The translations under genes were made by a program, and so were the position numbers. The notes under the pieces were generated by a model. That model did no database searches. It saw only the letters and a program-made list of their open reading frames with translations, and was not told the origin of the DNA. Positions 1 to 64,000 of a stretch of DNA of 64,000 nt are shown here, piece by piece; the first letter of the stretch is position 1; each line of letters starts with the position of its first letter. The DNA comes from an uncultured Woeseiaceae bacterium (lineage in GTDB: Bacteria; Pseudomonadota; Gammaproteobacteria; Steroidobacterales; Woeseiaceae): the NCBI GenBank assembly GCA_964528965.1, contig CAZGVL010000006.1:10265-74264 (forward strand), read 5' to 3'.

Positions 1-410
1 GAGAGTAGTTGCTCCAGCGACGATTCGTGGCATCGCACTCGGACAGGCTGGTCAGCGGTGAGTGCTGGCGCGATGATGCGCTCCGCAATAATTTTCGGGA
101 TAGAGCTAACAATGCCGACGTTGAGCAATTTCGGACCACTCAGTTGGTTGCCACGAACGACGTTCGTTAGTTCCGCGCCAACCGAGAAAATCTCGTCCGC
201 ATATTCGAACACCACTTTGCCCATGTCTGACAAGACCAGTCGCCGTCCGGCGCGATTGAAGAGCGGTTGCCCAACCGCTTCATCCAGCAACTTAAGCTGT
301 CCACTGATGGTCTGTGGCGTTAGATGTAATGCAATTGAAGCCTTCGCAATGCTGCCCTCACGGCCAACCGTCCAAAAGTACTGCAAATGATTGTAGTTAA
401 GGTGACGCAT
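1..410 (-). CDS. nhaR: LysR-family transcriptional activator, NhaR-like. Only the N-terminal ~136 codons are present; the gene runs off the left edge.
   Basis: Absent from the ORF track because it has no stop in the window. Reverse-strand translation from the ATG (complement of 408-410) gives MRHLNYNHLQYFWTVGREGSIAKASIALHLTPQTISGQLKLLDEAVGQPLFNRAGRRLVLSDMG... This matches the NYNHL-YFW / LTPQTI-GQ winged-HTH signature I recall from E. coli NhaR. The listed + ORF 58-390 is its antisense shadow. Confidence 0.8.
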   Translation of the reverse strand, partial: MRHLNYNHLQYFWTVGREGSIAKASIALHLTPQTISGQLKLLDEAVGQPLFNRAGRRLVLSDMGKVVFEYADEIFSVGAELTNVVRGNQLSGPKLLNVGIVSSIPKIIAERIIAPALTADQPVRVRCHESSLEQLL

Positions 411-504
411 CTGGGGATTCCGCTGGGCCGATAGAGTGACTTAAGAGTCTTTGTGGTCGGCGAAAATTTGCTAACCGCTGCTGCGCGTTTGGGTTGGCGA
501 AATT

Positions 505-528
505 TCGCATTTCCATGTCGCATTTCCA
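505..528. repeat. Perfect 11-bp direct repeat TCGCATTTCCA x2 with a 13-bp period, in the nhaR / hpf-like divergent intergenic region
   Basis: Read directly: copies at 505-515 and 518-528. Coordinates were cross-checked against the translation of ORF 453-638. Function unknown; a regulator-binding site is possible. Confidence 0.85.
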
Positions 529-634
529 ATGTACTTCAGTATAACGGAAAAACCGATCAAAGTGATCGATTACTTCGACTGGACCGAGGTTTCTTTGGCG
601 TTAAGCTAGGACCAAGCCAAACAGGAGATTTTCG

Positions 635-1003
635 ATGAATATCACGGCAACAGCGCAGGGTTTTGACCTCAGCACGTCCATCGATAGTTTTGTTCGTGAC
701 GAACTGCAAGCGGCTCTTGGGCGTTTCAACGAAGGCATCGTTTCTGTGGATGTCTTCATGAAGGACATCAATGGTCCGAAGGGCGGTGTTGATAAGCAAG
801 TCCTGACTCGAATTCAACTGCGAAATCGTCGCTCGATCGCGACGGAGACCGCGCACACGGATCTTTACGCTGCTATTAAAAATTGTGCAAAAAAATCCAA
901 GCGAGTGGTACGGCGTAATCTCAAGAAGTCGATGCGAATCGGAAAATTGCGATTACGCGACCTTGACTACAATGACGAGTTAGCTGCGCTTCCCGAATCC
1001 TGA
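635..1003 (+). CDS. Ribosome hibernation factor family protein (HPF/RaiA/YfiA, S30AE family)
   Basis: 122 aa. MNITATAQGFDLSTSIDSFVRDEL... and ...HTDLYAAIKNCAKKSKRVVRRNLKK parallel E. coli HPF (MQLNITG..., DMYAAIDGLIDKLARQLTKHKDK). GGAG lies 8 nt upstream of the ATG. Confidence 0.8.
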   Translation: MNITATAQGFDLSTSIDSFVRDELQAALGRFNEGIVSVDVFMKDINGPKGGVDKQVLTRIQLRNRRSIATETAHTDLYAAIKNCAKKSKRVVRRNLKKSMRIGKLRLRDLDYNDELAALPES

Positions 1004-1135
1004 GGGATTTATCCGGACGAGAATGCCGGTCTCAATACGCTTGCGAACAGGGAACGTGCGAGAAAGAGGACTCTTATCACACGCTGACGCCAGAATTTGT
1101 CGAGCCTTAGCAGGCAGTCAACGTCAGCCGAACAA

Positions 1136-1165
1136 GAGCTAGCGGCAAGCAAATGCCGCTAGCTC
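1136..1165. terminator. Perfect 12-bp stem hairpin (GAGCTAGCGGCA-agcaaa-TGCCGCTAGCTC) between convergent genes
   Basis: Seen in sequence, 8 nt beyond the reverse-strand stop at 1173. On the minus strand it is followed by TTGTTCGG. There is no clean U-tract, so its terminator function is only plausible. Confidence 0.4.
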
Positions 1166-1172
1166 CCCTGGG

Positions 1173-1899
1173 TTATAGCTCGAGTGGTTCTGCAAGCTCT
1201 GTTTCCAGCAGCGTACCCGAGGGCACATACAAAGACGCGCCACCTGTCAAAATTGAAGCACCAAGGCCGACTTTTGCGCCGGTCTTCGCCCCGGAGCTGC
1301 CATCGATCAGGCCGCCGATTGCCGCTGCTCGGGCGGTTTTGCCGACAGTGTTCTTAGCCTCGTTATCGGTAACTGCTCCCAAAGCCGCAGTAGTCATCGG
1401 ATAGAGTCGATCATCAATCATCAAATCGGTGAACGTCAGGCTGAGTTCGGCACTACCTACGGCACGACGGGATTTCTTTGATTGCACGACAACGCCATAG
1501 GCCATTGTGCCGCGCGGAGCCATTGTCTGCCCATTGGCGACCAGAGCGCCTTCGAGCTGGCGACGGAACTAATGTCCGGTTCCATGCTTCTTGGAATCCA
1601 CAGTATCGGCATGCGAATGACTAAACGAGTCCCCGCCGGAACGACAAACACTTCGTTCGCAGGAGAGGCCGCCGCAGCCTCTGCGGTCTGTACGCCCGCG
1701 CTCAAAAAGTACCAACCACTTCGGCTTCCGGGAAAGCCTCAATGGATTCACCGGTATTGAACATGACAATGCCGTTCCTTGAACCGACGAAGTCGCCTTC
1801 AAGCAAGTTGCCATCAGCAAGCTCGAGACTGTCTGCCAGCGAGACCCCTGCGACCGCTGTCAGCAGCAAAGCGAAGGAAGCTGTGATGGTTTTCTTCAT
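1173..1899 (-). pseudogene. Decayed gene for a secreted Gly-zipper-type protein, carrying two frameshifts and one in-frame TAG
   Basis: Reverse-strand ORFs 1702-1899, 1457-1705, 1569-1820 and 1173-1523 read as one protein if three lesions are bridged. Fragment 1 is the signal peptide MKKTITASFALLLTAVAGVSLA...EAEVVGTF, followed by a stop. Lesion 1 is the A5 run at 1704-1708; one extra base would give GTFLSAGVQTAEAAAASPANEVFVVPAGTRLVIRM. Lesion 2 is a frame shift near 1607-1612, leading into ADTVDSKKHGTGH. Lesion 3 is a TAG (complement of 1569-1571). The reading then continues FRRQLEGALVANGQTMAPRGTMAYGVVVQSKK...AAAIGGLIDGSSGAKTGAKVGLGASILTGGA. Confidence 0.6.
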
Positions 1900-1994
1900 G
1901 GTGGCTTCTCCTGAGAAGCACTCTCTCGGAATGCCTGCAGATTTTAGAATTCTTACGAAGTCGAAGACAACGCCAAGGACGCCGCGCCGGAATC

Positions 1995-3821
1995 CTATTC
2001 CTCGTCAGCTCCGAGCCAACTGTTCCTGAACGATTTTCTGGAGCGACTTAACTTCTGCTCATCGGCTTCGTAGCTTACGACCACTAGCGTTTTGTCCTCG
2101 GCAAACGTCAACTGCGTCGCGCGCGGAACTTCGCGTTGTATATAGTGGAGGGTCGCGGTATCACCAGGTTCGAATCGAGCCAGCGCCGCATCCCATTGTT
2201 CCTGACTCTGGATCTGTAACCTGTCGATAGCAACTATCTGATCGCCGCGATCGAGTCCGGATTCGTAAGCTGGGGTGCCGACAATCGTATTGTCTTTGAC
2301 GATGGCGGCCTTGCCCTCAAACTGGAGCATGATGGGACCAACACTTGCCGCACCCCTATTTGCTGCGCGAAGAATGAGTCCGGCGCTGTCCAGCAATGCG
2401 GCGTAATCCGGCAACTCCTGCCCGTTGATGTAGCGACCAAAGAAATCATTGGTGAACTCTTCATCTCCCGTAACGACCGCAAGTGCTTTACGTAAGTCAT
2501 CGGAGGAATAGGGTATTTCCGTCTTCCCATATTCTTTCCACATGTAGCGCATAAACGTGTCGAGTGTGACGTCTTTGAAAGAACTCCGAAGCGTAAGATC
2601 GAGACCGAGCCCGAGCATATCTCCGTAGGTGTAGTAGCTAATGAAGGTGTTGACGAAATTTGTCGGGTCCAGCGCCGTCGCGTCATCGGTAAAAGGTGCT
2701 TGCATGCTCATGCCAGGCGACGAAGCGTAAGAACGCCCGGGGGAAAGCATGACCTTGTTGAGCGCATCAGTCAGGGCCTCAGAGTACTCATCGATGCTGA
2801 ATTCACCGGCACGCCTCAGCGCGAGTGCGGTGAGGTAGTTCGTGAATCCCTCTGCAAACCAAAGGCTCTTGGACATATTGGCCTGCTCGAAGTCAAACGG
2901 CTCAAGCATGTCTGGACGAATTCGCTCGACGTTCCAGCTATGAATGAACTCGTGGGCAAGCACGCCAATATGGGGTTTGAAATCCGCATCGATGAGCGAC
3001 TCCGGTATTGTCAATATAGTCGAATTGCGATGTTCCATGCCGTCGCCCGTTGCGTACGGCAGAAAGTCAGCGATAAAGGTGTAGGTGCCATAGTCGAAAT
3101 CCGGCAGCTCGCCGAATATTTCCACAAGCGCTGCAACGACCCTTTGCGCCTTTTCGAAATAGACATCGACATCTTCCTCGATGCCGTTGTGATGCACTGC
3201 AAGACGAATAGTGGCTGACTTTCCATTGGAATCAATCTGCCAGCTTCTTTCTGAAAAATTGCTGAGCTCTACCGGGCTATCCATCAGGTAGTGAAAATTC
3301 GGCGCGGTATACACGTAGGGGTCGTCGGTTGGCACTAGTTGTGTCGCGACTTTCCAGTTATCAACGGCCGGAGCAAAAGTCAGAATGGCCGGGCGGTCGT
3401 CGAAGCCTCTCGCCCACATCAGCGTCGCCGGTATGTTCAGGTGGGCATGCGTCAGATCAATCGCTGAGTAAGTGCCATCCAGTAAGTCGGCATATAAGGT
3501 GTACGCCATTGCTACCGTTCCGTCGTGGCCGGCGACGTCCCATTGATAAGGGCTGGGTCGCGTGAATTCCAGCGGACTTCCAGCGCCATCGACAACCGAG
3601 ACGTTATAGACATTCTTTGCGAACTCATGAATGGCATAACGGCCAGGCGACGACCGGCTCATGCGCAGCTGCAACGTCTCATCTCCGATATCCGAGTATG
3701 TAACGGTAATGCGCGCCTCATGATGTGCCGCGTTTTCGAACGAAAGTTTGTAGGTCACAGGAGCTGCGGCGACAGTCACCACGGGAAACAGCGTAACGGC
3801 AAGGGCGGCCAGCTTTATCAT
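1995..3821 (-). CDS. M61 family glycyl aminopeptidase with C-terminal PDZ domain, secreted
   Basis: 608 aa with a signal peptide (MIKLAALAVTLFPVVTVAAA). It has the HExxH motif in HEFIHSWNVERIRP plus a downstream FAEGFTNY (third-ligand Glu), typical of M61. A PDZ-like GLDRGDQIVAIDRLQI lies near the C-terminus. Confidence 0.85.
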   Translation of the reverse strand: MIKLAALAVTLFPVVTVAAAPVTYKLSFENAAHHEARITVTYSDIGDETLQLRMSRSSPGRYAIHEFAKNVYNVSVVDGAGSPLEFTRPSPYQWDVAGHDGTVAMAYTLYADLLDGTYSAIDLTHAHLNIPATLMWARGFDDRPAILTFAPAVDNWKVATQLVPTDDPYVYTAPNFHYLMDSPVELSNFSERSWQIDSNGKSATIRLAVHHNGIEEDVDVYFEKAQRVVAALVEIFGELPDFDYGTYTFIADFLPYATGDGMEHRNSTILTIPESLIDADFKPHIGVLAHEFIHSWNVERIRPDMLEPFDFEQANMSKSLWFAEGFTNYLTALALRRAGEFSIDEYSEALTDALNKVMLSPGRSYASSPGMSMQAPFTDDATALDPTNFVNTFISYYTYGDMLGLGLDLTLRSSFKDVTLDTFMRYMWKEYGKTEIPYSSDDLRKALAVVTGDEEFTNDFFGRYINGQELPDYAALLDSAGLILRAANRGAASVGPIMLQFEGKAAIVKDNTIVGTPAYESGLDRGDQIVAIDRLQIQSQEQWDAALARFEPGDTATLHYIQREVPRATQLTFAEDKTLVVVSYEADEQKLSRSRKSFRNSWLGADEE

Positions 3822-3984
3822 TTTTGTTCTCGCCAGGTCGGGTACTGGAGCAGGGCGGCAGACTATAGCATCGCTTGACTAGCCAGCTTCTGATAATTCA
3901 GGTCGATCTACCGACCTTGCAAATCACTTAGTCTGCAGTTGCGCAAGAGCTTTGATGCTGGCCAGTGCGCGAAACCGGTATTGC

Positions 3985-4233
3985 CTATGCACTCAGCAAA
4001 ATACGCAATGCGACATACGGACCGAAGTGCGTCACCAGCAAGGCAATTTTGTACTGGCCCATGATTTTATACATGATCTTGTCAAAGTCTCCGCGGCTAA
4101 TCGATGTGACAAAGGTTTGAGTTCTGTACGTCCATTCAGGCAGCATTTTTAGCGCTAAAACCCAGATCAGGAAGATGCTGAAATTAATCACCATGCTCCA
4201 GCCAAGAACGCTCGCAACAGTTTCCATAGTCAT
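3985..4233 (-). CDS. Small two-TM membrane protein, function unknown
   Basis: 82 aa with two hydrophobic helices (VASVLGWSMVINFSIFLIWVLAL; KIALLVTHFGPYVALRILL). It resembles a conserved small DUF family I recall, but the family assignment is unverified. Confidence 0.55.
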   Translation of the reverse strand: MTMETVASVLGWSMVINFSIFLIWVLALKMLPEWTYRTQTFVTSISRGDFDKIMYKIMGQYKIALLVTHFGPYVALRILLSA

Positions 4234-4293
4234 CTATTTCTCCACAATGATTCGGGACTGGACTTCAAACTTGTAAATCAAATGATTGCGCGG

Positions 4294-5460
4294 CTAATCG
4301 AACAACGGCCTCATTCTGGCAATGCCTTCTCGAATGTCCTGTTCGTTGTAATGAGCAAAGCTCAAGCGAGCGAAGTTCCCTAACTGCCCCTTGCTCGAAA
4401 ACACACTCCCTGCCTGAAAGCCGGTCTGCAGTTCACGCGCCCGATCACGTAGTAGGGCGGTGTCGATTAAAGCATCAAAGCGCAACCAGAAGAAGTAGCC
4501 GCCATTGGGTCGGGTCCACGTAGCAAGCCCGCCAAAGTGTTCCTGCAGGGCTTCATCCATAGCTTCGACTCTGCTGCGGTAGGTGCTTTTCAATTTCGCG
4601 AGGTGCGCGTCAAGTAGACCGAGGTCAATGGCATTTCTGACGATATGTGAGGCGAGGTGATTAATACTGCCTCCGCTGTTAACGAAGCCGTTGCCAGACA
4701 GCTCTTCTCTAAGTTTCTCTGAGGTTTGAATCCAGCCAAGGCGAATTCCTGGCGCGAGTATTTTCGAGAACGAGCCAAGCGATACAACGTGATCACTCTC
4801 GACCATCGTGCCGTACGCGGGCGGCGGTGGATTGAAGTAGTAGAGAAGTTGATAGACCTCGTCCGCAACGATCTTAAAATCATGCGTCTTGGCTAGTTCG
4901 ACAATTTTTTGTCGTCTTGCCGCGGACGTGCACTGGCCTCCGGGATTGTGATAGCTGGGTATGGTGTAGAGAAAAGCCGGAGTCGTAGTCGCCAGTGCCT
5001 TCTGCAACGCATCGACACAAAGTCCATTTTCGTCGATCGGAATGCTAACAATTTTGAGGCCATGGTCCCGAAAAATACGGTAGGCCAGAAAATAGGTCGG
5101 TTCCTCGACAAAGATTGTATCGCCGGGTTTGGCGAACACCGTCGCGACCATGTCCATCGCTTGCGAGTTGCCACCAGTGAGAAACAGATTCTCAGGAACC
5201 GCCGGAGTGCCATAGCCGGCAGTCAGAAAGTCGGCGAGTGACGTAAGGAAACGCGCATCGCCCTGCAGGACACCATAGTTCAATTCGATTGGCTGTGCGC
5301 TTGCGTAAAAGGCGTCGCTGGCCTGCCGCATCAAGTCGACTGGCAACAGATCTGCTGACGGCTGGCCTATACCGAAATTTATTGTGCCTGGCGCTGGTGC
5401 GCCATCAAATGTCGGCGCTTTGCTCAAGATGAGTTTCGCCGGGTCAATTGCCTGATGCAC
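4294..5460 (-). CDS. PLP-dependent aminotransferase, class I/II fold
   Basis: 388 aa. Contains the SFSKILAPGIRLGW motif (PLP-lysine SxSK), YTIPSYHNPGG and a GNSQAMD-type motif, typical of the 2-aminoadipate/aromatic aminotransferase-like group. Confidence 0.85.
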   Translation of the reverse strand: MHQAIDPAKLILSKAPTFDGAPAPGTINFGIGQPSADLLPVDLMRQASDAFYASAQPIELNYGVLQGDARFLTSLADFLTAGYGTPAVPENLFLTGGNSQAMDMVATVFAKPGDTIFVEEPTYFLAYRIFRDHGLKIVSIPIDENGLCVDALQKALATTTPAFLYTIPSYHNPGGQCTSAARRQKIVELAKTHDFKIVADEVYQLLYYFNPPPPAYGTMVESDHVVSLGSFSKILAPGIRLGWIQTSEKLREELSGNGFVNSGGSINHLASHIVRNAIDLGLLDAHLAKLKSTYRSRVEAMDEALQEHFGGLATWTRPNGGYFFWLRFDALIDTALLRDRARELQTGFQAGSVFSSKGQLGNFARLSFAHYNEQDIREGIARMRPLFD

Positions 5461-5683
5461 ATATCTTTGGACCTTTGTGAGCTCGCCATCCAGATAATAC
5501 CGGAGTCGATATTGCTGAGCATGCTGTGCAATCTACAGGGAAAGGTCACCAATCCAAAATCGGCGGGCCTTCATGCAGTGATCATGGTCTGGACCGACGG
5601 GATTTCGCCGGGTTGCTGCTCCGGGCTTGGCGAAAGCTGATATCGTCGCAGCATGAGTACCAAACGTTGAGGAGAGCGCCAGA

Positions 5684-6127
5684 ATGAATATTGAGCTTGC
5701 CGCCGAGAAACACATTCCCGAAGTAGGTCGGCTGTTTGACTCGTATCGGCAGTTCTACGAGTGCGTGCCGGACATCGGGCTTGCAACAGATTTTGTTGCT
5801 GCGCGAATCGTGAACGGCGACTCGGCTATTTTCGTTGCGATCGATGATGCGGTGGCATTGGGTTTTGTGCAGCTATACCCATCGTTCTGTTCTGTTGAGG
5901 CGGTGAAGATTCAGATTCTCTACGATCTCTACGTCGACGCGGCGGCACGTCAGAGAAAAGTCGGTGAGAAGCTGATGAACCGTGCTTCTGAGTTCGCTCG
6001 CGATAGCGGTGCATCGAGGGTCGACCTGTTGACAGCTCACAGCAATACGATAGGTCAACACCTCTATGAGATGCTGGGCTATGAAATCGCCAACAAGGAT
6101 TTTCATGCCTACTCGCTGTACGTGTGA
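5684..6127 (+). CDS. GNAT family N-acetyltransferase
   Basis: 147 aa. Acetyl-CoA binding motif A is present (RQRKVGEKLM, i.e. Q/RxxGxG/A), followed by ...HLYEMLGY. Confidence 0.8.
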   Translation: MNIELAAEKHIPEVGRLFDSYRQFYECVPDIGLATDFVAARIVNGDSAIFVAIDDAVALGFVQLYPSFCSVEAVKIQILYDLYVDAAARQRKVGEKLMNRASEFARDSGASRVDLLTAHSNTIGQHLYEMLGYEIANKDFHAYSLYV

Positions 6128-6164
6128 ACATGACGGATAGTTGTAGAAGAACCTCAAGGTTTAC

Positions 6165-7070
6165 TTGATGACTGATTCTCGATGGCAGCAGGCGGTTGCC
6201 GACTTCGGGCATCGCATTCCGGCACCTTTGATTCTGATCTTCGCGCTCATCCTGATACAACTTAGCTCAGGCGCCGCGAAAATGATCATGACTCCGGCCA
6301 ACGCCAACGCACTGCTGTTCTTGCGGTTAGTGATCGGCGGCTCGCTCATGTGGCTGGTGATACGTCCGAAGGTGCTGCAGTTCAATCGATCGCAGTGGAT
6401 CGATATTGCGGTGCTTGGTGTCGCTTATGCACTTATCAATATCGCTGCCTACCAGGCGATCGTCCACTTGCCGCTTGCTCTCGTCGCTACGATCGGTTTT
6501 CTGGGTCCGCTTGCCGTCAGTCTTGGAGCTGCCCGCCAGGCACTGGAGTTCGTCTGGCCTGCGCTTGGTTTCGCGGGTGTGTTCATGCTTGCACCGATAA
6601 CGGGCGACGCTGATATCTCGTGGTCATCGCTGAGTTATGGCCTTGGCTTTGCCGCTGCGTGGGGAATCTACATCCTTGCGTCAGCTCGTGCCGGGCGATC
6701 CACGAGCGGGCTGGACGGCTTCACTGTTGCCAGCGTAATCGCCGCTGTTCTGCTGGCACCTATCGGTTATGCAGGGGCATCCTATTTCTGGAGCACGCCG
6801 ACGCTGATCATGATGACTCTGCTCGTCACATTATTGATCACGGCTCCGTTTGGACTGGAGTATCTCTCACTAAAACGCATAGAACCGCGAGTCTTCGGTG
6901 TGCTGTTGAGCCTTGAGCCGGCCATTGCCTCCGTTATCGGCATTATCCTGTTGCAGGAGATTCTCTCCCTCATGAGCTGGCTGGCAATCGCGATAGTAAC
7001 GGCAGCTGCAATTGGGGCGACCCTGTGTCACCGAGCTCCGCCGGTGGCGCAAGGAAGCGATGCAATATAG
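6165..7070 (+). CDS. rhtA: EamA/DMT superfamily exporter, RhtA-like (threonine/homoserine exporter family)
   Basis: 301 aa with about 10 TM segments. EFVWPALGFAGVFMLAP and PRVFGVLLSLEPAIASVIGIILLQEILSLMSWLAIAIVTAAAIGATL align with E. coli RhtA (DFVWVVLAVLGLWFLLP; TRTFGTLMSMEPALAAVSGMIFLGETLT...). Substrate is not established. Confidence 0.75.
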   Translation: MMTDSRWQQAVADFGHRIPAPLILIFALILIQLSSGAAKMIMTPANANALLFLRLVIGGSLMWLVIRPKVLQFNRSQWIDIAVLGVAYALINIAAYQAIVHLPLALVATIGFLGPLAVSLGAARQALEFVWPALGFAGVFMLAPITGDADISWSSLSYGLGFAAAWGIYILASARAGRSTSGLDGFTVASVIAAVLLAPIGYAGASYFWSTPTLIMMTLLVTLLITAPFGLEYLSLKRIEPRVFGVLLSLEPAIASVIGIILLQEILSLMSWLAIAIVTAAAIGATLCHRAPPVAQGSDAI

Positions 7071-7283
7071 GCGCGAACCTAACACCGTCACGTAGCAGCA
7101 CTGGGTGAGACCATTACAGCGGTCAAAGACCCGAGCCGTGAATATCTGAGTTGCTGATTTGCGGTTCACTATTGTTGAGATTGCGACATACGGAGGTCTA
7201 AGGAAGGCATAAGATTCGACTTATTCTGGGGCATAATGTCGCGGGCGAACCGTGCCGCCATCCAATAAACAGGAGTTCCGAGT

Positions 7284-7781
7284 ATGCGTCTACAAAGCAA
7301 GGGTTTGCGAGGTACAGGGATTGGTTTCGTGTTGTGTATTGCATTGCTGCTTGCAGCGCCCGGGATGGCAGAGGAGGCCGGCCCTGTTCGGGCCATCACC
7401 ATGGATGCTGAGAAGCTGGCCGGAATAGACCTACCCCATGAGCCCGCCTTTATCGCTCCAGAGGACGTTCTCGATGGCAAGCACAATCCTCGCGGAGAAG
7501 TGCTTTTCTATGGCGAAGAGTTGATTACCGAAATCTACGAGGACGACCCAGCCACCATCTTGTACGACGAACCGTTTCCACATGATGAGTTCATATTGAT
7601 ACTGAGTGGCAAACTCATACTGACGGGCAGCGATGGGGTGTCGCAAGAGTACGTTGCAGGAGATTCGCTGGTCTTACCGCGGGGCTTTACCGGTACCTGG
7701 CAAATGCTCGGCAACTATCGCGAATTGGTTACGATCGAGCGTGCGGCCTATGAAGAAGCCTACGGAACGGATGCCGACTAG
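7284..7781 (+). CDS. Secreted cupin-domain protein (DUF861/cupin_3-like)
   Basis: 165 aa with a signal peptide (GFVLCIALLLAAPGMA). The cupin core reads HDEFILILSGKLILTGSDG...AGDSLVLPRGFTGTWQ. Confidence 0.75.
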   Translation: MRLQSKGLRGTGIGFVLCIALLLAAPGMAEEAGPVRAITMDAEKLAGIDLPHEPAFIAPEDVLDGKHNPRGEVLFYGEELITEIYEDDPATILYDEPFPHDEFILILSGKLILTGSDGVSQEYVAGDSLVLPRGFTGTWQMLGNYRELVTIERAAYEEAYGTDAD

Positions 7782-7852
7782 CACAGATTCCGTTAGATCT
7801 TGATGCGCCTTACAGTGGAGTGCGTCCGCGCCTTGCAACTATTGCCCGGGCG

Positions 7853-9292
7853 TTACTGCATCACTGTCTTGAACACGAAGTTCGCGGCTGGGTCACCTGA
7901 ACCCGAGCTACCGTTCAGCGTACCTTGCGGTCTGATTCGTATGTCAGTGACCAGAGGGTCGGAGTTATCCGGACCGACTAACGGTATATAGAGCCAATTG
8001 GAGCCATCAATAGAAAAATCCACATCGTCGCTAAAATCACCTAGCGCTATGAACGTGTAGGTCAGGCCGCTGACCGGTGTGCCGTCGGCGAATTGCACGG
8101 GCCCTGAAGTTGCGCCATCAAAATCTATAACCTGTAACGCGGAGCCCGGGTCAATGGTATGTCTGAGTTCCAGGGTGTCCGGATCAACTGCTGTCGTGCC
8201 GGAATTAACCACGCCGATCGTATTGGCTATCACGGCTCTCGGAATAGCCTTTGGAAAGGAGGTGCCGTTGACCGGGTCCGACAGGGTTTGATTCGTAACG
8301 GTCACAGAAATGTCCGCACAAGAGCCAGTCTCGCCGGGTCCGAATGTGACGACCGGCACTGCCCTCGCCGAGCACTCCCTGCTGGACATCGAAATATTGC
8401 CAAGAGACATAGCCTGAAACGTGCCGCCCGGTCGCCTGAACTCCACGGTCAAGCCGCCATCGCAGCATCCCTCGAAGCCGAGAATTCGGATGCTGTGAGT
8501 CCCGGCAACAAGGTTTATAGTGCCCTGCAGGATTTGAGATGTGTTATTCCAGTTATTCGCCCACCAGAGATCGGCAAGCCACTTTTCGTCCAAAGCGACA
8601 TCATCGACGTACAGTCCACCGCCGCTGCCGAAGTCCGCACCATAGCGAAATTCCCACACGCCGGCTTCCGCTGGAGTGACGTCAAAGAAGGATTCGGCGA
8701 AAAGACCGAAATTGTCCTGGACACCGCCGGGGATCACGCTTGAATTGGTCACACCGGTATACGACGTTATTATTTCGCAACCGTAGCCATTAACCCCCTC
8801 CGGTGCGATGGCAAAAGCAGTTTCCGCCGCTGCGCGATTTGAGGGGTTTGCGGTTGAGTTGCGAGTATGAAACTGAAAGCCGGGTGTTGTGAATACCATC
8901 GGCGTCGATGCGCTTGGAACTCCGACAGGGCCATCGTAATACAGGCCAATTGTTTCTCCGCTGTTTCTAATTCTGGGAACAAGAACCCAGACTACTGCCG
9001 TCTGTCCGGCAGCATCCCACTGCTCTATGAAAAATGTCAGCTCTGGCTCGTTTGGGTTGTTTCCGTTAGGTACGTCAGTTACACGCAAGTCGTCGCCTTG
9101 CCTGAGCCAGTCCAGATCCGCCGGCACGTTGCTTGAATTCAGGTTCAGGCGAACTTGATAGTCACGTAGCTGACCATTATCTTGTTTCTCGATAAGTACC
9201 GTAAAGCGGTGCTTCCAGTCGCAGTCCCACCATGCGTTGGCGGGCGCCGCGACCAAAATCAATAGCAGAATTATAAGGCGTTGAACAAACAA
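7853..9292 (-). CDS. Secreted protein with an N-terminal DUF2341-like domain and a PA14-like domain
   Basis: 479 aa with a TTG start and a signal peptide (LLILVAAPANA). The DUF2341-type pattern is W.CDWKHRFTVLIE...LRDYQVRL...GDDLRV...FFIEQWD...AVVWVLVP...IGLYY. The middle part (GVWEFRYGADFGSGGGLYVDDVALDEKW...LVAGTHSIRILGFE) looks PA14-like. Confidence 0.7.
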   Translation of the reverse strand: MFVQRLIILLLILVAAPANAWWDCDWKHRFTVLIEKQDNGQLRDYQVRLNLNSSNVPADLDWLRQGDDLRVTDVPNGNNPNEPELTFFIEQWDAAGQTAVVWVLVPRIRNSGETIGLYYDGPVGVPSASTPMVFTTPGFQFHTRNSTANPSNRAAAETAFAIAPEGVNGYGCEIITSYTGVTNSSVIPGGVQDNFGLFAESFFDVTPAEAGVWEFRYGADFGSGGGLYVDDVALDEKWLADLWWANNWNNTSQILQGTINLVAGTHSIRILGFEGCCDGGLTVEFRRPGGTFQAMSLGNISMSSRECSARAVPVVTFGPGETGSCADISVTVTNQTLSDPVNGTSFPKAIPRAVIANTIGVVNSGTTAVDPDTLELRHTIDPGSALQVIDFDGATSGPVQFADGTPVSGLTYTFIALGDFSDDVDFSIDGSNWLYIPLVGPDNSDPLVTDIRIRPQGTLNGSSGSGDPAANFVFKTVMQ

Positions 9293-9495
9293 GCGATTTC
9301 TCGTCTTTGCGGGTTACAGACAGAAATTTTACCGTCTCTAGCCATGATTGAAACAGGACGTACTTCACCAAAGCGGAATTATGTAATACAAGTATCGCGA
9401 CGTCCAAGGGCGGGGGTGCCGCATTCCTGCCGGTTTGCGGACGGTTCGAGGCTTGCGAGGTAACAAACGTTACCCCGCAAACTCTAAACCAGTCC

Positions 9496-10095
9496 TCAGA
9501 AGCGCCAGACCAGACCTGCGGACAGCATGTACAGGTCGTCTACGTCAGATATGTCAAAGACCTCATACTCGGCACGAATTTCAAGTGAACTGAAACCTAC
9601 GCTCAAGCCGATGCCGTATGCGGGATCAGTGCCGTCGTCGCCGCCCTCACTGATGCCATCCAGCGTGGCTTTGGCATCCCAGGAGACAACCCCGACTTTG
9701 GCAAACAACTCAACCGGGCCTAGTCCAAATCCAGCTGTGCCAAACGCGTCCCAACCGGTAACCGCCAAGCCTGCAGTCGAATCGAGCAGGACCGCTTCAG
9801 GGTTGCCCAGATCGACGTAACCACCCTCAATGCCCAGTTTGATGACCGGCAGATCGAACTTGTAACCGCCGAAGGCCTTCCAGGCGAAATCGCTCTCGTC
9901 AAAGTCAAAAATGTCCCCGATCTCTTCATCCGCCACAGCGATCGCCAGAGTTGCATCACCAACGCTGCCGCCGATATAAAACCCGGAATCGGCGAACGCT
10001 TGCTGACCCAGGCCGAACAACGCAAATATCGCAGTTGTCGCCAATACCTTGCTTCGCCAATCCGCAGGTTTTGCAGTTATCTCAAACATAATCAC
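9496..10095 (-). CDS. Small outer-membrane beta-barrel protein (OmpA-N/OmpX-like 8-strand type)
   Basis: 199 aa with a signal peptide ending QQAFA, alternating aromatic/Gly beta-strands and the terminal ...GLVWRF. The GTG start is at 10095; an alternative ATG is at 10089. Confidence 0.8.
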   Translation of the reverse strand: MIMFEITAKPADWRSKVLATTAIFALFGLGQQAFADSGFYIGGSVGDATLAIAVADEEIGDIFDFDESDFAWKAFGGYKFDLPVIKLGIEGGYVDLGNPEAVLLDSTAGLAVTGWDAFGTAGFGLGPVELFAKVGVVSWDAKATLDGISEGGDDGTDPAYGIGLSVGFSSLEIRAEYEVFDISDVDDLYMLSAGLVWRF

Positions 10096-10101
10096 ACCCT
10101 T

Positions 10102-10143
10102 AAAAACAAAAAAAATTGTAGCGTTGGGGCAATTGAGTTGCCC
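10102..10143 (-). terminator. Possible greB terminator: 6-bp stem GGGCAA/TTGCCC followed downstream (minus strand) by a T-rich run
   Basis: The stem is at 10127-10143. About 11 nt further on the minus strand lies TTTTTTTTGTTTTT (10102-10115). The stem is short and the spacer long, so confidence is low. The A/T tract could instead be an UP element of the downstream OMP gene. Confidence 0.3.
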
Positions 10144-10298
10144 GCAGCGTTAATGCCGTGAATTCTAGGCTCAAGTCGCATTCGGCACTGAGCAGTGCGT
10201 CACGTAATTTGTGCCGACTATTTCGCCGTCGAGGGTCGTTTTGGGGAGCCAGCGGTGCCCGAAAAAATGCTTGAATTCACGCTACCGGACGAAGGCTG

Positions 10299-10796
10299 TT
10301 AGTCACGGTCGTAGCTAATGGTGATGATGCTGAGCTCTCTGCTCGACTCGCCGGAGTTGACAACAACGTCATCGGCCACGCGCTTTGAAAGCAGGGCTCT
10401 CGCAAGCGGCGAGTCAATGCTGATTTTGGAGGACTTTGCATCCGTCTCATCGGGACCAACGATCTGATATTGAAAAACCTCACCGCCTTCGTCTTCGACG
10501 CTTACGATTGCACCGAAAAAGATGGCGTCGTCACCCGGATGTTCTCGAACAACTTTCAGACTCGGAAGACGCTTCTGCAGATAACCAATACGCCGATCAA
10601 GACCGCCCAGTTCCTTCTTGCGATAAATATACTCCGCGTTCTCAGAACGATCCCCCTCAGCCGCCGCTTCCGCCAGTGCCTTTACAACATCCCGTCGTCG
10701 AATCCAGATCTCCTTCAACTCACCCTGCAGGGTCAGGAAGCCGGCCGGAGTAATATACGGTGATGATTTTGGAGCAGGTGGACGCCAGCGACCCAT
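10299..10796 (-). CDS. greB: Transcription elongation factor GreB
   Basis: 165 aa. ...ITPAGFLTLQGELKEIW...GDRSENAEYIYRKKELGGLDRRIGYL...FFGAIVSVEDE...ISIDSPLARALLSKRVADDVVV aligns along the full length with E. coli GreB. Confidence 0.9.
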   Translation of the reverse strand: MGRWRPPAPKSSPYITPAGFLTLQGELKEIWIRRRDVVKALAEAAAEGDRSENAEYIYRKKELGGLDRRIGYLQKRLPSLKVVREHPGDDAIFFGAIVSVEDEGGEVFQYQIVGPDETDAKSSKISIDSPLARALLSKRVADDVVVNSGESSRELSIITISYDRD

Positions 10797-10961
10797 GTTA
10801 ATTCTCGATAGTCAGGTTAAATTCTGCAAACAGAAGCTCAGTATCATATTCGAAAGTCCGAACAAGATGTCCTATATTCATAGGCACACTGAAATCGCGA
10901 GGCGCAAACGTAAGTCTGGTTTCGATGGCAACCTGGCAGTTTGTCAGGCTATAGTCACTAC

Positions 10962-11738
10962 ATGAGTCGCGTAGTCACCCTTGTGTTTCTGGTTCTTGTA
11001 TTGACCCCGATTGCGGCCCTGTCGGACTCCGGCAATCCACTGCCCGAAGAAGACAATCAGTGGCGTTTCACGATTGCTTTTCCGATGCTCTGGGCGCCGC
11101 AAATAAACGGCAAAGTTCGTGGTGATGAGCCGATCGACTTCACAATCGAGTTTAAGGATATTCTCGACAGGTTGAGTTTTGGCATTATGGGCGAGTTGTA
11201 TGCCAATAAGGGGCCGTACGGATTTGCGTTTCGAACCAACTACATGCGTGCCGAAAACGAAATGTCTCGTACCGGCCTGGTCGATGTTCAGGCGCAGACA
11301 GAAGTTCAAATTGGCGTGAACGATTTGCTGGCATCATTTGGGGTGCACGAGAACGTGAGACTTGTGACCGGAGTCAGACACGTCTTCGCGAAGGTGGACC
11401 TGGATCTGCAGACCAGTATCGGCGACAACGAGTTTGTCAATGAACAGATCACCGTGACCGATGACAGTCAATTTGACTGGTTGCTGGGAGTCAACTACAG
11501 CCACTGGTTTGTGAAGCGCTGGGGCATTATGCTGAATGCCGATGTTGGTGTGTTCGGTGACAACGACCGCGATTTCAGTCTGGAGTTTCGGGCGCTGTAT
11601 CGAATTAGCGACCTCAATAACTTCTGGTTTGGTTACCGCTACCTGAACATAGGCAGCGACACCGAGACGGACGGCGTCAAATACAGTGTCGATATGTCAC
11701 AGCTCGGGCCGATGGTCGGCTGGGCTTTCACGTTCTAG
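10962..11738 (+). CDS. Outer-membrane beta-barrel protein, function unknown
   Basis: The track ORF starts at a TTG (10941). The ATG at 10962 gives the signal peptide MSRVVTLVFLVLVLTPIAALS. It has an alternating beta-strand pattern and the C-terminal ...VGWAFTF. Confidence 0.75.
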   Translation: MSRVVTLVFLVLVLTPIAALSDSGNPLPEEDNQWRFTIAFPMLWAPQINGKVRGDEPIDFTIEFKDILDRLSFGIMGELYANKGPYGFAFRTNYMRAENEMSRTGLVDVQAQTEVQIGVNDLLASFGVHENVRLVTGVRHVFAKVDLDLQTSIGDNEFVNEQITVTDDSQFDWLLGVNYSHWFVKRWGIMLNADVGVFGDNDRDFSLEFRALYRISDLNNFWFGYRYLNIGSDTETDGVKYSVDMSQLGPMVGWAFTF

Positions 11739-11922
11739 TTTGGCAGCCGCCGAATATCGACCAGCAGCAATCGTAACGTACCGTATTATCAATACGAGTT
11801 CAGCACCCACTCTTGCAAGCCTGCGAATTGTGCTAGATTCGAGCGTACAACGTACGCTCATGATGAGTGACAGATAAAGACTCACTCTGTCCCAATAAAA
11901 ACAAATAATAAGAAAAGAAATT

Positions 11923-13650
11923 ATGGCAGCAACGTTCATCCTTTCAAGCCATGCCCGCATTCGTTATGCGACCGGCGCGATGATGTACTTCGCTCAGGGC
12001 ATTCCTCAGGGTATTCTCAGTATCGCGATACCGGCATGGCTTGCGAGTCTGGGCGTTAGTGCGTCAGCAATCGGTTCCTATCTTGCTGTCATCATTTTGC
12101 CGTGGGCATTCAAACTGGTAACAGGTCCGTTGATGGACCGGTATGAATTCTTGCCAATGGGTCGTCGTCGACCGTGGGTAATTGCGGCTCAACTAGGCAT
12201 GTCGCTATCGTTACTGGCGCTCATGCTGGTCGAGAATCCAGCCGAACAGATCGGTCTCCTGATGTTGGTGGGCGTGCTCATCAACACTTTCGCGGCCACC
12301 CAGGATGTGGCAGTTGATGGCATGTCTATCGATCTCACTCCAACCAGGGAGCAGGGCCGCCTAAACGCATTCATGAGCTTTGGAAAGGCGATGGGTTGGG
12401 CGGTGACGTCGGCTGTGGCGGGTGTGCTGCTGGTCACGTACGGCATGAAAGTCACCGCAATTGCTGCTGCATCGGCTGCCGGTATTGTGCTGCTCGCATT
12501 TATATTCGTGCTTGAACGCGAGGGCGAGCGTCGGCTGCCATGGACAGACGGCAAGGCGGCCTCGGCGCACCAGCCCGGCAACTCGTTTAAGGCCGTTTTC
12601 GGCGGTATCCAAAAAGTTATCTGGGTGCGTGCCAGCGTGATCGTGATGTTGATCATGTTTTTCGACGGTCTGGTTAGCGGCTATGGACATGCATTAATGC
12701 CGATCGCTGCGGTGAAGCTGTTCGGTTACACAACGCCGCAGTGGTCTCAGTTGGTCGCCGTTATGGGCCTGGTCGGCGCGTTTTCGGCGTTGGCTCTCGG
12801 GCCATTGATTGATCGATTCGGCGCGAAGCGAATGTTGTTCCTGACGATCTCGCTGGTGGGTTTGCATGCATTCCTGCTCGCGCAGACACAACACCTGTGG
12901 CAGGACACAATGTATGTACGTGTGATGTTGGCGGCCTGGGTGATGCTGATGCCCGTTGTGATGGTCTGTGTCATCGCGTTGGCAATGGCGATATGTTCGC
13001 AGACTATTTCAGCAACACAGTTCGCTATTTACATGTCGGTTGCGAACCTTGGAAGCTCTGCGGGTTCCAAGATTTACGGCATGGTTGCCGACGGTTCAAA
13101 TTACGTTGAGACCTATCTTTTCGTTAGCGCAATAGTTGCAGTGATGGTAGTCGTGTTGTTTTTTCATCGAGGTGATGGCGAATCAGAGGGTTCCGACGAA
13201 ACTGAATCGGGGGTACGACGTACGCATCCGCTCAGTATTGGCGGCAACCTGTCGGGCTCTTTCTGGTCCGGAGCAATGCGTTGCCCGAAATGCCGTGCCG
13301 ATATGGAGCAAGTCGACTACGACGGTGTCGAAATTGATCGTTGCAAATACTGCAAAGGAATCTGGTTCGATGTTGGCGAGAGCGACGCACTCCGCAGCAA
13401 GGATGCAGCGAGCGAAATAGATATCGGTAGCGCACGCAAAGGCAGGCAAACGAACAAGACCAATCGCTATCCCTGTCCGAGGTGTGGTGGCGGCATGATG
13501 CGTACGAATGATCCGAAGCAAACACATATTCACTTCGAGGAATGCACCTCTTGTCGCGGGTCGTTCTTCGACGCCGGCGAATTCACGGATTTGGCACAGA
13601 CCACTATTTCGGACTTCTTCAAGCGCCTGTCGGTACCGAAACGAAAATAG
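11923..13650 (+). CDS. AmpG/PAT-family MFS permease fused to two C-terminal four-Cys zinc ribbons (zf-TFIIB/PF13453-like)
   Basis: 575 aa. AmpG signatures are WAFKLVTGPLMDRYEFLPMGRRRPW and FAATQDVAVDGMSIDL (compare E. coli AmpG FKFLWSPLMDRY..GRRRGW; ASQDIVFDA). The tail (nt 13282-13647) reads CPKCRADMEQVDYDGVEIDRCKYCKGIWFDVGESDAL and CPRCGGGMMRTNDPKQTHIHFEECTSCRGSFFDAGEFTDL. Confidence 0.85.
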   Translation: MAATFILSSHARIRYATGAMMYFAQGIPQGILSIAIPAWLASLGVSASAIGSYLAVIILPWAFKLVTGPLMDRYEFLPMGRRRPWVIAAQLGMSLSLLALMLVENPAEQIGLLMLVGVLINTFAATQDVAVDGMSIDLTPTREQGRLNAFMSFGKAMGWAVTSAVAGVLLVTYGMKVTAIAAASAAGIVLLAFIFVLEREGERRLPWTDGKAASAHQPGNSFKAVFGGIQKVIWVRASVIVMLIMFFDGLVSGYGHALMPIAAVKLFGYTTPQWSQLVAVMGLVGAFSALALGPLIDRFGAKRMLFLTISLVGLHAFLLAQTQHLWQDTMYVRVMLAAWVMLMPVVMVCVIALAMAICSQTISATQFAIYMSVANLGSSAGSKIYGMVADGSNYVETYLFVSAIVAVMVVVLFFHRGDGESEGSDETESGVRRTHPLSIGGNLSGSFWSGAMRCPKCRADMEQVDYDGVEIDRCKYCKGIWFDVGESDALRSKDAASEIDIGSARKGRQTNKTNRYPCPRCGGGMMRTNDPKQTHIHFEECTSCRGSFFDAGEFTDLAQTTISDFFKRLSVPKRK

Positions 13651-13719
13651 GCGGTCAGGGATGCCGGGTCACCGTGCCGGGTTCCTGCCAGCAGTGACAC
13701 GTTAAATGCTGAGCTATCC

Positions 13720-14607
13720 TCAGGAAATACCGCCGAGCAATTTCGTCAAATCGGCTAGCAACATTCGCAGGGTGCCAGTGATCAATACAAATTCGGCATC
13801 CATTCTTGCGAGTGGGTCATTCTCATCATCCGTTGCATCATCCATGCCGATAAAGCGCAGCTTGCTGATGCCACCTTTTTCATCAAGCACGCAGCTCAGG
13901 ACGTTGTCGTACTCGATCGCGAGGTGGGTCAGGCGCATGCCGCTCGCCACGTGATTGCGAATGGTCTTATCGCTTAGATCGAATTGTGTCCAGCGCACGA
14001 TAGAACCAGCATCGGCGGCATCCTGCATGCGGCATTCGCGCCCCAGCGCAAATTGCTTCGGAGCACCGCCCAGAAAAATACTCGTCAACAGGTCATTTAC
14101 TGGCTTGTTGAACTGCAGGGGACGGATGTTCAGTTCGCCGAATGGTGCTCGCAAGCGCCGCAAGAATCGCTCTGCGACAGAGTCTGTCGCCGTATCGATG
14201 CCAATGATCTTGTCTTTCAGGTCAACATATCCCCAGATCTTGTCAGACTTGAGCATTGCCCTGGGAAGCAACTCGTCCCGCGTTTCGGCTTTCAAACGGC
14301 GCTTCTCGCGTGGACTCGGTGCTTCCTGCATGCGATTGCGATAGTCCTCAATGCGCGCTTCCAGCTCTTCGTTAATGGCGGCGTGCGGCAGGACCCGAGA
14401 CTGGCTGCGAAGCCTGACCAGGTCCGCGCCGTTCAGTCGGCGCGCGAGCAGGTCGCTGCTGTCTGAATCAACAGGCACCCAACCGGTACTGCGTTCAGTT
14501 AGCGGGCCGCACGGTTTGAAGCCTGCACTGGCAAGCGTTTGTGATAGCGCGGCTTCAGAGTCGGGCCAGACACTGTCCAGATTGTAAAAACGTACGTTGC
14601 GGAACAT
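13720..14607 (-). CDS. rdgC: Recombination-associated protein RdgC
   Basis: The start was moved to the internal ATG (14607), which gives MFRNVRFYNL... (E. coli RdgC starts MLWFKNLMVYRL). Similarity continues full length (GFKPCGPLTERSTGWVP..., ...ISKLRFIGMDD..., DAEFVLITGTL...). Confidence 0.9.
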   Translation of the reverse strand: MFRNVRFYNLDSVWPDSEAALSQTLASAGFKPCGPLTERSTGWVPVDSDSSDLLARRLNGADLVRLRSQSRVLPHAAINEELEARIEDYRNRMQEAPSPREKRRLKAETRDELLPRAMLKSDKIWGYVDLKDKIIGIDTATDSVAERFLRRLRAPFGELNIRPLQFNKPVNDLLTSIFLGGAPKQFALGRECRMQDAADAGSIVRWTQFDLSDKTIRNHVASGMRLTHLAIEYDNVLSCVLDEKGGISKLRFIGMDDATDDENDPLARMDAEFVLITGTLRMLLADLTKLLGGIS

Positions 14608-14822
14608 TGGAGTTGATTCACTGCAAGTTGGGCGGCGCAGTATCCGCATTTAGTAGTCCAATGTCACCATTGAATTCGATAGTCGATCTGTGATCAGAAC
14701 TCACCCTTATGCCGTATTGCTACAGCAGAATCAGATGCAATATCTGGACAAACCCACGGAGCTTCGCGAGAATGGATCGGTAGTCCCGAATTACGACACC
14801 CTAAGTTACCGAGAACCCGAAC

Positions 14823-15623
14823 ATGGCCAGATCCAGAATATTCAGTTTTATTGTCCCGCTGCTAGCCGCCTTCTTATCCGGCACGGCAAGCGCGGACGCG
14901 CTCGATGAGATTATCGAGCGAGGCACTATCCGAGTTGGCGTATCAGAATTTGCCCCGTGGACGATAAAGACTGAATCCGGTGAGCTCATCGGTTTTGAAA
15001 TAGAAGTCGCCAATCGACTCGCGCGTGACATGGGCGGCGAAGCTGAGTTTAAGGTCTACGAATGGGATGACCTGATCCCGGCACTGCAAAACGGTGAGAT
15101 CGACATTATTGCCGCCGGCATGGCGATTACGCCTGCCAGGGCATTGCGGATTGAGTTTACGCGCCCGACAGCTACCTCGGGAGTGGGTATTGCCACCAAT
15201 ATCGCGATGACAGAGCACATTGAAAGACTTGCGGATCTGAATGACAGCGATATTACCGTTGCCGCAGTTACCGGAACGATGTCCTACAGCATTGCTGATA
15301 TCTTTTTCGACAAGGCGAACGTCAAAGCCTACGCAACCCCGGCACTCGCCGAGGCGGAGGTTTTGGCGGGCAGAGCGCATGTCTATCTCGCTGGCATGCC
15401 TGCAGCACGATACCTGGCCAGAAAAGACAGTGGCAAGATCGATATCCCGTTGGACAAGCCATTGCTTGCGCACAGCGAGGCGATGGCAGTCCGCCGCGGC
15501 GAGCAAAGCCTGATGAACTTCCTCAATGCCTGGATCACTGCAAAGCAAAGTGATGGCTGGATGGACACGACGCGTGGTTATTGGTTCGAGACCATGGGTT
15601 GGATGACGGATATGCGCAAGTAA
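14823..15623 (+). CDS. Periplasmic solute-binding protein, family 3 (amino-acid type). Orphan: no permease or ATPase gene is adjacent.
   Basis: 266 aa with a signal peptide (...LSGTASA). Has the SBP_bac_3 pattern: GTIRVGV...PW...GELIGFEIEVANRLA...WDDLIPALQNGEIDIIAAGMAITPAR. Confidence 0.85.
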   Translation: MARSRIFSFIVPLLAAFLSGTASADALDEIIERGTIRVGVSEFAPWTIKTESGELIGFEIEVANRLARDMGGEAEFKVYEWDDLIPALQNGEIDIIAAGMAITPARALRIEFTRPTATSGVGIATNIAMTEHIERLADLNDSDITVAAVTGTMSYSIADIFFDKANVKAYATPALAEAEVLAGRAHVYLAGMPAARYLARKDSGKIDIPLDKPLLAHSEAMAVRRGEQSLMNFLNAWITAKQSDGWMDTTRGYWFETMGWMTDMRK

Positions 15624-16054
15624 TGAAATTCTCGTACGACAGCATACTCACGAGGTCCGCAGTTCTTGCGCTGCTGTTCATGTACGGAGCGGTTACACCA
15701 GCCGCTGACGGTGATGAAGAGACAGCGGTGACTGACGAGGTCGCGGTCGGTGAAAATGAGTCTGAAGAAATTGAAGAAATCGTGGTCTATGCTTACAGGT
15801 CCGGCGATGAAATTGATGTCGACGCTCGCTATGAAGAGATGTTCCGATCCAGAGCTTCGATGGAGTTAGGTCGCCTCGAAGTTCTTGATGATGAGTACCA
15901 GTGGCGCAAGTCGATGAGCGAGAACGAATCCGAGTCGCGAATCAAGTGGGGTTACAACGCGGAGGCCGAGCAGGCCATGCGCAGGGATACTTCGCTGACT
16001 GACCTGCCGTTTGAGAACGAAAAGCCGGCGACCCTATTCAGGATTCAGTTCTAG
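15623..16054 (+). CDS. Secreted acidic protein of unknown function
   Basis: Its ATG overlaps the upstream stop (TAATG at 15621-15625). The signal peptide is MKFSYDSILTRSAVLALLFMYGAVTPAADG, followed by a highly acidic stretch and the C-terminal ...TLFRIQF. The longer track ORF (15581) overlaps the SBP gene. Confidence 0.55.
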   Translation: MKFSYDSILTRSAVLALLFMYGAVTPAADGDEETAVTDEVAVGENESEEIEEIVVYAYRSGDEIDVDARYEEMFRSRASMELGRLEVLDDEYQWRKSMSENESESRIKWGYNAEAEQAMRRDTSLTDLPFENEKPATLFRIQF

Positions 16055-17129
16055 CGTTGCTCTGACCCTTCCGGGGTCGAAACGCGTCAACCACATAAAC
16101 TGCAACTACTGCATAAACTGCAGTGCCCCCAAACATAGCGAGTCGCTGCCAGAATTTTATGCCCGCAGCATCGCCGCCGGTGCTGTCCATGACGGCCGGC
16201 GCCAGAATAACCAACATCGTCAAATACGCATACGACCAGGTTGCGCCCTGGGGATGCATGGCAGGCCCGATGAATATCTTGCTGCCCATAATGAGTCCGG
16301 TCATCGCAACAAAAACCACGAATACCGGCAGGGTTGGAGCCACGCGCATTAATTGCCAGCCGATAATCGCTGCGGCTCCGCCAATAACGGTCGATAGAAG
16401 CAACGATTTGCCTGCCGATTTTGTTGCGTCGGTCGCCGCCTGCTGCCCCATTGATGCGACCTTGATCATGACCGGCGCGTACGCTGTGCTGGCTCCTGAG
16501 AAAAGAAACCACAGCGCTATCGGAAAAACGATCAGCAACGAGCGAAAAGCACTCCAGCGCGCTACCGACAAATCAGGCGGAGCTGGTTCGGCAGGCTTCT
16601 TGGGTGCCTGCACGTTCGACTTTGCAGCCATGGAGTCCGGTATGGCTGCGTGCGCAATATAGACGAACAAGATACCGAAAATAGCGAGGATACTCATCGA
16701 GCTGACGAGCCCTAGCAGGGCGTCTACGCTTACCGAGCCCACCGCTGTAGATAGTGCGATACCGACAGTTATGAATGCCCCCAGCACCGCGGAACCACCC
16801 GTGGTTGTGTAGTAGAAACTCCAGAACAGCGCGAGGACAAGTAGTATCAGTCCGATCAGAGGTTGATTCAGCAACGCTGGCAACAACAGCAAGCCGGCGT
16901 AAAGCGAGCCGGTAAAAACCAGAACAAACGCGACGCCACCCTTGAGTTTCGGTGCCGGTATTGGCAGTGCGAGCAGAAACAGGGTGAAAACTGCCCCGAC
17001 AAATGACATATCGCCGCCAAGCAGCTGCGAAAACCAGAGTGATCCAGCGGTGCCAAAAGCAAGCCGGAAGATTCTTACCTGGGCAATACTCAGTGGCGTC
17101 GATGAAACACTGAATAGTCTAGTAAGCAT
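16038..17129 (-). CDS. DUF2955 / FUSC-like integral membrane protein, a putative inner-membrane efflux component
   Basis: 363 aa, polytopic. It overlaps the HlyD gene by 11 nt. The gene order OMF-HlyD-DUF2955 is a recurrent arrangement I recall, related to AaeAB. Confidence 0.7.
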   Translation of the reverse strand: MLTRLFSVSSTPLSIAQVRIFRLAFGTAGSLWFSQLLGGDMSFVGAVFTLFLLALPIPAPKLKGGVAFVLVFTGSLYAGLLLLPALLNQPLIGLILLVLALFWSFYYTTTGGSAVLGAFITVGIALSTAVGSVSVDALLGLVSSMSILAIFGILFVYIAHAAIPDSMAAKSNVQAPKKPAEPAPPDLSVARWSAFRSLLIVFPIALWFLFSGASTAYAPVMIKVASMGQQAATDATKSAGKSLLLSTVIGGAAAIIGWQLMRVAPTLPVFVVFVAMTGLIMGSKIFIGPAMHPQGATWSYAYLTMLVILAPAVMDSTGGDAAGIKFWQRLAMFGGTAVYAVVAVYVVDAFRPRKGQSNARTES

Positions 17130-18246
17130 AGGTAAGGATGCTAACGATGCGCATCTTCAACTTGCCGACTGTGTTGAACAGAAATCCGTTGTCCGTGTAA
17201 ACGATGACTGAAGCCTGTGCACCTATCCGAATCCCCAGTCGATCGTCCGCGTTCGGTAGTTCAAAGTTAACCAGCACCGAAAACCGTTGTGCGTCGCGCA
17301 ACCAGCTGCGGTCATTGTCAATGGTTGGCAGGCTACCCAGTGGTGCGGAATCAACATTGACACCGAAGCCGGTGGTGCGAATCGTTCCCTTGAGTACTCG
17401 GCCGGGCAAGGCGTCAAACACGAGTTCGACTTTGTCGCCGCGTTTAATGTTGCCGAGACCGTTCTCAGTGAAGTCAGCCTGCACCCAGATATCCTGCGTC
17501 GCCAGGAACGTCATCAATGGTGCGCCAGCCTGCGCGAAATTGCCGCGATCAACTTGCACATCAGTGATGACGCCATTGTCGGGTGCCGTGACCGTCGTCC
17601 TTGCAAGGTCAAGTTGTGCCTGATCAAGTGCTGCCTGAGCCTGCAAGATGCGTGAGTTTGCCTCACCCGTTTCACCCAGGTCCTGGCGCGCTCTTTCCAG
17701 ACCGGCCTCAGCCGCTGCAACTTGTGATTGCGCAACTCCCAGTGTCGCTTCGGCACTTTCTATGCGCCGATCCGATATGGCGCCGGGGTCTTCCTTCTTG
17801 ATTCGGTTTAGCCGCATGGCGTCCTGTTCTGCACGTACATAAGATGCACGAGCGGCCGCCAATTGCGCGATAGCCTGATCAACTCCTGCCTCCGATGCAC
17901 CGGTTGCCTGGCGCGCGGATTGGAGGTTCGCTTCCGCGGTAGCCACTGCGAGTTCATAGCGCTCACGATCAATATTGAATAACACGTCTCCGGTGGCTAC
18001 GAACTGATTGCTGCTGACGGTGACATCGGCGACCGTGCCGCTGACTTCCGCAGCAATTGGCACAACCAGCGCGTTCACACGAGCCTGTGTCGTGTACGGC
18101 GTGACACGATCCGCGATCACATACCAGATCATGAGCACAGCGCAGGCACCGAGCAGGATGAACGTCCACTTTCGGACCGGGTCCGTCTCTTGCGGAGCTG
18201 CGGCCGGTGTTGCTTCAGTAGAGCTTGCTTCGTTTTCGTCACTCAT
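17119..18246 (-). CDS. HlyD-family membrane fusion protein (AaeA/EmrA-like)
   Basis: The start was set at the internal ATG (18246): MSDENEASS...KWTFILLGACAVLMIWYVIADR, a single N-terminal TM. Followed by coiled-coil segments (LELAVATAEANLQSARQ...; LDQAQLDLARTTVTAP) and beta-barrel motifs. Confidence 0.85.
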   Translation of the reverse strand: MSDENEASSTEATPAAAPQETDPVRKWTFILLGACAVLMIWYVIADRVTPYTTQARVNALVVPIAAEVSGTVADVTVSSNQFVATGDVLFNIDRERYELAVATAEANLQSARQATGASEAGVDQAIAQLAAARASYVRAEQDAMRLNRIKKEDPGAISDRRIESAEATLGVAQSQVAAAEAGLERARQDLGETGEANSRILQAQAALDQAQLDLARTTVTAPDNGVITDVQVDRGNFAQAGAPLMTFLATQDIWVQADFTENGLGNIKRGDKVELVFDALPGRVLKGTIRTTGFGVNVDSAPLGSLPTIDNDRSWLRDAQRFSVLVNFELPNADDRLGIRIGAQASVIVYTDNGFLFNTVGKLKMRIVSILTYAY

Positions 18247-18262
18247 TACTTGTCTCTCGCAA

Positions 18263-19831
18263 TCATTCTGACGGACCGTCCAGCAGTTCGCCCCAATTGG
18301 TTCTTTGCTGCATCTCCTCACGCGTGGCGTCATCAACAAACTGTCGTTCGCTGCTCCAGCCTCCACCCAGGCTGCGATATATCGCAATTAGATTTCGTAT
18401 GACTTCGCCGCGATTTGTCGCGTATCGTTGCTGCTGATTGAAGAGGCTTTGTTGTGCATTGAGCACGCGTAAGTAGTCGGCAAAGCCTTCCTGGTAACGC
18501 AACAACGACAGTTCGGCGGATCGATAGGCGGTCGCGACACCCTCGCTGAGAATCTTGTCCTGATGCTGCGATCCAGTGAATGCAGTCATCGCGATTTCGG
18601 CTTCGCCTGCTGCCTGAATGACCGTTTCACGATAGGCGACCAGGGCCTGCTGCAAGCGGGCATCCTCGACACGAATATTGTTTCGAATTCGGCCGTAGTT
18701 GAGGAACGGCCAGACGAACGAAGCGCCGGCTGAATAGGTCAGGCTGTCGCCACTGAATAGTTCACCGATACCGCTGTCGCCAGTGTTTGTTGTATCAGTA
18801 TTGCCCGCGGCGGCGAGACCCAGAGAGCCAACCAGGCTAAAGCTCGGATACAAATTGGCTTCGGCAACGCCTACCTGTGCATTTTGCGCCAGAGCGTTCA
18901 GCTCTGCTGCCCGAACGTCCGGGCGTTGTCGCAGCAGGTCGGCAGGTACGCCTATCGATAGCGTCGCCGGGACCTTTGGCAGCGTTCCTTCGCCACCCAG
19001 CAGCGAGTCAATATTGGCCGGCGCCATGCCGAGTAATACGCTCATCGCCGTTTTTGATTGCTGCAGCGCAGTTCGCAATCCCGGAATCGCTGCTTCCGTA
19101 CTCAATAGTAGCGTGCGCGCCTGCAGAGCATCCAGCTCAGAGTTCTCGCCATTGCGATACAGGAGCTCAGCAATGTCATAACTGCGCTGCTGAAGGGTCA
19201 GGCTCTCGTTCGCAAGGCGCAGTTGCTCCTCAGTTGCCCGTATGACGATATAAGTATCGGCAACTTGTGCTGTCAGCAATACGATTACGTCGTCGTAGTT
19301 CGCAATCGATGCGAGATAGCCGGCATCGGCGGCTTCAATGCCACGTCGAAACTTGCCCCAGAAATCGAGTTCCCAGGAGGCAGTGGCACCGAGATTGTAT
19401 TGCGTGAACTCGAGATCGCCGGCCGTCGTATTGGCGTTGCTCCTGCTGGCGCCAAGGGCAGTGGCGCTGCCGCCGAGAACCTGTGTCTGTGGGTATTTTG
19501 AGCCAGTTGCAATGCCGAGGCGCGCCTGGGCTTCGAGTACGCGTAAACCCGCAATGCGCAGTGAATTGTTTTGCTCGTACGCCTTATCGATCAGGCGGTC
19601 GAGTACCGGGTCATTGAGAATTTTCCACCAGTCGAGTAGCTCGGCGGCTTCCTGATCAAACTGTTGTTGCTCTGCCTCAAGCCATTCAGGGCTCAGTTGA
19701 ACTTCTGGCCGCACGAAGTCCGGGCCAACGGGCGCGCAGCCAACCGTTGCCGATAACAATACGGCAACAGTTGCGGAGCGGATTGACGCCAGTGTGCTGT
19801 CAGGCGTCTTCAAGTGCGGCTTGCGATTCAT
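18263..19831 (-). CDS. Efflux outer-membrane factor lipoprotein (NodT/OprM family)
   Basis: 522 aa with lipobox LLSATVGC. Has typical OMF repeats (WW..f.D..L..Li..A...N.dL: WWKILNDPVLDRLIDKAYEQNNSL) and ends ...ALGGGW. Confidence 0.9.
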   Translation of the reverse strand: MNRKPHLKTPDSTLASIRSATVAVLLSATVGCAPVGPDFVRPEVQLSPEWLEAEQQQFDQEAAELLDWWKILNDPVLDRLIDKAYEQNNSLRIAGLRVLEAQARLGIATGSKYPQTQVLGGSATALGASRSNANTTAGDLEFTQYNLGATASWELDFWGKFRRGIEAADAGYLASIANYDDVIVLLTAQVADTYIVIRATEEQLRLANESLTLQQRSYDIAELLYRNGENSELDALQARTLLLSTEAAIPGLRTALQQSKTAMSVLLGMAPANIDSLLGGEGTLPKVPATLSIGVPADLLRQRPDVRAAELNALAQNAQVGVAEANLYPSFSLVGSLGLAAAGNTDTTNTGDSGIGELFSGDSLTYSAGASFVWPFLNYGRIRNNIRVEDARLQQALVAYRETVIQAAGEAEIAMTAFTGSQHQDKILSEGVATAYRSAELSLLRYQEGFADYLRVLNAQQSLFNQQQRYATNRGEVIRNLIAIYRSLGGGWSSERQFVDDATREEMQQRTNWGELLDGPSE

Positions 19832-20897
19832 CCGGAGCCATCCAGGATTCGAAAATCTGGTACCCGAGCGCCAGTACTACGGAGCCGATGAACAATCCGA
19901 TGATGCCCTGGGTAATGGCGCCACCGATGGCGCCCAGCAAAATCACCAGCATGGGCACTTCAACGCCGCGGCCCAGCAGCATTGGCTTCAGGATCGCATC
20001 ACTGAAGCTCACAATAATTGAATAGACCAGAAATATCGTCGCCGGCACCGGATCGGCGACCGAAAAGACCCAGACGGCGATCGGGCCGAGAATGAGAATC
20101 GGTGGCAACTGTACGATCGCGAGCACCAGTACAACACCAGCCCAAATTCCGGCCCCCGGTATGTCCATCGCCAACAGGCCAATAGCGGCAAGGGCTGACT
20201 GTATCAGGGCGACGCCAAGAACACCTTTGACGACGCTGCGAACAGTCACAATCGATAAGTCTGCCAGGGCGTGTCCGCGTTCTACGCCTGCAATACTTGC
20301 TGCAATATTTCGGCTCGTCTGATAGCCGCTGCTTGCCGAGGTTAGCAACGCACCGGCAATGATCATAGACAGTACGAACTGCAATGAAGTGCCTATCGTG
20401 GAGCCAGCGAGACTTGCGGCCTTGCGGCTGGCGGACTTAATTTGCGGCGCAAATTTATTCATCGTTGCTTCGAGGTTGGTTGCGGCACCGCTCCATATCT
20501 CGTACGTCTTCTCGCCAATCAACGGCCACTCAGCAACGGAGTCTGCCGGTTGCGGAACAGTGATTTCGCCACCCGCAAGCTCGACAGAAACATACTTGAG
20601 AGCCCCCAGCGTCGACTCGGCTAACATCCAGGTGGGGATGACAATGATCGCAAGACCAATAAGGGTGAACAATGTTGCAGAAAGCTTTTCTCGGCCGCCC
20701 AGGCGTTTGGTCATGTTCGTGTGCGCCGGATATATCGCAACGCTGATTATCACGGCCCACACGACGACATTAATGAACGGAGATACAATCGTAAAGCACC
20801 ACATAATGAGCAGTACTACAGCGCCTATTTGAATGAACGCTGCCATCGCATTTGCGAGGAACGTATTGTCGACTGATGAACTATCTGCACTTGTCAT
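19800..20897 (-). CDS. AI-2E (PerM/YdiK) family transporter
   Basis: 365 aa with about 8 TM segments and a typical PerM-like profile (...VVWAVIISVAIYP..., ...LPPILILGPIAVW..., ...KPMLLGRGVEVPMLVILLGAIGG). GAGGT lies 7 nt upstream of the ATG. The 3' end overlaps the OMF start by 32 nt. Confidence 0.85.
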   Translation of the reverse strand: MTSADSSSVDNTFLANAMAAFIQIGAVVLLIMWCFTIVSPFINVVVWAVIISVAIYPAHTNMTKRLGGREKLSATLFTLIGLAIIVIPTWMLAESTLGALKYVSVELAGGEITVPQPADSVAEWPLIGEKTYEIWSGAATNLEATMNKFAPQIKSASRKAASLAGSTIGTSLQFVLSMIIAGALLTSASSGYQTSRNIAASIAGVERGHALADLSIVTVRSVVKGVLGVALIQSALAAIGLLAMDIPGAGIWAGVVLVLAIVQLPPILILGPIAVWVFSVADPVPATIFLVYSIIVSFSDAILKPMLLGRGVEVPMLVILLGAIGGAITQGIIGLFIGSVVLALGYQIFESWMAPDESQAALEDA

Positions 20898-20910
20898 GTT
20901 GTTACCTCAA

Positions 20911-21366
20911 TCATCGTTTCTTAATTACGTTATCGCCAAGCATGCCTTTCCATATCCTGGAAACAACGGCAAACAGCATGGCCGTTGACCATCCAATGAG
21001 CAACACACCGCTTAGTGCCTCGAAGCCACTCAGAACTCGCCAGACATCACTGAGTGTTACGTCGCCATAGCCAAGCGTTGTGAAAGTCACGAAAGAAAAG
21101 TAGATGGCCTCTTCAGTCGACTCAAAAGCAGAGTCGGGCAGCAAGTGCATGTACGCGAACGCCCAAATATAGATTTGAACGAGATGCAGCGTTGTAAGGG
21201 TGAGCATGGTGCTCAACAGGAACCGCAAAGACTGTCTGGACTGGGAAGACACCGAAGTTGCCTCGAATCTGCGTCCGAGGTATCGCAACCAGGCGGTCGT
21301 GCCAAACGCGTGAATCGCAACTGAGACGGCCACCAGAAATATACCGAGCAGACTATATTTGAGCAT
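20911..21366 (-). CDS. Small potassium channel (Ion_trans_2, KcsA-like pore)
   Basis: 151 aa. The selectivity filter TTLGYGD lies in FVTFTTLGYGDVTL, flanked by TM helices. Confidence 0.85.
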   Translation of the reverse strand: MLKYSLLGIFLVAVSVAIHAFGTTAWLRYLGRRFEATSVSSQSRQSLRFLLSTMLTLTTLHLVQIYIWAFAYMHLLPDSAFESTEEAIYFSFVTFTTLGYGDVTLSDVWRVLSGFEALSGVLLIGWSTAMLFAVVSRIWKGMLGDNVIKKR

Positions 21367-21676
21367 GTGATTTCTTTTTGTTGTTAGTTCTTCATAGTAG
21401 CGCCTTTACACGACCAGCGAAACAATGCGCTGATCACGGCAATAGTGGGCTTTATAGTGGTTTTAAAGGCCGCGGGAGTGATCTGGCCGGCAATAGCGGG
21501 ACAAAAGGCCACAAACAGCCAGTATTGTCAGACCGATTGAAATTGCAACGAAGTCGGAAATCTGTTGTCCTAAGATTTCGGACAAGACGGATAATCTCCT
21601 GATTGCCCGGACCGATTTCGATTTTGCATCAGAAGCTCGATGTGTTCGTCGAGCAAGATATGACGAGGAACTGCGA

Positions 21677-22540
21677 ATGCGACGCTTGCCCATCATGCTG
21701 CTTATTTCAACGTTCCTGTGCGCCACTGCTGCAGCACAGGATTTGAACGGTACTCTTAAACATATTGCCGACACCGGTGAGCTTTCGATCGGATATGTGC
21801 CGGATGCACCTCCGATGTCGTTCGTCGATGATGAAGGCGAACTGGCCGGTTATACGATCGCGCTCTGTGCGACTGTGGCGAAGGCGATCAAGAAGGCGAC
21901 CGGCCTTGAAGAAATGAAGATAAATTACGTGCCGCTGATTCTTCCTGAAGATCGCATGCGAGCTATCGAAGACGGCTTGGTTGACCTTGAGTGCGGCTCG
22001 TCGACGGTCACACTGTCGCGTCGCGAGCGCGTGGATTTCTCGTTGATGACGTTTATCACCGGTGGGACAGTGCTTTCCCTGAAGGCCTCGCCCATTCCAA
22101 CAATCGGTGATCTGGATGGGAAGACCATCGCGGTGGTGAAGGGCACGACGACGCATGAATCCCTGCGACGCTTTGCTGACTTCAACGAATTTAAGATGAC
22201 GCTAAGAATTATTGAGGCGCACTCGAAGGGCATGGAGCTGCTTGAGGCCGGCAAGGTAGATGGCTACGCGACTGATCGTGCGATGATCGTGGGACAAGTC
22301 CTGCGCTCGGAGGATGCGGCAATTTTCACCGTTACAAAAGACGTATTCTCATTTGAGCCGTATGCGCTGATGTTGAAACGTGGCGACACGCAAATGCGTC
22401 TGGTTGTCGATCGTGCGCTTGCCAGTCTGTATCGCAGCTCACGCATTCGCCGCATTCATTACGACTGGTTCGGCCGCTTCGGCGAGGAGTTGACGCCGAT
22501 TGTTGCTGCCGTCTATGAGTTTCAGGCGGTCGGCGAGTAG
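21677..22540 (+). CDS. Periplasmic solute-binding protein, family 3 (amino-acid type). Second orphan copy.
   Basis: 287 aa with a signal peptide (...LCATAAAQ). Has the SBP_bac_3 pattern (GELSIGYVPDAPPMSF.., GYTIALC.., DLECGSSTVTLSRRE). Confidence 0.85.
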   Translation: MRRLPIMLLISTFLCATAAAQDLNGTLKHIADTGELSIGYVPDAPPMSFVDDEGELAGYTIALCATVAKAIKKATGLEEMKINYVPLILPEDRMRAIEDGLVDLECGSSTVTLSRRERVDFSLMTFITGGTVLSLKASPIPTIGDLDGKTIAVVKGTTTHESLRRFADFNEFKMTLRIIEAHSKGMELLEAGKVDGYATDRAMIVGQVLRSEDAAIFTVTKDVFSFEPYALMLKRGDTQMRLVVDRALASLYRSSRIRRIHYDWFGRFGEELTPIVAAVYEFQAVGE

Positions 22541-22616
22541 CCGTATTCCGGCATGCTTGACCCCAATGCGTCACATTGAGGCGTTGGCTCCGTTCATTTT
22601 CGCAGTTGTCTGAGGC

Positions 22617-23999
22617 TCAGGCGTTCGTTCCGCTTGCTTGCAGCGGCAGGCGAATGACGACTCTAAGACCACCTTCGTCGATGTTACTGGCGGCAATGTT
22701 TCCATGGTTTTTCTGTACTGCACGGCGAGCGATTGCGAGTCCAAGCCCTGTTCCGCCCGAGCCGTGTTCGCGTAGCGCCGAATTCGACCTGAAGAACGGT
22801 TCGAATAAGCTGTCGAGCTCCGATTCGTCAACGCCGGAACCCTGATCACATACCTCGATTACGGCAGCCGCGTTTTCCCTCCGCAGCACGACCGTCACAG
22901 GATGATTTGCCGGGCTATGCCTGAGTGCATTGCGAAGTACATTCTCAAATGCGCTGCTGAGTGCCGCCGAGAAGCCACGTATCTCAATTGGACCTTCAAT
23001 CTGTAGCTCTACCGTTACACCATCAATACCGCTGGATCGACATTCGTAGCGTGCATCCTCAACGATGCTGTGCAGCAACTCGTCCAGCTGGATTGTCGTG
23101 GTCTCCCCACCCTGTCGCGATTCGATCTTCGCGTAACTGAGAATCTGGCCGATCATCTTGTCGAGGCGTTCTGTCTCGCGGTCAATTTTCGAGAATTCCG
23201 GCAGGTCGCCGGCCTCACGGCGGGCCAGTTCCAGCGCAACGCGCAGTCGAGCCAGAGGCGAGCGCAATTCATGTGACACATTGCGTGCCAGCTCCGTTTG
23301 CTGCTTCCAGGCGCGCTGCAGTTCATCAGCCATACTGTCGAAGTCGCGTGCGAGATGACCGATCTCATCTCTGCGCTTGCCAACCGATTCCGCTACTCGC
23401 GTATCAAAATTGCCAGCCGCAATCGCAACAGTCGCCTCTCTGAACCGGCTGACGGGTCTGGATATCGCCCGAGCCAGCAAATAGGACACCACAGCACTGA
23501 CCAGAATCGCGAGCAGCAAAAAATGGACCCAGGTTTTCTGCAGCAACCACTGTCCACCAGGGCCACGTTTGGGCGTAGCGAAAAAAGTATAGGTGTGGCC
23601 ATCGGGGCCGATCATTCGAGTCAAGGGGCGAGCAGGGCGCAGGATCTTTGAATCCGGGAGTGGTCGCTGACGTCGGTTGCGGGAACCACCAAATCTCCGC
23701 AGTGCCTGGACTATAGAAGAGGGAAGTTTGCGATTGAGCAAGTCCTTTCCGCTGCGGTCTATGACATACACGTCAATTCGCATATCACGTGGCAAAGTAT
23801 TGAGCCAACTCTCGAGGCCATCACGACCACCACTTTGCAGCGAAGAGCTCGCCTCCAGCATGATGTCGCTTTCCTCGAAGCTCTCAAATGCTTCACGCAT
23901 TCTCTCAGCGTAAGAGTAGCCACCGACAACAGCAACGCCGATGATGATTGCGATAATCAACCAAAAGGCAAGGAAAATACGCAGTAGCAGACTTTGCAT
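22617..23999 (-). CDS. cpxA: Envelope-stress sensor histidine kinase, CpxA-like
   Basis: 460 aa with two TM segments flanking a periplasmic domain, then HAMP. H-box SHELRSPLARL, N-box NVLRNALRHS, G-boxes DQGSGV and GGTGLGLAI. Lies immediately downstream of cpxR with a 5-nt gap. Confidence 0.75.
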   Translation of the reverse strand: MQSLLLRIFLAFWLIIAIIIGVAVVGGYSYAERMREAFESFEESDIMLEASSSLQSGGRDGLESWLNTLPRDMRIDVYVIDRSGKDLLNRKLPSSIVQALRRFGGSRNRRQRPLPDSKILRPARPLTRMIGPDGHTYTFFATPKRGPGGQWLLQKTWVHFLLLAILVSAVVSYLLARAISRPVSRFREATVAIAAGNFDTRVAESVGKRRDEIGHLARDFDSMADELQRAWKQQTELARNVSHELRSPLARLRVALELARREAGDLPEFSKIDRETERLDKMIGQILSYAKIESRQGGETTTIQLDELLHSIVEDARYECRSSGIDGVTVELQIEGPIEIRGFSAALSSAFENVLRNALRHSPANHPVTVVLRRENAAAVIEVCDQGSGVDESELDSLFEPFFRSNSALREHGSGGTGLGLAIARRAVQKNHGNIAASNIDEGGLRVVIRLPLQASGTNA

Positions 24000-24004
24000 C
24001 AGAG

Positions 24005-24691
24005 CTATTCCCTGGGGACCAGGCGATAGCCAACACCACGCTGGCTGACGATGGCCGGGTCGGTGAGCCCGGCCCGCTCAAGTTTGCCGCGCAGGTTGCT
24101 GATGTGAGTATCAATGCTCCGGTCATAGGGCAGCAGTCGTCGCCCGAGAGCCTGCTCGCTCAGGCTTTCTCTGCTGACAACGCCGCCCTGCGACTTGATC
24201 ATGCAGCTCAGCATTTCGAACTCTGTTCCGGTAAGCCGCACCGAGTTTCCATTTGCGGTGACGCTGCGCGTGCGTGTATCAAGCTCCAGTTCTCCCGCGA
24301 CCAGACGGTCCGGGACCTCGCTGCCTCGTCCTGAGCGTCGCAGAATGGCTTTGAGTCGTGCTACCAGTTCGCGCGGATTGAAGGGCTTGGCGATGTAGTC
24401 GTCCGCACCAAACTCGAGCCCAAGAATGCGGTCAATATCCTCGCCTCTGGCGGTAAGCATGATCACCGGGATGTCGCTGGTCTTGCGAATCTCCTTCAAC
24501 ACATCGAGTCCATTCATGCCAGGGAGCATGATGTCGAGTATCAGCAAGTCGAATTCGCCGCTGTGCAATGCCTGCAATCCATCTTCGCCCGTATGGCAGG
24601 CGCTGAGCTTGAGATGATCGGGCGCCAGGTATTCGCTCAGCATCTCGCTGAGTTCGCGATCGTCGTCAATGATGAGGATGTTGGTTACCAC
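24005..24691 (-). CDS. cpxR: OmpR-family response regulator, CpxR-like
   Basis: 228 aa. ILIIDDDRELSEMLSEYL...DLLILDIMLPGMNGLDVLKEIR...PVIMLTARGEDIDRILGLEFGADDYIAKPFNPRELVARLKAILRRS is close to E. coli CpxR along the receiver domain. Confidence 0.8.
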   Translation of the reverse strand: MVTNILIIDDDRELSEMLSEYLAPDHLKLSACHTGEDGLQALHSGEFDLLILDIMLPGMNGLDVLKEIRKTSDIPVIMLTARGEDIDRILGLEFGADDYIAKPFNPRELVARLKAILRRSGRGSEVPDRLVAGELELDTRTRSVTANGNSVRLTGTEFEMLSCMIKSQGGVVSRESLSEQALGRRLLPYDRSIDTHISNLRGKLERAGLTDPAIVSQRGVGYRLVPRE

Positions 24692-24884
24692 GTACTGTCG
24701 CCTGCCTGCCCGGATTCAGACTGCATCGTGGCGCAACATTGTCTGGCATTCAACGCCATATCGCCCACCCTGACAAATCTTTGCAGTACTTATGAGTTAG
24801 CTGACAGTAAGCCGGATACAAGTCTGTATGGTGCATACATCACCCGAGTTGGTGAATCTGTTGAACACGAAAGGAGATTTAAAA

Positions 24885-25418
24885 ATGAAACTGCATGTAT
24901 TGGTAATCGTGGCTATGTTGACTGTATCAGTGGCGGGAGCCGTTGCGTTGGCGGAGTCCAGTGAGGGCTGGGAGCATGGCAAGCGAGGCATGCAAGGCTT
25001 GCGTGAAGGCGGATTTGGCGATCCTGCCAGGATGGTCGAGAAGATGTCGCAACATTTGGCGCTGGACGATGTGCAACGGCAAAGCGTGCAAAACATTCTT
25101 GATGCCGCAAAACCGGAAATGGACGCAATGCGTGAACGTAAGCAGGTCGTTCGAGAGAACAAGCAGGCGCTTGAAAGTGCGGACGATGCGAGTCGATCTG
25201 CGTTGATTGGGCAGATTGCTATTGAAGAAGGTCAGCTACTCACAGAAGGAATCTTGCTTCGAGACCGAGTTCATACTGATATCAGTGCAGTGTTGAACGA
25301 TGAGCAGCGCGCGCAACTCGCTGAATTTCGCAACCACCGGGGTAAACGCGGCGGTGACCACAAGTCTCGCCAACGGCCGGAAACAGACCAGGATAGCGCT
25401 GCGGCCGAACGTCTGTAG
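24885..25418 (+). CDS. Periplasmic Spy/CpxP-family (LTxxQ) protein, divergent from cpxRA
   Basis: The start was set at the ATG at 24885, with AAGGAG 9 nt upstream. This gives the signal peptide MKLHVLVIVAMLTVSVAGAVALA. LxxxQ motifs: LALDDVQRQSVQNIL and VLNDEQRAQLAEF. Confidence 0.75.
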   Translation: MKLHVLVIVAMLTVSVAGAVALAESSEGWEHGKRGMQGLREGGFGDPARMVEKMSQHLALDDVQRQSVQNILDAAKPEMDAMRERKQVVRENKQALESADDASRSALIGQIAIEEGQLLTEGILLRDRVHTDISAVLNDEQRAQLAEFRNHRGKRGGDHKSRQRPETDQDSAAAERL

Positions 25419-25432
25419 CGGCAACGCAGGTC

Positions 25433-25465
25433 TGATCAAGGACAAGGCTTTGATCAAGGACAAGG
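25433..25465. repeat. Direct repeat TGATCAAGGACAAGG x2 with an 18-bp period, just downstream of the cpxP-like stop
   Basis: Read directly: copies at 25433-25447 and 25451-25465. Coordinates were checked against the translation of ORF 25300-25563. Confidence 0.85.
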
Positions 25466-25471
25466 TGCCGG

Positions 25472-25530
25472 CGACAGGATGTGGATTCTCCAATCCCCCT
25501 ATGACACATCCTGTCGTTCGGTTTCCTATT
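25472..25530 (+). terminator. Perfect 12-bp inverted repeat (CGACAGGATGTG ... CACATCCTGTCG, 21-nt loop) followed by TTCGGTTTCCTATT
   Basis: The arms are at 25472-25483 and 25505-25516, in the gap between the convergent cpxP-like and M28 genes. The loop is large and the U-tract interrupted, so terminator function is plausible but not certain. Confidence 0.45.
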
Positions 25531-25584
25531 GAGCTTGCGAGGAGACTCGCATCAGCTCGATGATCGCGTAACACGAACCCTGAA

Positions 25585-27798
25585 TTACTCCGAACCGCTG
25601 CTGATCATTTTGCTCAGTGATTCAATTCTCGCGGCCATGCCATTGAGCACATCTGCTGCGATCTCAATCTGACCTTCCACTGCATCGAACTTCTCCTGTT
25701 CGATCGCCTCACGAACGCCGGGGATCGTCTTGACGCCATAGCCTGTGTAAAACCCGGGCGCATAAATATGGTGCTTGTACCAGGGCCTTCCTTCCAGACC
25801 CGCTTCACGCGTCAACAATCTCTCACTGGTGTACAACAGCTCATTAATCTCTGCGGATGTTGTTGCGTGATTCGTTGTGGACGTGTCGAAATCGCTTGCG
25901 GCAAGTTGCAGTCGATCAAGTGCGTTGCGCAACGGCGCGAAATTGAAGTGTGGTACCAGCGGCTTCTCGCGTGGCGCTGAGAGTGCTTTGTCGGGATTGA
26001 GCGCGGCGGCATAACTGCCATCGGCGATCAGCTCATTGGTTCGTTCCGCCTCTGCGCGCATCTTTGCTGCAAGCTCTTCGAGTTCAGTCACGTACGTTGC
26101 GACGTTGTCGGCGAAGCCCTTGAACTCGAACGGCAGTCTTGGCGCGTTGGCGAGTCGTAGCGTCGCCCGACCCGTAACTTTGGCGAGTGTTGCGCCATAG
26201 GCGAGACCAGGGTCCTTCCAGGTCGTAAAGTGCTCGTAGGTGTCGTAGAGCGTGTGGTAGCTGCCATCACTCGCTTCGCCACCGAAACCGAAATTCGCTG
26301 ATGCGATGCCGAGGTGCTGAAGAAACGGTGTGTAATCTGAACCCGAACCCATTGGGTAGATTCGAAAGTCGGCTCGATCGTTATCGGTACGTTCGGGGTA
26401 GTTGACCTTGAGATGGGCGCGCCGCCGTTCTTTAAGTGTCAGCGTTGAGCGAGGGTCCAGAACCTCTTCGGTGATCTGGTTGAAGAAGCGCTCCAGTACA
26501 TGACTGCCACCGATGCCAATAAAGCCACGACTTGATGAGTCAGTATTCAGATAAGCGACTGCGTGTTTCTTGAGATCGTCGGCGTGATGCTCTGCCCATT
26601 CCGTCGAGCCGATAAGGCCGGGCTCTTCCGCATCCCAGGCGGCATACATGATTGTGCGCAACGGTTGCTGGCCTGCTTTAGCCAGGGCCGCTACCGCTCT
26701 TGCTTCGGCAAGCATCGACACCTGGCCCGACAGTGGATCCGAGGCGCCGTGGTTCCAGCCATCGTGATGGTTGCCGCGAATGACCCATTCGTCGGGATAC
26801 TCGCTGCCCTCCAGGCGCGCGATCACGTTATACGCTGTGACCATGTTCCAGTTGAATTCCGCCTTCAGGCGCACTCGGGCGGGGCCAGGTCCGAGGTGAT
26901 AAGTAATCGGCAAGCCACCTTGCCACTCGCTCGGAACGACCTCGCCACCCATTGCGGACAGCAATGGCAGGGCATCGCGATACGAAATTGGCAGTACGGG
27001 AATGGTCGTAATCGTTGGCGCATCCTCGCGCTTGAGTCGCTTGGCGTTCTTGGTAGCGCCGCGCCCGGGGGTCAGTACATCGCCCGGGTAGGTCGGCATA
27101 TCCATGACCGATCCTCTCTGTACGCCGCTGTCATTCTTGAATGGGCCCTTCGGGTAGACATCGCCAGCGCCGTAGCCATCATCCGCGGGATCGGAATAGA
27201 TGATTGTGCCAATGGCCCCTTTCTCGCCGGCCAGCTTGGGTTTGATACCGCGCCATGAACCGCCGTACTTGGCGATCGCGATCTTGCCCGCTACGTCAAT
27301 GCCGTATCGTTCCAACAGCTCATAGTCGGCAGGAACGCCGTAATTGACGAATACGAGCTCTGCTTCGACTTCACCGTCAACGGAGAAAGCGTTGTAAGGC
27401 GGCAGCAAGTTGTCGCGAACAGAGGTGCTGGGATCCTCGGCCAATGAGTCCTCTCTTAGCGAGGCAGTGAACTGAACGGGCTCAAGCAGCTCGATCTCAC
27501 GCGTTTTGGGAGTAGGGATGAGGATCGAGTACTCAGCAATCTCGACATCGTAGCCCCAGGACGTCAGGAGCTTCGCGATCATCTCAGCGTTCTCCTTTCC
27601 GGCCGCTGAGCCGACGTGATGCGGTCTGGCTGATAACTGACGCAACCACTGGTCCATTAGCTCTGCGTCAATGTTCTTATCGAGTATTGCCTCGGTTTTC
27701 CGCTGCGCCGCACTGCTCGACTCGTCGTAGCCCAGGATATTGTCCGCAGCCAGAACCAGGTTGCTGATCAACAGCAAAGCCAGAATCGAAAATCTCAT
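25585..27798 (-). CDS. Secreted M28 metallopeptidase of the glutamate carboxypeptidase II / transferrin-receptor-like type (PA + M28 + TFR-dimer domains)
   Basis: The start was set at the internal ATG (27798), with GAGGAG 7 nt upstream: MRFSILALLLISNLVLA. Zinc-ligand motifs are RGNHHDGWNHGASDP and WDAEEPGLIGSTEW. The long helical C-terminal domain is as in NAALADase-like proteins. Confidence 0.85.
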   Translation of the reverse strand: MRFSILALLLISNLVLAADNILGYDESSSAAQRKTEAILDKNIDAELMDQWLRQLSARPHHVGSAAGKENAEMIAKLLTSWGYDVEIAEYSILIPTPKTREIELLEPVQFTASLREDSLAEDPSTSVRDNLLPPYNAFSVDGEVEAELVFVNYGVPADYELLERYGIDVAGKIAIAKYGGSWRGIKPKLAGEKGAIGTIIYSDPADDGYGAGDVYPKGPFKNDSGVQRGSVMDMPTYPGDVLTPGRGATKNAKRLKREDAPTITTIPVLPISYRDALPLLSAMGGEVVPSEWQGGLPITYHLGPGPARVRLKAEFNWNMVTAYNVIARLEGSEYPDEWVIRGNHHDGWNHGASDPLSGQVSMLAEARAVAALAKAGQQPLRTIMYAAWDAEEPGLIGSTEWAEHHADDLKKHAVAYLNTDSSSRGFIGIGGSHVLERFFNQITEEVLDPRSTLTLKERRRAHLKVNYPERTDNDRADFRIYPMGSGSDYTPFLQHLGIASANFGFGGEASDGSYHTLYDTYEHFTTWKDPGLAYGATLAKVTGRATLRLANAPRLPFEFKGFADNVATYVTELEELAAKMRAEAERTNELIADGSYAAALNPDKALSAPREKPLVPHFNFAPLRNALDRLQLAASDFDTSTTNHATTSAEINELLYTSERLLTREAGLEGRPWYKHHIYAPGFYTGYGVKTIPGVREAIEQEKFDAVEGQIEIAADVLNGMAARIESLSKMISSGSE

Positions 27799-27949
27799 AA
27801 CAACTCCTCGATGGGTACATGTGGTGGTAGATATGAGGTCGCATGAGAGCACACTCGAATCCGTAACGGCAAGCGCACGGACTTTCCCGCACCCGGCTTT
27901 TTTCAAATACAATGGGCATTCGTTCACCCGCAGCTCGTAGCAACCCTCC

Positions 27950-29197
27950 ATGATCGAATTCCTCAGGCGCAATGCCCGCTGGATAGCGGGTGGCTTTGTG
28001 CTCACATTTTGTTCCAGTATCGGACAGACCTATTTCATTTCTGCCTCGATCGCGGAATGGCAGGCAGCGTTCGACCTTAGTCATGGCGAATTTGGACGTT
28101 TGTACATGTTCGCAACGCTTGCGAGCGCGTTGTGCCTCCCGTTCATTGGCAGACTGGTGGACGTGGTACCCGCGAACTACACGATTGCCCTGACCATGCC
28201 GGTACTTGCACTGGCCGCTTTGTTGGCCGCTTACGCGTCGTCAGTTGCTGTCCTGGTCTGCGCCATTTTTCTGTTGCGCCTGTTCGGGCAGGGCATGATG
28301 ACGCATATAGCGCTAACAGCGACCGGTCGCTGGTTCGTTGCCGCGAGGGGCCGGGCTATGTCGCTGGTCGTGCTGGGCCATCAGGGTGGCGAAGCGACAC
28401 TGCCGCTGGTGTTTTCGTTGTTGGCGATCAGCTATGGCTATCGCACTGGCTGGGTCGCCGGTGCTGTTGCTTTATTGCTTGTCGGTCTGCCGTTTTCATA
28501 CTGGGCATACTCGAAGCCACGAGAACATGCGGCACTACGCGAACACAAAGAGAGCAAACTTGCTGCAGTGCGTAGCTGGACGCGCCGAGAGGTCTTGCGG
28601 GATCCAATTTTCTGGGTGCTGCTCATCGGCGTGCTGGCACCCGCGTTCATCGGAACGACCATTTTCTATCACCAGAACTATTTGACCACTCTGAACGGCT
28701 GGCCACCGCAGCTGTTCGCTGTGTCATTGATCGTATTGTCATTGACGACAGTTGGATGTGCATTGCTATCGGGTGCGGCCATAGACCGCTTTGGGGCGAG
28801 TACCGTCTTGCCCTACTTCCTGCTGCCGTTAGCCAGCGCCTGTTTCGCACTGGCCTTTAGCGGCCCGGCATACACGCTTTATATAGTCATGGTGTTGCTC
28901 GGGATCAGCTACGGCATTTCATCAACACTCTTCGGTTCTCTGTGGCCTGAAGTTTATGGTCTCGCAAACCTGGGCTCGATTCGCTCTGTCACTGTGTCAG
29001 CCGCCGTTTTCTCGACCGCCGCAGGCCCGGGACTGACCGGAACGCTGATTGACCGAGGTATCGACCTTCCGGCGCAGATGTTGTTCATTGGCTTCTATTG
29101 CCTGTTTGCGATGGCCGCCATGATCGTCGCGTCTACCTACCTGCGACGGCGCAGACAAGCGGCAAGCAGCAGCGAGCCGAGGCCTATTTTGGAGTAG
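27950..29197 (+). CDS. MFS transporter, substrate unknown
   Basis: 415 aa with about 12 TM segments and a typical MFS loop motif region (GRLVDVVP..., GQGMMTH...). Confidence 0.8.
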   Translation: MIEFLRRNARWIAGGFVLTFCSSIGQTYFISASIAEWQAAFDLSHGEFGRLYMFATLASALCLPFIGRLVDVVPANYTIALTMPVLALAALLAAYASSVAVLVCAIFLLRLFGQGMMTHIALTATGRWFVAARGRAMSLVVLGHQGGEATLPLVFSLLAISYGYRTGWVAGAVALLLVGLPFSYWAYSKPREHAALREHKESKLAAVRSWTRREVLRDPIFWVLLIGVLAPAFIGTTIFYHQNYLTTLNGWPPQLFAVSLIVLSLTTVGCALLSGAAIDRFGASTVLPYFLLPLASACFALAFSGPAYTLYIVMVLLGISYGISSTLFGSLWPEVYGLANLGSIRSVTVSAAVFSTAAGPGLTGTLIDRGIDLPAQMLFIGFYCLFAMAAMIVASTYLRRRRQAASSSEPRPILE

Positions 29198-29316
29198 TGA
29201 GACGTGCGTCACACTCCGGTGCGGAACTACCGTAATATCCGGCGGTCTGTTCCTTGTCTGGGTCTCCGGTGTTTGATTAGCTGGGCCCTTACCATGAGAG
29301 TACCGCGGGACTCCAG

Positions 29317-31335
29317 ATGAAAGCCTACAAACTACTATTAGTTAGCCTACTCATTAGCTTCGGTTTGCCGGTGTTCGCCGGCCAATCAACAAATATCAGC
29401 GTGTCTCACTATGAGCCGCTACAGCGCATGAACCTGCAGACGCAAACTTCCGCATCGCAGCAGAAGCTGACGATTTCAGCTCCGCTCGTACTTAGTTTCG
29501 ATGCCCTCGGTCAGTCCTTCGATCTAAGGCTGGAGCCGAATACCAATTTTCTATCTGCCGCTGCAAGAAATTCACTTCCCGCGGGTATTGAAATCTATCG
29601 CGGCGGTCTGGCGGACAACGCTGCTTCGTGGGTACGTATTGTCATGTTTGAGGGCATGCCGCGAGGATTTATCTGGGACGGCAGAGAAATGTATGCGATT
29701 GAAGTGCCGGGTGACAGCATCGACGCAACGACAGCTCCGATCATCTACCGTCTTGCGGATACATATGTTGAGCCAGGGTCGATGACCTGCGGCACCCAGT
29801 CTCTATCCGGCAACGGCGCAGAGGCCTACAGCAAGATCGTCGGCGAGCTTAGCAAGTCTGCGGCACTGGCTCCGGGGGCGGTTTCCCAAATCGACATCGG
29901 TGCCGTCGGCGACTTTGAGTTTACGCATATAAGAGGTGACGCTGATGCTGTCGTGGCGATTACCGACAGAATGAATCGGGTGGATGGCATCTACAGCCAG
30001 GAAATTGGTGTGCAGATTAACGTTCCGTTTATCGAGACGTTTATTGATCCCGATCTTGATCCATTCAGTGACACATTAGATTCGAGTTTGCTTCTCGACG
30101 ATGTTGCAACCTACAGAGAAGGCTCAACAGCGCAAAATAACCTGGGCCTTACGCACCTGTGGACTGGCCGAAATCTTGAGGGGACCACGGTCGGCATAGC
30201 CTACAACGGCAACAACAATAGCGGCGTGCTTTGTCGCAGAGATGTTGGCGCCGGTCTTAGTGAAGGCAGTGACACCCCTGGATTCGATAGTCTGGTCGCA
30301 GCACATGAAATCGGACACAACTTTGGCGCCCCACATGACGGTGTTGACGGAGCGTGTGAGTCTGAGCCGCAGGACTTCATCATGGCGCCGAGGCTCAACG
30401 GAAGTAATGAGTTTTCCGCATGTTCGAAGACGATCATGCAGGCGAATGTGGCCAGAGCATCCTGTGTCACAGCGCTGCCGACCATTGACGTGTCCATAGC
30501 ATTGGATAATCCACCAGCCACGATACTGCTTGGCGCAGAGACGGTGCTTACTTATGATATTGCGAACAACGGTTCGGTCATAGCCACAAATGTCTCTGTG
30601 GACATTGATGTGCCGGCAAACCTGTCCATCGACATTGTGACGACATCGATTGGTAGTTGCATGACCGGCGCCGGGACAGTGAGTTGCACCTTGGGTGACG
30701 TTCCCGGGCTCAGTGACAATATAATTACGATTGCTACGACGCCGACGACTGTCGGCGCCGGCGTGCTGACCGCAACGATAGTGGCCGACGTTGACGAGCG
30801 GTTGGACAACAACGTCGATGTTTTGCAGCTCACAGTGGACCCTGGGGTGGATCTTGCCGTAGAGAGCCTGCCGTCGACTATTGTCATCCTCGAACAGAAT
30901 GCAACGATTGTAGCCTCGCTACAAAATCTCTCAGTAATGGATGCTACCGGAGTGACGCTAAGTGTGACTTTCGGTGGTCGGGTTGGGGTCGATACCGCTG
31001 CCTGGAGTATTGGCAGCTGCACAGTTGCCGCTCAGCAGGTCGATTGTCAGGCTACGGATTTTGCCAACCTCTCCAGCTCAACGCTAACGCTTGGAATAAC
31101 GGGATTGTCCGCGGGCAACCAGAACTACAGCGTCGAGATTGCGTCGCAGGAAGCGGATGCTGACTCGTCCAACAACACCATTACCGGTTCGGTTACGGTC
31201 CGGAATCCGGCCAGGCCTGACGAAAGTGGCGGTGGTGCAGCTGGCTTGCCACTGATCTTGATCCTGGGGCTGCTCGCAATCGTGACAAGACGCTCAGGAT
31301 GCCGGTTCGGTAATCAGCGCACGCAGGCGGCGTAG
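29317..31335 (+). CDS. Secreted metzincin (reprolysin/M12B-like) with DUF11-type repeats and a GlyGly-CTERM-like sorting tail
   Basis: 672 aa with a signal peptide (...GLPVFAGQ). The zinc motif HEIGHNFGAPHD lies at nt 30304-30339. There are about 3 repeats of the LTYDIANNGSVIATNVSVDIDVP...GSC...VSCTLG type. The tail from nt 31222 reads ESGGGAAGLPLILILGLLAIVTRR, followed by a 13-aa extension. Confidence 0.8.
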   Translation: MKAYKLLLVSLLISFGLPVFAGQSTNISVSHYEPLQRMNLQTQTSASQQKLTISAPLVLSFDALGQSFDLRLEPNTNFLSAAARNSLPAGIEIYRGGLADNAASWVRIVMFEGMPRGFIWDGREMYAIEVPGDSIDATTAPIIYRLADTYVEPGSMTCGTQSLSGNGAEAYSKIVGELSKSAALAPGAVSQIDIGAVGDFEFTHIRGDADAVVAITDRMNRVDGIYSQEIGVQINVPFIETFIDPDLDPFSDTLDSSLLLDDVATYREGSTAQNNLGLTHLWTGRNLEGTTVGIAYNGNNNSGVLCRRDVGAGLSEGSDTPGFDSLVAAHEIGHNFGAPHDGVDGACESEPQDFIMAPRLNGSNEFSACSKTIMQANVARASCVTALPTIDVSIALDNPPATILLGAETVLTYDIANNGSVIATNVSVDIDVPANLSIDIVTTSIGSCMTGAGTVSCTLGDVPGLSDNIITIATTPTTVGAGVLTATIVADVDERLDNNVDVLQLTVDPGVDLAVESLPSTIVILEQNATIVASLQNLSVMDATGVTLSVTFGGRVGVDTAAWSIGSCTVAAQQVDCQATDFANLSSSTLTLGITGLSAGNQNYSVEIASQEADADSSNNTITGSVTVRNPARPDESGGGAAGLPLILILGLLAIVTRRSGCRFGNQRTQAA

Positions 31336-32106
31336 GACCTGCTTGATTCTTGCGGCATTCTCGTTGCCCATGCGGAGCAACAACTTCTGACCGCTTGATG
31401 ACGCCTCCAGATCAGTGTCAGCAAATTCGTACAGCACGTGTGGGCGAACCAGGCGAACCGGTTCCACTGGCTCGGGCGTTTCCAGCAGCTGGTCGATGAC
31501 GTCTACGACGCGATCATTGAAGTAACCATTCGGGTAGCCAAGCCGCACATAGGATTCCTGAAACAGCGGGTAGAATCGTCTATACGTCGCCGCTACGGTT
31601 TCGAGGTCGGCTGCGACGACGAGATTGACCAACGATACGTAGCGAGCATGGTTCTCAACGCTGATAGTCAGCTGCGATGCATCACTCCCAGCCCCCGCTT
31701 CAAACGCTCCCTGCAGTCTTCCGACCGGCCTGAGCTTCTCCGCAACATGATCCCGCGTCAGGTTGTCGACCGTTGCCACGAACTTGTCAATCAATGCATC
31801 GTTGACCAGCACGTCGCCGACATCGGGTCCGAAGCTATCAATTAATGCCAGCAGGAAATAGCTGTCGCTGTCATCCAGTGGCGGCAACTCAACCAGGTCG
31901 CCTTCGAAAGACTCTTCTGATTTGACCGCTGCAATGGGATGGATCGGACTGGTTTGTGCCGGCGGTTCCGTCGCAATTGGGTCCGGCTGAATAGTGATCG
32001 TTTGCTCATTCGCCGGAAGAATGTGATCGCGGAAATACCACAGTGAGCCGGCCAGCGCGGCGCCCAATACGAGCAGGAGCAATAGTTTTACGTCTGGGTC
32101 GTCCAT
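31294..32106 (-). CDS. Membrane-anchored protein of unknown function, possibly the DUF3014 family
   Basis: 270 aa with an N-terminal TM (VKLLLLLVLGAALAGSLWYF). The family call is from memory only. The 3' end overlaps the convergent metzincin gene by 42 nt. Confidence 0.6.
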   Translation of the reverse strand: MDDPDVKLLLLLVLGAALAGSLWYFRDHILPANEQTITIQPDPIATEPPAQTSPIHPIAAVKSEESFEGDLVELPPLDDSDSYFLLALIDSFGPDVGDVLVNDALIDKFVATVDNLTRDHVAEKLRPVGRLQGAFEAGAGSDASQLTISVENHARYVSLVNLVVAADLETVAATYRRFYPLFQESYVRLGYPNGYFNDRVVDVIDQLLETPEPVEPVRLVRPHVLYEFADTDLEASSSGQKLLLRMGNENAARIKQVLRRLRALITEPAS

Positions 32107-32296
32107 GCCACTAATTTTAACCTATTTTGGCGCTGCCGCTTCTTACGCTGGTCATTATTGCTATCATCAGGCCTGCCTCGCTCAGGGATGGCGCCATGTA
32201 CAGACCGCAAGCCGAGCAATTGAGCGGTAGTCAAATAATAATAAGCATGCACTGCGTGGTTTGCTCTGCAGACAATGGCAGTGCCGGGGAAGCACA

Positions 32297-34447
32297 GTGA
32301 GGATCTTTACCGAACTTAGTCGACGCAATGTTATTCGTGTGGGAATCGCCTATGCGATCGCCTCGTGGGTGCTGCTGCAGATCGTCGATGTCGTCGTTCC
32401 CATCCTCGAGTTGCCGGAATGGTCGCCAAAGTTGATTTTCGTCATCCTGGCAATTGGTCTGGTGCCGGCGCTGCTCTTTTCCTGGGCATTCGAGCTCACG
32501 CCGGATGGCATCAAGAAAGAGTCGGAGGTCGATCGCTCCCAGTCCGTTGTGAACCAGACCGGGCGCAAGTTGAATTTCATTATTATCGCAACGCTGGTTG
32601 TCGCAGTGACCTTGCTGCTTGTGGAGCGGGAAACCAGACAGCCGGAGCTTACCGAGGTTGTCGCCGCGGAAGATCTGACCATCGCGGACGATGAAATAAA
32701 ATCCATCGCAGTGTTGCCGTTCGTCAACATGAGTTCCGACAGTGAGCAGGAGTTTTTCTCCGACGGCATTACCGAAGAGATACTGAATTCGCTCGCGTCG
32801 GTGACTGAGCTAAAAGTTGCCGGGCGCACATCATCGTTTGCGTTCAAAGGCCGGAATGATGACTTACGCAAGATCGGTGACGCGCTCGGCGTTACCCATA
32901 TACTTGAGGGTTCGGTGCGCAAGGCAGGCGCGCAGGTACGAATCACGGCGCAGCTGATTCGCGTCGACAACGGATTTCATCTCTGGTCCGAAACCTACGA
33001 TCGCGAGCTTACCGACGTTTTTGCAATTCAGGACGAGATCGCCAATGAGATTCTGAAGCAGCTGCGTAGCAAGCTGTTGCCCGAAGACGTATCGGTGGTC
33101 AGCGCAAATCGGACCGACCCCGATGTTTATGCGTTATACCTGAGGGCCAAACAACGTATCTACACAAGAATAGGGACCGAAATCGAATTAGCTGTCGAAG
33201 AGCTGGATCGGGCGATTCAAAAGGATTCGGAATACGCTCCCGCATTTGCGCAGCGCGGCATTGCCACGATGTTGTTGGCCAAGTCGCAATACGGGTCAAT
33301 TCCGGATGACGAATCCAACCGTCGTGGCAAGCGCTTTGCCGATCAATCACTACGCCTTGACTCTGAATTGGCCGAAGGCTATGCGGCGCTTGGTCTGTAC
33401 TACACCCGGGATAGTGCCGAGACAGATACCGCCATCGATGTGCTGGTCAAGGCATTGTCCATTAATCCCAATCTGATTGATGCCAGCAACTGGCTGCAAA
33501 TCGCCCTGACTGATGCCGGAGATATGTTGGGCGCGCTGGAAATCGTCGAATCGATGACGGAACGAGACCCGCTTTATCGGCCTGCGTTCTCCAATGCAAT
33601 GATGATGTTTAATAATTTCGGTCGTCAGGACAAGGCGACCGCCCTGCTGGAGCGTATGGCGGCTTTCGACCCGGAGAATCCGGATCTGTTGGCCGCGCAA
33701 TCGATCAACTACATGTATTCAGGCCGCTACGGCGAGGCGCTGCAAAAAATGGAGGCGTATCGTGACCGCGGTGAGATGGGCGGCGTTGGCGAGATGTTTC
33801 TGAGCATCGGTCTGCTTAGAACGGGCCAGTTTGAACGTGCGACTTTGGAAGGGTCGCCATTTTGGCGACCGGATGCACTGTATGAACTTGGGCGCACAGA
33901 CGAAGCGATTGCACTTGCCTATGAACACGCGTCAACCGGGTTTCCTGAAACCTTGTTCGTTCTTCTCAACAGGGAAAACCGAGGCAAGGAGATCGTCGAC
34001 TATGTCGAAGAGCGCTGGCCGAGCATTGCCGCTTTTGCCGAAGAAAACTCGGGCGACACATTTGGTTTTTCGATCATGTCGGAATTGGCGTTGGCCTATC
34101 AACGCATGGGCAATCAGGATCGATTTTATGAGGCGATGTCGCTCGCGGACAGGCGCATTTCAAGCCTGGGTGAGCAAGGGATTGATAATTTTCTTCACGC
34201 GGCGGGTAAAGCCGTTCATTTGACGTTGGCCGATGATAGCGAGGCTGCCTTTGAGCAACTGAAACTGGCAGTCGACGGTGGGTGGGTGCAGTTTGGGCCG
34301 CTTGATGAGGCCGTGCCGGCACTTGCAGCACTCGCCGATGATCCAAGGTTTGCCGAAATAGAAGCCGCGATGTTGAAAAATATTAACGTCAACCGAGCAG
34401 TGGTTGGCCTGCAACCGTTCAATGCTGATTTCCAGGTTGGGCAATAG
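32297..34447 (+). CDS. Membrane-anchored TPR-repeat protein with a TolB-N-like periplasmic module
   Basis: The N-terminus (V)RIFTELSRRNVIRVGIAYAIASWVLLQIVD... is a recurrent motif of this family, so the GTG at 32297 is preferred over the track start at 32261. IAVLPFVNMSSDSEQEFFSDGITEEI follows, then TPR-like helices. Confidence 0.75.
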   Translation: MRIFTELSRRNVIRVGIAYAIASWVLLQIVDVVVPILELPEWSPKLIFVILAIGLVPALLFSWAFELTPDGIKKESEVDRSQSVVNQTGRKLNFIIIATLVVAVTLLLVERETRQPELTEVVAAEDLTIADDEIKSIAVLPFVNMSSDSEQEFFSDGITEEILNSLASVTELKVAGRTSSFAFKGRNDDLRKIGDALGVTHILEGSVRKAGAQVRITAQLIRVDNGFHLWSETYDRELTDVFAIQDEIANEILKQLRSKLLPEDVSVVSANRTDPDVYALYLRAKQRIYTRIGTEIELAVEELDRAIQKDSEYAPAFAQRGIATMLLAKSQYGSIPDDESNRRGKRFADQSLRLDSELAEGYAALGLYYTRDSAETDTAIDVLVKALSINPNLIDASNWLQIALTDAGDMLGALEIVESMTERDPLYRPAFSNAMMMFNNFGRQDKATALLERMAAFDPENPDLLAAQSINYMYSGRYGEALQKMEAYRDRGEMGGVGEMFLSIGLLRTGQFERATLEGSPFWRPDALYELGRTDEAIALAYEHASTGFPETLFVLLNRENRGKEIVDYVEERWPSIAAFAEENSGDTFGFSIMSELALAYQRMGNQDRFYEAMSLADRRISSLGEQGIDNFLHAAGKAVHLTLADDSEAAFEQLKLAVDGGWVQFGPLDEAVPALAALADDPRFAEIEAAMLKNINVNRAVVGLQPFNADFQVGQ

Positions 34448-34496
34448 TTGTCCATGGTCTGGGTCGTACCGGTCACGTCTGTTCTAATCGCTATTT

Positions 34497-35675
34497 ATGG
34501 ATACCAATAACCGCCTGCTCTCCCTGGATATCTTCCGCGGTCTAACCATCGCGGCTATGATACTGGTCAATAACCCGGGTTCATGGAGCAGCGTTTACGC
34601 GCCACTGAGTCACGCTGACTGGCATGGTGCGACACCCACAGACTGGATCTTTCCATTTTTTCTATTCATCGTAGGTGTTGCCATTACTTACGCCATCGGT
34701 GGCGCGAAAGAGCGCGGCGCTGATCGGGGCGCGCTGATACGCAAAATATTGCTGCGCTCAGCAATCATTTTCGCTGTCGGTCTTTTTCTGTCGGGCTTTC
34801 CTTTCTTTGACCTGAGTCCTATTCGCATACCGGGTATCTTGCAGGGCGTCGCTCTGGTGTATGACGGGGAACTAAGCACTATTCGTATACCGGGTGTCTT
34901 GCAGCGTATCGCTCTGGTGTATGGCGCGGCGGCTATTCTGTTTATGTGGCTTAGCCCTCGCCAGATTTTTTTAGTTGGCATCGGCTGCTTGCTCGCCTAT
35001 TGGGCTCTAATGACATTGGTACCTGTGCCGGGCGGCTTCCCACCCAATTTTGAGCCGGCAACGAATATTGGAGCCTGGCTTGATAACGCGCTTTTGGGCG
35101 GCCACTTGTGGGCTCAGTCGAGAGTGTGGGACCCCGAGGGCCTACTCGGTACCATGCCGGCGATCGCCACCTGCATCAGTGGCATTCTGACCGGAGTGTG
35201 GCTACGCGGTGCCAGGGGCGAGTACGAAAAGGCGGCGGGGATGATGGTAGCTGGCGCGACGCTGGTTGCCGCCGGTCTGATCTGGAATACGGTGTTCCCA
35301 ATCAACAAGAGTCTCTGGACCAGCTCTTATGTGTTGTACACAAGTGGCCTGGCTTTGCTGTCACTCGGTGTCGTGTACTGGTGGGTAGACATCAAAGGCC
35401 ACCGCCGCGGCACGGAACCATTTATCGTCTACGGTACCAACCCTCTGATCGTCTTTGCCCTTTCCGGGGTCATCGGCAGGCTGGAGAATTACCTACACGT
35501 GACAACCCTGAACGGGGATACTGTTAGCCTCAAAACGTGGCTATGGCAGACGCTCTTTGAGCCTGCGTTTGGGTCACCGTATGTGGCATCGTTAGCACAT
35601 GCGATTATGTATGTACTGCTAATGCTGGCCATCGCGTGGCTCTTGTATTCCAGAAAAATATTCATCAAAGTCTAG
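34497..35675 (+). CDS. Transmembrane acyltransferase of the heparan-alpha-glucosaminide N-acetyltransferase-like family (DUF5009/DUF1624)
   Basis: 392 aa. RLLSLDIFRGLTIAAMILVNNPGSW...ADWHGATPTDWIFPFFLFIVGVAI and RIPGVLQRIALVY are hallmark motifs. About 11 TM segments. Confidence 0.8.
   Translation: MDTNNRLLSLDIFRGLTIAAMILVNNPGSWSSVYAPLSHADWHGATPTDWIFPFFLFIVGVAITYAIGGAKERGADRGALIRKILLRSAIIFAVGLFLSGFPFFDLSPIRIPGILQGVALVYDGELSTIRIPGVLQRIALVYGAAAILFMWLSPRQIFLVGIGCLLAYWALMTLVPVPGGFPPNFEPATNIGAWLDNALLGGHLWAQSRVWDPEGLLGTMPAIATCISGILTGVWLRGARGEYEKAAGMMVAGATLVAAGLIWNTVFPINKSLWTSSYVLYTSGLALLSLGVVYWWVDIKGHRRGTEPFIVYGTNPLIVFALSGVIGRLENYLHVTTLNGDTVSLKTWLWQTLFEPAFGSPYVASLAHAIMYVLLMLAIAWLLYSRKIFIKV
34821..34923 (+). 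repeat. In-frame 60-bp tandem duplication inside the acyltransferase gene (IRIPGILQGVALVY / IRIPGVLQRIALVY)
   Basis: Unit 1 (34821-34863) and unit 2 (34881-34923) share 38 of 43 nt. The period is exactly 60 bp (20 codons, aa 109-122 and 129-142). Confidence 0.9.
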
Positions 35676-35714
35676 CTCATCGCCTGAACGCAACTCACCA
35701 CAGTTGGATAATCA

Positions 35715-37040
35715 ATGAGAGTTCGATACCTGAGTACTACTACCGCGTTACTCGTGCTGCATGCAGCCACAACTGTATTAGCTGGCGGCCTGAACGCAGA
35801 CGAACAACGTATGGTCGACTGGATTGATGCGAATGCAGCAGTGGCCATCGACTTGCTCGAAGAAACCGTGAGCATCAGCAGCGGCACGATGAATCACCAG
35901 GGCGTTCGAGATGTCGGCGTGGTCATGGGACGAGAGCTTGCTGCGCTTGGCCTGCAAACCGAATGGATCGAGATGCCTGAAGAAATGGGCAGGGCCGGGC
36001 ATATGTTTGGTCGCAAACTCAACGGCAAGGGTCCAAAGTTTCTGATGATTGGTCATCTCGACACTGTTTTCGAAGCGGATGATGGCTTCCAGTCCTACGT
36101 GCGTGAAGGAGATGTGGCGCGGGGTCCGGGCGTTGATGATATGAAGTCGGGCAATGTGATCATTGTTTACGCGCTCAAAGCTCTCGAAGAGATCGGCGCG
36201 CTGGATGACTTGTCCGTGGTCGTTGCTTACACCGGCGATGAAGAGAACGCAGGTTCTCCATTGTCGATTTCAAAGTACGATTTGATTGAAGCGGGTAAGT
36301 GGGCGGACATATCGCTGGGTTTTGAAGGCGCTATTTCAGCAGACGGCCAGGACTGGGCGACGATAGCAAGACGCAGTTCGTCAAACTGGTCGCTTGAGGT
36401 CACCGGGAAGCAAGCGCATTCATCACGAATTTTTGATGACGATGTGGGGCATGGTGCGATCTTCGAGGCCGCTCGAATTCTGCACAGGTTTGATGAGGAG
36501 GTGCGTGGCGAAGAATATCTGACCTTTAACATCGGTTCGATTGTCGGTGGTACCGACGTCACGTATGACGAGCAGAAAAATCGCGGCACGGCGTTTGGCA
36601 AGAGCAATGTCGTGCCTAATCGCGTCATTCTGCATGGCGACATTCGTGCGATATCGCAGGAGCAGTTGGAGCGAACCCGCGACGCCATGCGCGCGATAGT
36701 TGCAGACCACTTGCCGTTGACGGACGCGAGCATTCAGTTTGAAGATCGCTATCCCGCAATGGCGCCAACCGAAGGCAACAGACAATTGCAGGCAGTAATG
36801 TCGCAGGTCAATGAAGATATGGGTCGCGGGCCAATGCCCACCCTTGATCCATCACGTCGTGGTGCTGCCGACGTGTCATTCGTCGCGCCGTACTCGGACT
36901 CGTTGGCGGGGCTGGGTGCTCTGGGCAAGGGCGGTCACACACCGAATGAAAGCCTGGACCTGACCTCGATCCCTGTTTCGATCAAACGTGCGGCGCTATT
37001 GATCTACCGGCTTGCCAACGAAGACCGGGGCGAAGATTAA
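35715..37040 (+). CDS. Exported M20 family metallopeptidase (carboxypeptidase G2-like)
   Basis: 441 aa with a signal peptide (...AATTVLAGG). Motifs: IGHLDTV, GVDDMKSG, GDEENAGS. Confidence 0.85.
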   Translation: MRVRYLSTTTALLVLHAATTVLAGGLNADEQRMVDWIDANAAVAIDLLEETVSISSGTMNHQGVRDVGVVMGRELAALGLQTEWIEMPEEMGRAGHMFGRKLNGKGPKFLMIGHLDTVFEADDGFQSYVREGDVARGPGVDDMKSGNVIIVYALKALEEIGALDDLSVVVAYTGDEENAGSPLSISKYDLIEAGKWADISLGFEGAISADGQDWATIARRSSSNWSLEVTGKQAHSSRIFDDDVGHGAIFEAARILHRFDEEVRGEEYLTFNIGSIVGGTDVTYDEQKNRGTAFGKSNVVPNRVILHGDIRAISQEQLERTRDAMRAIVADHLPLTDASIQFEDRYPAMAPTEGNRQLQAVMSQVNEDMGRGPMPTLDPSRRGAADVSFVAPYSDSLAGLGALGKGGHTPNESLDLTSIPVSIKRAALLIYRLANEDRGED

Positions 37041-37055
37041 TAACGCAGCAGGCTG

Positions 37056-38303
37056 TTACCGAAACCTGTTCAGGTCGGGCGTGAATTCGCGGTCACGGTT
37101 GAACTCCAGTTCGTGTATTGCCTGTCCCAGATCGCGCAGGAAGGGGAGCGCAGTTTCGTCATACTCGTAGTTGTCGTCATTGAAAGTCTCATTCGCATTC
37201 GTGTAGATCGTTGCTGCCAGGATGAATTCAACGCCATTCTCGAAATCGACAATGTATGCGCTGTCGGTCAAGAAGCCGTAAGCATCGCCTGGTTTGTTGA
37301 AAATGCGAATGTGGTCGGGAATGGATGGTGCTGATCCGCCGTAGATGAAGAACTTTACGTAGCCTTCAGGATATTCAGCAGGATCCGAGTATTGTTCGAT
37401 GCCGCTCTCGCTCGGGTACGCCGACATGTTTTCGTAAACAAACTGATAGTCGTCATCCGTAAGGTCGAAACGACGTTCCTCTGTTACAGACGACGGAAAC
37501 ATCAACGCCTGCATTACGTCATGCTGATCCTGCAGCGAGAACACATTGTTGGCACTAAAGTCCTTGGGTCGCGAAAGCCGTTGTCCATCCACCATTTCCG
37601 CGCGGCCGAGGAGTATCGGATCGGTTCCCTCGTATTCGGTCTCGCTGACCTGCGCCGCCTGTTCATAAATGACGCTGTCGTTGCTGACAAATGCGACTGG
37701 GTTCGTTGCACGGTTTTCCTCGGCATTGCGTGCGATCTCAAGTCGATGAAATATGCGGGTGTTCTGTAGACCTTTCTTCCGCAACGATTCATTCAGCTGC
37801 TGCTGACCAATGAACTCGTAGAGCCGATTGTAGGCATCATTGTCGCTGACCAGCAGTACCTTGCGAATGTAATGACCGATGGATGGCAGGCCGTTGGCTG
37901 CGCTCGGGTCTGTGATCACCGGTGTTTGCATGTCGGTCGCAACGTCGGTCAGCATCGTCGTATCTCGGCTAAGGCCGGCAATATTCAGCCCATTCAATTT
38001 CTCGAGGGCTAGCAAAGATGTTGGCAGTTTTACCGTGCTGGCGGGATAGAAATACTCGTCCGGATTGAGGCGATAACTGTAGGACTGGAAACTCGGTTGA
38101 TTGTCGGCATCGCGATCAATCTGCGTGTAGATAATTTGTACGCGGTAGGTCTCGGCGTTATCCAGGATGTTCGAAAAACGTTTCGGCTGGGAGCGCAGGA
38201 AGTCTTCGAGAGAGCCATGCCATTCGTCGTTCGGCTGACATGCGCCGAGCAACCCGGATGTCGCAAGAAGAACTACTGCCAAACGAGAAATGCTCATCGT
38301 CAT
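37056..38303 (-). CDS. Lipoprotein serine hydrolase, class A beta-lactamase/DD-peptidase-like
   Basis: 415 aa with lipobox LLATSGLLGAC. Motifs: SxxK (ASTVKL), SDN (LLVSDNDAY) and a KTG-equivalent (NKPGDAYG). The start overlaps the ldcA stop (ATGA). Confidence 0.8.
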   Translation of the reverse strand: MTMSISRLAVVLLATSGLLGACQPNDEWHGSLEDFLRSQPKRFSNILDNAETYRVQIIYTQIDRDADNQPSFQSYSYRLNPDEYFYPASTVKLPTSLLALEKLNGLNIAGLSRDTTMLTDVATDMQTPVITDPSAANGLPSIGHYIRKVLLVSDNDAYNRLYEFIGQQQLNESLRKKGLQNTRIFHRLEIARNAEENRATNPVAFVSNDSVIYEQAAQVSETEYEGTDPILLGRAEMVDGQRLSRPKDFSANNVFSLQDQHDVMQALMFPSSVTEERRFDLTDDDYQFVYENMSAYPSESGIEQYSDPAEYPEGYVKFFIYGGSAPSIPDHIRIFNKPGDAYGFLTDSAYIVDFENGVEFILAATIYTNANETFNDDNYEYDETALPFLRDLGQAIHELEFNRDREFTPDLNRFR

Positions 38304-39343
38304 GCAACGGCTGCCTCCAACAGCTGCAGCGTTCCGGCATCAACGTTCAGCTCTGCCTCGATACCGACAGGCACCACCGTCTGGTCGTCAACATGGCCAA
38401 ACATCAGCCCACGAATGACCGGAACACCGAGGTTGGCGCAGCGATCGCGAAAAACCTCTTCGAGGCTGAACGTATTGCCGCTGGACTCACTGTCTGTGAA
38501 CTTTCCGAAGGCTATTCCAGCAACCTGCTGCAACTTGTTGGCGAGCAATAGCTGCGTCAACATGCGGTCAACACGGTAGGGTGCCTCCCCAACGTCTTCG
38601 AGAAACAGGATGCGGTTCGCAAACTCCGGTTCGTAGTCGGTTCCCATCAGACTGGCAATCAACGAGAGGTTGCCGCCGACAAGAGGGCCCCGTGCGGTAC
38701 CGCCGACAATGCGCGTGATTCGATTCTCCGTATCAATCTTGCCCTCGCCAGCTTCGAATGGCGGCGCCGCAGCAATAAAGGTCCGCGGCGTTGGCTCCAT
38801 CAAGACTTTCTTGAATTCTGCCAGCGTGTAATCAGAAAAATTCTCTATAGCAATAGGGCCGTGATATCCGACCAGACCCGTCTTGGCGTGAATGGCGGTG
38901 ATGATCGCGGTGATATCGCTGTAGCCGAGCAACACCTTCGGATTTCGCGAAATCAGCTCATAGTCGAGAAAGGGCAGGATGCGGGGAGTTCCGTAGCCGC
39001 CGCGCAGACAAATGATGGCGTCAACGTCGCTATCCGCGAACATGCTGTTCACATCGTCAGCACGTTGCTGATCCGTTCCGGCCAGGTAGGCGGTGCGGGC
39101 AAACAGGTGTTTACCGTGTTTCACATTGAAGCCAAGCGACTTGATGATGTCGGTTGCCGCTCGGATGTCTTCGTCTTCTGTCGCGTTACTGGCTGGCGCG
39201 ATCATGCCGAGAGTATCGCCTTTCTTCAGGCGAGCCGGCTTAATGATTTCAGGCGATGCTGTTGCCGCGGCGGCCTGAGATACTGAGATTGCGCCGACGA
39301 GTGAAGCGGCGATGGCGGACTGTATAGCTGTTCTACGGTTCAT
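38300..39343 (-). CDS. ldcA: LD-carboxypeptidase (peptidase S66) with a Tat-like signal peptide
   Basis: 347 aa. The N-terminus is MNRRTAIQSAIAASLVGAISVSQAAAA. The nucleophile motif is LLGYSDITAI and the C-terminal part has ...GLMFGHVDDQ (catalytic His). Confidence 0.85.
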   Translation of the reverse strand: MNRRTAIQSAIAASLVGAISVSQAAAATASPEIIKPARLKKGDTLGMIAPASNATEDEDIRAATDIIKSLGFNVKHGKHLFARTAYLAGTDQQRADDVNSMFADSDVDAIICLRGGYGTPRILPFLDYELISRNPKVLLGYSDITAIITAIHAKTGLVGYHGPIAIENFSDYTLAEFKKVLMEPTPRTFIAAAPPFEAGEGKIDTENRITRIVGGTARGPLVGGNLSLIASLMGTDYEPEFANRILFLEDVGEAPYRVDRMLTQLLLANKLQQVAGIAFGKFTDSESSGNTFSLEEVFRDRCANLGVPVIRGLMFGHVDDQTVVPVGIEAELNVDAGTLQLLEAAVA

Positions 39344-39519
39344 GAGTGAGTTTGACGCCTGGCCGATTCGGGAGCTGCAAACGGTAACAGCTTGATTTCA
39401 TCTTGTGTAGCGGCCTGCAGTCTGTGCCTGCAAAATTTTTCCTGAGCAGCCATGCTGCGGAGTCAACATAAGTCCTTATGACGAATGGATTCGTTGCAAC
39501 AGGAACAAATTGGACTATT

Positions 39520-40374
39520 ATGACCGCCATGTCCTGCCTCTCTGTTATTCATTCTGCTCGCGACGTTATGTCGGCAAATGAGAAGAAGCTCGCCGATTTC
39601 GTGCTCGAGAACGCGCCCTTGATTCGCGATTACTCGTCGCAGCAGATCGCCAGAGCCGTTGGCGTTAGCCAGTCCAGTGTCGTGAAGTTCAGCCAAAAAC
39701 TGGGTTACAGGGGTTTCACTGATTTGAAACTCGCAGTACATGAGTCGGTGGTAATTCAGGAGACCAGCGAATCTGCAACGCACAATAACGCTGACGTGTT
39801 CGACGAAGAACAACCCATCAACGACTGGTTGTGTACGAGAAAGCGCGAGGCGTTGAACAATGTTTCTCAAATAAACAATAACGATACGGTGCTGGCTGCC
39901 GTGCGTGCTATCGAGGTTGCTTCGAGGGTGCAGATAGTCGGTACTGGTAGCGCCGGGCTGGTGGCAAAGGATATGTCGTACAAGCTTATCGAGCTTGGTA
40001 AGTCTGTGGTTGCAGAGAGTGATCGAGAGGTGCAGCTACTCGGCATTGACGCGTTGCGACAGAATGACTGTCTGGTCGTTATTTCCAGATCGGGGCAGGC
40101 ATCCCATATTGTGGATGCGGCGAAGTTGGCCAGGAAAGCCGGTGCAGTCGTAGTATCGATAACGAACCAGTGGGCCAATCCGCTCGGCGCGATTTCGGAT
40201 ATTCGTCTGTATTCATTTTCCAATGGCGACAGCCCGCATATCACCAATCTTATCGTCGCGGCGTCGCAGCAACACCTGATTGATCTTATCTACTGCACAC
40301 TGCGCCAGCGAGCGAGTCGCGGCAAGAAACCGACCATGCTGGATGAACGAAAGAGCGTAAGCGGCCAGCAGTAA
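39520..40374 (+). CDS. MurR/RpiR-family transcriptional regulator (HTH_6 + SIS)
   Basis: ...LSVIHSARDVMSANEKKLADFVLENAPLIRDYSSQQIARAVGVSQSSVVKFSQKLGYRGFTDLKLAV is the RpiR HTH pattern, and the SIS domain follows (VQIVGTGSAGLVAKD...VVISRSGQ). The start is ambiguous: 39478, 39520 or 39529. Confidence 0.85.
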   Translation: MTAMSCLSVIHSARDVMSANEKKLADFVLENAPLIRDYSSQQIARAVGVSQSSVVKFSQKLGYRGFTDLKLAVHESVVIQETSESATHNNADVFDEEQPINDWLCTRKREALNNVSQINNNDTVLAAVRAIEVASRVQIVGTGSAGLVAKDMSYKLIELGKSVVAESDREVQLLGIDALRQNDCLVVISRSGQASHIVDAAKLARKAGAVVVSITNQWANPLGAISDIRLYSFSNGDSPHITNLIVAASQQHLIDLIYCTLRQRASRGKKPTMLDERKSVSGQQ

Positions 40375-40387
40375 AGCCTCGCAGGCG

Positions 40388-41647
40388 TCAGGGCTGGTCC
40401 ATTCCAATAATGCTGTCGTAGTCGGGTCTGGCGCGGACTACTCTAAACTCATCATTACTGACCATAACTTCCGGCACCAGTGGGCGCGTGTTGTACCCCG
40501 ATGCCATGACGCTGCCGTAGGCGCCGGCCCCCTCAATAATGACGAGGTCACCTGCGTGTTGTCTGCTCAGTCGACGCTCGCGGGCAAAGGTATCGCCGGT
40601 TTCGCAGACCGGGCCAACCACGTCATACACGACCTCGTCATCGCTGCTTTGTGTTTCAGCGGAAATATGGTGAAAGGCGTCGTACATGCTGGGTCGCAGG
40701 AAGTCGTTCATGGCAGCATCGATGATCAGGAACGTCACGCCCGCACCTTCTTTGACGTAAATCACGCTGCCAACGAGTACGCCTGCATTGCCGACGATGG
40801 ACCGTCCTGGCTCGAGAATAAAACGGCAGTTAAGATGGCCGAGCTTGTTAGCGGCCAGTGCTGCATATTGCTCGATGGCAGGTGCACGATCATTACTTGC
40901 GTCGTAATTAATGCCGAGCCCGCCGCCAAGGTCCACAGTAGAGATCGAGTGCCCATCTTCCTGAAGTTGCTGCACGAGCGCTGCGATGCGCTCGAAGGCC
41001 TGCGCGTAGGGGTCAAGGCTCATAATCTGTGAGCCAATGTGAATGTCGATTCCAGAAACGGCAATTCCCGGCAGTGCGGCTGCCGCCGAGTAGGCTTCGC
41101 GAGCAGATTGCCACGGAATACCAAACTTGTTTTCCGACTTGCCGGTAGATATTTTCTCATGCGTACCGGCATCAATATCCGGATTGATCCTGAATGCGAT
41201 ACGTGCGGTCTTGCCAAGGCGGTCGGCAGCAGCGCTTATCTGATGCAGCTCAGGTATCGATTCCACGTTGAAGCACAGGATATCGTTGTGTAGCGCAAAC
41301 TCGATTTCGGGCAGCGTCTTTGCCACTCCGGAGTACACGATTTTCGACGATGGTATGCCTGCCAGTAGCGCGCGTCGCAGCTCACCTTCTGAAACTACAT
41401 CAGCGCCTGCACCGCGTGATGCCAGTAAGCCAATAACCGCCTGATTTGAATTCGCTTTAACGGCGTAGCAAACCAGAGTTTCGAGTTCACTAAAAGCCGA
41501 CGCATAGGCATCGTATGCGGTTTCGATCGCCGCCTGCGAATAGCAGTAAAAAGGCGTCGCACAGGACTGTTCGATGCGCCGCACCGGCACATTCTCGACG
41601 CAGTATTCTCCACCCTTGTATGTGAAATCCGGCACTCGAGCCTCCAT
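40388..41647 (-). CDS. lysA: Diaminopimelate decarboxylase (type III PLP enzyme)
   Basis: 419 aa. Motifs: CYAVKANSNQAV (PLP Lys), DLGGGLGINY, ...EPGRSIVG..., CETGD. Full-length LysA-like; substrate specificity is not proven. Confidence 0.8.
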   Translation of the reverse strand: MEARVPDFTYKGGEYCVENVPVRRIEQSCATPFYCYSQAAIETAYDAYASAFSELETLVCYAVKANSNQAVIGLLASRGAGADVVSEGELRRALLAGIPSSKIVYSGVAKTLPEIEFALHNDILCFNVESIPELHQISAAADRLGKTARIAFRINPDIDAGTHEKISTGKSENKFGIPWQSAREAYSAAAALPGIAVSGIDIHIGSQIMSLDPYAQAFERIAALVQQLQEDGHSISTVDLGGGLGINYDASNDRAPAIEQYAALAANKLGHLNCRFILEPGRSIVGNAGVLVGSVIYVKEGAGVTFLIIDAAMNDFLRPSMYDAFHHISAETQSSDDEVVYDVVGPVCETGDTFARERRLSRQHAGDLVIIEGAGAYGSVMASGYNTRPLVPEVMVSNDEFRVVRARPDYDSIIGMDQP

Positions 41648-41800
41648 CTCAATCAGCAGCGAGCGAATTCTACATTAGTTGACTGGCGTTGAACGAAAGA
41701 TTAGTTTGCTGCGTCAACGCAAAGAGAGTTTGCGGGCCGCGAGAACGCCAGACAACAATAACGACTAACCGCTTCGCCCAATAAATGAGTAACTAAAGTT

Positions 41801-43177
41801 ATGACCGCCGACTGGACAACTGTTCTCCCACCGTTGGTCGCAATAGCGGCAGTGTTGTGGCGCAAGGAAGTCATTGTCTCACTGGTTCTGGCAATTTTTA
41901 CGGCCGAGCTGTTGCAGATTACATTAACCTGGACCGCACCACTTCCGGCGATGTTGAACACTATCGAACGAACCGTGGGCGTGTTCGGCGATGCCGGCAA
42001 CGCCCGTCTGCTGATATTCAGTTTGCTGATTGGGGCGCTACTCGGGTTCGTGCGCGAATCGGGCGGAGTTGGCGCGATGGTTGCGAAGCTGGTCAACAAA
42101 GGCATTGCACGAACTGCCAGGCGCACAACTTTGCTAACCAGCGCGGTGGGTACCATCGTTTTCGTTGAATCTAATCTGAGCGTACTGACGGCTGGAATAC
42201 TGTCACGTGGATTGTTCGACAAGTTTGGTCTGAGCAGGGCCAAGCTTGCTTACATCATTGACAGTACGTCCGCACCGATCTGTATTCTTATCTTGCTGAA
42301 CGGCTGGGGTGCTTTCGTTCTGGCACTGCTTAGCGATTATGATTTGAACGCGTCTGCTGCAACGATCTTGTGGGGCACAGTACATCTTAATTTTTACGCC
42401 ATCGTAACTCTGATAATCGTCTTCTATACCGCGTACAGCGGCAAGTACTATGGGCCGCTCGCTCGCAGTGTGCCGGAAACGAGCGAAGTTACAGCAGAGA
42501 TTACGGAGGTCGCGGCCTCGAAGGCGCGCTACATGGTGGTACCTCTGGCCGTCATGATTTTCGGTATGCTCGGTTTCATGTACTGGACGGGCAACGGCGA
42601 TCTCGCCGCCGGCAGTGGTTCCAAATCTGTCCTGTATGCAACCGTGCTGGCGATTCTCGTGGCGTATTTTCAGCTGATTTTCAGCGGTCTGTTCGATCAC
42701 CTGAAGCTCGTCAGGATAGGCTTTGACGGCATGGGTGAGTTGCTGCCGCTGGTCGCCATTGTGCTGCTGGCACTTGCGCTGGGATCGAGTCTGCGTGATC
42801 TCGGTACCGGTGTATACATTGCCGGCCTGGTTGGCGAAAACCTGCCGCTGTTCCTGATACCGGCGACGCTGTTTCTTGCCGGCGCCTTAATATCATTCTC
42901 GACGGGGACGTCATGGGGCACGTTCGCCATCCTCATTCCACTGGGCATGCCTTTGGCGGTATCGATGGAACTGCCGCCGTCACTACTATTGGGCGCTATA
43001 CTCGGTGGTGGCGTATTTGGCGATCACTGTTCCCCGATATCCGATACGACCGCGATATCGGCAATTGCGTCGGGATGCGATCTTCTTGAGCACGTCAAGA
43101 CGCAGCTGCCGTATGCATTGTTTGGCGGCGCTATCGCCTTTGTCATGTACATTGTCGCCGGGCTTGTTCTGCTCTAG
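41801..43177 (+). CDS. NhaC-family antiporter/transporter
   Basis: 458 aa, polytopic. Has the characteristic GGGVFGDHCSPISDTT motif near the C-terminus. Confidence 0.8.
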   Translation: MTADWTTVLPPLVAIAAVLWRKEVIVSLVLAIFTAELLQITLTWTAPLPAMLNTIERTVGVFGDAGNARLLIFSLLIGALLGFVRESGGVGAMVAKLVNKGIARTARRTTLLTSAVGTIVFVESNLSVLTAGILSRGLFDKFGLSRAKLAYIIDSTSAPICILILLNGWGAFVLALLSDYDLNASAATILWGTVHLNFYAIVTLIIVFYTAYSGKYYGPLARSVPETSEVTAEITEVAASKARYMVVPLAVMIFGMLGFMYWTGNGDLAAGSGSKSVLYATVLAILVAYFQLIFSGLFDHLKLVRIGFDGMGELLPLVAIVLLALALGSSLRDLGTGVYIAGLVGENLPLFLIPATLFLAGALISFSTGTSWGTFAILIPLGMPLAVSMELPPSLLLGAILGGGVFGDHCSPISDTTAISAIASGCDLLEHVKTQLPYALFGGAIAFVMYIVAGLVLL

Positions 43178-43200
43178 AGCTGCGGATTAAAAGGGACACT

Positions 43201-44787
43201 GTGATGAGACCGACCCGAAACTCCTTGCTGGTTTTCTGCCTGCTGGCGACGACTGTTGTTGCTGCTGAGACAGCGCAAGCGCAACTCGAACCACATTCGA
43301 TCGACGACGTCGCGGAACGTGTCATGGCTTTGTACTCTGTTCCGGGTATGGCCGTTGGCGTTATCAAGGACGGGGAGGTGATCTTCTCCAGCGGCTACGG
43401 TGTCAGGGAGCTTGGCAAGTCCGAGCGCATCGACGACGAGACGATGTTTAAGATCGCTTCGAATACCAAGGCGTTTACGACGGCGTCGCTCGCCTTGCTT
43501 GTCGACGAAGGCAAGTTGAACTGGGATGACAAGGTCATCGACCATATCCCGAACTTTCGAATGTACGACCCCTGGGTTACGCGCGAGTTTACGGTTATCG
43601 ATCTGCTGACGCATCGCAGCGGCCTGGCACCCTACGCTGGCGACATGATGTTGTGGCCAGAGCCCAACGATTTTTCGCGTACAGATATTTTGCACAATCT
43701 GCGTTACTTCAAGCCGAACAGCAGTTTTCGCAGCAAGTACGCCTACGACAATCTCCTGTACATTATTGCTGGCGAGCTGGTTCCGGCTGTTACCGGGAAA
43801 TCCTGGGAAGAGTTTGTCGATGAGCGTATTTTTGATGCCCTGGATGCCGAGCACTGCATTGCCGGCAAGATGTCGAAGCGGGATATGAAAAACCTGGCGG
43901 CACCGCATGGCGTGATCGAGGGCGAGTTGCAGGTGATCGAGCGCAGCCGCATCGTTGCGGAGCCGAATGCTTCAGCGCCCGCCGGAGGTATTCGCTGCGG
44001 TCTCAAAGACATGCTGGCCTGGATTCAGGTGCAATTGAATCACGGCACGACAAAGTCGGGTGAGGTACTTTTCAGTCGCCAGCAAAGTGAAGCAATGTGG
44101 AAGCCCAGAATCCTGCTTGGCGTGTCGGAGCAAAGCATCGAGCGAGACCGGACACACCTGCGAGCCTATGGTTTGGGATGGCGGCTCGGGGATGTGCATG
44201 GCTATCACGAGGTTTCCCATACTGGCACATTGTCGGGGTGGAATTCCTACGCTGTCATGATTCCGGAATTGCAGCTCGGCGTGGTGGTATTGACCAACGG
44301 CTCGTCGGGCTCGGCCAGGCAGGCAATGATGTACAGCATCGTGCGGCCCTATCTCGGTATCACTGGCGTCGACTGGATCGACTACATCGAGGAACAGAAT
44401 CGGAAGGATCGCGAGGCCGACTCCGAAGCAGAGTTCGAAGCACCCGAACTATGTGAGAGCTGTGATCCCGGAAGTGTTTTGGCGCCACTCGGGACTTATG
44501 CGGGTACCTACCGGGATCGTTGGTTTGGCGACTTCACGATTACGTTGCAGGGTGAGCAGTTGTTGATCGCTGCCGCCAAGTCACCACGACTGGTGGGCGT
44601 GCTTGAGCCCTATTTGGGCAATACATTTATTGCTCGTTGGACAGATCGTTCGATCGAAGGCGACGCCTATGTCAGCTTTAGTGGAGCAACGCCGAATTCG
44701 ATTGATCGCATGGCGATGCGTGCCATTGACGATAGTAGTGATTTCGACTTTACGGATATGCAACTTCTGCGTGTTGAAGAGGATTAG
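43201..44787 (+). CDS. Exported serine hydrolase, class C beta-lactamase/DD-peptidase-like with an extra C-terminal domain
   Basis: 528 aa with a Sec signal (...TVVAAETAQAQ). Motifs: SxxK (ASNTKAFT), YxN (YAYDNL), HTG (VSHTGTLSG). The roughly 130-aa C-terminal lipocalin-like extension resembles DUF3471. Confidence 0.8.
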   Translation: MMRPTRNSLLVFCLLATTVVAAETAQAQLEPHSIDDVAERVMALYSVPGMAVGVIKDGEVIFSSGYGVRELGKSERIDDETMFKIASNTKAFTTASLALLVDEGKLNWDDKVIDHIPNFRMYDPWVTREFTVIDLLTHRSGLAPYAGDMMLWPEPNDFSRTDILHNLRYFKPNSSFRSKYAYDNLLYIIAGELVPAVTGKSWEEFVDERIFDALDAEHCIAGKMSKRDMKNLAAPHGVIEGELQVIERSRIVAEPNASAPAGGIRCGLKDMLAWIQVQLNHGTTKSGEVLFSRQQSEAMWKPRILLGVSEQSIERDRTHLRAYGLGWRLGDVHGYHEVSHTGTLSGWNSYAVMIPELQLGVVVLTNGSSGSARQAMMYSIVRPYLGITGVDWIDYIEEQNRKDREADSEAEFEAPELCESCDPGSVLAPLGTYAGTYRDRWFGDFTITLQGEQLLIAAAKSPRLVGVLEPYLGNTFIARWTDRSIEGDAYVSFSGATPNSIDRMAMRAIDDSSDFDFTDMQLLRVEED

Positions 44788-44790
44788 CCC

Positions 44791-45876
44791 GTGCGGCGTA
44801 AGTGTGCAGCGTTTATCGACCTCGACGCCATTCGAGCGAACTACGCTCTTGCAAGCCGCCTGGCACCGAACTCCCGCTCCATAGCGGTTATCAAGGCAAA
44901 CGCCTATGGGCATGGTGCGATAGCGGTTGCGCGCGCACTGCAGGGTGACGCGCCGGCCTTCGCTGTAGCGATAATCGACGAAGCGCATGAACTCCGAGAA
45001 GCTGGAATAGAAGAGCCACTGTTGGTCATGGAGGGCGTCTACGACAGTGACGCACTCGAGTACGCGGCGACGCAGAATCTGGCGATAGTCGTGCATAACG
45101 AAGAGCAGCTACATGATCTCCTCGCCGCCGCGCTGCCGTCAGCCGTGTCCGTCTGGCTTAAAGTTGATACCGGCATGCACCGACTGGGTTTGTCGCCAGA
45201 CAGGGTTGGCGATGCTGTCGAGCGTTTACTCGCAAGCGGCAATTGCGCTGAAAATATTGTCGTCTGCACGCATTTGGCGACAGCTGATGTGCCCGGCAGC
45301 GCTGCTGTCGAACAGCAGATACAGGTCTTCGATGACTGTGTTGCCGGTCTTGATGTTCTACACAGCATCAGCAATTCGGGCGGCATATTGGCAAGCCCCG
45401 AAAGTCACCGCGACTGGAATCGTCCCGGCTACATGCTATACGGCAACTCTCCATTTTCGGTCGATGTAGATATTGTCAAAGAACTGCGACCAGCAATGAC
45501 ACTGCAATCTGAAATTATTGCACTGCGCCAGATCGAGCCGGGCGAGTCGGTCGGCTACGGTGGCAAATGGAAGGCGACGCAACGATCGGTGGTCGCGACG
45601 GTCGCAATCGGTTACGCCGACGGGTATCCGCGACACGCGCCAAATGGCACGCCCACTCTGGTCAACGGTTGTGTTGCGCCCTTGATTGGTGCCGTATCAA
45701 TGGACATGATTTCGATTGATGTATCGTCGCTGCAACAGGTAGCTATAGGCGATAAAGTCGTCTTGTGGGGAGGAGGCTTGTCTGTCGACGCCGTTGCGAG
45801 CGCAGCTGGCACCATAGGCTATGAACTGCTGACCAACGTAACGCCGCGTGTGCCGCGCCGGTTTTCATCGAGCTAA
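44791..45876 (+). CDS. alr: Alanine racemase
   Basis: 361 aa with a GTG start 3 nt after the upstream stop. Motifs: AVIKANAYGHG (PLP Lys), ...GYADGYPR..., VSMDMISIDV. Confidence 0.9.
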   Translation: MRRKCAAFIDLDAIRANYALASRLAPNSRSIAVIKANAYGHGAIAVARALQGDAPAFAVAIIDEAHELREAGIEEPLLVMEGVYDSDALEYAATQNLAIVVHNEEQLHDLLAAALPSAVSVWLKVDTGMHRLGLSPDRVGDAVERLLASGNCAENIVVCTHLATADVPGSAAVEQQIQVFDDCVAGLDVLHSISNSGGILASPESHRDWNRPGYMLYGNSPFSVDVDIVKELRPAMTLQSEIIALRQIEPGESVGYGGKWKATQRSVVATVAIGYADGYPRHAPNGTPTLVNGCVAPLIGAVSMDMISIDVSSLQQVAIGDKVVLWGGGLSVDAVASAAGTIGYELLTNVTPRVPRRFSSS

Positions 45877-45893
45877 GCGGTTCGTCGAGGTCG

Positions 45894-47009
45894 CTAGTTC
45901 GCAGCGACTTTATCAAACTGCAACATCGAAAGGTCGCTGATGCCTTCTATCCCGAGACCGGGTGCATCGCTGATAGTGATCTCGGAGTTTTCGAACTTAA
46001 CGCCACCTATCACCGGGTTGATCGCAGCCAATGATGGACTGTCGAGGTCGATGCGAGTTATCGCATTCGATTTGGCAACTGCGAGGTGCGCCGCCGCGGA
46101 AACACTGATGCTGGTTTCAGCCATACAGCCGATCATGCATTCAACACCGTAGATTGCTGCTATATCTGCGATCTTGATCGCGTTGGAAATGCCGCCGGTT
46201 TTCATCAGCTTTATATTAATGATGTCGGCCGCGCGTCTTTGGATGATATCGATAACTTCCTTCGGTCCAAAGGTACTTTCATCCGCCATTACCGGTGTGG
46301 TGACGCGCTCCGTTACATACTTCATACCATCGATGTCGTCACTGCGAACGGGTTGTTCAATCAACTCCAATTCAACCCCGCTGTCCTCGAGTTCGCGCAA
46401 TGCCGAAACGGTTTGCTTCGGTGTCCAACCCTGGTTTGCGTCGAGTCGGATCAGCGCCTTGCCGCTAACGGCAGCGTAAATGGCCTTAACGCGTTCAATG
46501 TCCAATGCCAGATCTTTACCAACTTTGATTTTTAACGCATCAAACCCCTGCTCAACGGCCTGCAGAGAGTCGGCGACCATTTTGTCGATGTAATCCACAC
46601 TGATGGTCAGGTCGGTTGAAATGACCGGTTCGCCACCGCCAAGCACACTGTAGAGAGGCGATTCGAATGACTGTGCGAACAAATCGTAGATCGCAATTTC
46701 GACAGCGGCTTTGGCGCTGAAGTTCATGAAAATCGAGCCCTGAATCAAATCGTTCACGTGATTCAGATTGCGCACATCCTCACCCATAATGCTGGGTAGA
46801 ATAAAGGTTCGAATAGCCGCGATGATGGAACCGTGAGTTTCACCAGTGATGACCGCTGTTGCCGGCGCACTGCCGTAACCACGATGGCCGGTGTCGGTTT
46901 CCAGAATAATAACGACATCTTCTATCTCAGAAACAGTTCTGAGAGCGGTCTTGAAAGGCGTCTTCAGTGGAACGCGAAGCTTGCCGAACTCGATGGAAGT
47001 GATTTTCAT
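45894..47009 (-). CDS. L-Ala-D/L-Glu dipeptide epimerase (enolase superfamily, YkfB/YcjG type)
   Basis: 371 aa. MKITSIEFGKLRVPLKTPFKTALRTV..., LKIKVG, RLDANQGW, IEQPV, MADES, NIKLMKTGG, CMIGCM align almost motif-for-motif with B. subtilis YkfB. Confidence 0.9.
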   Translation of the reverse strand: MKITSIEFGKLRVPLKTPFKTALRTVSEIEDVVIILETDTGHRGYGSAPATAVITGETHGSIIAAIRTFILPSIMGEDVRNLNHVNDLIQGSIFMNFSAKAAVEIAIYDLFAQSFESPLYSVLGGGEPVISTDLTISVDYIDKMVADSLQAVEQGFDALKIKVGKDLALDIERVKAIYAAVSGKALIRLDANQGWTPKQTVSALRELEDSGVELELIEQPVRSDDIDGMKYVTERVTTPVMADESTFGPKEVIDIIQRRAADIINIKLMKTGGISNAIKIADIAAIYGVECMIGCMAETSISVSAAAHLAVAKSNAITRIDLDSPSLAAINPVIGGVKFENSEITISDAPGLGIEGISDLSMLQFDKVAAN

Positions 47010-47021
47010 GATATTGGTCCG

Positions 47022-48407
47022 CTAATTAACTTTCTTAATGCTCGCAATCGAATCAACGTAACTTCGATCCTGGGTCGAGCGCAGTGGTAGTAATGGTGTT
47101 ACCGAAACACCGCTGAGCACGCCGCTGTAAAATTCACCGTCCGGCGTGTTGTAGCTCAAACTGTCCACATCGTGAATGACGTAGGGGTGTCCATCGACCT
47201 CGCCAAGGTACAGCATGACGTGACCGGGGATGTAAATCAGGTCGCCAACGTCCATGAGTTGCAGTGCCTCTGATTTCGAGTTCTCGAGCGAGGTGTCTGC
47301 AAATCGAACGTTGTCGCCAATAGAACTCCGGCCTTGATCGCCGGAGTTGCGCGGCAGGTAAATGCCGAATGTCTTGTATATTTCCGAGACGAAACCAGTG
47401 CAGTCCCGGGCGTTGAAGGAATGCCCCCAGCCATAGCGCTCGCCAAGAAACTTGAATGACTGTCGAATGATGTTCTGTCGCGTGTACGGCAGATAGCCCG
47501 GCGCAACGTCCTGATTGCGGGCTATCAGGGCCGGTTCGAAACGAAGTTGGCCGGCCTCATCACGGATGGGCAAGTCCACAACGTAACTCGTGTACGGATT
47601 CTGTCCACGCAGGTTGTTGCCTACGGCTTTGCGATCGGCGAGCGGTAAGCGTGTGCCCATGTCGAACTGCAACTCGGAAACGGCTGCCAGCTCAGGATTA
47701 AAAGTTGTAAAGACCTTGTCGCCGGTCACGACAATGAAGCTCTGTCGGTCTCTGTACTCAAGGATTTCATCTCGATTACCGACAGCAATCGCCTCTCTGC
47801 GCACCCACGCCAGGTAGTTGTAGCTTTGTACCAGCAGCCATTCGCCATCTTTGCTCTGGTGCAGGATTGCCACAGCATCGGCAGGAAACAAGCCATTTTC
47901 CTGAAAGCGATCGATGTTGGTCGGGATCTCAGTCTTGTAAACCGCATCATCGGTGGGATAGGTGCGCATGTGGGCGCGTTTTACAACGAGACCAAAGCGA
48001 ACGGAATTCGCTGCTGCGATCGCGTGCAGATTCAAGCTGTCCTCGTAGCGTGCGAAGTCAGTCTCGCCAACTTCTGAACCATCCGCAAAATAGCGCGGCG
48101 TGGTTGGCACGCGGCTGACGGTGCGCAACATCGCCACTGTCTGGTCGGAGCTTAGATCTGTCGGGAAATGTCGCAGGTCCACCATTGTGTCGGCGGACGC
48201 AAATGCGGTCGAGTTTAACGCACTGATTTTCTGCACCGAGAGAATCGGTGTGTCGTCATTGGTCTTGTTTATCCAAAATGTCGGTGTCAAGAATCTCTCC
48301 TCTATGCCGATAACGTCGGTATGCAACTGTGTCGTTGTCGGCGCTTCCGAGTTCTGGCCAGAGCAGCCCTGCAACAACACCATGCAAATCGCAGTGGTGT
48401 ACGCCAT
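47022..48407 (-). CDS. NlpC/P60 (C40) lipoprotein with SH3-like N-terminal domains, YkfC-type gamma-D-Glu-L-diamino-acid endopeptidase
   Basis: The catalytic motifs are DCTGFVSEIY, IPGHVMLYLG and ...VIHD. The start was set at the internal ATG (48407), giving MAYTTAICMVLLQGCSG (lipobox). The track start at 48491 adds 28 aa. Confidence 0.85.
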   Translation of the reverse strand: MAYTTAICMVLLQGCSGQNSEAPTTTQLHTDVIGIEERFLTPTFWINKTNDDTPILSVQKISALNSTAFASADTMVDLRHFPTDLSSDQTVAMLRTVSRVPTTPRYFADGSEVGETDFARYEDSLNLHAIAAANSVRFGLVVKRAHMRTYPTDDAVYKTEIPTNIDRFQENGLFPADAVAILHQSKDGEWLLVQSYNYLAWVRREAIAVGNRDEILEYRDRQSFIVVTGDKVFTTFNPELAAVSELQFDMGTRLPLADRKAVGNNLRGQNPYTSYVVDLPIRDEAGQLRFEPALIARNQDVAPGYLPYTRQNIIRQSFKFLGERYGWGHSFNARDCTGFVSEIYKTFGIYLPRNSGDQGRSSIGDNVRFADTSLENSKSEALQLMDVGDLIYIPGHVMLYLGEVDGHPYVIHDVDSLSYNTPDGEFYSGVLSGVSVTPLLPLRSTQDRSYVDSIASIKKVN

Positions 48408-48509
48408 GCGCGCTGTAACAAATCCGCGGCCGCCTTCAATTCGTTGTCGTGTCTGGCAAATCTTCCGAAGGCCATAAATACTTTGTGTCATCTCTTCGTA
48501 ACTCAGCTT

Positions 48510-49499
48510 TCAGGCGGCGTCTGTTGGCAACCCGGCGGGCGCTACCTGCGGCTGCGTCATGTCTTCTTCGGCCGCATCAACCCGCAGTAAATCCTCGAGT
48601 TGTTCGGGGTAGTATTTTTCGATGAGTGCAAACAGGATTGCCGTAGTTTCAGCAGTCGGTTCGCTGCTCACTTGCGAAGGGCGAAAGTGCATCTGGAAAG
48701 CGCGCAGTACATTTCGCGTGTGCTTGTCGAGCTCACCTGTGACTTCAATACCGTAGCCATAAGCACTCAGGGCTTGCTGGACGTTCTGCAATGGCAGCGG
48801 TTCATTTCTGAACTGATCCCAGTAGCGCAGCACCGTGTCATCGTCGAACCAGGCGCCAAAGCCGAGTTGGTAGAGCCGCTCCCACGGAAAGCGCGGGCCC
48901 GGGTCGATTTTTCGCCCTGGCGCTATATCAGCATGACCGACGAAGTTGGTTGGGCGCACATTCGGATGGCGCTCGAGAATGTCTTCGAGCAGGTCGATCA
49001 ATAACACCAGCTGTGCCTCGGCGAAGTCGGGGTAGAAGCAAATTCTCGCAGGTGCCTCGATTTCAGCCGCCAAATCAGACGGGCTGGACTTGCAGTAAGT
49101 TTGATTGACCAGCTCAATGCCGATGGATTGGTCGTTTAGCGCAATTCGGCCTCCCCAGAAACTGCTGCCCGCGTGCCAGGCCCGCTCGGTCTCGGGGACG
49201 AGCTCGTACACCTCCAGCTTCTTGCCGGTATAGCTGGGGTCGTTGGGTTCCGGAATGAGGTAGTGCGAGCTGACCGGATTGCCGGATGTTTTGGTCAAAA
49301 TTTGCAAGGAATCGGCAAAATCTGCAGTGGTGTGGTGAATGACGACAATACCGACACGACTGTTGAAGTTTTCTGAGGTGGACTGCACGCGGCCGTCTGT
49401 TGCGCATCCTGACAGCAAAAAAGTGCCGAACAGCGCTGCGGCGCGTAGTGTTGCAGAAAATCTACTGATTTCAATGATAGTCATTCTCGCGGTACTCAA
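48510..49499 (-). CDS. amiD: N-acetylmuramoyl-L-alanine amidase AmiD (Amidase_2 + PG-binding domain), lipoprotein
   Basis: 329 aa with lipobox FLLSGC. VVIHHTTADFADSLQILT...VSSHYLIPE...AWHAGSSFWGG...NDQSIGIELVN...HADIAPGRKIDPGPRFPW...LRAFQMHFRP aligns along the length of E. coli AmiD. Confidence 0.9.
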   Translation of the reverse strand: MSTARMTIIEISRFSATLRAAALFGTFLLSGCATDGRVQSTSENFNSRVGIVVIHHTTADFADSLQILTKTSGNPVSSHYLIPEPNDPSYTGKKLEVYELVPETERAWHAGSSFWGGRIALNDQSIGIELVNQTYCKSSPSDLAAEIEAPARICFYPDFAEAQLVLLIDLLEDILERHPNVRPTNFVGHADIAPGRKIDPGPRFPWERLYQLGFGAWFDDDTVLRYWDQFRNEPLPLQNVQQALSAYGYGIEVTGELDKHTRNVLRAFQMHFRPSQVSSEPTAETTAILFALIEKYYPEQLEDLLRVDAAEEDMTQPQVAPAGLPTDAA

Positions 49500-49715
49500 T
49501 TATCGCTTTCGCCTGTCAAAATGGGCCGTTCGGCGAACGAATATGTTATTCCGACAATAGCGCCAAGCCCTTTTCCGCTGCTGCTTTGCCGGTATATACC
49601 GTAGCAAAGATTAGCAGGAATAAAAAATTCTTTACTTTTCGCGTCCCGATGATATTTTAAGCGTTGGCTTTTAGCTACACACATGCACAATCGGTTCAGA
49701 TTCAAGGGGAACGTC

Positions 49716-52688
49716 ATGACGCAGCCACGAAAGTCGCTGAAAAATTTAGTGTCCAGCTTCAATTTACTCGGAAGTTGGAAGATATTGGTACTCGGCCTGG
49801 CGTTCTTTGCAGGGCCAGCACTTGCGCAACAGACCGGTGCTCTGGCCGGCATGGTCACCGATGGCAATGGCGCGGCCCTTGCGGGCGTTACCGTTGAGGC
49901 ATCCAGTAACGTGTTGCCGAAGGCGCGCACGAGCACGTCAGCGCAGAATGGCCATTTCCGTATGCCATTGCTGACACCCGGTGAATACGATGTGCGCTTC
50001 ATTTTCGCCGACGGATCTTCGCTGACACGCAAAACGACGGTTCAATTGGGACAGGAAGCGCAGGTCGACATCGTTTTCGGTGCCACCCAGGCTGAGGTTG
50101 AGGAAATTGTCGTTACGGGTACGCAGATGGCGTCAGATACCGGCCAGGGCGCGCTGAAAGACTCAATATCTGCAGCGACCATTGACGGATTGCCGGTAGG
50201 GCAGGAATACCGGGACCTGATAAAACTGATTCCCGGTGTGCAATACAGCGAAGACCTGGTGCGCGGCCCGAGTGCCGGCGGCAACGGCCAGGACAACACA
50301 TACCTGTTTGACGGCGTCGATGTTTCGACGCCGCTGTTTGGCACATTGGCAGCAGATCCATCGTCGCATGACATCGCTGAAGTCTCGATTGTCCGCGGCG
50401 GCGCCAAAGCCATCGGCTTTAACCGCTCAGGTGGTTTGTACATGAACACAGTGAGCAAGTCCGGAACAGACGAGTTTCACGGTGAAGTCAGCTACCAGGT
50501 GCAATCGGCAAGCATGACCGGTGATCGTGATACGGGCGACAACCCGGTTGAGTTTGATGAAGACAAAGAATGGGTGACGGCAAGTCTCGGCGGACCTATC
50601 GTGCCCAATCATCTGTTTTTCTACGCGTCCTACTACTCTCCGACCTCAACGCGCGACAACGCTGCGAACGCTTACGGTGACGTCCCCGACTTCGATGAAT
50701 CTCGTGATGAAGGATTTGCGAAGTTGACCTGGGCAGCGACGGATAGCCTGACGTTCAATGGCAGCTACCGATCCTCTGAGACTGAAATCAACAATCGAAG
50801 CGTTGGCACTTTTGGCGCGGCTTCAACGTCCGAGGGCGATCTGGCGACACTCGATATTGCGATTCTCGAGGGTGCATGGATCATCAATGACGTAAGTTCT
50901 ACGAACTTCAAATACACAAACTTCAAGAACGACACATCGTCGCGCCCGGACACATTGTTCGACTTCCAGATCGCAGCTGGCCAGTCGCTGAATATTGCGG
51001 CGCTTGATACGCAGGGGAACTATTTCGTTCCTACGACTATCGACGGAGAGGATGCTTACAACGCGTTCATTCAACCGTACATCGATACCTATGGCTACAG
51101 CGACAATGGTGTACAAACCGGCGGCGGCAACGTCGGCGGCGCAAGGCAACTGGACGACGCCAACTTTTCTCGTGAGAGTTTTGAGATCAGTTATGACCGT
51201 TTGATTTATGCAGGCAACACTACGCACGATCTGCACTTTGGCTACCAGTTTCAGAACGACGAAGAAGAGTTGTTGCGACTGTCAAATGGCTGGGGCTCGA
51301 TTTCGACGCCTGGCGGACGAGTAACTTCGCCCAACCTTGGTGAAGACGTCTTTTTTGAAGCGCGTTTCCAGCAACAGAGCTTGCAGGAAGGCAACGGTGC
51401 TGCAGTGCCGCCAATTGTCTCCAGCATTGAGATGCAGAGCTTCGAGATCAACGACACAATCGACGTTGGCGCCTGGGTGTTCAACATTGGTTTGCTGTTC
51501 AGCAGCGATACGCTGTATGGCTCTGGCCTCGCTCCGGATGCATCCAATCCTGTGACAGGCCTGACGCCTTCACCTGGAACCAAGTACGAGATGTACAAGG
51601 TCGACTGGGATGAGATGATTCAGCCCCGTATTGGCGCGACCTGGAATTACAGCGATACCAGCTCTGTCTACCTGAACTACGCCAAGTACAATCCTTCAGC
51701 CTCATCACTGGCGCGTGCCGCATCCTGGGATCGAAACCTGCGTCGCAGCATCGATGCTTTCTTCAGGGCTGACGGAACAATGATCGAACTGGACGAAGTT
51801 GGCTCATCCTCCGGTAAGATATTCGATGACGGTTTGACGCCGCGAAGCATTGACGAAATTCTGCTGGGCTGGACGATGGACGTTTCCGGTGATCTCCTGC
51901 TTCGGGCGCATGCTCGCTACCGCGAAGGTGGTCACTTCTGGGAAGACACATCAAATACTGACCGTGTGAATCTTGATCCTCCTCCGGGCATTCCGCGTGA
52001 GCCATATATCGAGAATCTCCAGGAAATTCGTGATGAAATCGGTGGCTCATCGTTCGTGATCGCAGAGCTTGATACCGCTTATACGAAGTACTACGAGCTT
52101 AGCACCGAGCTTGAGTGGAGTCGGGACAACTTCTTCATGAACGCGTCTTACACCTGGAGCCACTACTACGGTAACTTCGATCAGGACAACACGACGACCA
52201 ACAATGACCAGGCGATCTTCATCGGTTCCTCTAACCTGGCTGATGGCGCGGGTCGGCAGCTTTGGAATAACAAAGACGGCAACCTTCGCGGCGATCGTCG
52301 GCATCAGTTCAAGACCTACGGTTACTACAACTTCGACTGGAACGGTTCTGCAGGCGCATACCTGGTCTACCAGTCAGGCCAGCCTTGGGAAGCGTGGGAT
52401 TCAAACGTCTACAGGCAATACACCAGCAGCACCAGCGATACGATTCGCTATGCTGAGCCAGCCGGTACCAATACGACCGATGCCCACTGGCAGCTGGACT
52501 TGAACTACACGCAGAACTTCACAATCTTCAAGAACCAGAACCTGCAACTGCGTGCCGACATTTTCAACGTGCTCGACAATCAGACTGGCTACGGCATTCA
52601 AAGCAAGGTAAACAGCGCAGGGTTTGGAGATCCGACAGAGTTCTTCAATCCGCGTCGAATCCAGGTGGCATTCAAGTACCAGTTCTAA
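49716..52688 (+). CDS. TonB-dependent receptor, Oar-like (N-terminal carboxypeptidase-regulatory-like domain)
   Basis: The start was set at the ATG at 49716, with AAGGGGA upstream; the signal peptide ends ...FFAGPALAQQ. GMVTDGNGAALAGVTVEASS...GEYDVRF is a CarboxypepD_reg-type beta-sandwich. Plug and barrel follow, and the C-terminus is ...RIQVAFKYQF. About 990 aa. Confidence 0.85.
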   Translation: MTQPRKSLKNLVSSFNLLGSWKILVLGLAFFAGPALAQQTGALAGMVTDGNGAALAGVTVEASSNVLPKARTSTSAQNGHFRMPLLTPGEYDVRFIFADGSSLTRKTTVQLGQEAQVDIVFGATQAEVEEIVVTGTQMASDTGQGALKDSISAATIDGLPVGQEYRDLIKLIPGVQYSEDLVRGPSAGGNGQDNTYLFDGVDVSTPLFGTLAADPSSHDIAEVSIVRGGAKAIGFNRSGGLYMNTVSKSGTDEFHGEVSYQVQSASMTGDRDTGDNPVEFDEDKEWVTASLGGPIVPNHLFFYASYYSPTSTRDNAANAYGDVPDFDESRDEGFAKLTWAATDSLTFNGSYRSSETEINNRSVGTFGAASTSEGDLATLDIAILEGAWIINDVSSTNFKYTNFKNDTSSRPDTLFDFQIAAGQSLNIAALDTQGNYFVPTTIDGEDAYNAFIQPYIDTYGYSDNGVQTGGGNVGGARQLDDANFSRESFEISYDRLIYAGNTTHDLHFGYQFQNDEEELLRLSNGWGSISTPGGRVTSPNLGEDVFFEARFQQQSLQEGNGAAVPPIVSSIEMQSFEINDTIDVGAWVFNIGLLFSSDTLYGSGLAPDASNPVTGLTPSPGTKYEMYKVDWDEMIQPRIGATWNYSDTSSVYLNYAKYNPSASSLARAASWDRNLRRSIDAFFRADGTMIELDEVGSSSGKIFDDGLTPRSIDEILLGWTMDVSGDLLLRAHARYREGGHFWEDTSNTDRVNLDPPPGIPREPYIENLQEIRDEIGGSSFVIAELDTAYTKYYELSTELEWSRDNFFMNASYTWSHYYGNFDQDNTTTNNDQAIFIGSSNLADGAGRQLWNNKDGNLRGDRRHQFKTYGYYNFDWNGSAGAYLVYQSGQPWEAWDSNVYRQYTSSTSDTIRYAEPAGTNTTDAHWQLDLNYTQNFTIFKNQNLQLRADIFNVLDNQTGYGIQSKVNSAGFGDPTEFFNPRRIQVAFKYQF

Positions 52689-52720
52689 TTTGAATCAGTT
52701 CACGGCTTGTCCGTGTTAAG

Positions 52721-52789
52721 AGTCGCAATCACTCCCCTGTGTGCCGTTTCCCCTCGGCAGCAGGGGCAGTGAATTGCGACTTTTTTTTT
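52721..52789 (+). terminator. Strong rho-independent terminator: two-tier ~24-bp hairpin followed by T8-9
   Basis: The outer stem is 52721-52733 / 52768-52781 (13 bp, one bulge). The inner stem is CCCCTG..TGCCG / CGGCA.CAGGGG (11 bp) with loop TTTCCCCT. A T-run at 52781-52789 follows directly. It lies 33 nt after the receptor stop. Coordinates were verified against flanking ORF translations. Confidence 0.8.
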
Positions 52790-52833
52790 GGGGCGGAGTC
52801 AGCCACGCTGGCAAAACCCATCGGCATGCAGCG

Positions 52834-55257
52834 GTGAAGCGCCAATTTGTAAGCAAGCATAAGCGGACGGCAATAGTGCCGCTGCTGTTGTTTGCCTTGA
52901 TTCTGCTGGCTTGCACGCCAGATGAGCGCGGCGCAAAGCTGCCAGAGTTGGCATCCGCCGACTACGATTGGATCGCTCTGCGTATCTACCAGAGCGAGGC
53001 ACACGGCGAAGCTCGGTATCTTACGCACTGGAATGCCGGGGAAGATTTTCCATCGATGGGAATCGGTCACTTCATCTGGTTTCCGGCCGGAGTAGACGCA
53101 CCCTTTGACGAAACTTTTCCCGCGCTGATCGAATTTCTCAAAGCCGACAAGAGTAGTTGCGCGCCGATTCCAACATGGTTGGACGAGCTCGATCCGGTCA
53201 AGGCACCGTGGCCCGACAAAGCGGCATTTGATGCGGCGCTGACTTCAAGTGAAACAATGGCATTGAGAAGCTGGCTGGCTGCGACTGCATCGACGCAAGC
53301 CCGCTTCATTGTGGCGAGTTTCGAGCGCCGCTGGAATGAGCTTGACCTGGAGGTCGGCGAGAAACGTTACCTCGACGAAGTGCTGCAACAGTTAGTCGGC
53401 ACACCGCAGGGAATGTTTGCGGTCATAGATTATTTCAACTTCAAAGGCCTGGGCACGAACCCACGAGAACGTTACGAGGGCCAGGGCTGGGGTTTGCTGC
53501 AGGTGTTGCAGCGCGTAGCCAGTGAACAGCAGTCAGGAGATACACCGTTGGACCTGCTGCGGCGCTTCAGTGAAGCGGCTGCGGATCGATTGAGCAACCG
53601 CATCGCGTTGTCACCAGCAGAGCGAAATGAGGAGCGCTGGCGCGCCGGTTGGATGCGTCGAGTTGCTGAGTACCAACAGGGCGCGCCCGAATCGAACGAG
53701 ATCCGTGAAATCGGGTTTAGGGTGCTACCTTACGTGCAGACTCCGATGCCGACATCGACCACAATAATGTGGTTCAGCGATAATGATACAGCAGGTGCGC
53801 TTAGCGTTCGCCCGCTTAACGACGGCCAGACAAGTGATGCCGGTGCGGGGCAAGACATAGTCCGTGAATCGCCAGCGGAGCCAGCTTGCGCGCTCAACTA
53901 CCACCCGAGCGAACTTGAATTGCTGCATGCAGGACGACTGCCCATTGCGCCGATGCGTCACGAGGTTTCACTGCAGGGCCTGACGCCCGGGGAGACTTAT
54001 CAATATGAGGTTGTGCAAAACGGCAAGCGCGCTGGTGGTCAGTTTCGTTTGCCCGCCGACAGTGGCGGCGAAAACGAAACTCTGCGGTTCATCGTATATG
54101 GGGATAGCGAAACTGAGCCGGAGTCGACTGGGAAGCACTCACCGTGGGGAGGTTCGGGCGATGCTGTTGGCGCGCGCAATTACCCGGTCGATCAAAGTAC
54201 GGGTTACAAGGAAAACCTGCGGGCTATTATGAAAAGCGAGCCTGATTTTGTTGCAATCGCCGGAGACCTGGTGGAATCCGGGGGGGAGCAGCGCGACTGG
54301 GACGAGTTCTGGCGCCTGAATGCAGACCTCGCGGCCAATACGGCGATCTTCCCTGCGCTGGGAAATCACGATTACTACGGTGGGCCAGGTGAGCTGGGTG
54401 GCTATAGCAACGATGCGTCGCGTCGCGCGAGCGACAAGTACAAGACCTATTTCGCATTGCCGGGAAACGGCTCGGATCTGGCCCATCATCAAGAGGCTTA
54501 CTACTCGTTGCGCTGGGGCCCGGCGACACTCATTGTTATTGACGGCAACGATGGCGTGCCGCATCGCAGTGGAAGCGACTCTAACTGGTACATGCTGGAC
54601 GAAAACCAGGGAGGTAGCGCAACTGCCTGGAACCCGGGTTCAACCCAGTTCAAATGGTTGGAGCAAGCTCTACGAGAGGCACAGCAGACCAGTCAGTTCA
54701 CTTTCGTGATGCTGCATATGGCTCCGTATTCATCGGGCGTGCATGGCATGCCGGCCGGACAGGGCGAGGGAGAGGATCCGTTGTCGGGTCGGCCACTGCG
54801 TGCATTGCTGCCGTTGCTAATGAAATACGGCGTTGATGCAGTATTCAGCGGTCATGATGAGTTGTATGAGCACTCGGTCGTATCCGGGCAGGAGCAGTGG
54901 CCGAACGGTTCCCTGGAAGATCACAAGATACACTTCCTCGTAGTCGGGACTGGTGGAGACGGCTTGCGTGCTGCTGCGGAGGGTGCGAAGAATTCGTTTC
55001 GCACATTTTCCGCGCACGAAAACGCGCCTGAGATCTACAACAAGAATGGAATGCTGGTCGATGGCGGCCAACACTACGGACATGTGGAAGTGAATATCGA
55101 ACCGGGTACTAACGGTCAGTTACAGGCGCAACTTGAGCCGGTATACATCTTTCCGTTGTTGGATGCCGATGGCGCAGTCCTCGGATTCGAACGTCGAGTT
55201 TATGACGATGTAACGGTCATCATCACCCACAGAAGCGACAAGGCCGCAAGCGAATGA
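52834..55257 (+). CDS. Lipoprotein: uncharacterised ~330-aa N-terminal domain fused to a purple-acid-phosphatase-like metallophosphoesterase
   Basis: The GTG at 52834 is preferred because the track start (52741) lies inside the terminator hairpin. Lipobox LILLAC. The C-terminal half has a PAP-N-like beta domain (ETYQYEVVQNGKRAGGQFRLP) and the calcineurin-like motifs VYGDSE, IAGDLVESGG, ALGNHDY, VMLHMAPYSS, FSGHDELYEH. Confidence 0.75.
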   Translation: MKRQFVSKHKRTAIVPLLLFALILLACTPDERGAKLPELASADYDWIALRIYQSEAHGEARYLTHWNAGEDFPSMGIGHFIWFPAGVDAPFDETFPALIEFLKADKSSCAPIPTWLDELDPVKAPWPDKAAFDAALTSSETMALRSWLAATASTQARFIVASFERRWNELDLEVGEKRYLDEVLQQLVGTPQGMFAVIDYFNFKGLGTNPRERYEGQGWGLLQVLQRVASEQQSGDTPLDLLRRFSEAAADRLSNRIALSPAERNEERWRAGWMRRVAEYQQGAPESNEIREIGFRVLPYVQTPMPTSTTIMWFSDNDTAGALSVRPLNDGQTSDAGAGQDIVRESPAEPACALNYHPSELELLHAGRLPIAPMRHEVSLQGLTPGETYQYEVVQNGKRAGGQFRLPADSGGENETLRFIVYGDSETEPESTGKHSPWGGSGDAVGARNYPVDQSTGYKENLRAIMKSEPDFVAIAGDLVESGGEQRDWDEFWRLNADLAANTAIFPALGNHDYYGGPGELGGYSNDASRRASDKYKTYFALPGNGSDLAHHQEAYYSLRWGPATLIVIDGNDGVPHRSGSDSNWYMLDENQGGSATAWNPGSTQFKWLEQALREAQQTSQFTFVMLHMAPYSSGVHGMPAGQGEGEDPLSGRPLRALLPLLMKYGVDAVFSGHDELYEHSVVSGQEQWPNGSLEDHKIHFLVVGTGGDGLRAAAEGAKNSFRTFSAHENAPEIYNKNGMLVDGGQHYGHVEVNIEPGTNGQLQAQLEPVYIFPLLDADGAVLGFERRVYDDVTVIITHRSDKAASE

Positions 55258-56720
55258 ACATCAATATTGGACTCGTTGATTCAACTATCGTCATTGTCTA
55301 CATGGCGGCAGTACTCGGCCTGGGATTATGGATTGGTCGTGGCAAACAATCGTCTGCTGACTACTTCCTCGCGGACCGCTCCATGCCGTGGGGAGCATTG
55401 CTCCTGTCAATTGTCGCGACAGAGACCAGTACGGTTACCTTTCTCAGCTTGCCGGGCATCGCGGCTGCTGCTGGCGGTAACCTGACTTTCTTACAGATTA
55501 CCATCGGCTATGTTGTTGGCCGCTTGTTCGTCGTGTTCGTATTGCTGCCGCTATATTTTCAGGGCAAGCCGTTTTCTGCCTATGAGGTTCTTGAGTCACG
55601 CTTTGGTCGCTTGAGTCGCCGAACGGTTTCGACCTTGTTTCTGTTGACTCGTAACACAAGTGACTCACTACGCTTGTTCCTGACTGCCCTGGTGTTGCAA
55701 ATTGTCCTCGGGATTGATCTGAGTATTAGTGTCATCGTACTCGGCATCGTGACTATCCTGTATACCTTCATTGGCGGCGCGAAATCTGTCATCTGGAACG
55801 ACTGTATTCAGTTCGTTATCTATATCCTGGGCGCCGCAACTGCAGCAGTAATCATCGTTAATCTTGTTCCAGGCGGACTCGGGCAAATCATTGAGTCCGC
55901 GACGGCGCAAGACAAACTGAAGTTTCTCGATTTCGACTTCAGCCTCGTCAAGCCGTCAATGACATTCTGGGCCGGACTTGCAGGTGGCGCATTTCTGACC
56001 GCAGCCACACACGGCACCGATCAGCTGATGGTGCAGCGTTACTTGTCTGCCAAACGTCAGTCCGATGCTGCATTGGCTCTCGGCCTCAGCGGTTTTATCG
56101 TCTTGTTGCAATTCGCAATCTTCTTGCTGCTGGGTTTGGGGCTTGCCGTTCTGTTTCAGTCTACGGGCGAAATCGGTGGCGATACCGCGATGAAAAGCGA
56201 TCAGCTCTTTGCCCATTTCATCGTCAACTACATGCCGATCGGATTGCTTGGAATAACGCTGGCCGCAGTATTCGCGGCGGCCATGTCGACATTGTCCAGC
56301 TCGCTGAACTCATCTGCGGCGGTCTTTATTAACGATCTGTATCTTCCGCTGCAGGGCCGAGCACCAGAGCAAGGTGCCAGCCTGAGTGCCAGTCGAATTG
56401 CGACCATCGCATTTGGTGTGTTGCAAATTGCTCTGGCGATCATGTTTGGGCTGATAGGCACAGACGAAAGCACTGTCGCAAACGTTCTCAAGATCAGCGG
56501 TTTTGCTACAGGGCCTGTCCTGGGCTTGTATTTCCTGGCTGTGTTCGCGCCGCGCGTTGATCAGAGGTCAGCGCTGACGGGGTTTATCGCAGGCGTCGCG
56601 ATTCTGTCCGCGGTCGCCTATGGCAGCAGTCTCTATTGGGCCTGGTACGCACTGGTCGGTTCGCTAACAACGCTGGCCGTCGGGTCTGTGGTGCAGTTGC
56701 TACGGGGACATAAGAGCTAA
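55254..56720 (+). CDS. Sodium:solute symporter (SSS) family transporter
   Basis: 488 aa with about 13 TM segments. The N-terminus ...ADYFLADRSMPWGALLLSIVATETSTVTFLSLPG is the typical SSS signature. Its ATG overlaps the upstream stop (ATGA). Confidence 0.85.
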   Translation: MNINIGLVDSTIVIVYMAAVLGLGLWIGRGKQSSADYFLADRSMPWGALLLSIVATETSTVTFLSLPGIAAAAGGNLTFLQITIGYVVGRLFVVFVLLPLYFQGKPFSAYEVLESRFGRLSRRTVSTLFLLTRNTSDSLRLFLTALVLQIVLGIDLSISVIVLGIVTILYTFIGGAKSVIWNDCIQFVIYILGAATAAVIIVNLVPGGLGQIIESATAQDKLKFLDFDFSLVKPSMTFWAGLAGGAFLTAATHGTDQLMVQRYLSAKRQSDAALALGLSGFIVLLQFAIFLLLGLGLAVLFQSTGEIGGDTAMKSDQLFAHFIVNYMPIGLLGITLAAVFAAAMSTLSSSLNSSAAVFINDLYLPLQGRAPEQGASLSASRIATIAFGVLQIALAIMFGLIGTDESTVANVLKISGFATGPVLGLYFLAVFAPRVDQRSALTGFIAGVAILSAVAYGSSLYWAWYALVGSLTTLAVGSVVQLLRGHKS

Positions 56721-56773
56721 TGAACGCTGCCAACCATGTTGTTGCGGATGACCGAAGAGACTGCCGGCTGTCC

Positions 56774-57997
56774 TTAGCGGTACAGCAGGAATCGCGCACG
56801 TCGATCGCGAAAGTCGTTAAGGCCATCAATGTAACTGGCGGAGATTTCAGCGTATCGCCGACCATCGATGACTGCGCGGTGCGCAGCATCGTTGCCCAAC
56901 AGGCGAAGATAGGGTTCAGCCTCCCACGTGTCGGGGTAGTTGCGCCTAAGAAGATGAGCGATCTCGAGTCCGGTTCGGACAGGCTCAAATTGTTCTCGAT
57001 CAGTAATGGTCATGCGCAGGCCGCTACACTGCTCGCCGGAAAACTTGCTCGCGTCCGGCGTGAACTCAAGCGGCGCAAACGAAATCCCAGGCAGTTCAAG
57101 GTCGCTCAGCTGGGCAGCCAGTGCCACGCCATCGAGCCACGGCGCGCCAATAACTTCGAAAGGCGTGTCGGTCCCACGCCCCACCGACAAATTGGTCGTT
57201 TCCAGAATGCCGATGCCTGGATACAAAATCGCTTCGGTCAGGCTGCGCATATTGGGCGAGGGGTTGATCCATGGCAGGCTTGTCGTGTCGAAGAACTGCG
57301 CACGCTGCCAGCCTTCCAGTTTGACGACCTGCAGCTCGATGTCGATAGCCAGCTCATCCTTGAAGAGCAAGGCGAGTTCGCCAACCGTCATTCCGTGCCG
57401 GATCGGTATGCGATGAAAGCCGACGAACGATTGCTTGCCATCGTCAAGTACAGGGCCTGCAACGGCGGTGCCGTTGATCGGGTTCGGCCGGTCGAGAACG
57501 ACAAAGCGAACGCCGAGCTCGCTCGCTGCCTGCATGGCGTTACCCATGGTCGATATATAGGTATAGAAGCGCGTACCGATGTCCTGAATATCGAATACGA
57601 CCGTATCGATCTCATCGAGCATCGCAGGTGTTGGCCGACGCGTGTCTCCGTAGAGACTAAAAACAGAAATGCCGGTGTCGCTTTCAGTGCCATCACCAAC
57701 AACGGGGATGTCGAGCTTTCCCTCCAGCCCGTGTTCGGGACTGAAAATGCGCACGAGATCAACTACGTCGGCATCGTGCAGAATTCGGATGGTGCTTTTG
57801 CCGTGTCGATCGACACCCGTTTGATTGGTGATCAATGCAATCCGCTGCCCGCTGAGCGGTGCGAAATTATCACGCGACAAGACGTCAATGCCGGTCAGTA
57901 CCGGCACGCCTCGGTCACAGGCAGGCAATTGCATAATGCACAGCAGAAGCGCGATCCATCTGCTGTGGCGAACGAGGCTAGAGCACATAAGGTTCAA
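56774..57997 (-). CDS. namZ: DUF1343 family lipoprotein, NamZ-type exo-beta-N-acetylmuramidase candidate
   Basis: 407 aa with a TTG start (alternative ATG at 57988) and lipobox MQLPAC. DUF1343 pattern: TGIDVL...LSGQRIALITNQTGVD...VRIFSPEHGLEG...VVLDRPNPING...IPIRHGMTVGELALLF. The activity is inferred from characterised NamZ homologues. Confidence 0.8.
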   Translation of the reverse strand: MNLMCSSLVRHSRWIALLLCIMQLPACDRGVPVLTGIDVLSRDNFAPLSGQRIALITNQTGVDRHGKSTIRILHDADVVDLVRIFSPEHGLEGKLDIPVVGDGTESDTGISVFSLYGDTRRPTPAMLDEIDTVVFDIQDIGTRFYTYISTMGNAMQAASELGVRFVVLDRPNPINGTAVAGPVLDDGKQSFVGFHRIPIRHGMTVGELALLFKDELAIDIELQVVKLEGWQRAQFFDTTSLPWINPSPNMRSLTEAILYPGIGILETTNLSVGRGTDTPFEVIGAPWLDGVALAAQLSDLELPGISFAPLEFTPDASKFSGEQCSGLRMTITDREQFEPVRTGLEIAHLLRRNYPDTWEAEPYLRLLGNDAAHRAVIDGRRYAEISASYIDGLNDFRDRRARFLLYR

Positions 57998-58035
57998 TCA
58001 AATCAGCATAATTAGCGGACAGGTATAGTAGTGCA

Positions 58036-58932
58036 ATGCAAAAAGAATTAGCAACGGAGGCGCGTAATCCGGCGTCTGAAAACCTCGATCAATTGAGTAG
58101 CATCGAGTTTGTTCGTCTTGTCAACGATGAGGACGCAAAGTTAGCTGCGGCTGTCGCAACGCAGGTGGAAGAAATTGCAAAATCGATAGACCTGATAGCC
58201 GACCGACTTGAAAATGGTGGCCGCCTCATTTACATCGGTGCAGGAACATCGGGGCGGCTGGGCGTGCTTGATGCGTCCGAGTGCCCGCCGACATTCAGCG
58301 CGAAGCCGGAGCAGGTTGTGGGCCTGATAGCGGGCGGATTAGTGGCCTTGCAGCATGCCGTTGAAGGTGCTGAGGATGCGCTTGAGCAAGGTGCAGACGA
58401 TTTGCGCAATGTGAATATTTCGCACGCGGACGTGGTTGTTGGCATCGCAGCAAGCGGAAATACTCCGTATGTCATCGGCGCGCTCGACTGTGCGAACGAG
58501 TTGGGTGCTGGCACGGTCGGTTTAAGCTGCAACCCCGGAAGTGCGGTCTCGACGCGGGCACAAATCGGTATAGCCGTGGCCGTGGGGCCGGAGGTGTTAT
58601 CCGGGTCGACAAGAATGAAGGCAGGCACAGCGACAAAGATGGTGCTCAACATGCTGACAACGGGTGCGATGGTGCGGCTGGGCAAGACCTACGGAAACCT
58701 GATGGTCGATCTGCAGGCGTCGAATAGCAAGTTGGAGGATCGTTCGGTCAAGATTGTTCAACAACTGACCGATCTGTCCGAGGATGATGCACGCGAGCGA
58801 CTGGCCACCTGCGATGGAGAGCTGAAGACCGCTGTTGTCAGTTGTCAGCTGAGCCTATCGCCAGACGCCGCGCGAGCCAGGCTTGCAGAAGTGGGTGGCA
58901 GATTACGCGCCGCGTTGGGTGTCGGTGAATAA
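58036..58932 (+). CDS. murQ: N-acetylmuramic acid 6-phosphate etherase
   Basis: 298 aa. GRLIYIGAGTSGRLGVLDASECPPTF...VVGLIAGG..ALQHAVEGAEDA...VVGIAASGNTPYVIGAL...GLSCNPGSAVS...GSTRMKAGTATKMVLNML is near-identical in pattern to E. coli MurQ. Confidence 0.92.
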   Translation: MQKELATEARNPASENLDQLSSIEFVRLVNDEDAKLAAAVATQVEEIAKSIDLIADRLENGGRLIYIGAGTSGRLGVLDASECPPTFSAKPEQVVGLIAGGLVALQHAVEGAEDALEQGADDLRNVNISHADVVVGIAASGNTPYVIGALDCANELGAGTVGLSCNPGSAVSTRAQIGIAVAVGPEVLSGSTRMKAGTATKMVLNMLTTGAMVRLGKTYGNLMVDLQASNSKLEDRSVKIVQQLTDLSEDDARERLATCDGELKTAVVSCQLSLSPDAARARLAEVGGRLRAALGVGE

Positions 58933-59878
58933 GGCACCCGCCACTCTGATCCTGGGCGTCGATGGCGGTGGTACAAAAACTGCTGCGCGAATCGCGTCTG
59001 TCGACACGGACGGCAATATCCGTGAGCTCGGCGCGGGCTATGGCGGGCCGTCGAATGTTCGCGCCGTAGGCTCGCAACACGCGGTTACTAACCTCGATGT
59101 TGCTATCGATGCAGCGCATACCGCGGCTGGCACGACCAATGCCAGGCTCGACTATGCCGTGCTTGCGTTGGCTGGCAGTTCACTACCCGATGTTCAGGCG
59201 GTAATTATCGACTGGGCTGACCGCAGGCAGCTCGCTGATCAGGTCGATATTGTCCACGATGCGGAGGCTGTGCTGGCTGCCGGTATTCATAAAGACCACG
59301 GTATTGCGCTAATCGTTGGCACAGGATCGGTCGCACTGGGTACGGACGCTTCTGGCAATACGGCAGTTACCGGAGGCTGGGGCCACTGGTTTGGCGATCA
59401 GGGGAGTGGTTTTGATCTCGGCCGGCGGGCGCTGGCCGCCGTTGCTGATGCGGTTGATGGCATAGCCGCGCAAACGACGCTGGTTCGAGAGATTACTGCT
59501 CGACTGCAGGTTAGTGACCCGCGTGCGATAGCGCGCAAGCTAAGTCTGGCGGTCGATGTTCGGCAGGAAATAGCCGTGCTTGCTCCGATCGTGATGGCGG
59601 AGGCAATTGCTGGCGATGCGGTTGCCAAAAACATAGTCGATTCCGCGGCCGCAGCGGCAGCCGGGCTGGTCGTTGCGACGACTGCAAGACTGGGTCTCGG
59701 CAATAATGTGCCGCTGGCTCTGGCCGGCGGGATCGCATGCTCGGGTGATCTGTTTCGCAACAGTCTCCTGGCGCACCTGAATGCACATTCGATTCGACCG
59801 GAACCGATAACGGTAGTGACAGACCCGGTTGTGGGGAGTCTCGTTATGGCACGTGACCGTTTACCGGAAGGGCAGTAG
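58925..59878 (+). CDS. BadF/BadG/BcrA/BcrD-type N-acetylhexosamine kinase (GlcNAc and/or MurNAc kinase)
   Basis: ...LILGVDGGGTKTAARI... is the ATPase phosphate-1 motif, and IVGTGSVALG and GGWGHWFGDQGSG follow. The start is uncertain: the GTGs at 58925 and 58919 overlap the murQ stop, and the track TTG is at 58883. Clostridial MurK belongs to this family. Confidence 0.8.
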   Translation: MNKAPATLILGVDGGGTKTAARIASVDTDGNIRELGAGYGGPSNVRAVGSQHAVTNLDVAIDAAHTAAGTTNARLDYAVLALAGSSLPDVQAVIIDWADRRQLADQVDIVHDAEAVLAAGIHKDHGIALIVGTGSVALGTDASGNTAVTGGWGHWFGDQGSGFDLGRRALAAVADAVDGIAAQTTLVREITARLQVSDPRAIARKLSLAVDVRQEIAVLAPIVMAEAIAGDAVAKNIVDSAAAAAAGLVVATTARLGLGNNVPLALAGGIACSGDLFRNSLLAHLNAHSIRPEPITVVTDPVVGSLVMARDRLPEGQ

Positions 59879-61171
59879 ATGCAGGCGCCGAAAAGAAATC
59901 CGTGGTTCTGGATTCCCAGTCTCTACTACGCGCAAGGATTGCCATTCGTGGTCGTGATGACCGTCTCGGTCATCATGTACAAGCGCCTCGGAATATCCAA
60001 TACCGATATTGCGTTCTATACGAGCTGGCTGTATCTGCCGTGGGTTATCAAGCCGCTCTGGAGTCCGATCGTCGACATTATCAAGACGCGGCGACTCTGG
60101 ATCATCAGCATGCAGTTATTGGTCGGTGCGGGTCTGGCGGGTGTTGCGCTGACTATTCCGGGCAGTGACTTCTTCCGCTACTCGCTGGCAGTCCTTTGGC
60201 TGATCGCGTTTAGTTCGGCGACGCATGACATTGCTGCGGATGGCTTCTACATTACGGCCCTGAGTGAGCACGAGCAGGCGTGGTTCGTCGGCATACGCAG
60301 TACGTTTTTTCGACTTGCCATGATAACGGGGCAAGGGCTGCTGGTTATGGTTGCGGGTTATCTGGAAAGTAGGACAAACGACATCGGTCTTGCCTGGAGT
60401 CTTACTTTTTACTTGCTGGCAGGCCTGTTCCTGATCCTGTTCGCATGGCATCGCTTTGTACTTCCGGTGCCCGCGTCCGACGTGTCCCACCAGCCGGATT
60501 CCCTGACGGACGTTCTGCGTGATTCCGTACGGACTTTTGTGTCGTTTTTTCAGAAGGAAGGTATCGGCCGAATTCTCGCGTTCCTGTTGTTATATCGCTT
60601 CTCCGAGGCACAGCTTGCAAAACTATCGAGTCCATTCATGCTGGACGCACAAGCTGATGGAGGCCTCGAGCTTGGTACCGCGGTGGTCGGACTGACGTAC
60701 GGTACGGTCGGTGTGCTGATGTTAACCATCGGCGGCATCCTGGGCGGCATGCTCGTCGCACGGCATGGGCTGCATCGCTGGCTGTGGTGGATGGTCGCCG
60801 CAATCAACCTGCCCAATGTTGTCTATTTGTTGCTAGCGACCATGCAACCCGAGAACCTGATATTCATCAACATTGCGGTGGGCGCTGAGCAGTTCGGCTA
60901 CGGTTTCGGCTTTACAGCCTACCTTTTGTATATGATTTACATCGCTCGTGGGGCCCACAGTACAGCGCACTATGCGATCTGCACCGGTTTCATGTCGCTC
61001 GGCATGATGCTGCCCGGCATGGTTAGCGGCTGGTTGCAGGCGCTGCTCGGCTATCAGCATTTCTTTGTCTGGATATTGATTGCTACGATACCGTCGTTTG
61101 TGGCCGTCAAGTTAATTCCGCTTGAGCGTGGCTTTGGCAAGAGAGAAGCGCCACAATCTGCCACCAGTTGA
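59879..61171 (+). CDS. ampG: AmpG-family MFS muropeptide permease
   Basis: 430 aa. Its ATG directly abuts the upstream TAG. LYYAQGLPFVVV..., LYLPWVIKPLWSPIVD..TRRLW and SSATHDIAADGFYI are AmpG-family motifs. Confidence 0.85.
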   Translation: MQAPKRNPWFWIPSLYYAQGLPFVVVMTVSVIMYKRLGISNTDIAFYTSWLYLPWVIKPLWSPIVDIIKTRRLWIISMQLLVGAGLAGVALTIPGSDFFRYSLAVLWLIAFSSATHDIAADGFYITALSEHEQAWFVGIRSTFFRLAMITGQGLLVMVAGYLESRTNDIGLAWSLTFYLLAGLFLILFAWHRFVLPVPASDVSHQPDSLTDVLRDSVRTFVSFFQKEGIGRILAFLLLYRFSEAQLAKLSSPFMLDAQADGGLELGTAVVGLTYGTVGVLMLTIGGILGGMLVARHGLHRWLWWMVAAINLPNVVYLLLATMQPENLIFINIAVGAEQFGYGFGFTAYLLYMIYIARGAHSTAHYAICTGFMSLGMMLPGMVSGWLQALLGYQHFFVWILIATIPSFVAVKLIPLERGFGKREAPQSATS

Positions 61172-61244
61172 GCGTATCGTTGCCACAGCCAGATAGCAGT
61201 ATGCTCGTAAGGCACAAAAACATCCTTACAACGGAGAGTGAACA

Positions 61245-62498
61245 TTGGATTCGATAGAAGTAGTTGGCGGCAATACGCTCAGCGGCTCAGTTGCTGCCAG
61301 CGGTTCGAAAAACGCGGCGCTGCCGATTCTGTTCGCCACTCTGCTGGCAGACGGTGTTCACAGGTTCGAAAATGTCCCGCAATTACGCGATATTGATTCA
61401 ACCGAAGCGCTGCTCAGGGCCCTGAACTGCGAGACCGTTCGTGATGGCAACTCCATGCAGGTTACCGTGGCGCGGCCGAATAAAATGGAAGCGCATTATG
61501 ATCTGGTTCGCAAAATGCGTGCGAGCATTCTCTGCCTCGGTCCGCTGCTGGCGCGCTACGGCGAAGCCAGAGTGAGTCTCCCCGGCGGTTGTGCTATTGG
61601 CTCGCGACCGATCGACCTGCACGTGCAGACCATGCAGAAATTGGGTGCCGAAATTGAGATTGAGAGCGGCTATGTCATCGCCAGAGCAAAAAGACTGCAG
61701 GGCGATCGAATCCTGTTTGAACGTGTAACCGTCGGCGGCACGGAAAACGCACTCATGGCAGCCGTGCTGGCCGAAGGTACAACGGTGATTGAGAATGCTG
61801 CCAAAGAGCCAGAAGTTGTCGATCTCGTGCACTACTTACAGGCAATGGGCGCGAAAATCGAAGGCGAGGGAACCAGCGTCATAACAATAGAGGGCGTTAC
61901 CGAGCTGTCGCCGGCCAGTCACACTATTGTGCCGGATCGAATCGAGGCCGGAACGTTGCTTATTGCGGGCGCCATGACCGGCGGCCGTGTAACGGTTGAT
62001 CATTGCGTGCCAATACATCTGCAGGCATTGACCGACAAGATGCGTGACTGCGGCTTCACTATCCACACGGACGATACTTCCATCACCGTCGAGGCCATCG
62101 ACGAGTGGACCAGCACGGACATGGCAACGGCACCGTATCCAGCCTTTCCGACCGACCTGCAGGCGCAGTTTATGGTGCTCATGACGCAGGCGCGCGGCAC
62201 CTCTGTCATTACGGAAGGGATCTTCGAGAACCGGTTCATGCACGTACAGGAACTCGTACGTCTGGGCGCAAATATCACACCAATGTCCCAGGTTTCCATT
62301 GTGCGTGGTAACCCCGGAGAGTTGAGCGGTGCCAAGGTTATGGCAACGGATCTGCGGGCGAGCGCCTGCCTGATTCTTGCGGGCCTTGCAGCTAGCGGCA
62401 CGACGCTCGTCGGCCGTATTTATCATCTGGATCGCGGCTACGAATTTCTTGAGCAGAAGCTGGCGAGTCTGGGCGCTGACATCAAGCGCGTCGCCTGA
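61245..62498 (+). CDS. murA: UDP-N-acetylglucosamine 1-carboxyvinyltransferase
   Basis: 417 aa with a TTG start and GGAGAG 6 nt upstream. GSKNAALPILFATLLA, VSLPGGCAIGSRPIDLH (active-site Cys), FENRFMHVQEL and MATDLRASACLILAGLAA align with E. coli MurA throughout. Confidence 0.95.
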   Translation: MDSIEVVGGNTLSGSVAASGSKNAALPILFATLLADGVHRFENVPQLRDIDSTEALLRALNCETVRDGNSMQVTVARPNKMEAHYDLVRKMRASILCLGPLLARYGEARVSLPGGCAIGSRPIDLHVQTMQKLGAEIEIESGYVIARAKRLQGDRILFERVTVGGTENALMAAVLAEGTTVIENAAKEPEVVDLVHYLQAMGAKIEGEGTSVITIEGVTELSPASHTIVPDRIEAGTLLIAGAMTGGRVTVDHCVPIHLQALTDKMRDCGFTIHTDDTSITVEAIDEWTSTDMATAPYPAFPTDLQAQFMVLMTQARGTSVITEGIFENRFMHVQELVRLGANITPMSQVSIVRGNPGELSGAKVMATDLRASACLILAGLAASGTTLVGRIYHLDRGYEFLEQKLASLGADIKRVA

Positions 62499-62639
62499 TA
62501 CCGAGCAGCGCTTGTCTCCAGGTCCGTTTGCGGGCTAAAAACGCGTAAAAATCTGCGTCCGGGCGGGATTTTCTCGCCGGGGACCTTATAATGGCGCCCC
62601 CGTTGGCCGCCGGCCGCAACCGATACGAGCGATGAAAGT

Positions 62640-64000
62640 ATGAGTTCTGCGAAAATTATCTACACTAAAACAGACGAGGCGCCCGCTCTGGCGACCTATT
62701 CACTCTTACCCATCGTCAATGCGTTTACCGAAGCCGCCGATATAGCGGTCGAAACGCGCGACATTTCTCTGGCAGGCCGAATTCTTGCCGGGTTCCCGGA
62801 AAAGCTGACGGCTGAGCAGCGCCATAGTGACTCGCTCGCGGAACTGGGTGATCTGGCTAAGACGCCTGACGCCAACATCATCAAATTGCCGAACATCAGC
62901 GCGTCGATTCCTCAGCTACGGGCTGCAATTGAAGAATTGCAGGCGCAGGGCTTCGCTATTCCAGACTTTCCCGACGACCCGACGAGCGACGCAGACAAGG
63001 AAACGCAGAGCCGTTATTCCAAAGTTCTGGGCAGTGCGGTCAACCCGGTGCTGCGAGAAGGCAATTCCGATCGTCGCGTGGCAGCGGCAGTAAAGGCATT
63101 TGCGAAAGCGAATCCACACTCAATGGGCGCCTGGAGCTCGGAGTCGAAATCGAAAGTGTCGCACATGAGCGAGGGTGATTTTTATTCGAGCGAACTCTCG
63201 ACCATTATTGAGCAGGCCGGCGGTCTTCGCATCGAACACGAAGCAGCTGACGGCACAGTAACAGTGCTGCGTGATCAGGTTCCCGTGCTTGCCAATGAAA
63301 TCATCGATGCATCCGTGATGAGTTGCCGATCGCTGCGAGATTTCTTCGGTGCACAGATCGATTCGATGCAGGGTGACGATGTCTTGTTGTCGCTGCATCT
63401 TAAGGCCACGATGATGAAGATCTCCGATCCGATCATGTTCGGTCATGCTGTCACCGTTTATTACAAGAGCGTATTCGAAAAGCATGCGGACCTGTTTGCA
63501 GAGATGGGTGTTGATCCCGGCAACGGCATTGGCGACGTCTATGCGAAGATCGCTGCTCTTCCGGATGGAAAGAGCAGCGATATTCAGGCTGATATCGAGG
63601 CCACCTATGCCAATCGGCCACCGTTGGCGATGGTGAATTCAGACAAGGGCATTACGAATCTGCACGTGCCCAGCGACGTTATTATTGACGCATCAATGCC
63701 GGCGGCCATTCGCTCTTCGGGACAGATGTGGGGCCCTGATGGCGAGCTACACGATACCAATGCACTCGTTCCTGATCGCTGTTATGCCGGTATTTATCAA
63801 GAGGTCATCGAACACTGCAAACGGCATGGCGCATTTGATGTAACGACTATGGGTAATGTCTGCAACGTCGGATTAATGGCGCAAAAGGCAGAAGAATACG
63901 GTTCTCACGATAAGACGTTTGAAATTCCGGCGGCAGGTACGGTAAGCGTCGTGGATGACTCAGGCAACGTATTACTACAACACAATGTAGAGCAAGGTGA
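62640..64000 (+). CDS. icd: Monomeric NADP-dependent isocitrate dehydrogenase. 5' part only; the gene runs off the right edge.
   Basis: Absent from the ORF track because there is no stop in the window. [49 protein letters not shown]...[26 protein letters not shown]...[16 protein letters not shown] matches the Azotobacter-type monomeric IDH N-terminus. Confidence 0.9.

Follow-up and report, generated by a model that had tools for sequence, protein, structure and literature searches.

A genuine cluster of receptor, wall-cutting and fragment-using genes, kept in three phyla, occupies positions 34497 to 62498 of the stretch of DNA that was analysed (the window, 64,000 nucleotides from an uncultured Woeseiaceae bacterium). 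The cluster is probably a CUT-type, SusD-less locus for the uptake and breakdown of soluble peptidoglycan fragments from outside the cell, and it looks like a means by which its host, a Woeseiaceae-like sediment bacterium, feeds on the wall debris of other cells. The copy of the locus in this window is an incomplete pathway.

HMM searches recovered here all of the families that an earlier, sequence-only reading had listed, together with two genes that it had passed over, one encoding a NagX-like membrane acetyltransferase, the other a phosphoesterase lipoprotein of 793 aa. Gene orientation is mixed, with nine transcription units, and the matches for the AmpG-like MFS permease, epimerase, MurR, kinase, NagX and LdcA lie under curated cut-offs. 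N-terminal signals, assigned like the lipoboxes by eye and regular expression, indicate a location outside the cytoplasm for the amidase, NamZ, LdcA, the YkfC-like peptidase and the two SxxK hydrolases, and MurQ, the kinase and the epimerase have an N-terminus without an export signal. This division is repeated in orthologues, in agreement with the earlier claim that the hydrolases are exported and the sugar and amino-acid enzymes are not.

The receptor gene (49716..52688, plus strand) encodes an Oar-type TonB-dependent transporter of 990 aa with a CarboxypepD_reg domain; PF25183 is recorded on its homologues. A signal peptide, a TonB-box-like motif (EEIVVTG), a C-terminal KYQF with Phe as last residue, and an AF2 model that matched only TonB-dependent transporters in Foldseek (FusA at 2.7e-19) all agree with the type of receptor originally proposed; the pLDDT of the model is 58 and its Foldseek ranking is no guide to substrate. 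Judged solely by the neighbouring genes, the substrate would be muropeptides. A putative divergent control region (49539..49665) contains a pair of GAATAnnnTATTC palindromes together with a promoter-like block that hardly varies among gammaproteobacterial relatives, and a search for an operator common to all operons of the locus found none. An intrinsic terminator or attenuator, a hairpin plus U9 (-50.2 kcal/mol, z = -6.5), is located 3' of the receptor gene (52722..52790, plus strand).

Divergent to the receptor, in 15/15 gammaproteobacterial and 8/9 alphaproteobacterial loci, is the gene for an AmiD-like MurNAc-L-Ala amidase (48510..49499, minus strand; Amidase_2 and PG_binding_1), a lipoprotein with lipobox LLSGC. 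The adjoining lipoprotein (47022..48491, minus strand; lipobox LLQGC) is a YkfC-like gamma-D-Glu-diamino-acid endopeptidase with SH3b1 and NlpC/P60 domains, whose Cys and His motifs align with those of its best PDB match (3m1u, 3.5e-17). NamZ, a GH171 exo-beta-N-acetylmuramidase and also a lipoprotein (56774..57997, minus strand), matches the NamZ_N/NamZ_C pair (PF07075 at 3.6e-82, PF20732 at 9.4e-47) and PDB entry 4k05 (3.8e-80); a longer plus-strand ORF at 56720-58015 was rejected as the NamZ gene, being a shadow without any family match. The LdcA-like S66 LD-carboxypeptidase (38300..39343, minus strand; PF02016 and PF17676) has a Tat-like signal (MNRRTAIQ...AAA), and an RRxF-type N-terminus is found in 11/21 of its orthologues. 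Two serine hydrolases carry SxxK motifs: a divergent class-A-like lipoprotein (37056..38303, minus strand; Beta-lactamase2, PF13354 at 1.2e-18; lipobox LLGAC; S89TVK, S153DN, K337PG), for which no PDB relative was found by sequence, and an AmpH/DD-peptidase-like PF00144 penicillin-binding-type protein with DUF3471 and a Sec-type signal (43201..44787, plus strand; S87NTK, Y182DN, H340TG). An exported, glutamate-carboxypeptidase-like M20 metallopeptidase (35715..37040, plus strand; PF01546 and PF07687) has a hydrophobic N-terminal signal, and its top NCBIfam match, PRK06133, is under cut-off. The 793-aa lipoprotein (52876..55257, plus strand; lipobox LLAC) joins an orphan N-terminal helical domain to a purple-acid-phosphatase/PhoD-like phosphoesterase (model pLDDT 80.6; Foldseek matches PAP and PhoD). 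Its relatives lie beside, or are fused to, an Amidase_2 protein, which counts in favour of the peptidoglycan-fragment reading.

Three inner-membrane carriers are encoded: a sodium:solute symporter (SSS; 55254..56720, plus strand; PF00474, TIGR00813 above cut-off) that is a candidate amino-sugar carrier and in three phyla lies beside either NamZ or the kinase, an AmpG-like MFS permease (59879..61171, plus strand; TIGR00901 at 184.9 bits against a cut-off of 350), and an NhaC-family carrier (41801..43177, plus strand; PF03553 at 5e-42) whose gene conservedly adjoins BlaC in gammaproteobacterial loci. The NagX/HGSNAT-like multi-pass acetyltransferase (34497..35675, plus strand; PF07786 at 4.1e-5; NF046061 NagX at 4.2e-52, under cut-off) is syntenic with M20 and BlaA in close relatives and also occurs in Acidobacteriota loci. 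The MurNAc-6-phosphate etherase MurQ (58036..58932, plus strand; TIGR00274 at 412 bits against a cut-off of 302) is followed by a BadF/ROK-type, MurK/NagK-like amino-sugar kinase (58883..59878, plus strand; PF01869) whose best PDB match is the MurNAc/GlcNAc kinase 8zo3 (8.1e-33). Peptide-side enzymes comprise a cytoplasmic enolase-superfamily dipeptide epimerase of L-Ala-D/L-Glu type (45894..47009, minus strand; MR_MLE_N/C; top NCBIfam match NF041118 at 261 bits, under the cut-off of 500), present in 15/15 gammaproteobacterial loci, alanine racemase Alr (44791..45876, plus strand; TIGR00492 at 350 bits, above 168) and diaminopimelate decarboxylase LysA (40388..41647, minus strand; TIGR01048 at 467.9 bits, above 297.9), the last also found near the receptor in alphaproteobacterial and Acidobacteriota loci. 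A MurR/RpiR-family regulator (39478..40374, plus strand; HTH_6 and SIS) matches PRK11557 and MurR best, both under cut-offs. Finally, MurA (61245..62498, plus strand; TIGR01072 above cut-off), said earlier to complete the cluster, does recur as a neighbour, being adjacent in locus L146 and, in L037 and L048, encoded on the opposite strand, but its membership of the locus is doubtful.

The route suggested by the protein families, their predicted localisation and the conserved gene context is as follows. The receptor would admit muropeptides or short glycan-peptide fragments to the periplasm, where the amidase would cut stem peptides from MurNAc, NamZ would release MurNAc from non-reducing ends, the two SxxK hydrolases and Tat-exported LdcA would trim D-Ala and cross-links, and the YkfC-like peptidase would cut the gamma-D-Glu-mDAP bond; the phosphoesterase may strip phosphodiester-linked substituents. 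MurNAc, disaccharides, and peptides or amino acids would then cross the inner membrane through the SSS, AmpG-like and NhaC-family carriers. In the cytoplasm, the kinase and MurQ would yield GlcNAc-6-P and D-lactate, the epimerase would act on L-Ala-D-Glu and Alr on D-Ala, and LysA would convert mDAP to lysine.

Two earlier claims were too broad. The window encodes neither a beta-N-acetylglucosaminidase (GH3/NagZ) nor an endo-muramidase (lysozyme or lytic transglycosylase), contradicting the statement that every bond has a candidate enzyme. Nor can it be said to "fully catabolise" peptidoglycan, since nagA, nagB and D-lactate dehydrogenase genes are absent from the window, as is anmK (none in the 80 genome loci searched either), and relatives hold such genes in-cluster. 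Cleavage of GlcNAc-MurNAc and of polymeric strands, and the steps beyond GlcNAc-6-P, must be encoded elsewhere or carried out by other organisms. Mpl and cytoplasmic AmpD are likewise missing from the window. A kinase of MurK/NagK type and the absence of AnmK fit reducing-end MurNAc as substrate better than 1,6-anhydro products of the cell itself.

The strongest evidence for a functional grouping comes from synteny among receptor orthologues (50-69% identity; loci of at least 15 kb; neighbours within 10 kb). MurQ, NamZ or the AmiD-like amidase is found near the receptor in 15/15 gammaproteobacterial, 9/9 alphaproteobacterial and 16/28 Acidobacteriota or other loci, 40/52 overall; the linkage is kept in three phyla, more than the sequence-only reading had asked of this check. 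In the other 12/28 Acidobacteriota or other loci all three are absent within 10 kb, a point against the proposed function, and some Acidobacteriota keep peptide-side genes only (e.g. LdcA, LysA, BlaA); several Acidobacteriota have MurQ immediately upstream of the receptor on the same strand. Close metagenomic relatives share the synteny of the left arm, NagX-M20-BlaA-LdcA-MurR-LysA-NhaC. Relatives also carry NagA and NagB (above cut-offs) and a GlcD-like FAD oxidase inside the cluster, GH3 adjoins NamZ in Acidobacteriota, and the cultured alphaproteobacterium Paremcibacter congregatus has GH3, AnmK and a GH3-NamZ fusion at its cluster; the presence of NagB, NagA, the oxidase, GH3 and AnmK in these clusters favours a catabolic role. 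Dozens of independent genomes and metagenome contigs repeat the gene order and content, which contradicts a chance grouping of unrelated cell-wall genes; that explanation, for which only the mixed orientation and nine transcription units speak, is extremely improbable.

Housekeeping recycling, in which the cell's own turnover products (or leaked ones recaptured) rebuild the wall and the receptor has a minor or unrelated role, is unlikely, though the most credible of the alternatives. The AmpG-like permease, LdcA, MurQ, MurR and Alr are classic recycling or biosynthesis genes, murA recurs as a neighbour and nagB and D-lactate dehydrogenase are missing from the window; that AmpG, LdcA and MurA also serve recycling or biosynthesis counts against the uptake-catabolism reading. 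However, periplasmic self-products need no TonB-dependent transporter, yet no gene of the cluster is better conserved across the three phyla than the receptor; both LdcA and the amidase have export signals, relatives' clusters hold catabolic NagB and the GlcD-like oxidase, and AnmK, Mpl, cytoplasmic AmpD and NagZ are all wanting here. Import of peptides or proteins (proteinaceous detritus, D-amino-acid peptides), with the amino-sugar genes merely co-located, is less probable still. It would suit the many exported peptidases in and around the locus, the Acidobacteriota loci with LdcA, LysA and BlaA only, the proposal that Woeseiales are protein degraders (PMC7082342), and top structural matches that include the protein importers FusA and YddB, but that ranking was obtained with a model of pLDDT 58 and gives no pointer to substrate, and sugar-side genes (MurQ, NamZ, kinase, NagA, SSS) are the receptor's most frequent neighbours, often directly adjacent.

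If the locus does serve uptake of peptidoglycan fragments, its nearest kind, on the best reading, would be the known CUT and PUL-like loci. The literature searched yielded no described TonB-dependent muropeptide importer, in keeping with the earlier reading, which was aware of no described TonB-dependent peptidoglycan-utilisation locus of this composition in Gammaproteobacteria. Escherichia coli recycling (AmpG, AmpD, LdcA, NagZ, AnmK, MurQ/MurR, Mpl; AmiD) uses the same families at most steps, and its AmiD is likewise a lipoprotein amidase, of the outer membrane. Its genes are scattered rather than clustered, however, its LdcA and AmpD are cytoplasmic, its substrates are 1,6-anhydro products needing AnmK (with NagZ and Mpl, absent from this window), and no TonB-dependent receptor takes part. 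The Bacillus subtilis murQ-murR-murP-amiE-nagZ-namZ operon (PMC8054146) groups MurR, MurQ, an amidase and NamZ, as here, and ykfABCD similarly brings an S66 carboxypeptidase together with a dipeptide epimerase and a gamma-D-Glu-diamino-acid peptidase of NlpC/P60 type. Bacillus keeps these two modules apart, and the present locus joins them. B. subtilis is Gram-positive and therefore has no outer membrane or receptor, uses the PTS MurP in place of SSS and kinase, and includes NagZ in its operon, unlike this window.

Tannerella forsythia uses exogenous MurNAc and muropeptides by means of MurT-MurK-MurQ, AmpG and NamZ1/NamZ2 (PMC5790795, PMC7670621, 10.1101/2021.12.02.470905), and shares with the locus an SSS-type carrier (the likeness to MurT being at family level), MurNAc kinase, MurQ, AmpG-type permease and exported NamZ. 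Its salvage of MurNAc makes up for a lack of MurA/MurB, whereas this window does have murA; the cited papers name no outer-membrane transporter, and the peptide-side module (YkfC, epimerase, LysA, Alr) is missing there. Bacteroidota PULs (SusC/SusD) resemble the locus in combining a TonB-dependent importer bearing an N-terminal CarboxypepD_reg domain with lipoprotein hydrolases and a regulator. No SusD-like partner was found among the scanned locus ORFs (23 mapped genes plus the shadow ORF), so the earlier label "PUL-like" is apt only in the loose sense of a CUT locus and not in the strict one; the host here is also proteobacterial and the lipoproteins are probably periplasmic. TonB-dependent CUT loci for GlcNAc and chitin (Caulobacter NagA receptor, Xanthomonas Nag/Nix, Shewanella NagP/NagX/NagK; PMC13046382, PMC4173781) have the same architecture of receptor, inner-membrane carrier, glycosidase, kinase and regulator, and their NagX-like acetyltransferase and NagK_SO3507-like kinase are also found in this window. 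They differ in their receptor family, which is Oar-type here, and in their substrate, GlcNAc or chitin as against the MurNAc-peptide material suggested for this locus, to which a large stem-peptide module is attached.

The locus at 34497-62498, which the sequence-only reading had described as a PUL-like cluster that imports and fully catabolises exogenous peptidoglycan, was mapped from the ORF listing and HMM searches (Pfam and NCBIfam). All of the genes named in that reading were found, together with two that it had not listed, a NagX/HGSNAT-like membrane acetyltransferase (34497-35675, plus strand) and a metallophosphoesterase lipoprotein (52876-55257, plus strand). The locus probably takes up fragments of exogenous peptidoglycan by an Oar-type TonB-dependent receptor (990 aa; 49716-52688, plus strand) and catabolises them, so that this part of the feeding claim is supported, whereas the completeness of the pathway within the window is not. 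The case is built wholly on genomic inference, though it has ecological relevance and is testable in cultured carriers. The G+C content is even across the window and thus gives no sign that the locus was recently inserted.

Curated equivalog cut-offs are exceeded by MurQ (58036-58932, plus strand; TIGR00274, 412.2 bits, cut-off 302) and LysA (40388-41647, minus strand; TIGR01048), among others. The AmpG-like MFS permease (59879-61171, plus), the MR/MLE dipeptide epimerase (45894-47009, minus), the MurR/RpiR regulator (39478-40374, plus), the BadF-type kinase (58883-59878, plus), the NagX-like protein and the S66 LD-carboxypeptidase LdcA (38300-39343, minus) score below theirs, and their names therefore rest on best match and context. 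The permease reaches 184.9 bits with TIGR00901 (cut-off 350), and the best match of the epimerase is NF041118 (261 bits, cut-off 500), followed by muconate cycloisomerase; its assignment as an L-Ala-D/L-Glu epimerase is backed by context in 15 of 15 gammaproteobacterial loci. The best solved relative of the kinase is the MurNAc/GlcNAc kinase 8zo3 (8.1e-33), and the SSS carrier (55254-56720, plus), as a member of the sodium:solute symporter family, is a candidate MurT-type MurNAc symporter. MurA (61245-62498, plus) closes the locus. Elsewhere in the window, a second AmpG-like MFS protein of 575 aa (11923-13650, plus; TIGR00901 score 127.7, cut-off 350) carries two C-terminal zinc-ribbon (PF13453) repeats, which are unusual on a permease.

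NamZ (56774-57997, minus strand) has the two-domain NamZ_N and NamZ_C (GH171) organization (PF07075, 275 bits; PF20732, 160 bits), aligns to the Bacteroides structure 4k05 (DUF1343; 3.8e-80) and, by its family architecture, is a predicted GH171 exo-muramidase. A plus-strand ORF at 56720-58015 (431 aa) is longer than the true NamZ gene and could mislead gene calling; it has no family match and was rejected as a gene, the real one being the antisense NamZ. The YkfC-like peptidase (SH3b1 and NlpC/P60 domains, PF12913 and PF00877; 47022-48491, minus) retains the catalytic Cys and His motifs, DC(T/S)G and GH, when aligned to 3m1u, a gamma-D-glutamyl-L-diamino-acid endopeptidase, and with this architecture is a candidate for the same activity. 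The remaining hydrolases are an AmiD-like amidase (Amidase_2 and PG_binding_1; 48510-49499, minus), an M20 peptidase (35715-37040, plus) and two SxxK enzymes. One of the latter, a PF00144 protein with DUF3471 (43201-44787, plus), has the motifs SNTK, YDN and HTG, like AmpH/R61-type DD-peptidases; the other is a Beta-lactamase2-type (class-A-like) protein, BlaA (37056-38303, minus), with STVK, SDN and KPG, for which a PDB search returned no solved relative by sequence. An alanine racemase (Alr; 44791-45876, plus) and an NhaC-family carrier (41801-43177, plus) complete the map.

Localization was assessed by reading N-termini and by a crude scan of orthologues, both of which are heuristics rather than SignalP, LipoP or TatP predictions. 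Lipoboxes are present in the amidase (LLSGC), NamZ (LPAC), the YkfC-like peptidase (LQGC), the class-A-like hydrolase (LGAC) and the phosphoesterase (LLAC), Sec-type signals in the M20 peptidase, the PF00144 hydrolase and the receptor, and a twin-arginine-like leader (MNRRTAIQ...AAA) in LdcA; none of these features was seen at the N-termini of MurQ, the kinase, the epimerase, Alr or LysA. Among orthologues, the amidase has a hydrophobic N-terminus in 33/33 and a lipobox in 25/33, and an RRxF-type leader is found in 11/21 LdcA proteins, while just 1/27 epimerases and 2/38 kinases have a hydrophobic N-terminus. The division into exported hydrolases and signal-less enzymes drawn earlier is thus borne out at this heuristic level, in the window and among relatives.

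The class of the receptor is settled by fold comparison, since the sequence searches are blind to its barrel and plug: Pfam and NCBIfam barrel and plug models give no match on the protein, in which Pfam sees CarboxypepD_reg alone, and a 14-homologue profile found no transporter in the PDB. PF25183 (Oar-like barrel) is recorded on many of its homologues. In a Foldseek search of the PDB with an AF2 model of moderate confidence (pLDDT 58, plug region poorly predicted), the best 50 listed matches were all TonB-dependent transporters, led by FusA (2.7e-19, prob 1.00) and then YddB and FecA, as expected of the 22-strand beta-barrel with plug that defines the class. The protein also begins with a signal peptide (...AGPALA/QQ), carries the TonB-box-like sequence EEIVVTG behind its CarboxypepD_reg domain and ends in KYQF, with an aromatic final residue. 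Import of muropeptides is its predicted function. The exact protein is found only on metagenome contigs, and its closest genome matches are Woeseiaceae MAGs (66-69% identity), so that the window probably derives from an uncultured gammaproteobacterium resembling Woeseiaceae. Identity of the receptor is no lower than 50% over ∼990 residues across Gammaproteobacteria, Alphaproteobacteria and Acidobacteriota (receptor loci L003-L082). Across phyla within the same loci, identity is 51-57% for the receptor, 45-51% for MurQ and ∼40% for NamZ; this greater conservation of the receptor than of neighboring enzymes may point to lateral spread and to strong constraint.

Linkage of the receptor to murein-related genes was examined in a receptor-anchored scan of one genome per species, which yielded 80 loci (receptor identity 50-69%) from Woeseiaceae, Lysobacterales and other Gammaproteobacteria, from Alphaproteobacteria (Robiginitomaculum, Hellea) and from Acidobacteriota (Thermoanaerobaculia, Holophagales and others). 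Window proteins were compared with these by tblastn, counting loci of at least 15 kb and a 10-kb flank. The receptor has MurQ, NamZ or the AmiD-like amidase, or more than one of them, no further than 10 kb away in 15/15 gammaproteobacterial, 9/9 alphaproteobacterial and 16/28 acidobacterial or other loci, so that the association survives the synteny check that had been proposed for it; a 20-kb neighborhood holds ∼0.5% of a genome's genes, and chance linkage would be expected at about one locus in 100 or fewer. The gammaproteobacterial order runs (NhaC, PF00144 hydrolase, Alr), then epimerase, YkfC-like peptidase and amidase leftward, the divergent receptor followed rightward by (the phosphoesterase and) the SSS carrier and, further on, NamZ leftward and divergent from MurQ, kinase and AmpG-like permease. 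In several acidobacterial loci MurQ directly precedes the receptor, with both genes on one strand. The left arm (NagX-M20-BlaA-LdcA-MurR-LysA-NhaC), which extends beyond the 10-kb flank of the scan, is syntenic in close metagenomic relatives.

The proposal that every bond of peptidoglycan has a candidate enzyme in the locus does not hold for the GlcNAc-beta-1,4-MurNAc bond, nor for endo-cleavage of strands, since there is no GH3 and HMM searches gave no lysozyme or lytic transglycosylase match in the locus. Nor is full catabolism encoded in the window: tblastn of the whole 64 kb with relatives' GH3, AnmK, NagA, NagB, GlcD-like oxidase and SpmA/B found none of them. In many gammaproteobacterial relatives the stretch between the SSS carrier and NamZ encodes NagA and NagB, which both score above curated cut-offs, as well as a GlcD-like FAD oxidase, plausibly a D-lactate dehydrogenase; an SpmA/B-like 'Gate' membrane pair or DUF819 occurs in many relatives' loci. 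Around the receptor of the cultured alphaproteobacterium Paremcibacter congregatus (CP041025.1) lie an AmiD-like amidase, a GntR regulator, GH3, SSS, AnmK, a BadF kinase, NagA and a 1024-aa protein (L147, 17354-20428) in which GH3 is fused to NamZ_N and NamZ_C, an arrangement that would take GlcNAc and MurNAc alternately off glycan strands. GH3 adjoins NamZ in Acidobacteriota loci too. With these additions, the locus family looks catabolic for the whole glycan.

The phosphoesterase lipoprotein has more than 800 homologues of ∼800 aa, three of which are fusions carrying the whole protein behind an Amidase_2+PKD protein; in two relatives' loci (L009 and L010) the gene for the latter separates those of the receptor and the phosphoesterase. 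Its model (pLDDT 80.6) has a C-terminal purple-acid-phosphatase (PAP)/PhoD-like fold (3zk4, 2e-19; PhoD 2yeq, 3e-15). The helical N-terminal domain (52939-53716, ∼260 aa) is confidently modeled, always joined to the PAP/PhoD-like part and marked by the invariant motifs GEDFPSxGIGHFIWFP, DAPFDE and GWGLxQVL; it has no Pfam match at E ≤ 10 and no PDB profile match, and whole-model Foldseek against the PDB and BFVD returned the phosphatase part alone. A lysozyme/SLT-like identity for this domain is unsupported by any of these searches. Since PhoD of B. subtilis takes part in teichoic-acid breakdown, it may be speculated that the lipoprotein removes phosphodiester-linked wall polymers. At the corresponding position just downstream of the receptor in 27 Acidobacteriota loci (L022-L081) is a 705-aa sulfatase/phosphodiesterase-superfamily protein with TPR repeats (e.g., 12955-15072 in L068).

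Directly 3′ of the receptor stop codon, a hairpin followed by U9 (52722-52790; -50 kcal/mol, z = -6.5) is likely to be a terminator or attenuator parting the receptor from the phosphoesterase and symporter genes, and suggests that the receptor is highly expressed and that transcription partly continues into them. Upstream of the receptor, all gammaproteobacterial relatives share a near-invariant block, GGAATAAAtAATTCTTTACTTTT...GATGATATTTTA (49617-49665 in the window), which reads as a putative -35 element and extended -10. The amidase/receptor spacer also contains the 13-bp palindrome GAATAnnnTATTC twice, one copy being perfect (49539-49551) and the other having one mismatch (49618-49630). 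Both GGAATAAAWAATTC and GAATAnnnTATTC are confined to this spacer among the intergenic regions, and their window-wide counts do not exceed those in shuffles. When the LdcA/MurR, LysA/NhaC and NamZ/MurQ spacers were aligned, they showed promoter-like conservation and no shared palindrome, the 9-mer AAAGATTAG was rejected as a common operator because its sharing is within chance expectation, and intergenic comparisons found no operator common to all operons. The divergent NamZ/MurQ spacer (57998-58035) is 38 bp, with TATAGT 8 nt before the MurQ ATG, so that either the promoters must lie partly in coding sequence or the MurQ mRNA has almost no leader. An Rfam search of the window detected no RNA family.

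Peptidoglycan and its D-amino acids constitute a large, nitrogen-rich share of bacterial necromass, and we know of no established route by which wall fragments cross the Gram-negative outer membrane. The locus offers a concrete, testable genetic basis for cell-wall remineralization by Woeseiaceae-like bacteria, and supplies a marker gene set for metagenomes as well as cultured carriers for testing. A more tentative proposal is that the receptor founds a family of muropeptide outer-membrane importers that occurs widely and has probably spread laterally (at least 50% identity; Gammaproteobacteria, Alphaproteobacteria and Acidobacteriota), that the locus is a dedicated cell-wall necromass pathway of abundant sediment bacteria, and that the orphan-domain/PhoD-like phosphoesterase strips phosphodiester-linked wall polymers. 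Woeseiaceae-like bacteria account for several percent of the cells in marine sediments; the Woeseiales papers refer to 'cell walls' in general terms only and never mention peptidoglycan or TonB (PMC7082342). Upstream of the locus are an M61 aminopeptidase with a PDZ domain (1995-3821) and an M12B reprolysin-like protease with DUF11 repeats (29317-31335), both with a hydrophobic signal-like N-terminus, and an M28 peptidase with PA and transferrin-receptor-like dimerization domains (25585-28005; PSMA-like), with no obvious signal-like N-terminus; together they fit an organism that lives by degrading detritus.

The enzyme families and the logic of the locus are already known; the novelty lies in the inferred substrate of the receptor family, in the merged sugar-plus-peptide design and in the orphan-domain phosphoesterase. 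A literature search, whose incomplete coverage leaves room for earlier work, found neither a description of this locus nor a paper tying a TonB-dependent transporter to MurNAc or muropeptides, in agreement with the earlier impression that no such utilization locus had been described, and a 2024 review of muropeptide transporters nowhere mentions TonB. Recycling in E. coli employs cytoplasmic AmpD, LdcA, NagZ and AnmK on anhydro-muropeptides imported by AmpG, whereas in the window the amidase and LdcA carry export signals, AnmK, NagZ and Mpl are absent (no GH3 or AnmK match was obtained) and the AmpG-like permease falls below the TIGR00901 cut-off. The description 'PUL-like' holds in that the receptor, the SSS, AmpG-like and NhaC-family carriers, NamZ (GH171) and MurR/RpiR lie in one cluster, as in a carbohydrate utilization (CUT) locus with a TonB-dependent receptor, but does not extend to the SusC/SusD pair of Bacteroidota PULs, no SusD-family match being found in the scanned locus ORFs (23 map genes and the shadow ORF). 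The sugar module (MurR, MurQ, kinase, SSS, AmpG-like permease, NamZ and amidase) resembles the scavenging genes of Tannerella forsythia (PMC5790795, PMC7670621) and the B. subtilis murQ operon (PMC8054146), the peptide module resembles B. subtilis ykfABCD, and the overall architecture is that of the TonB-dependent CUT loci for GlcNAc in Caulobacter and Xanthomonas (PMC13046382, PMC4173781).
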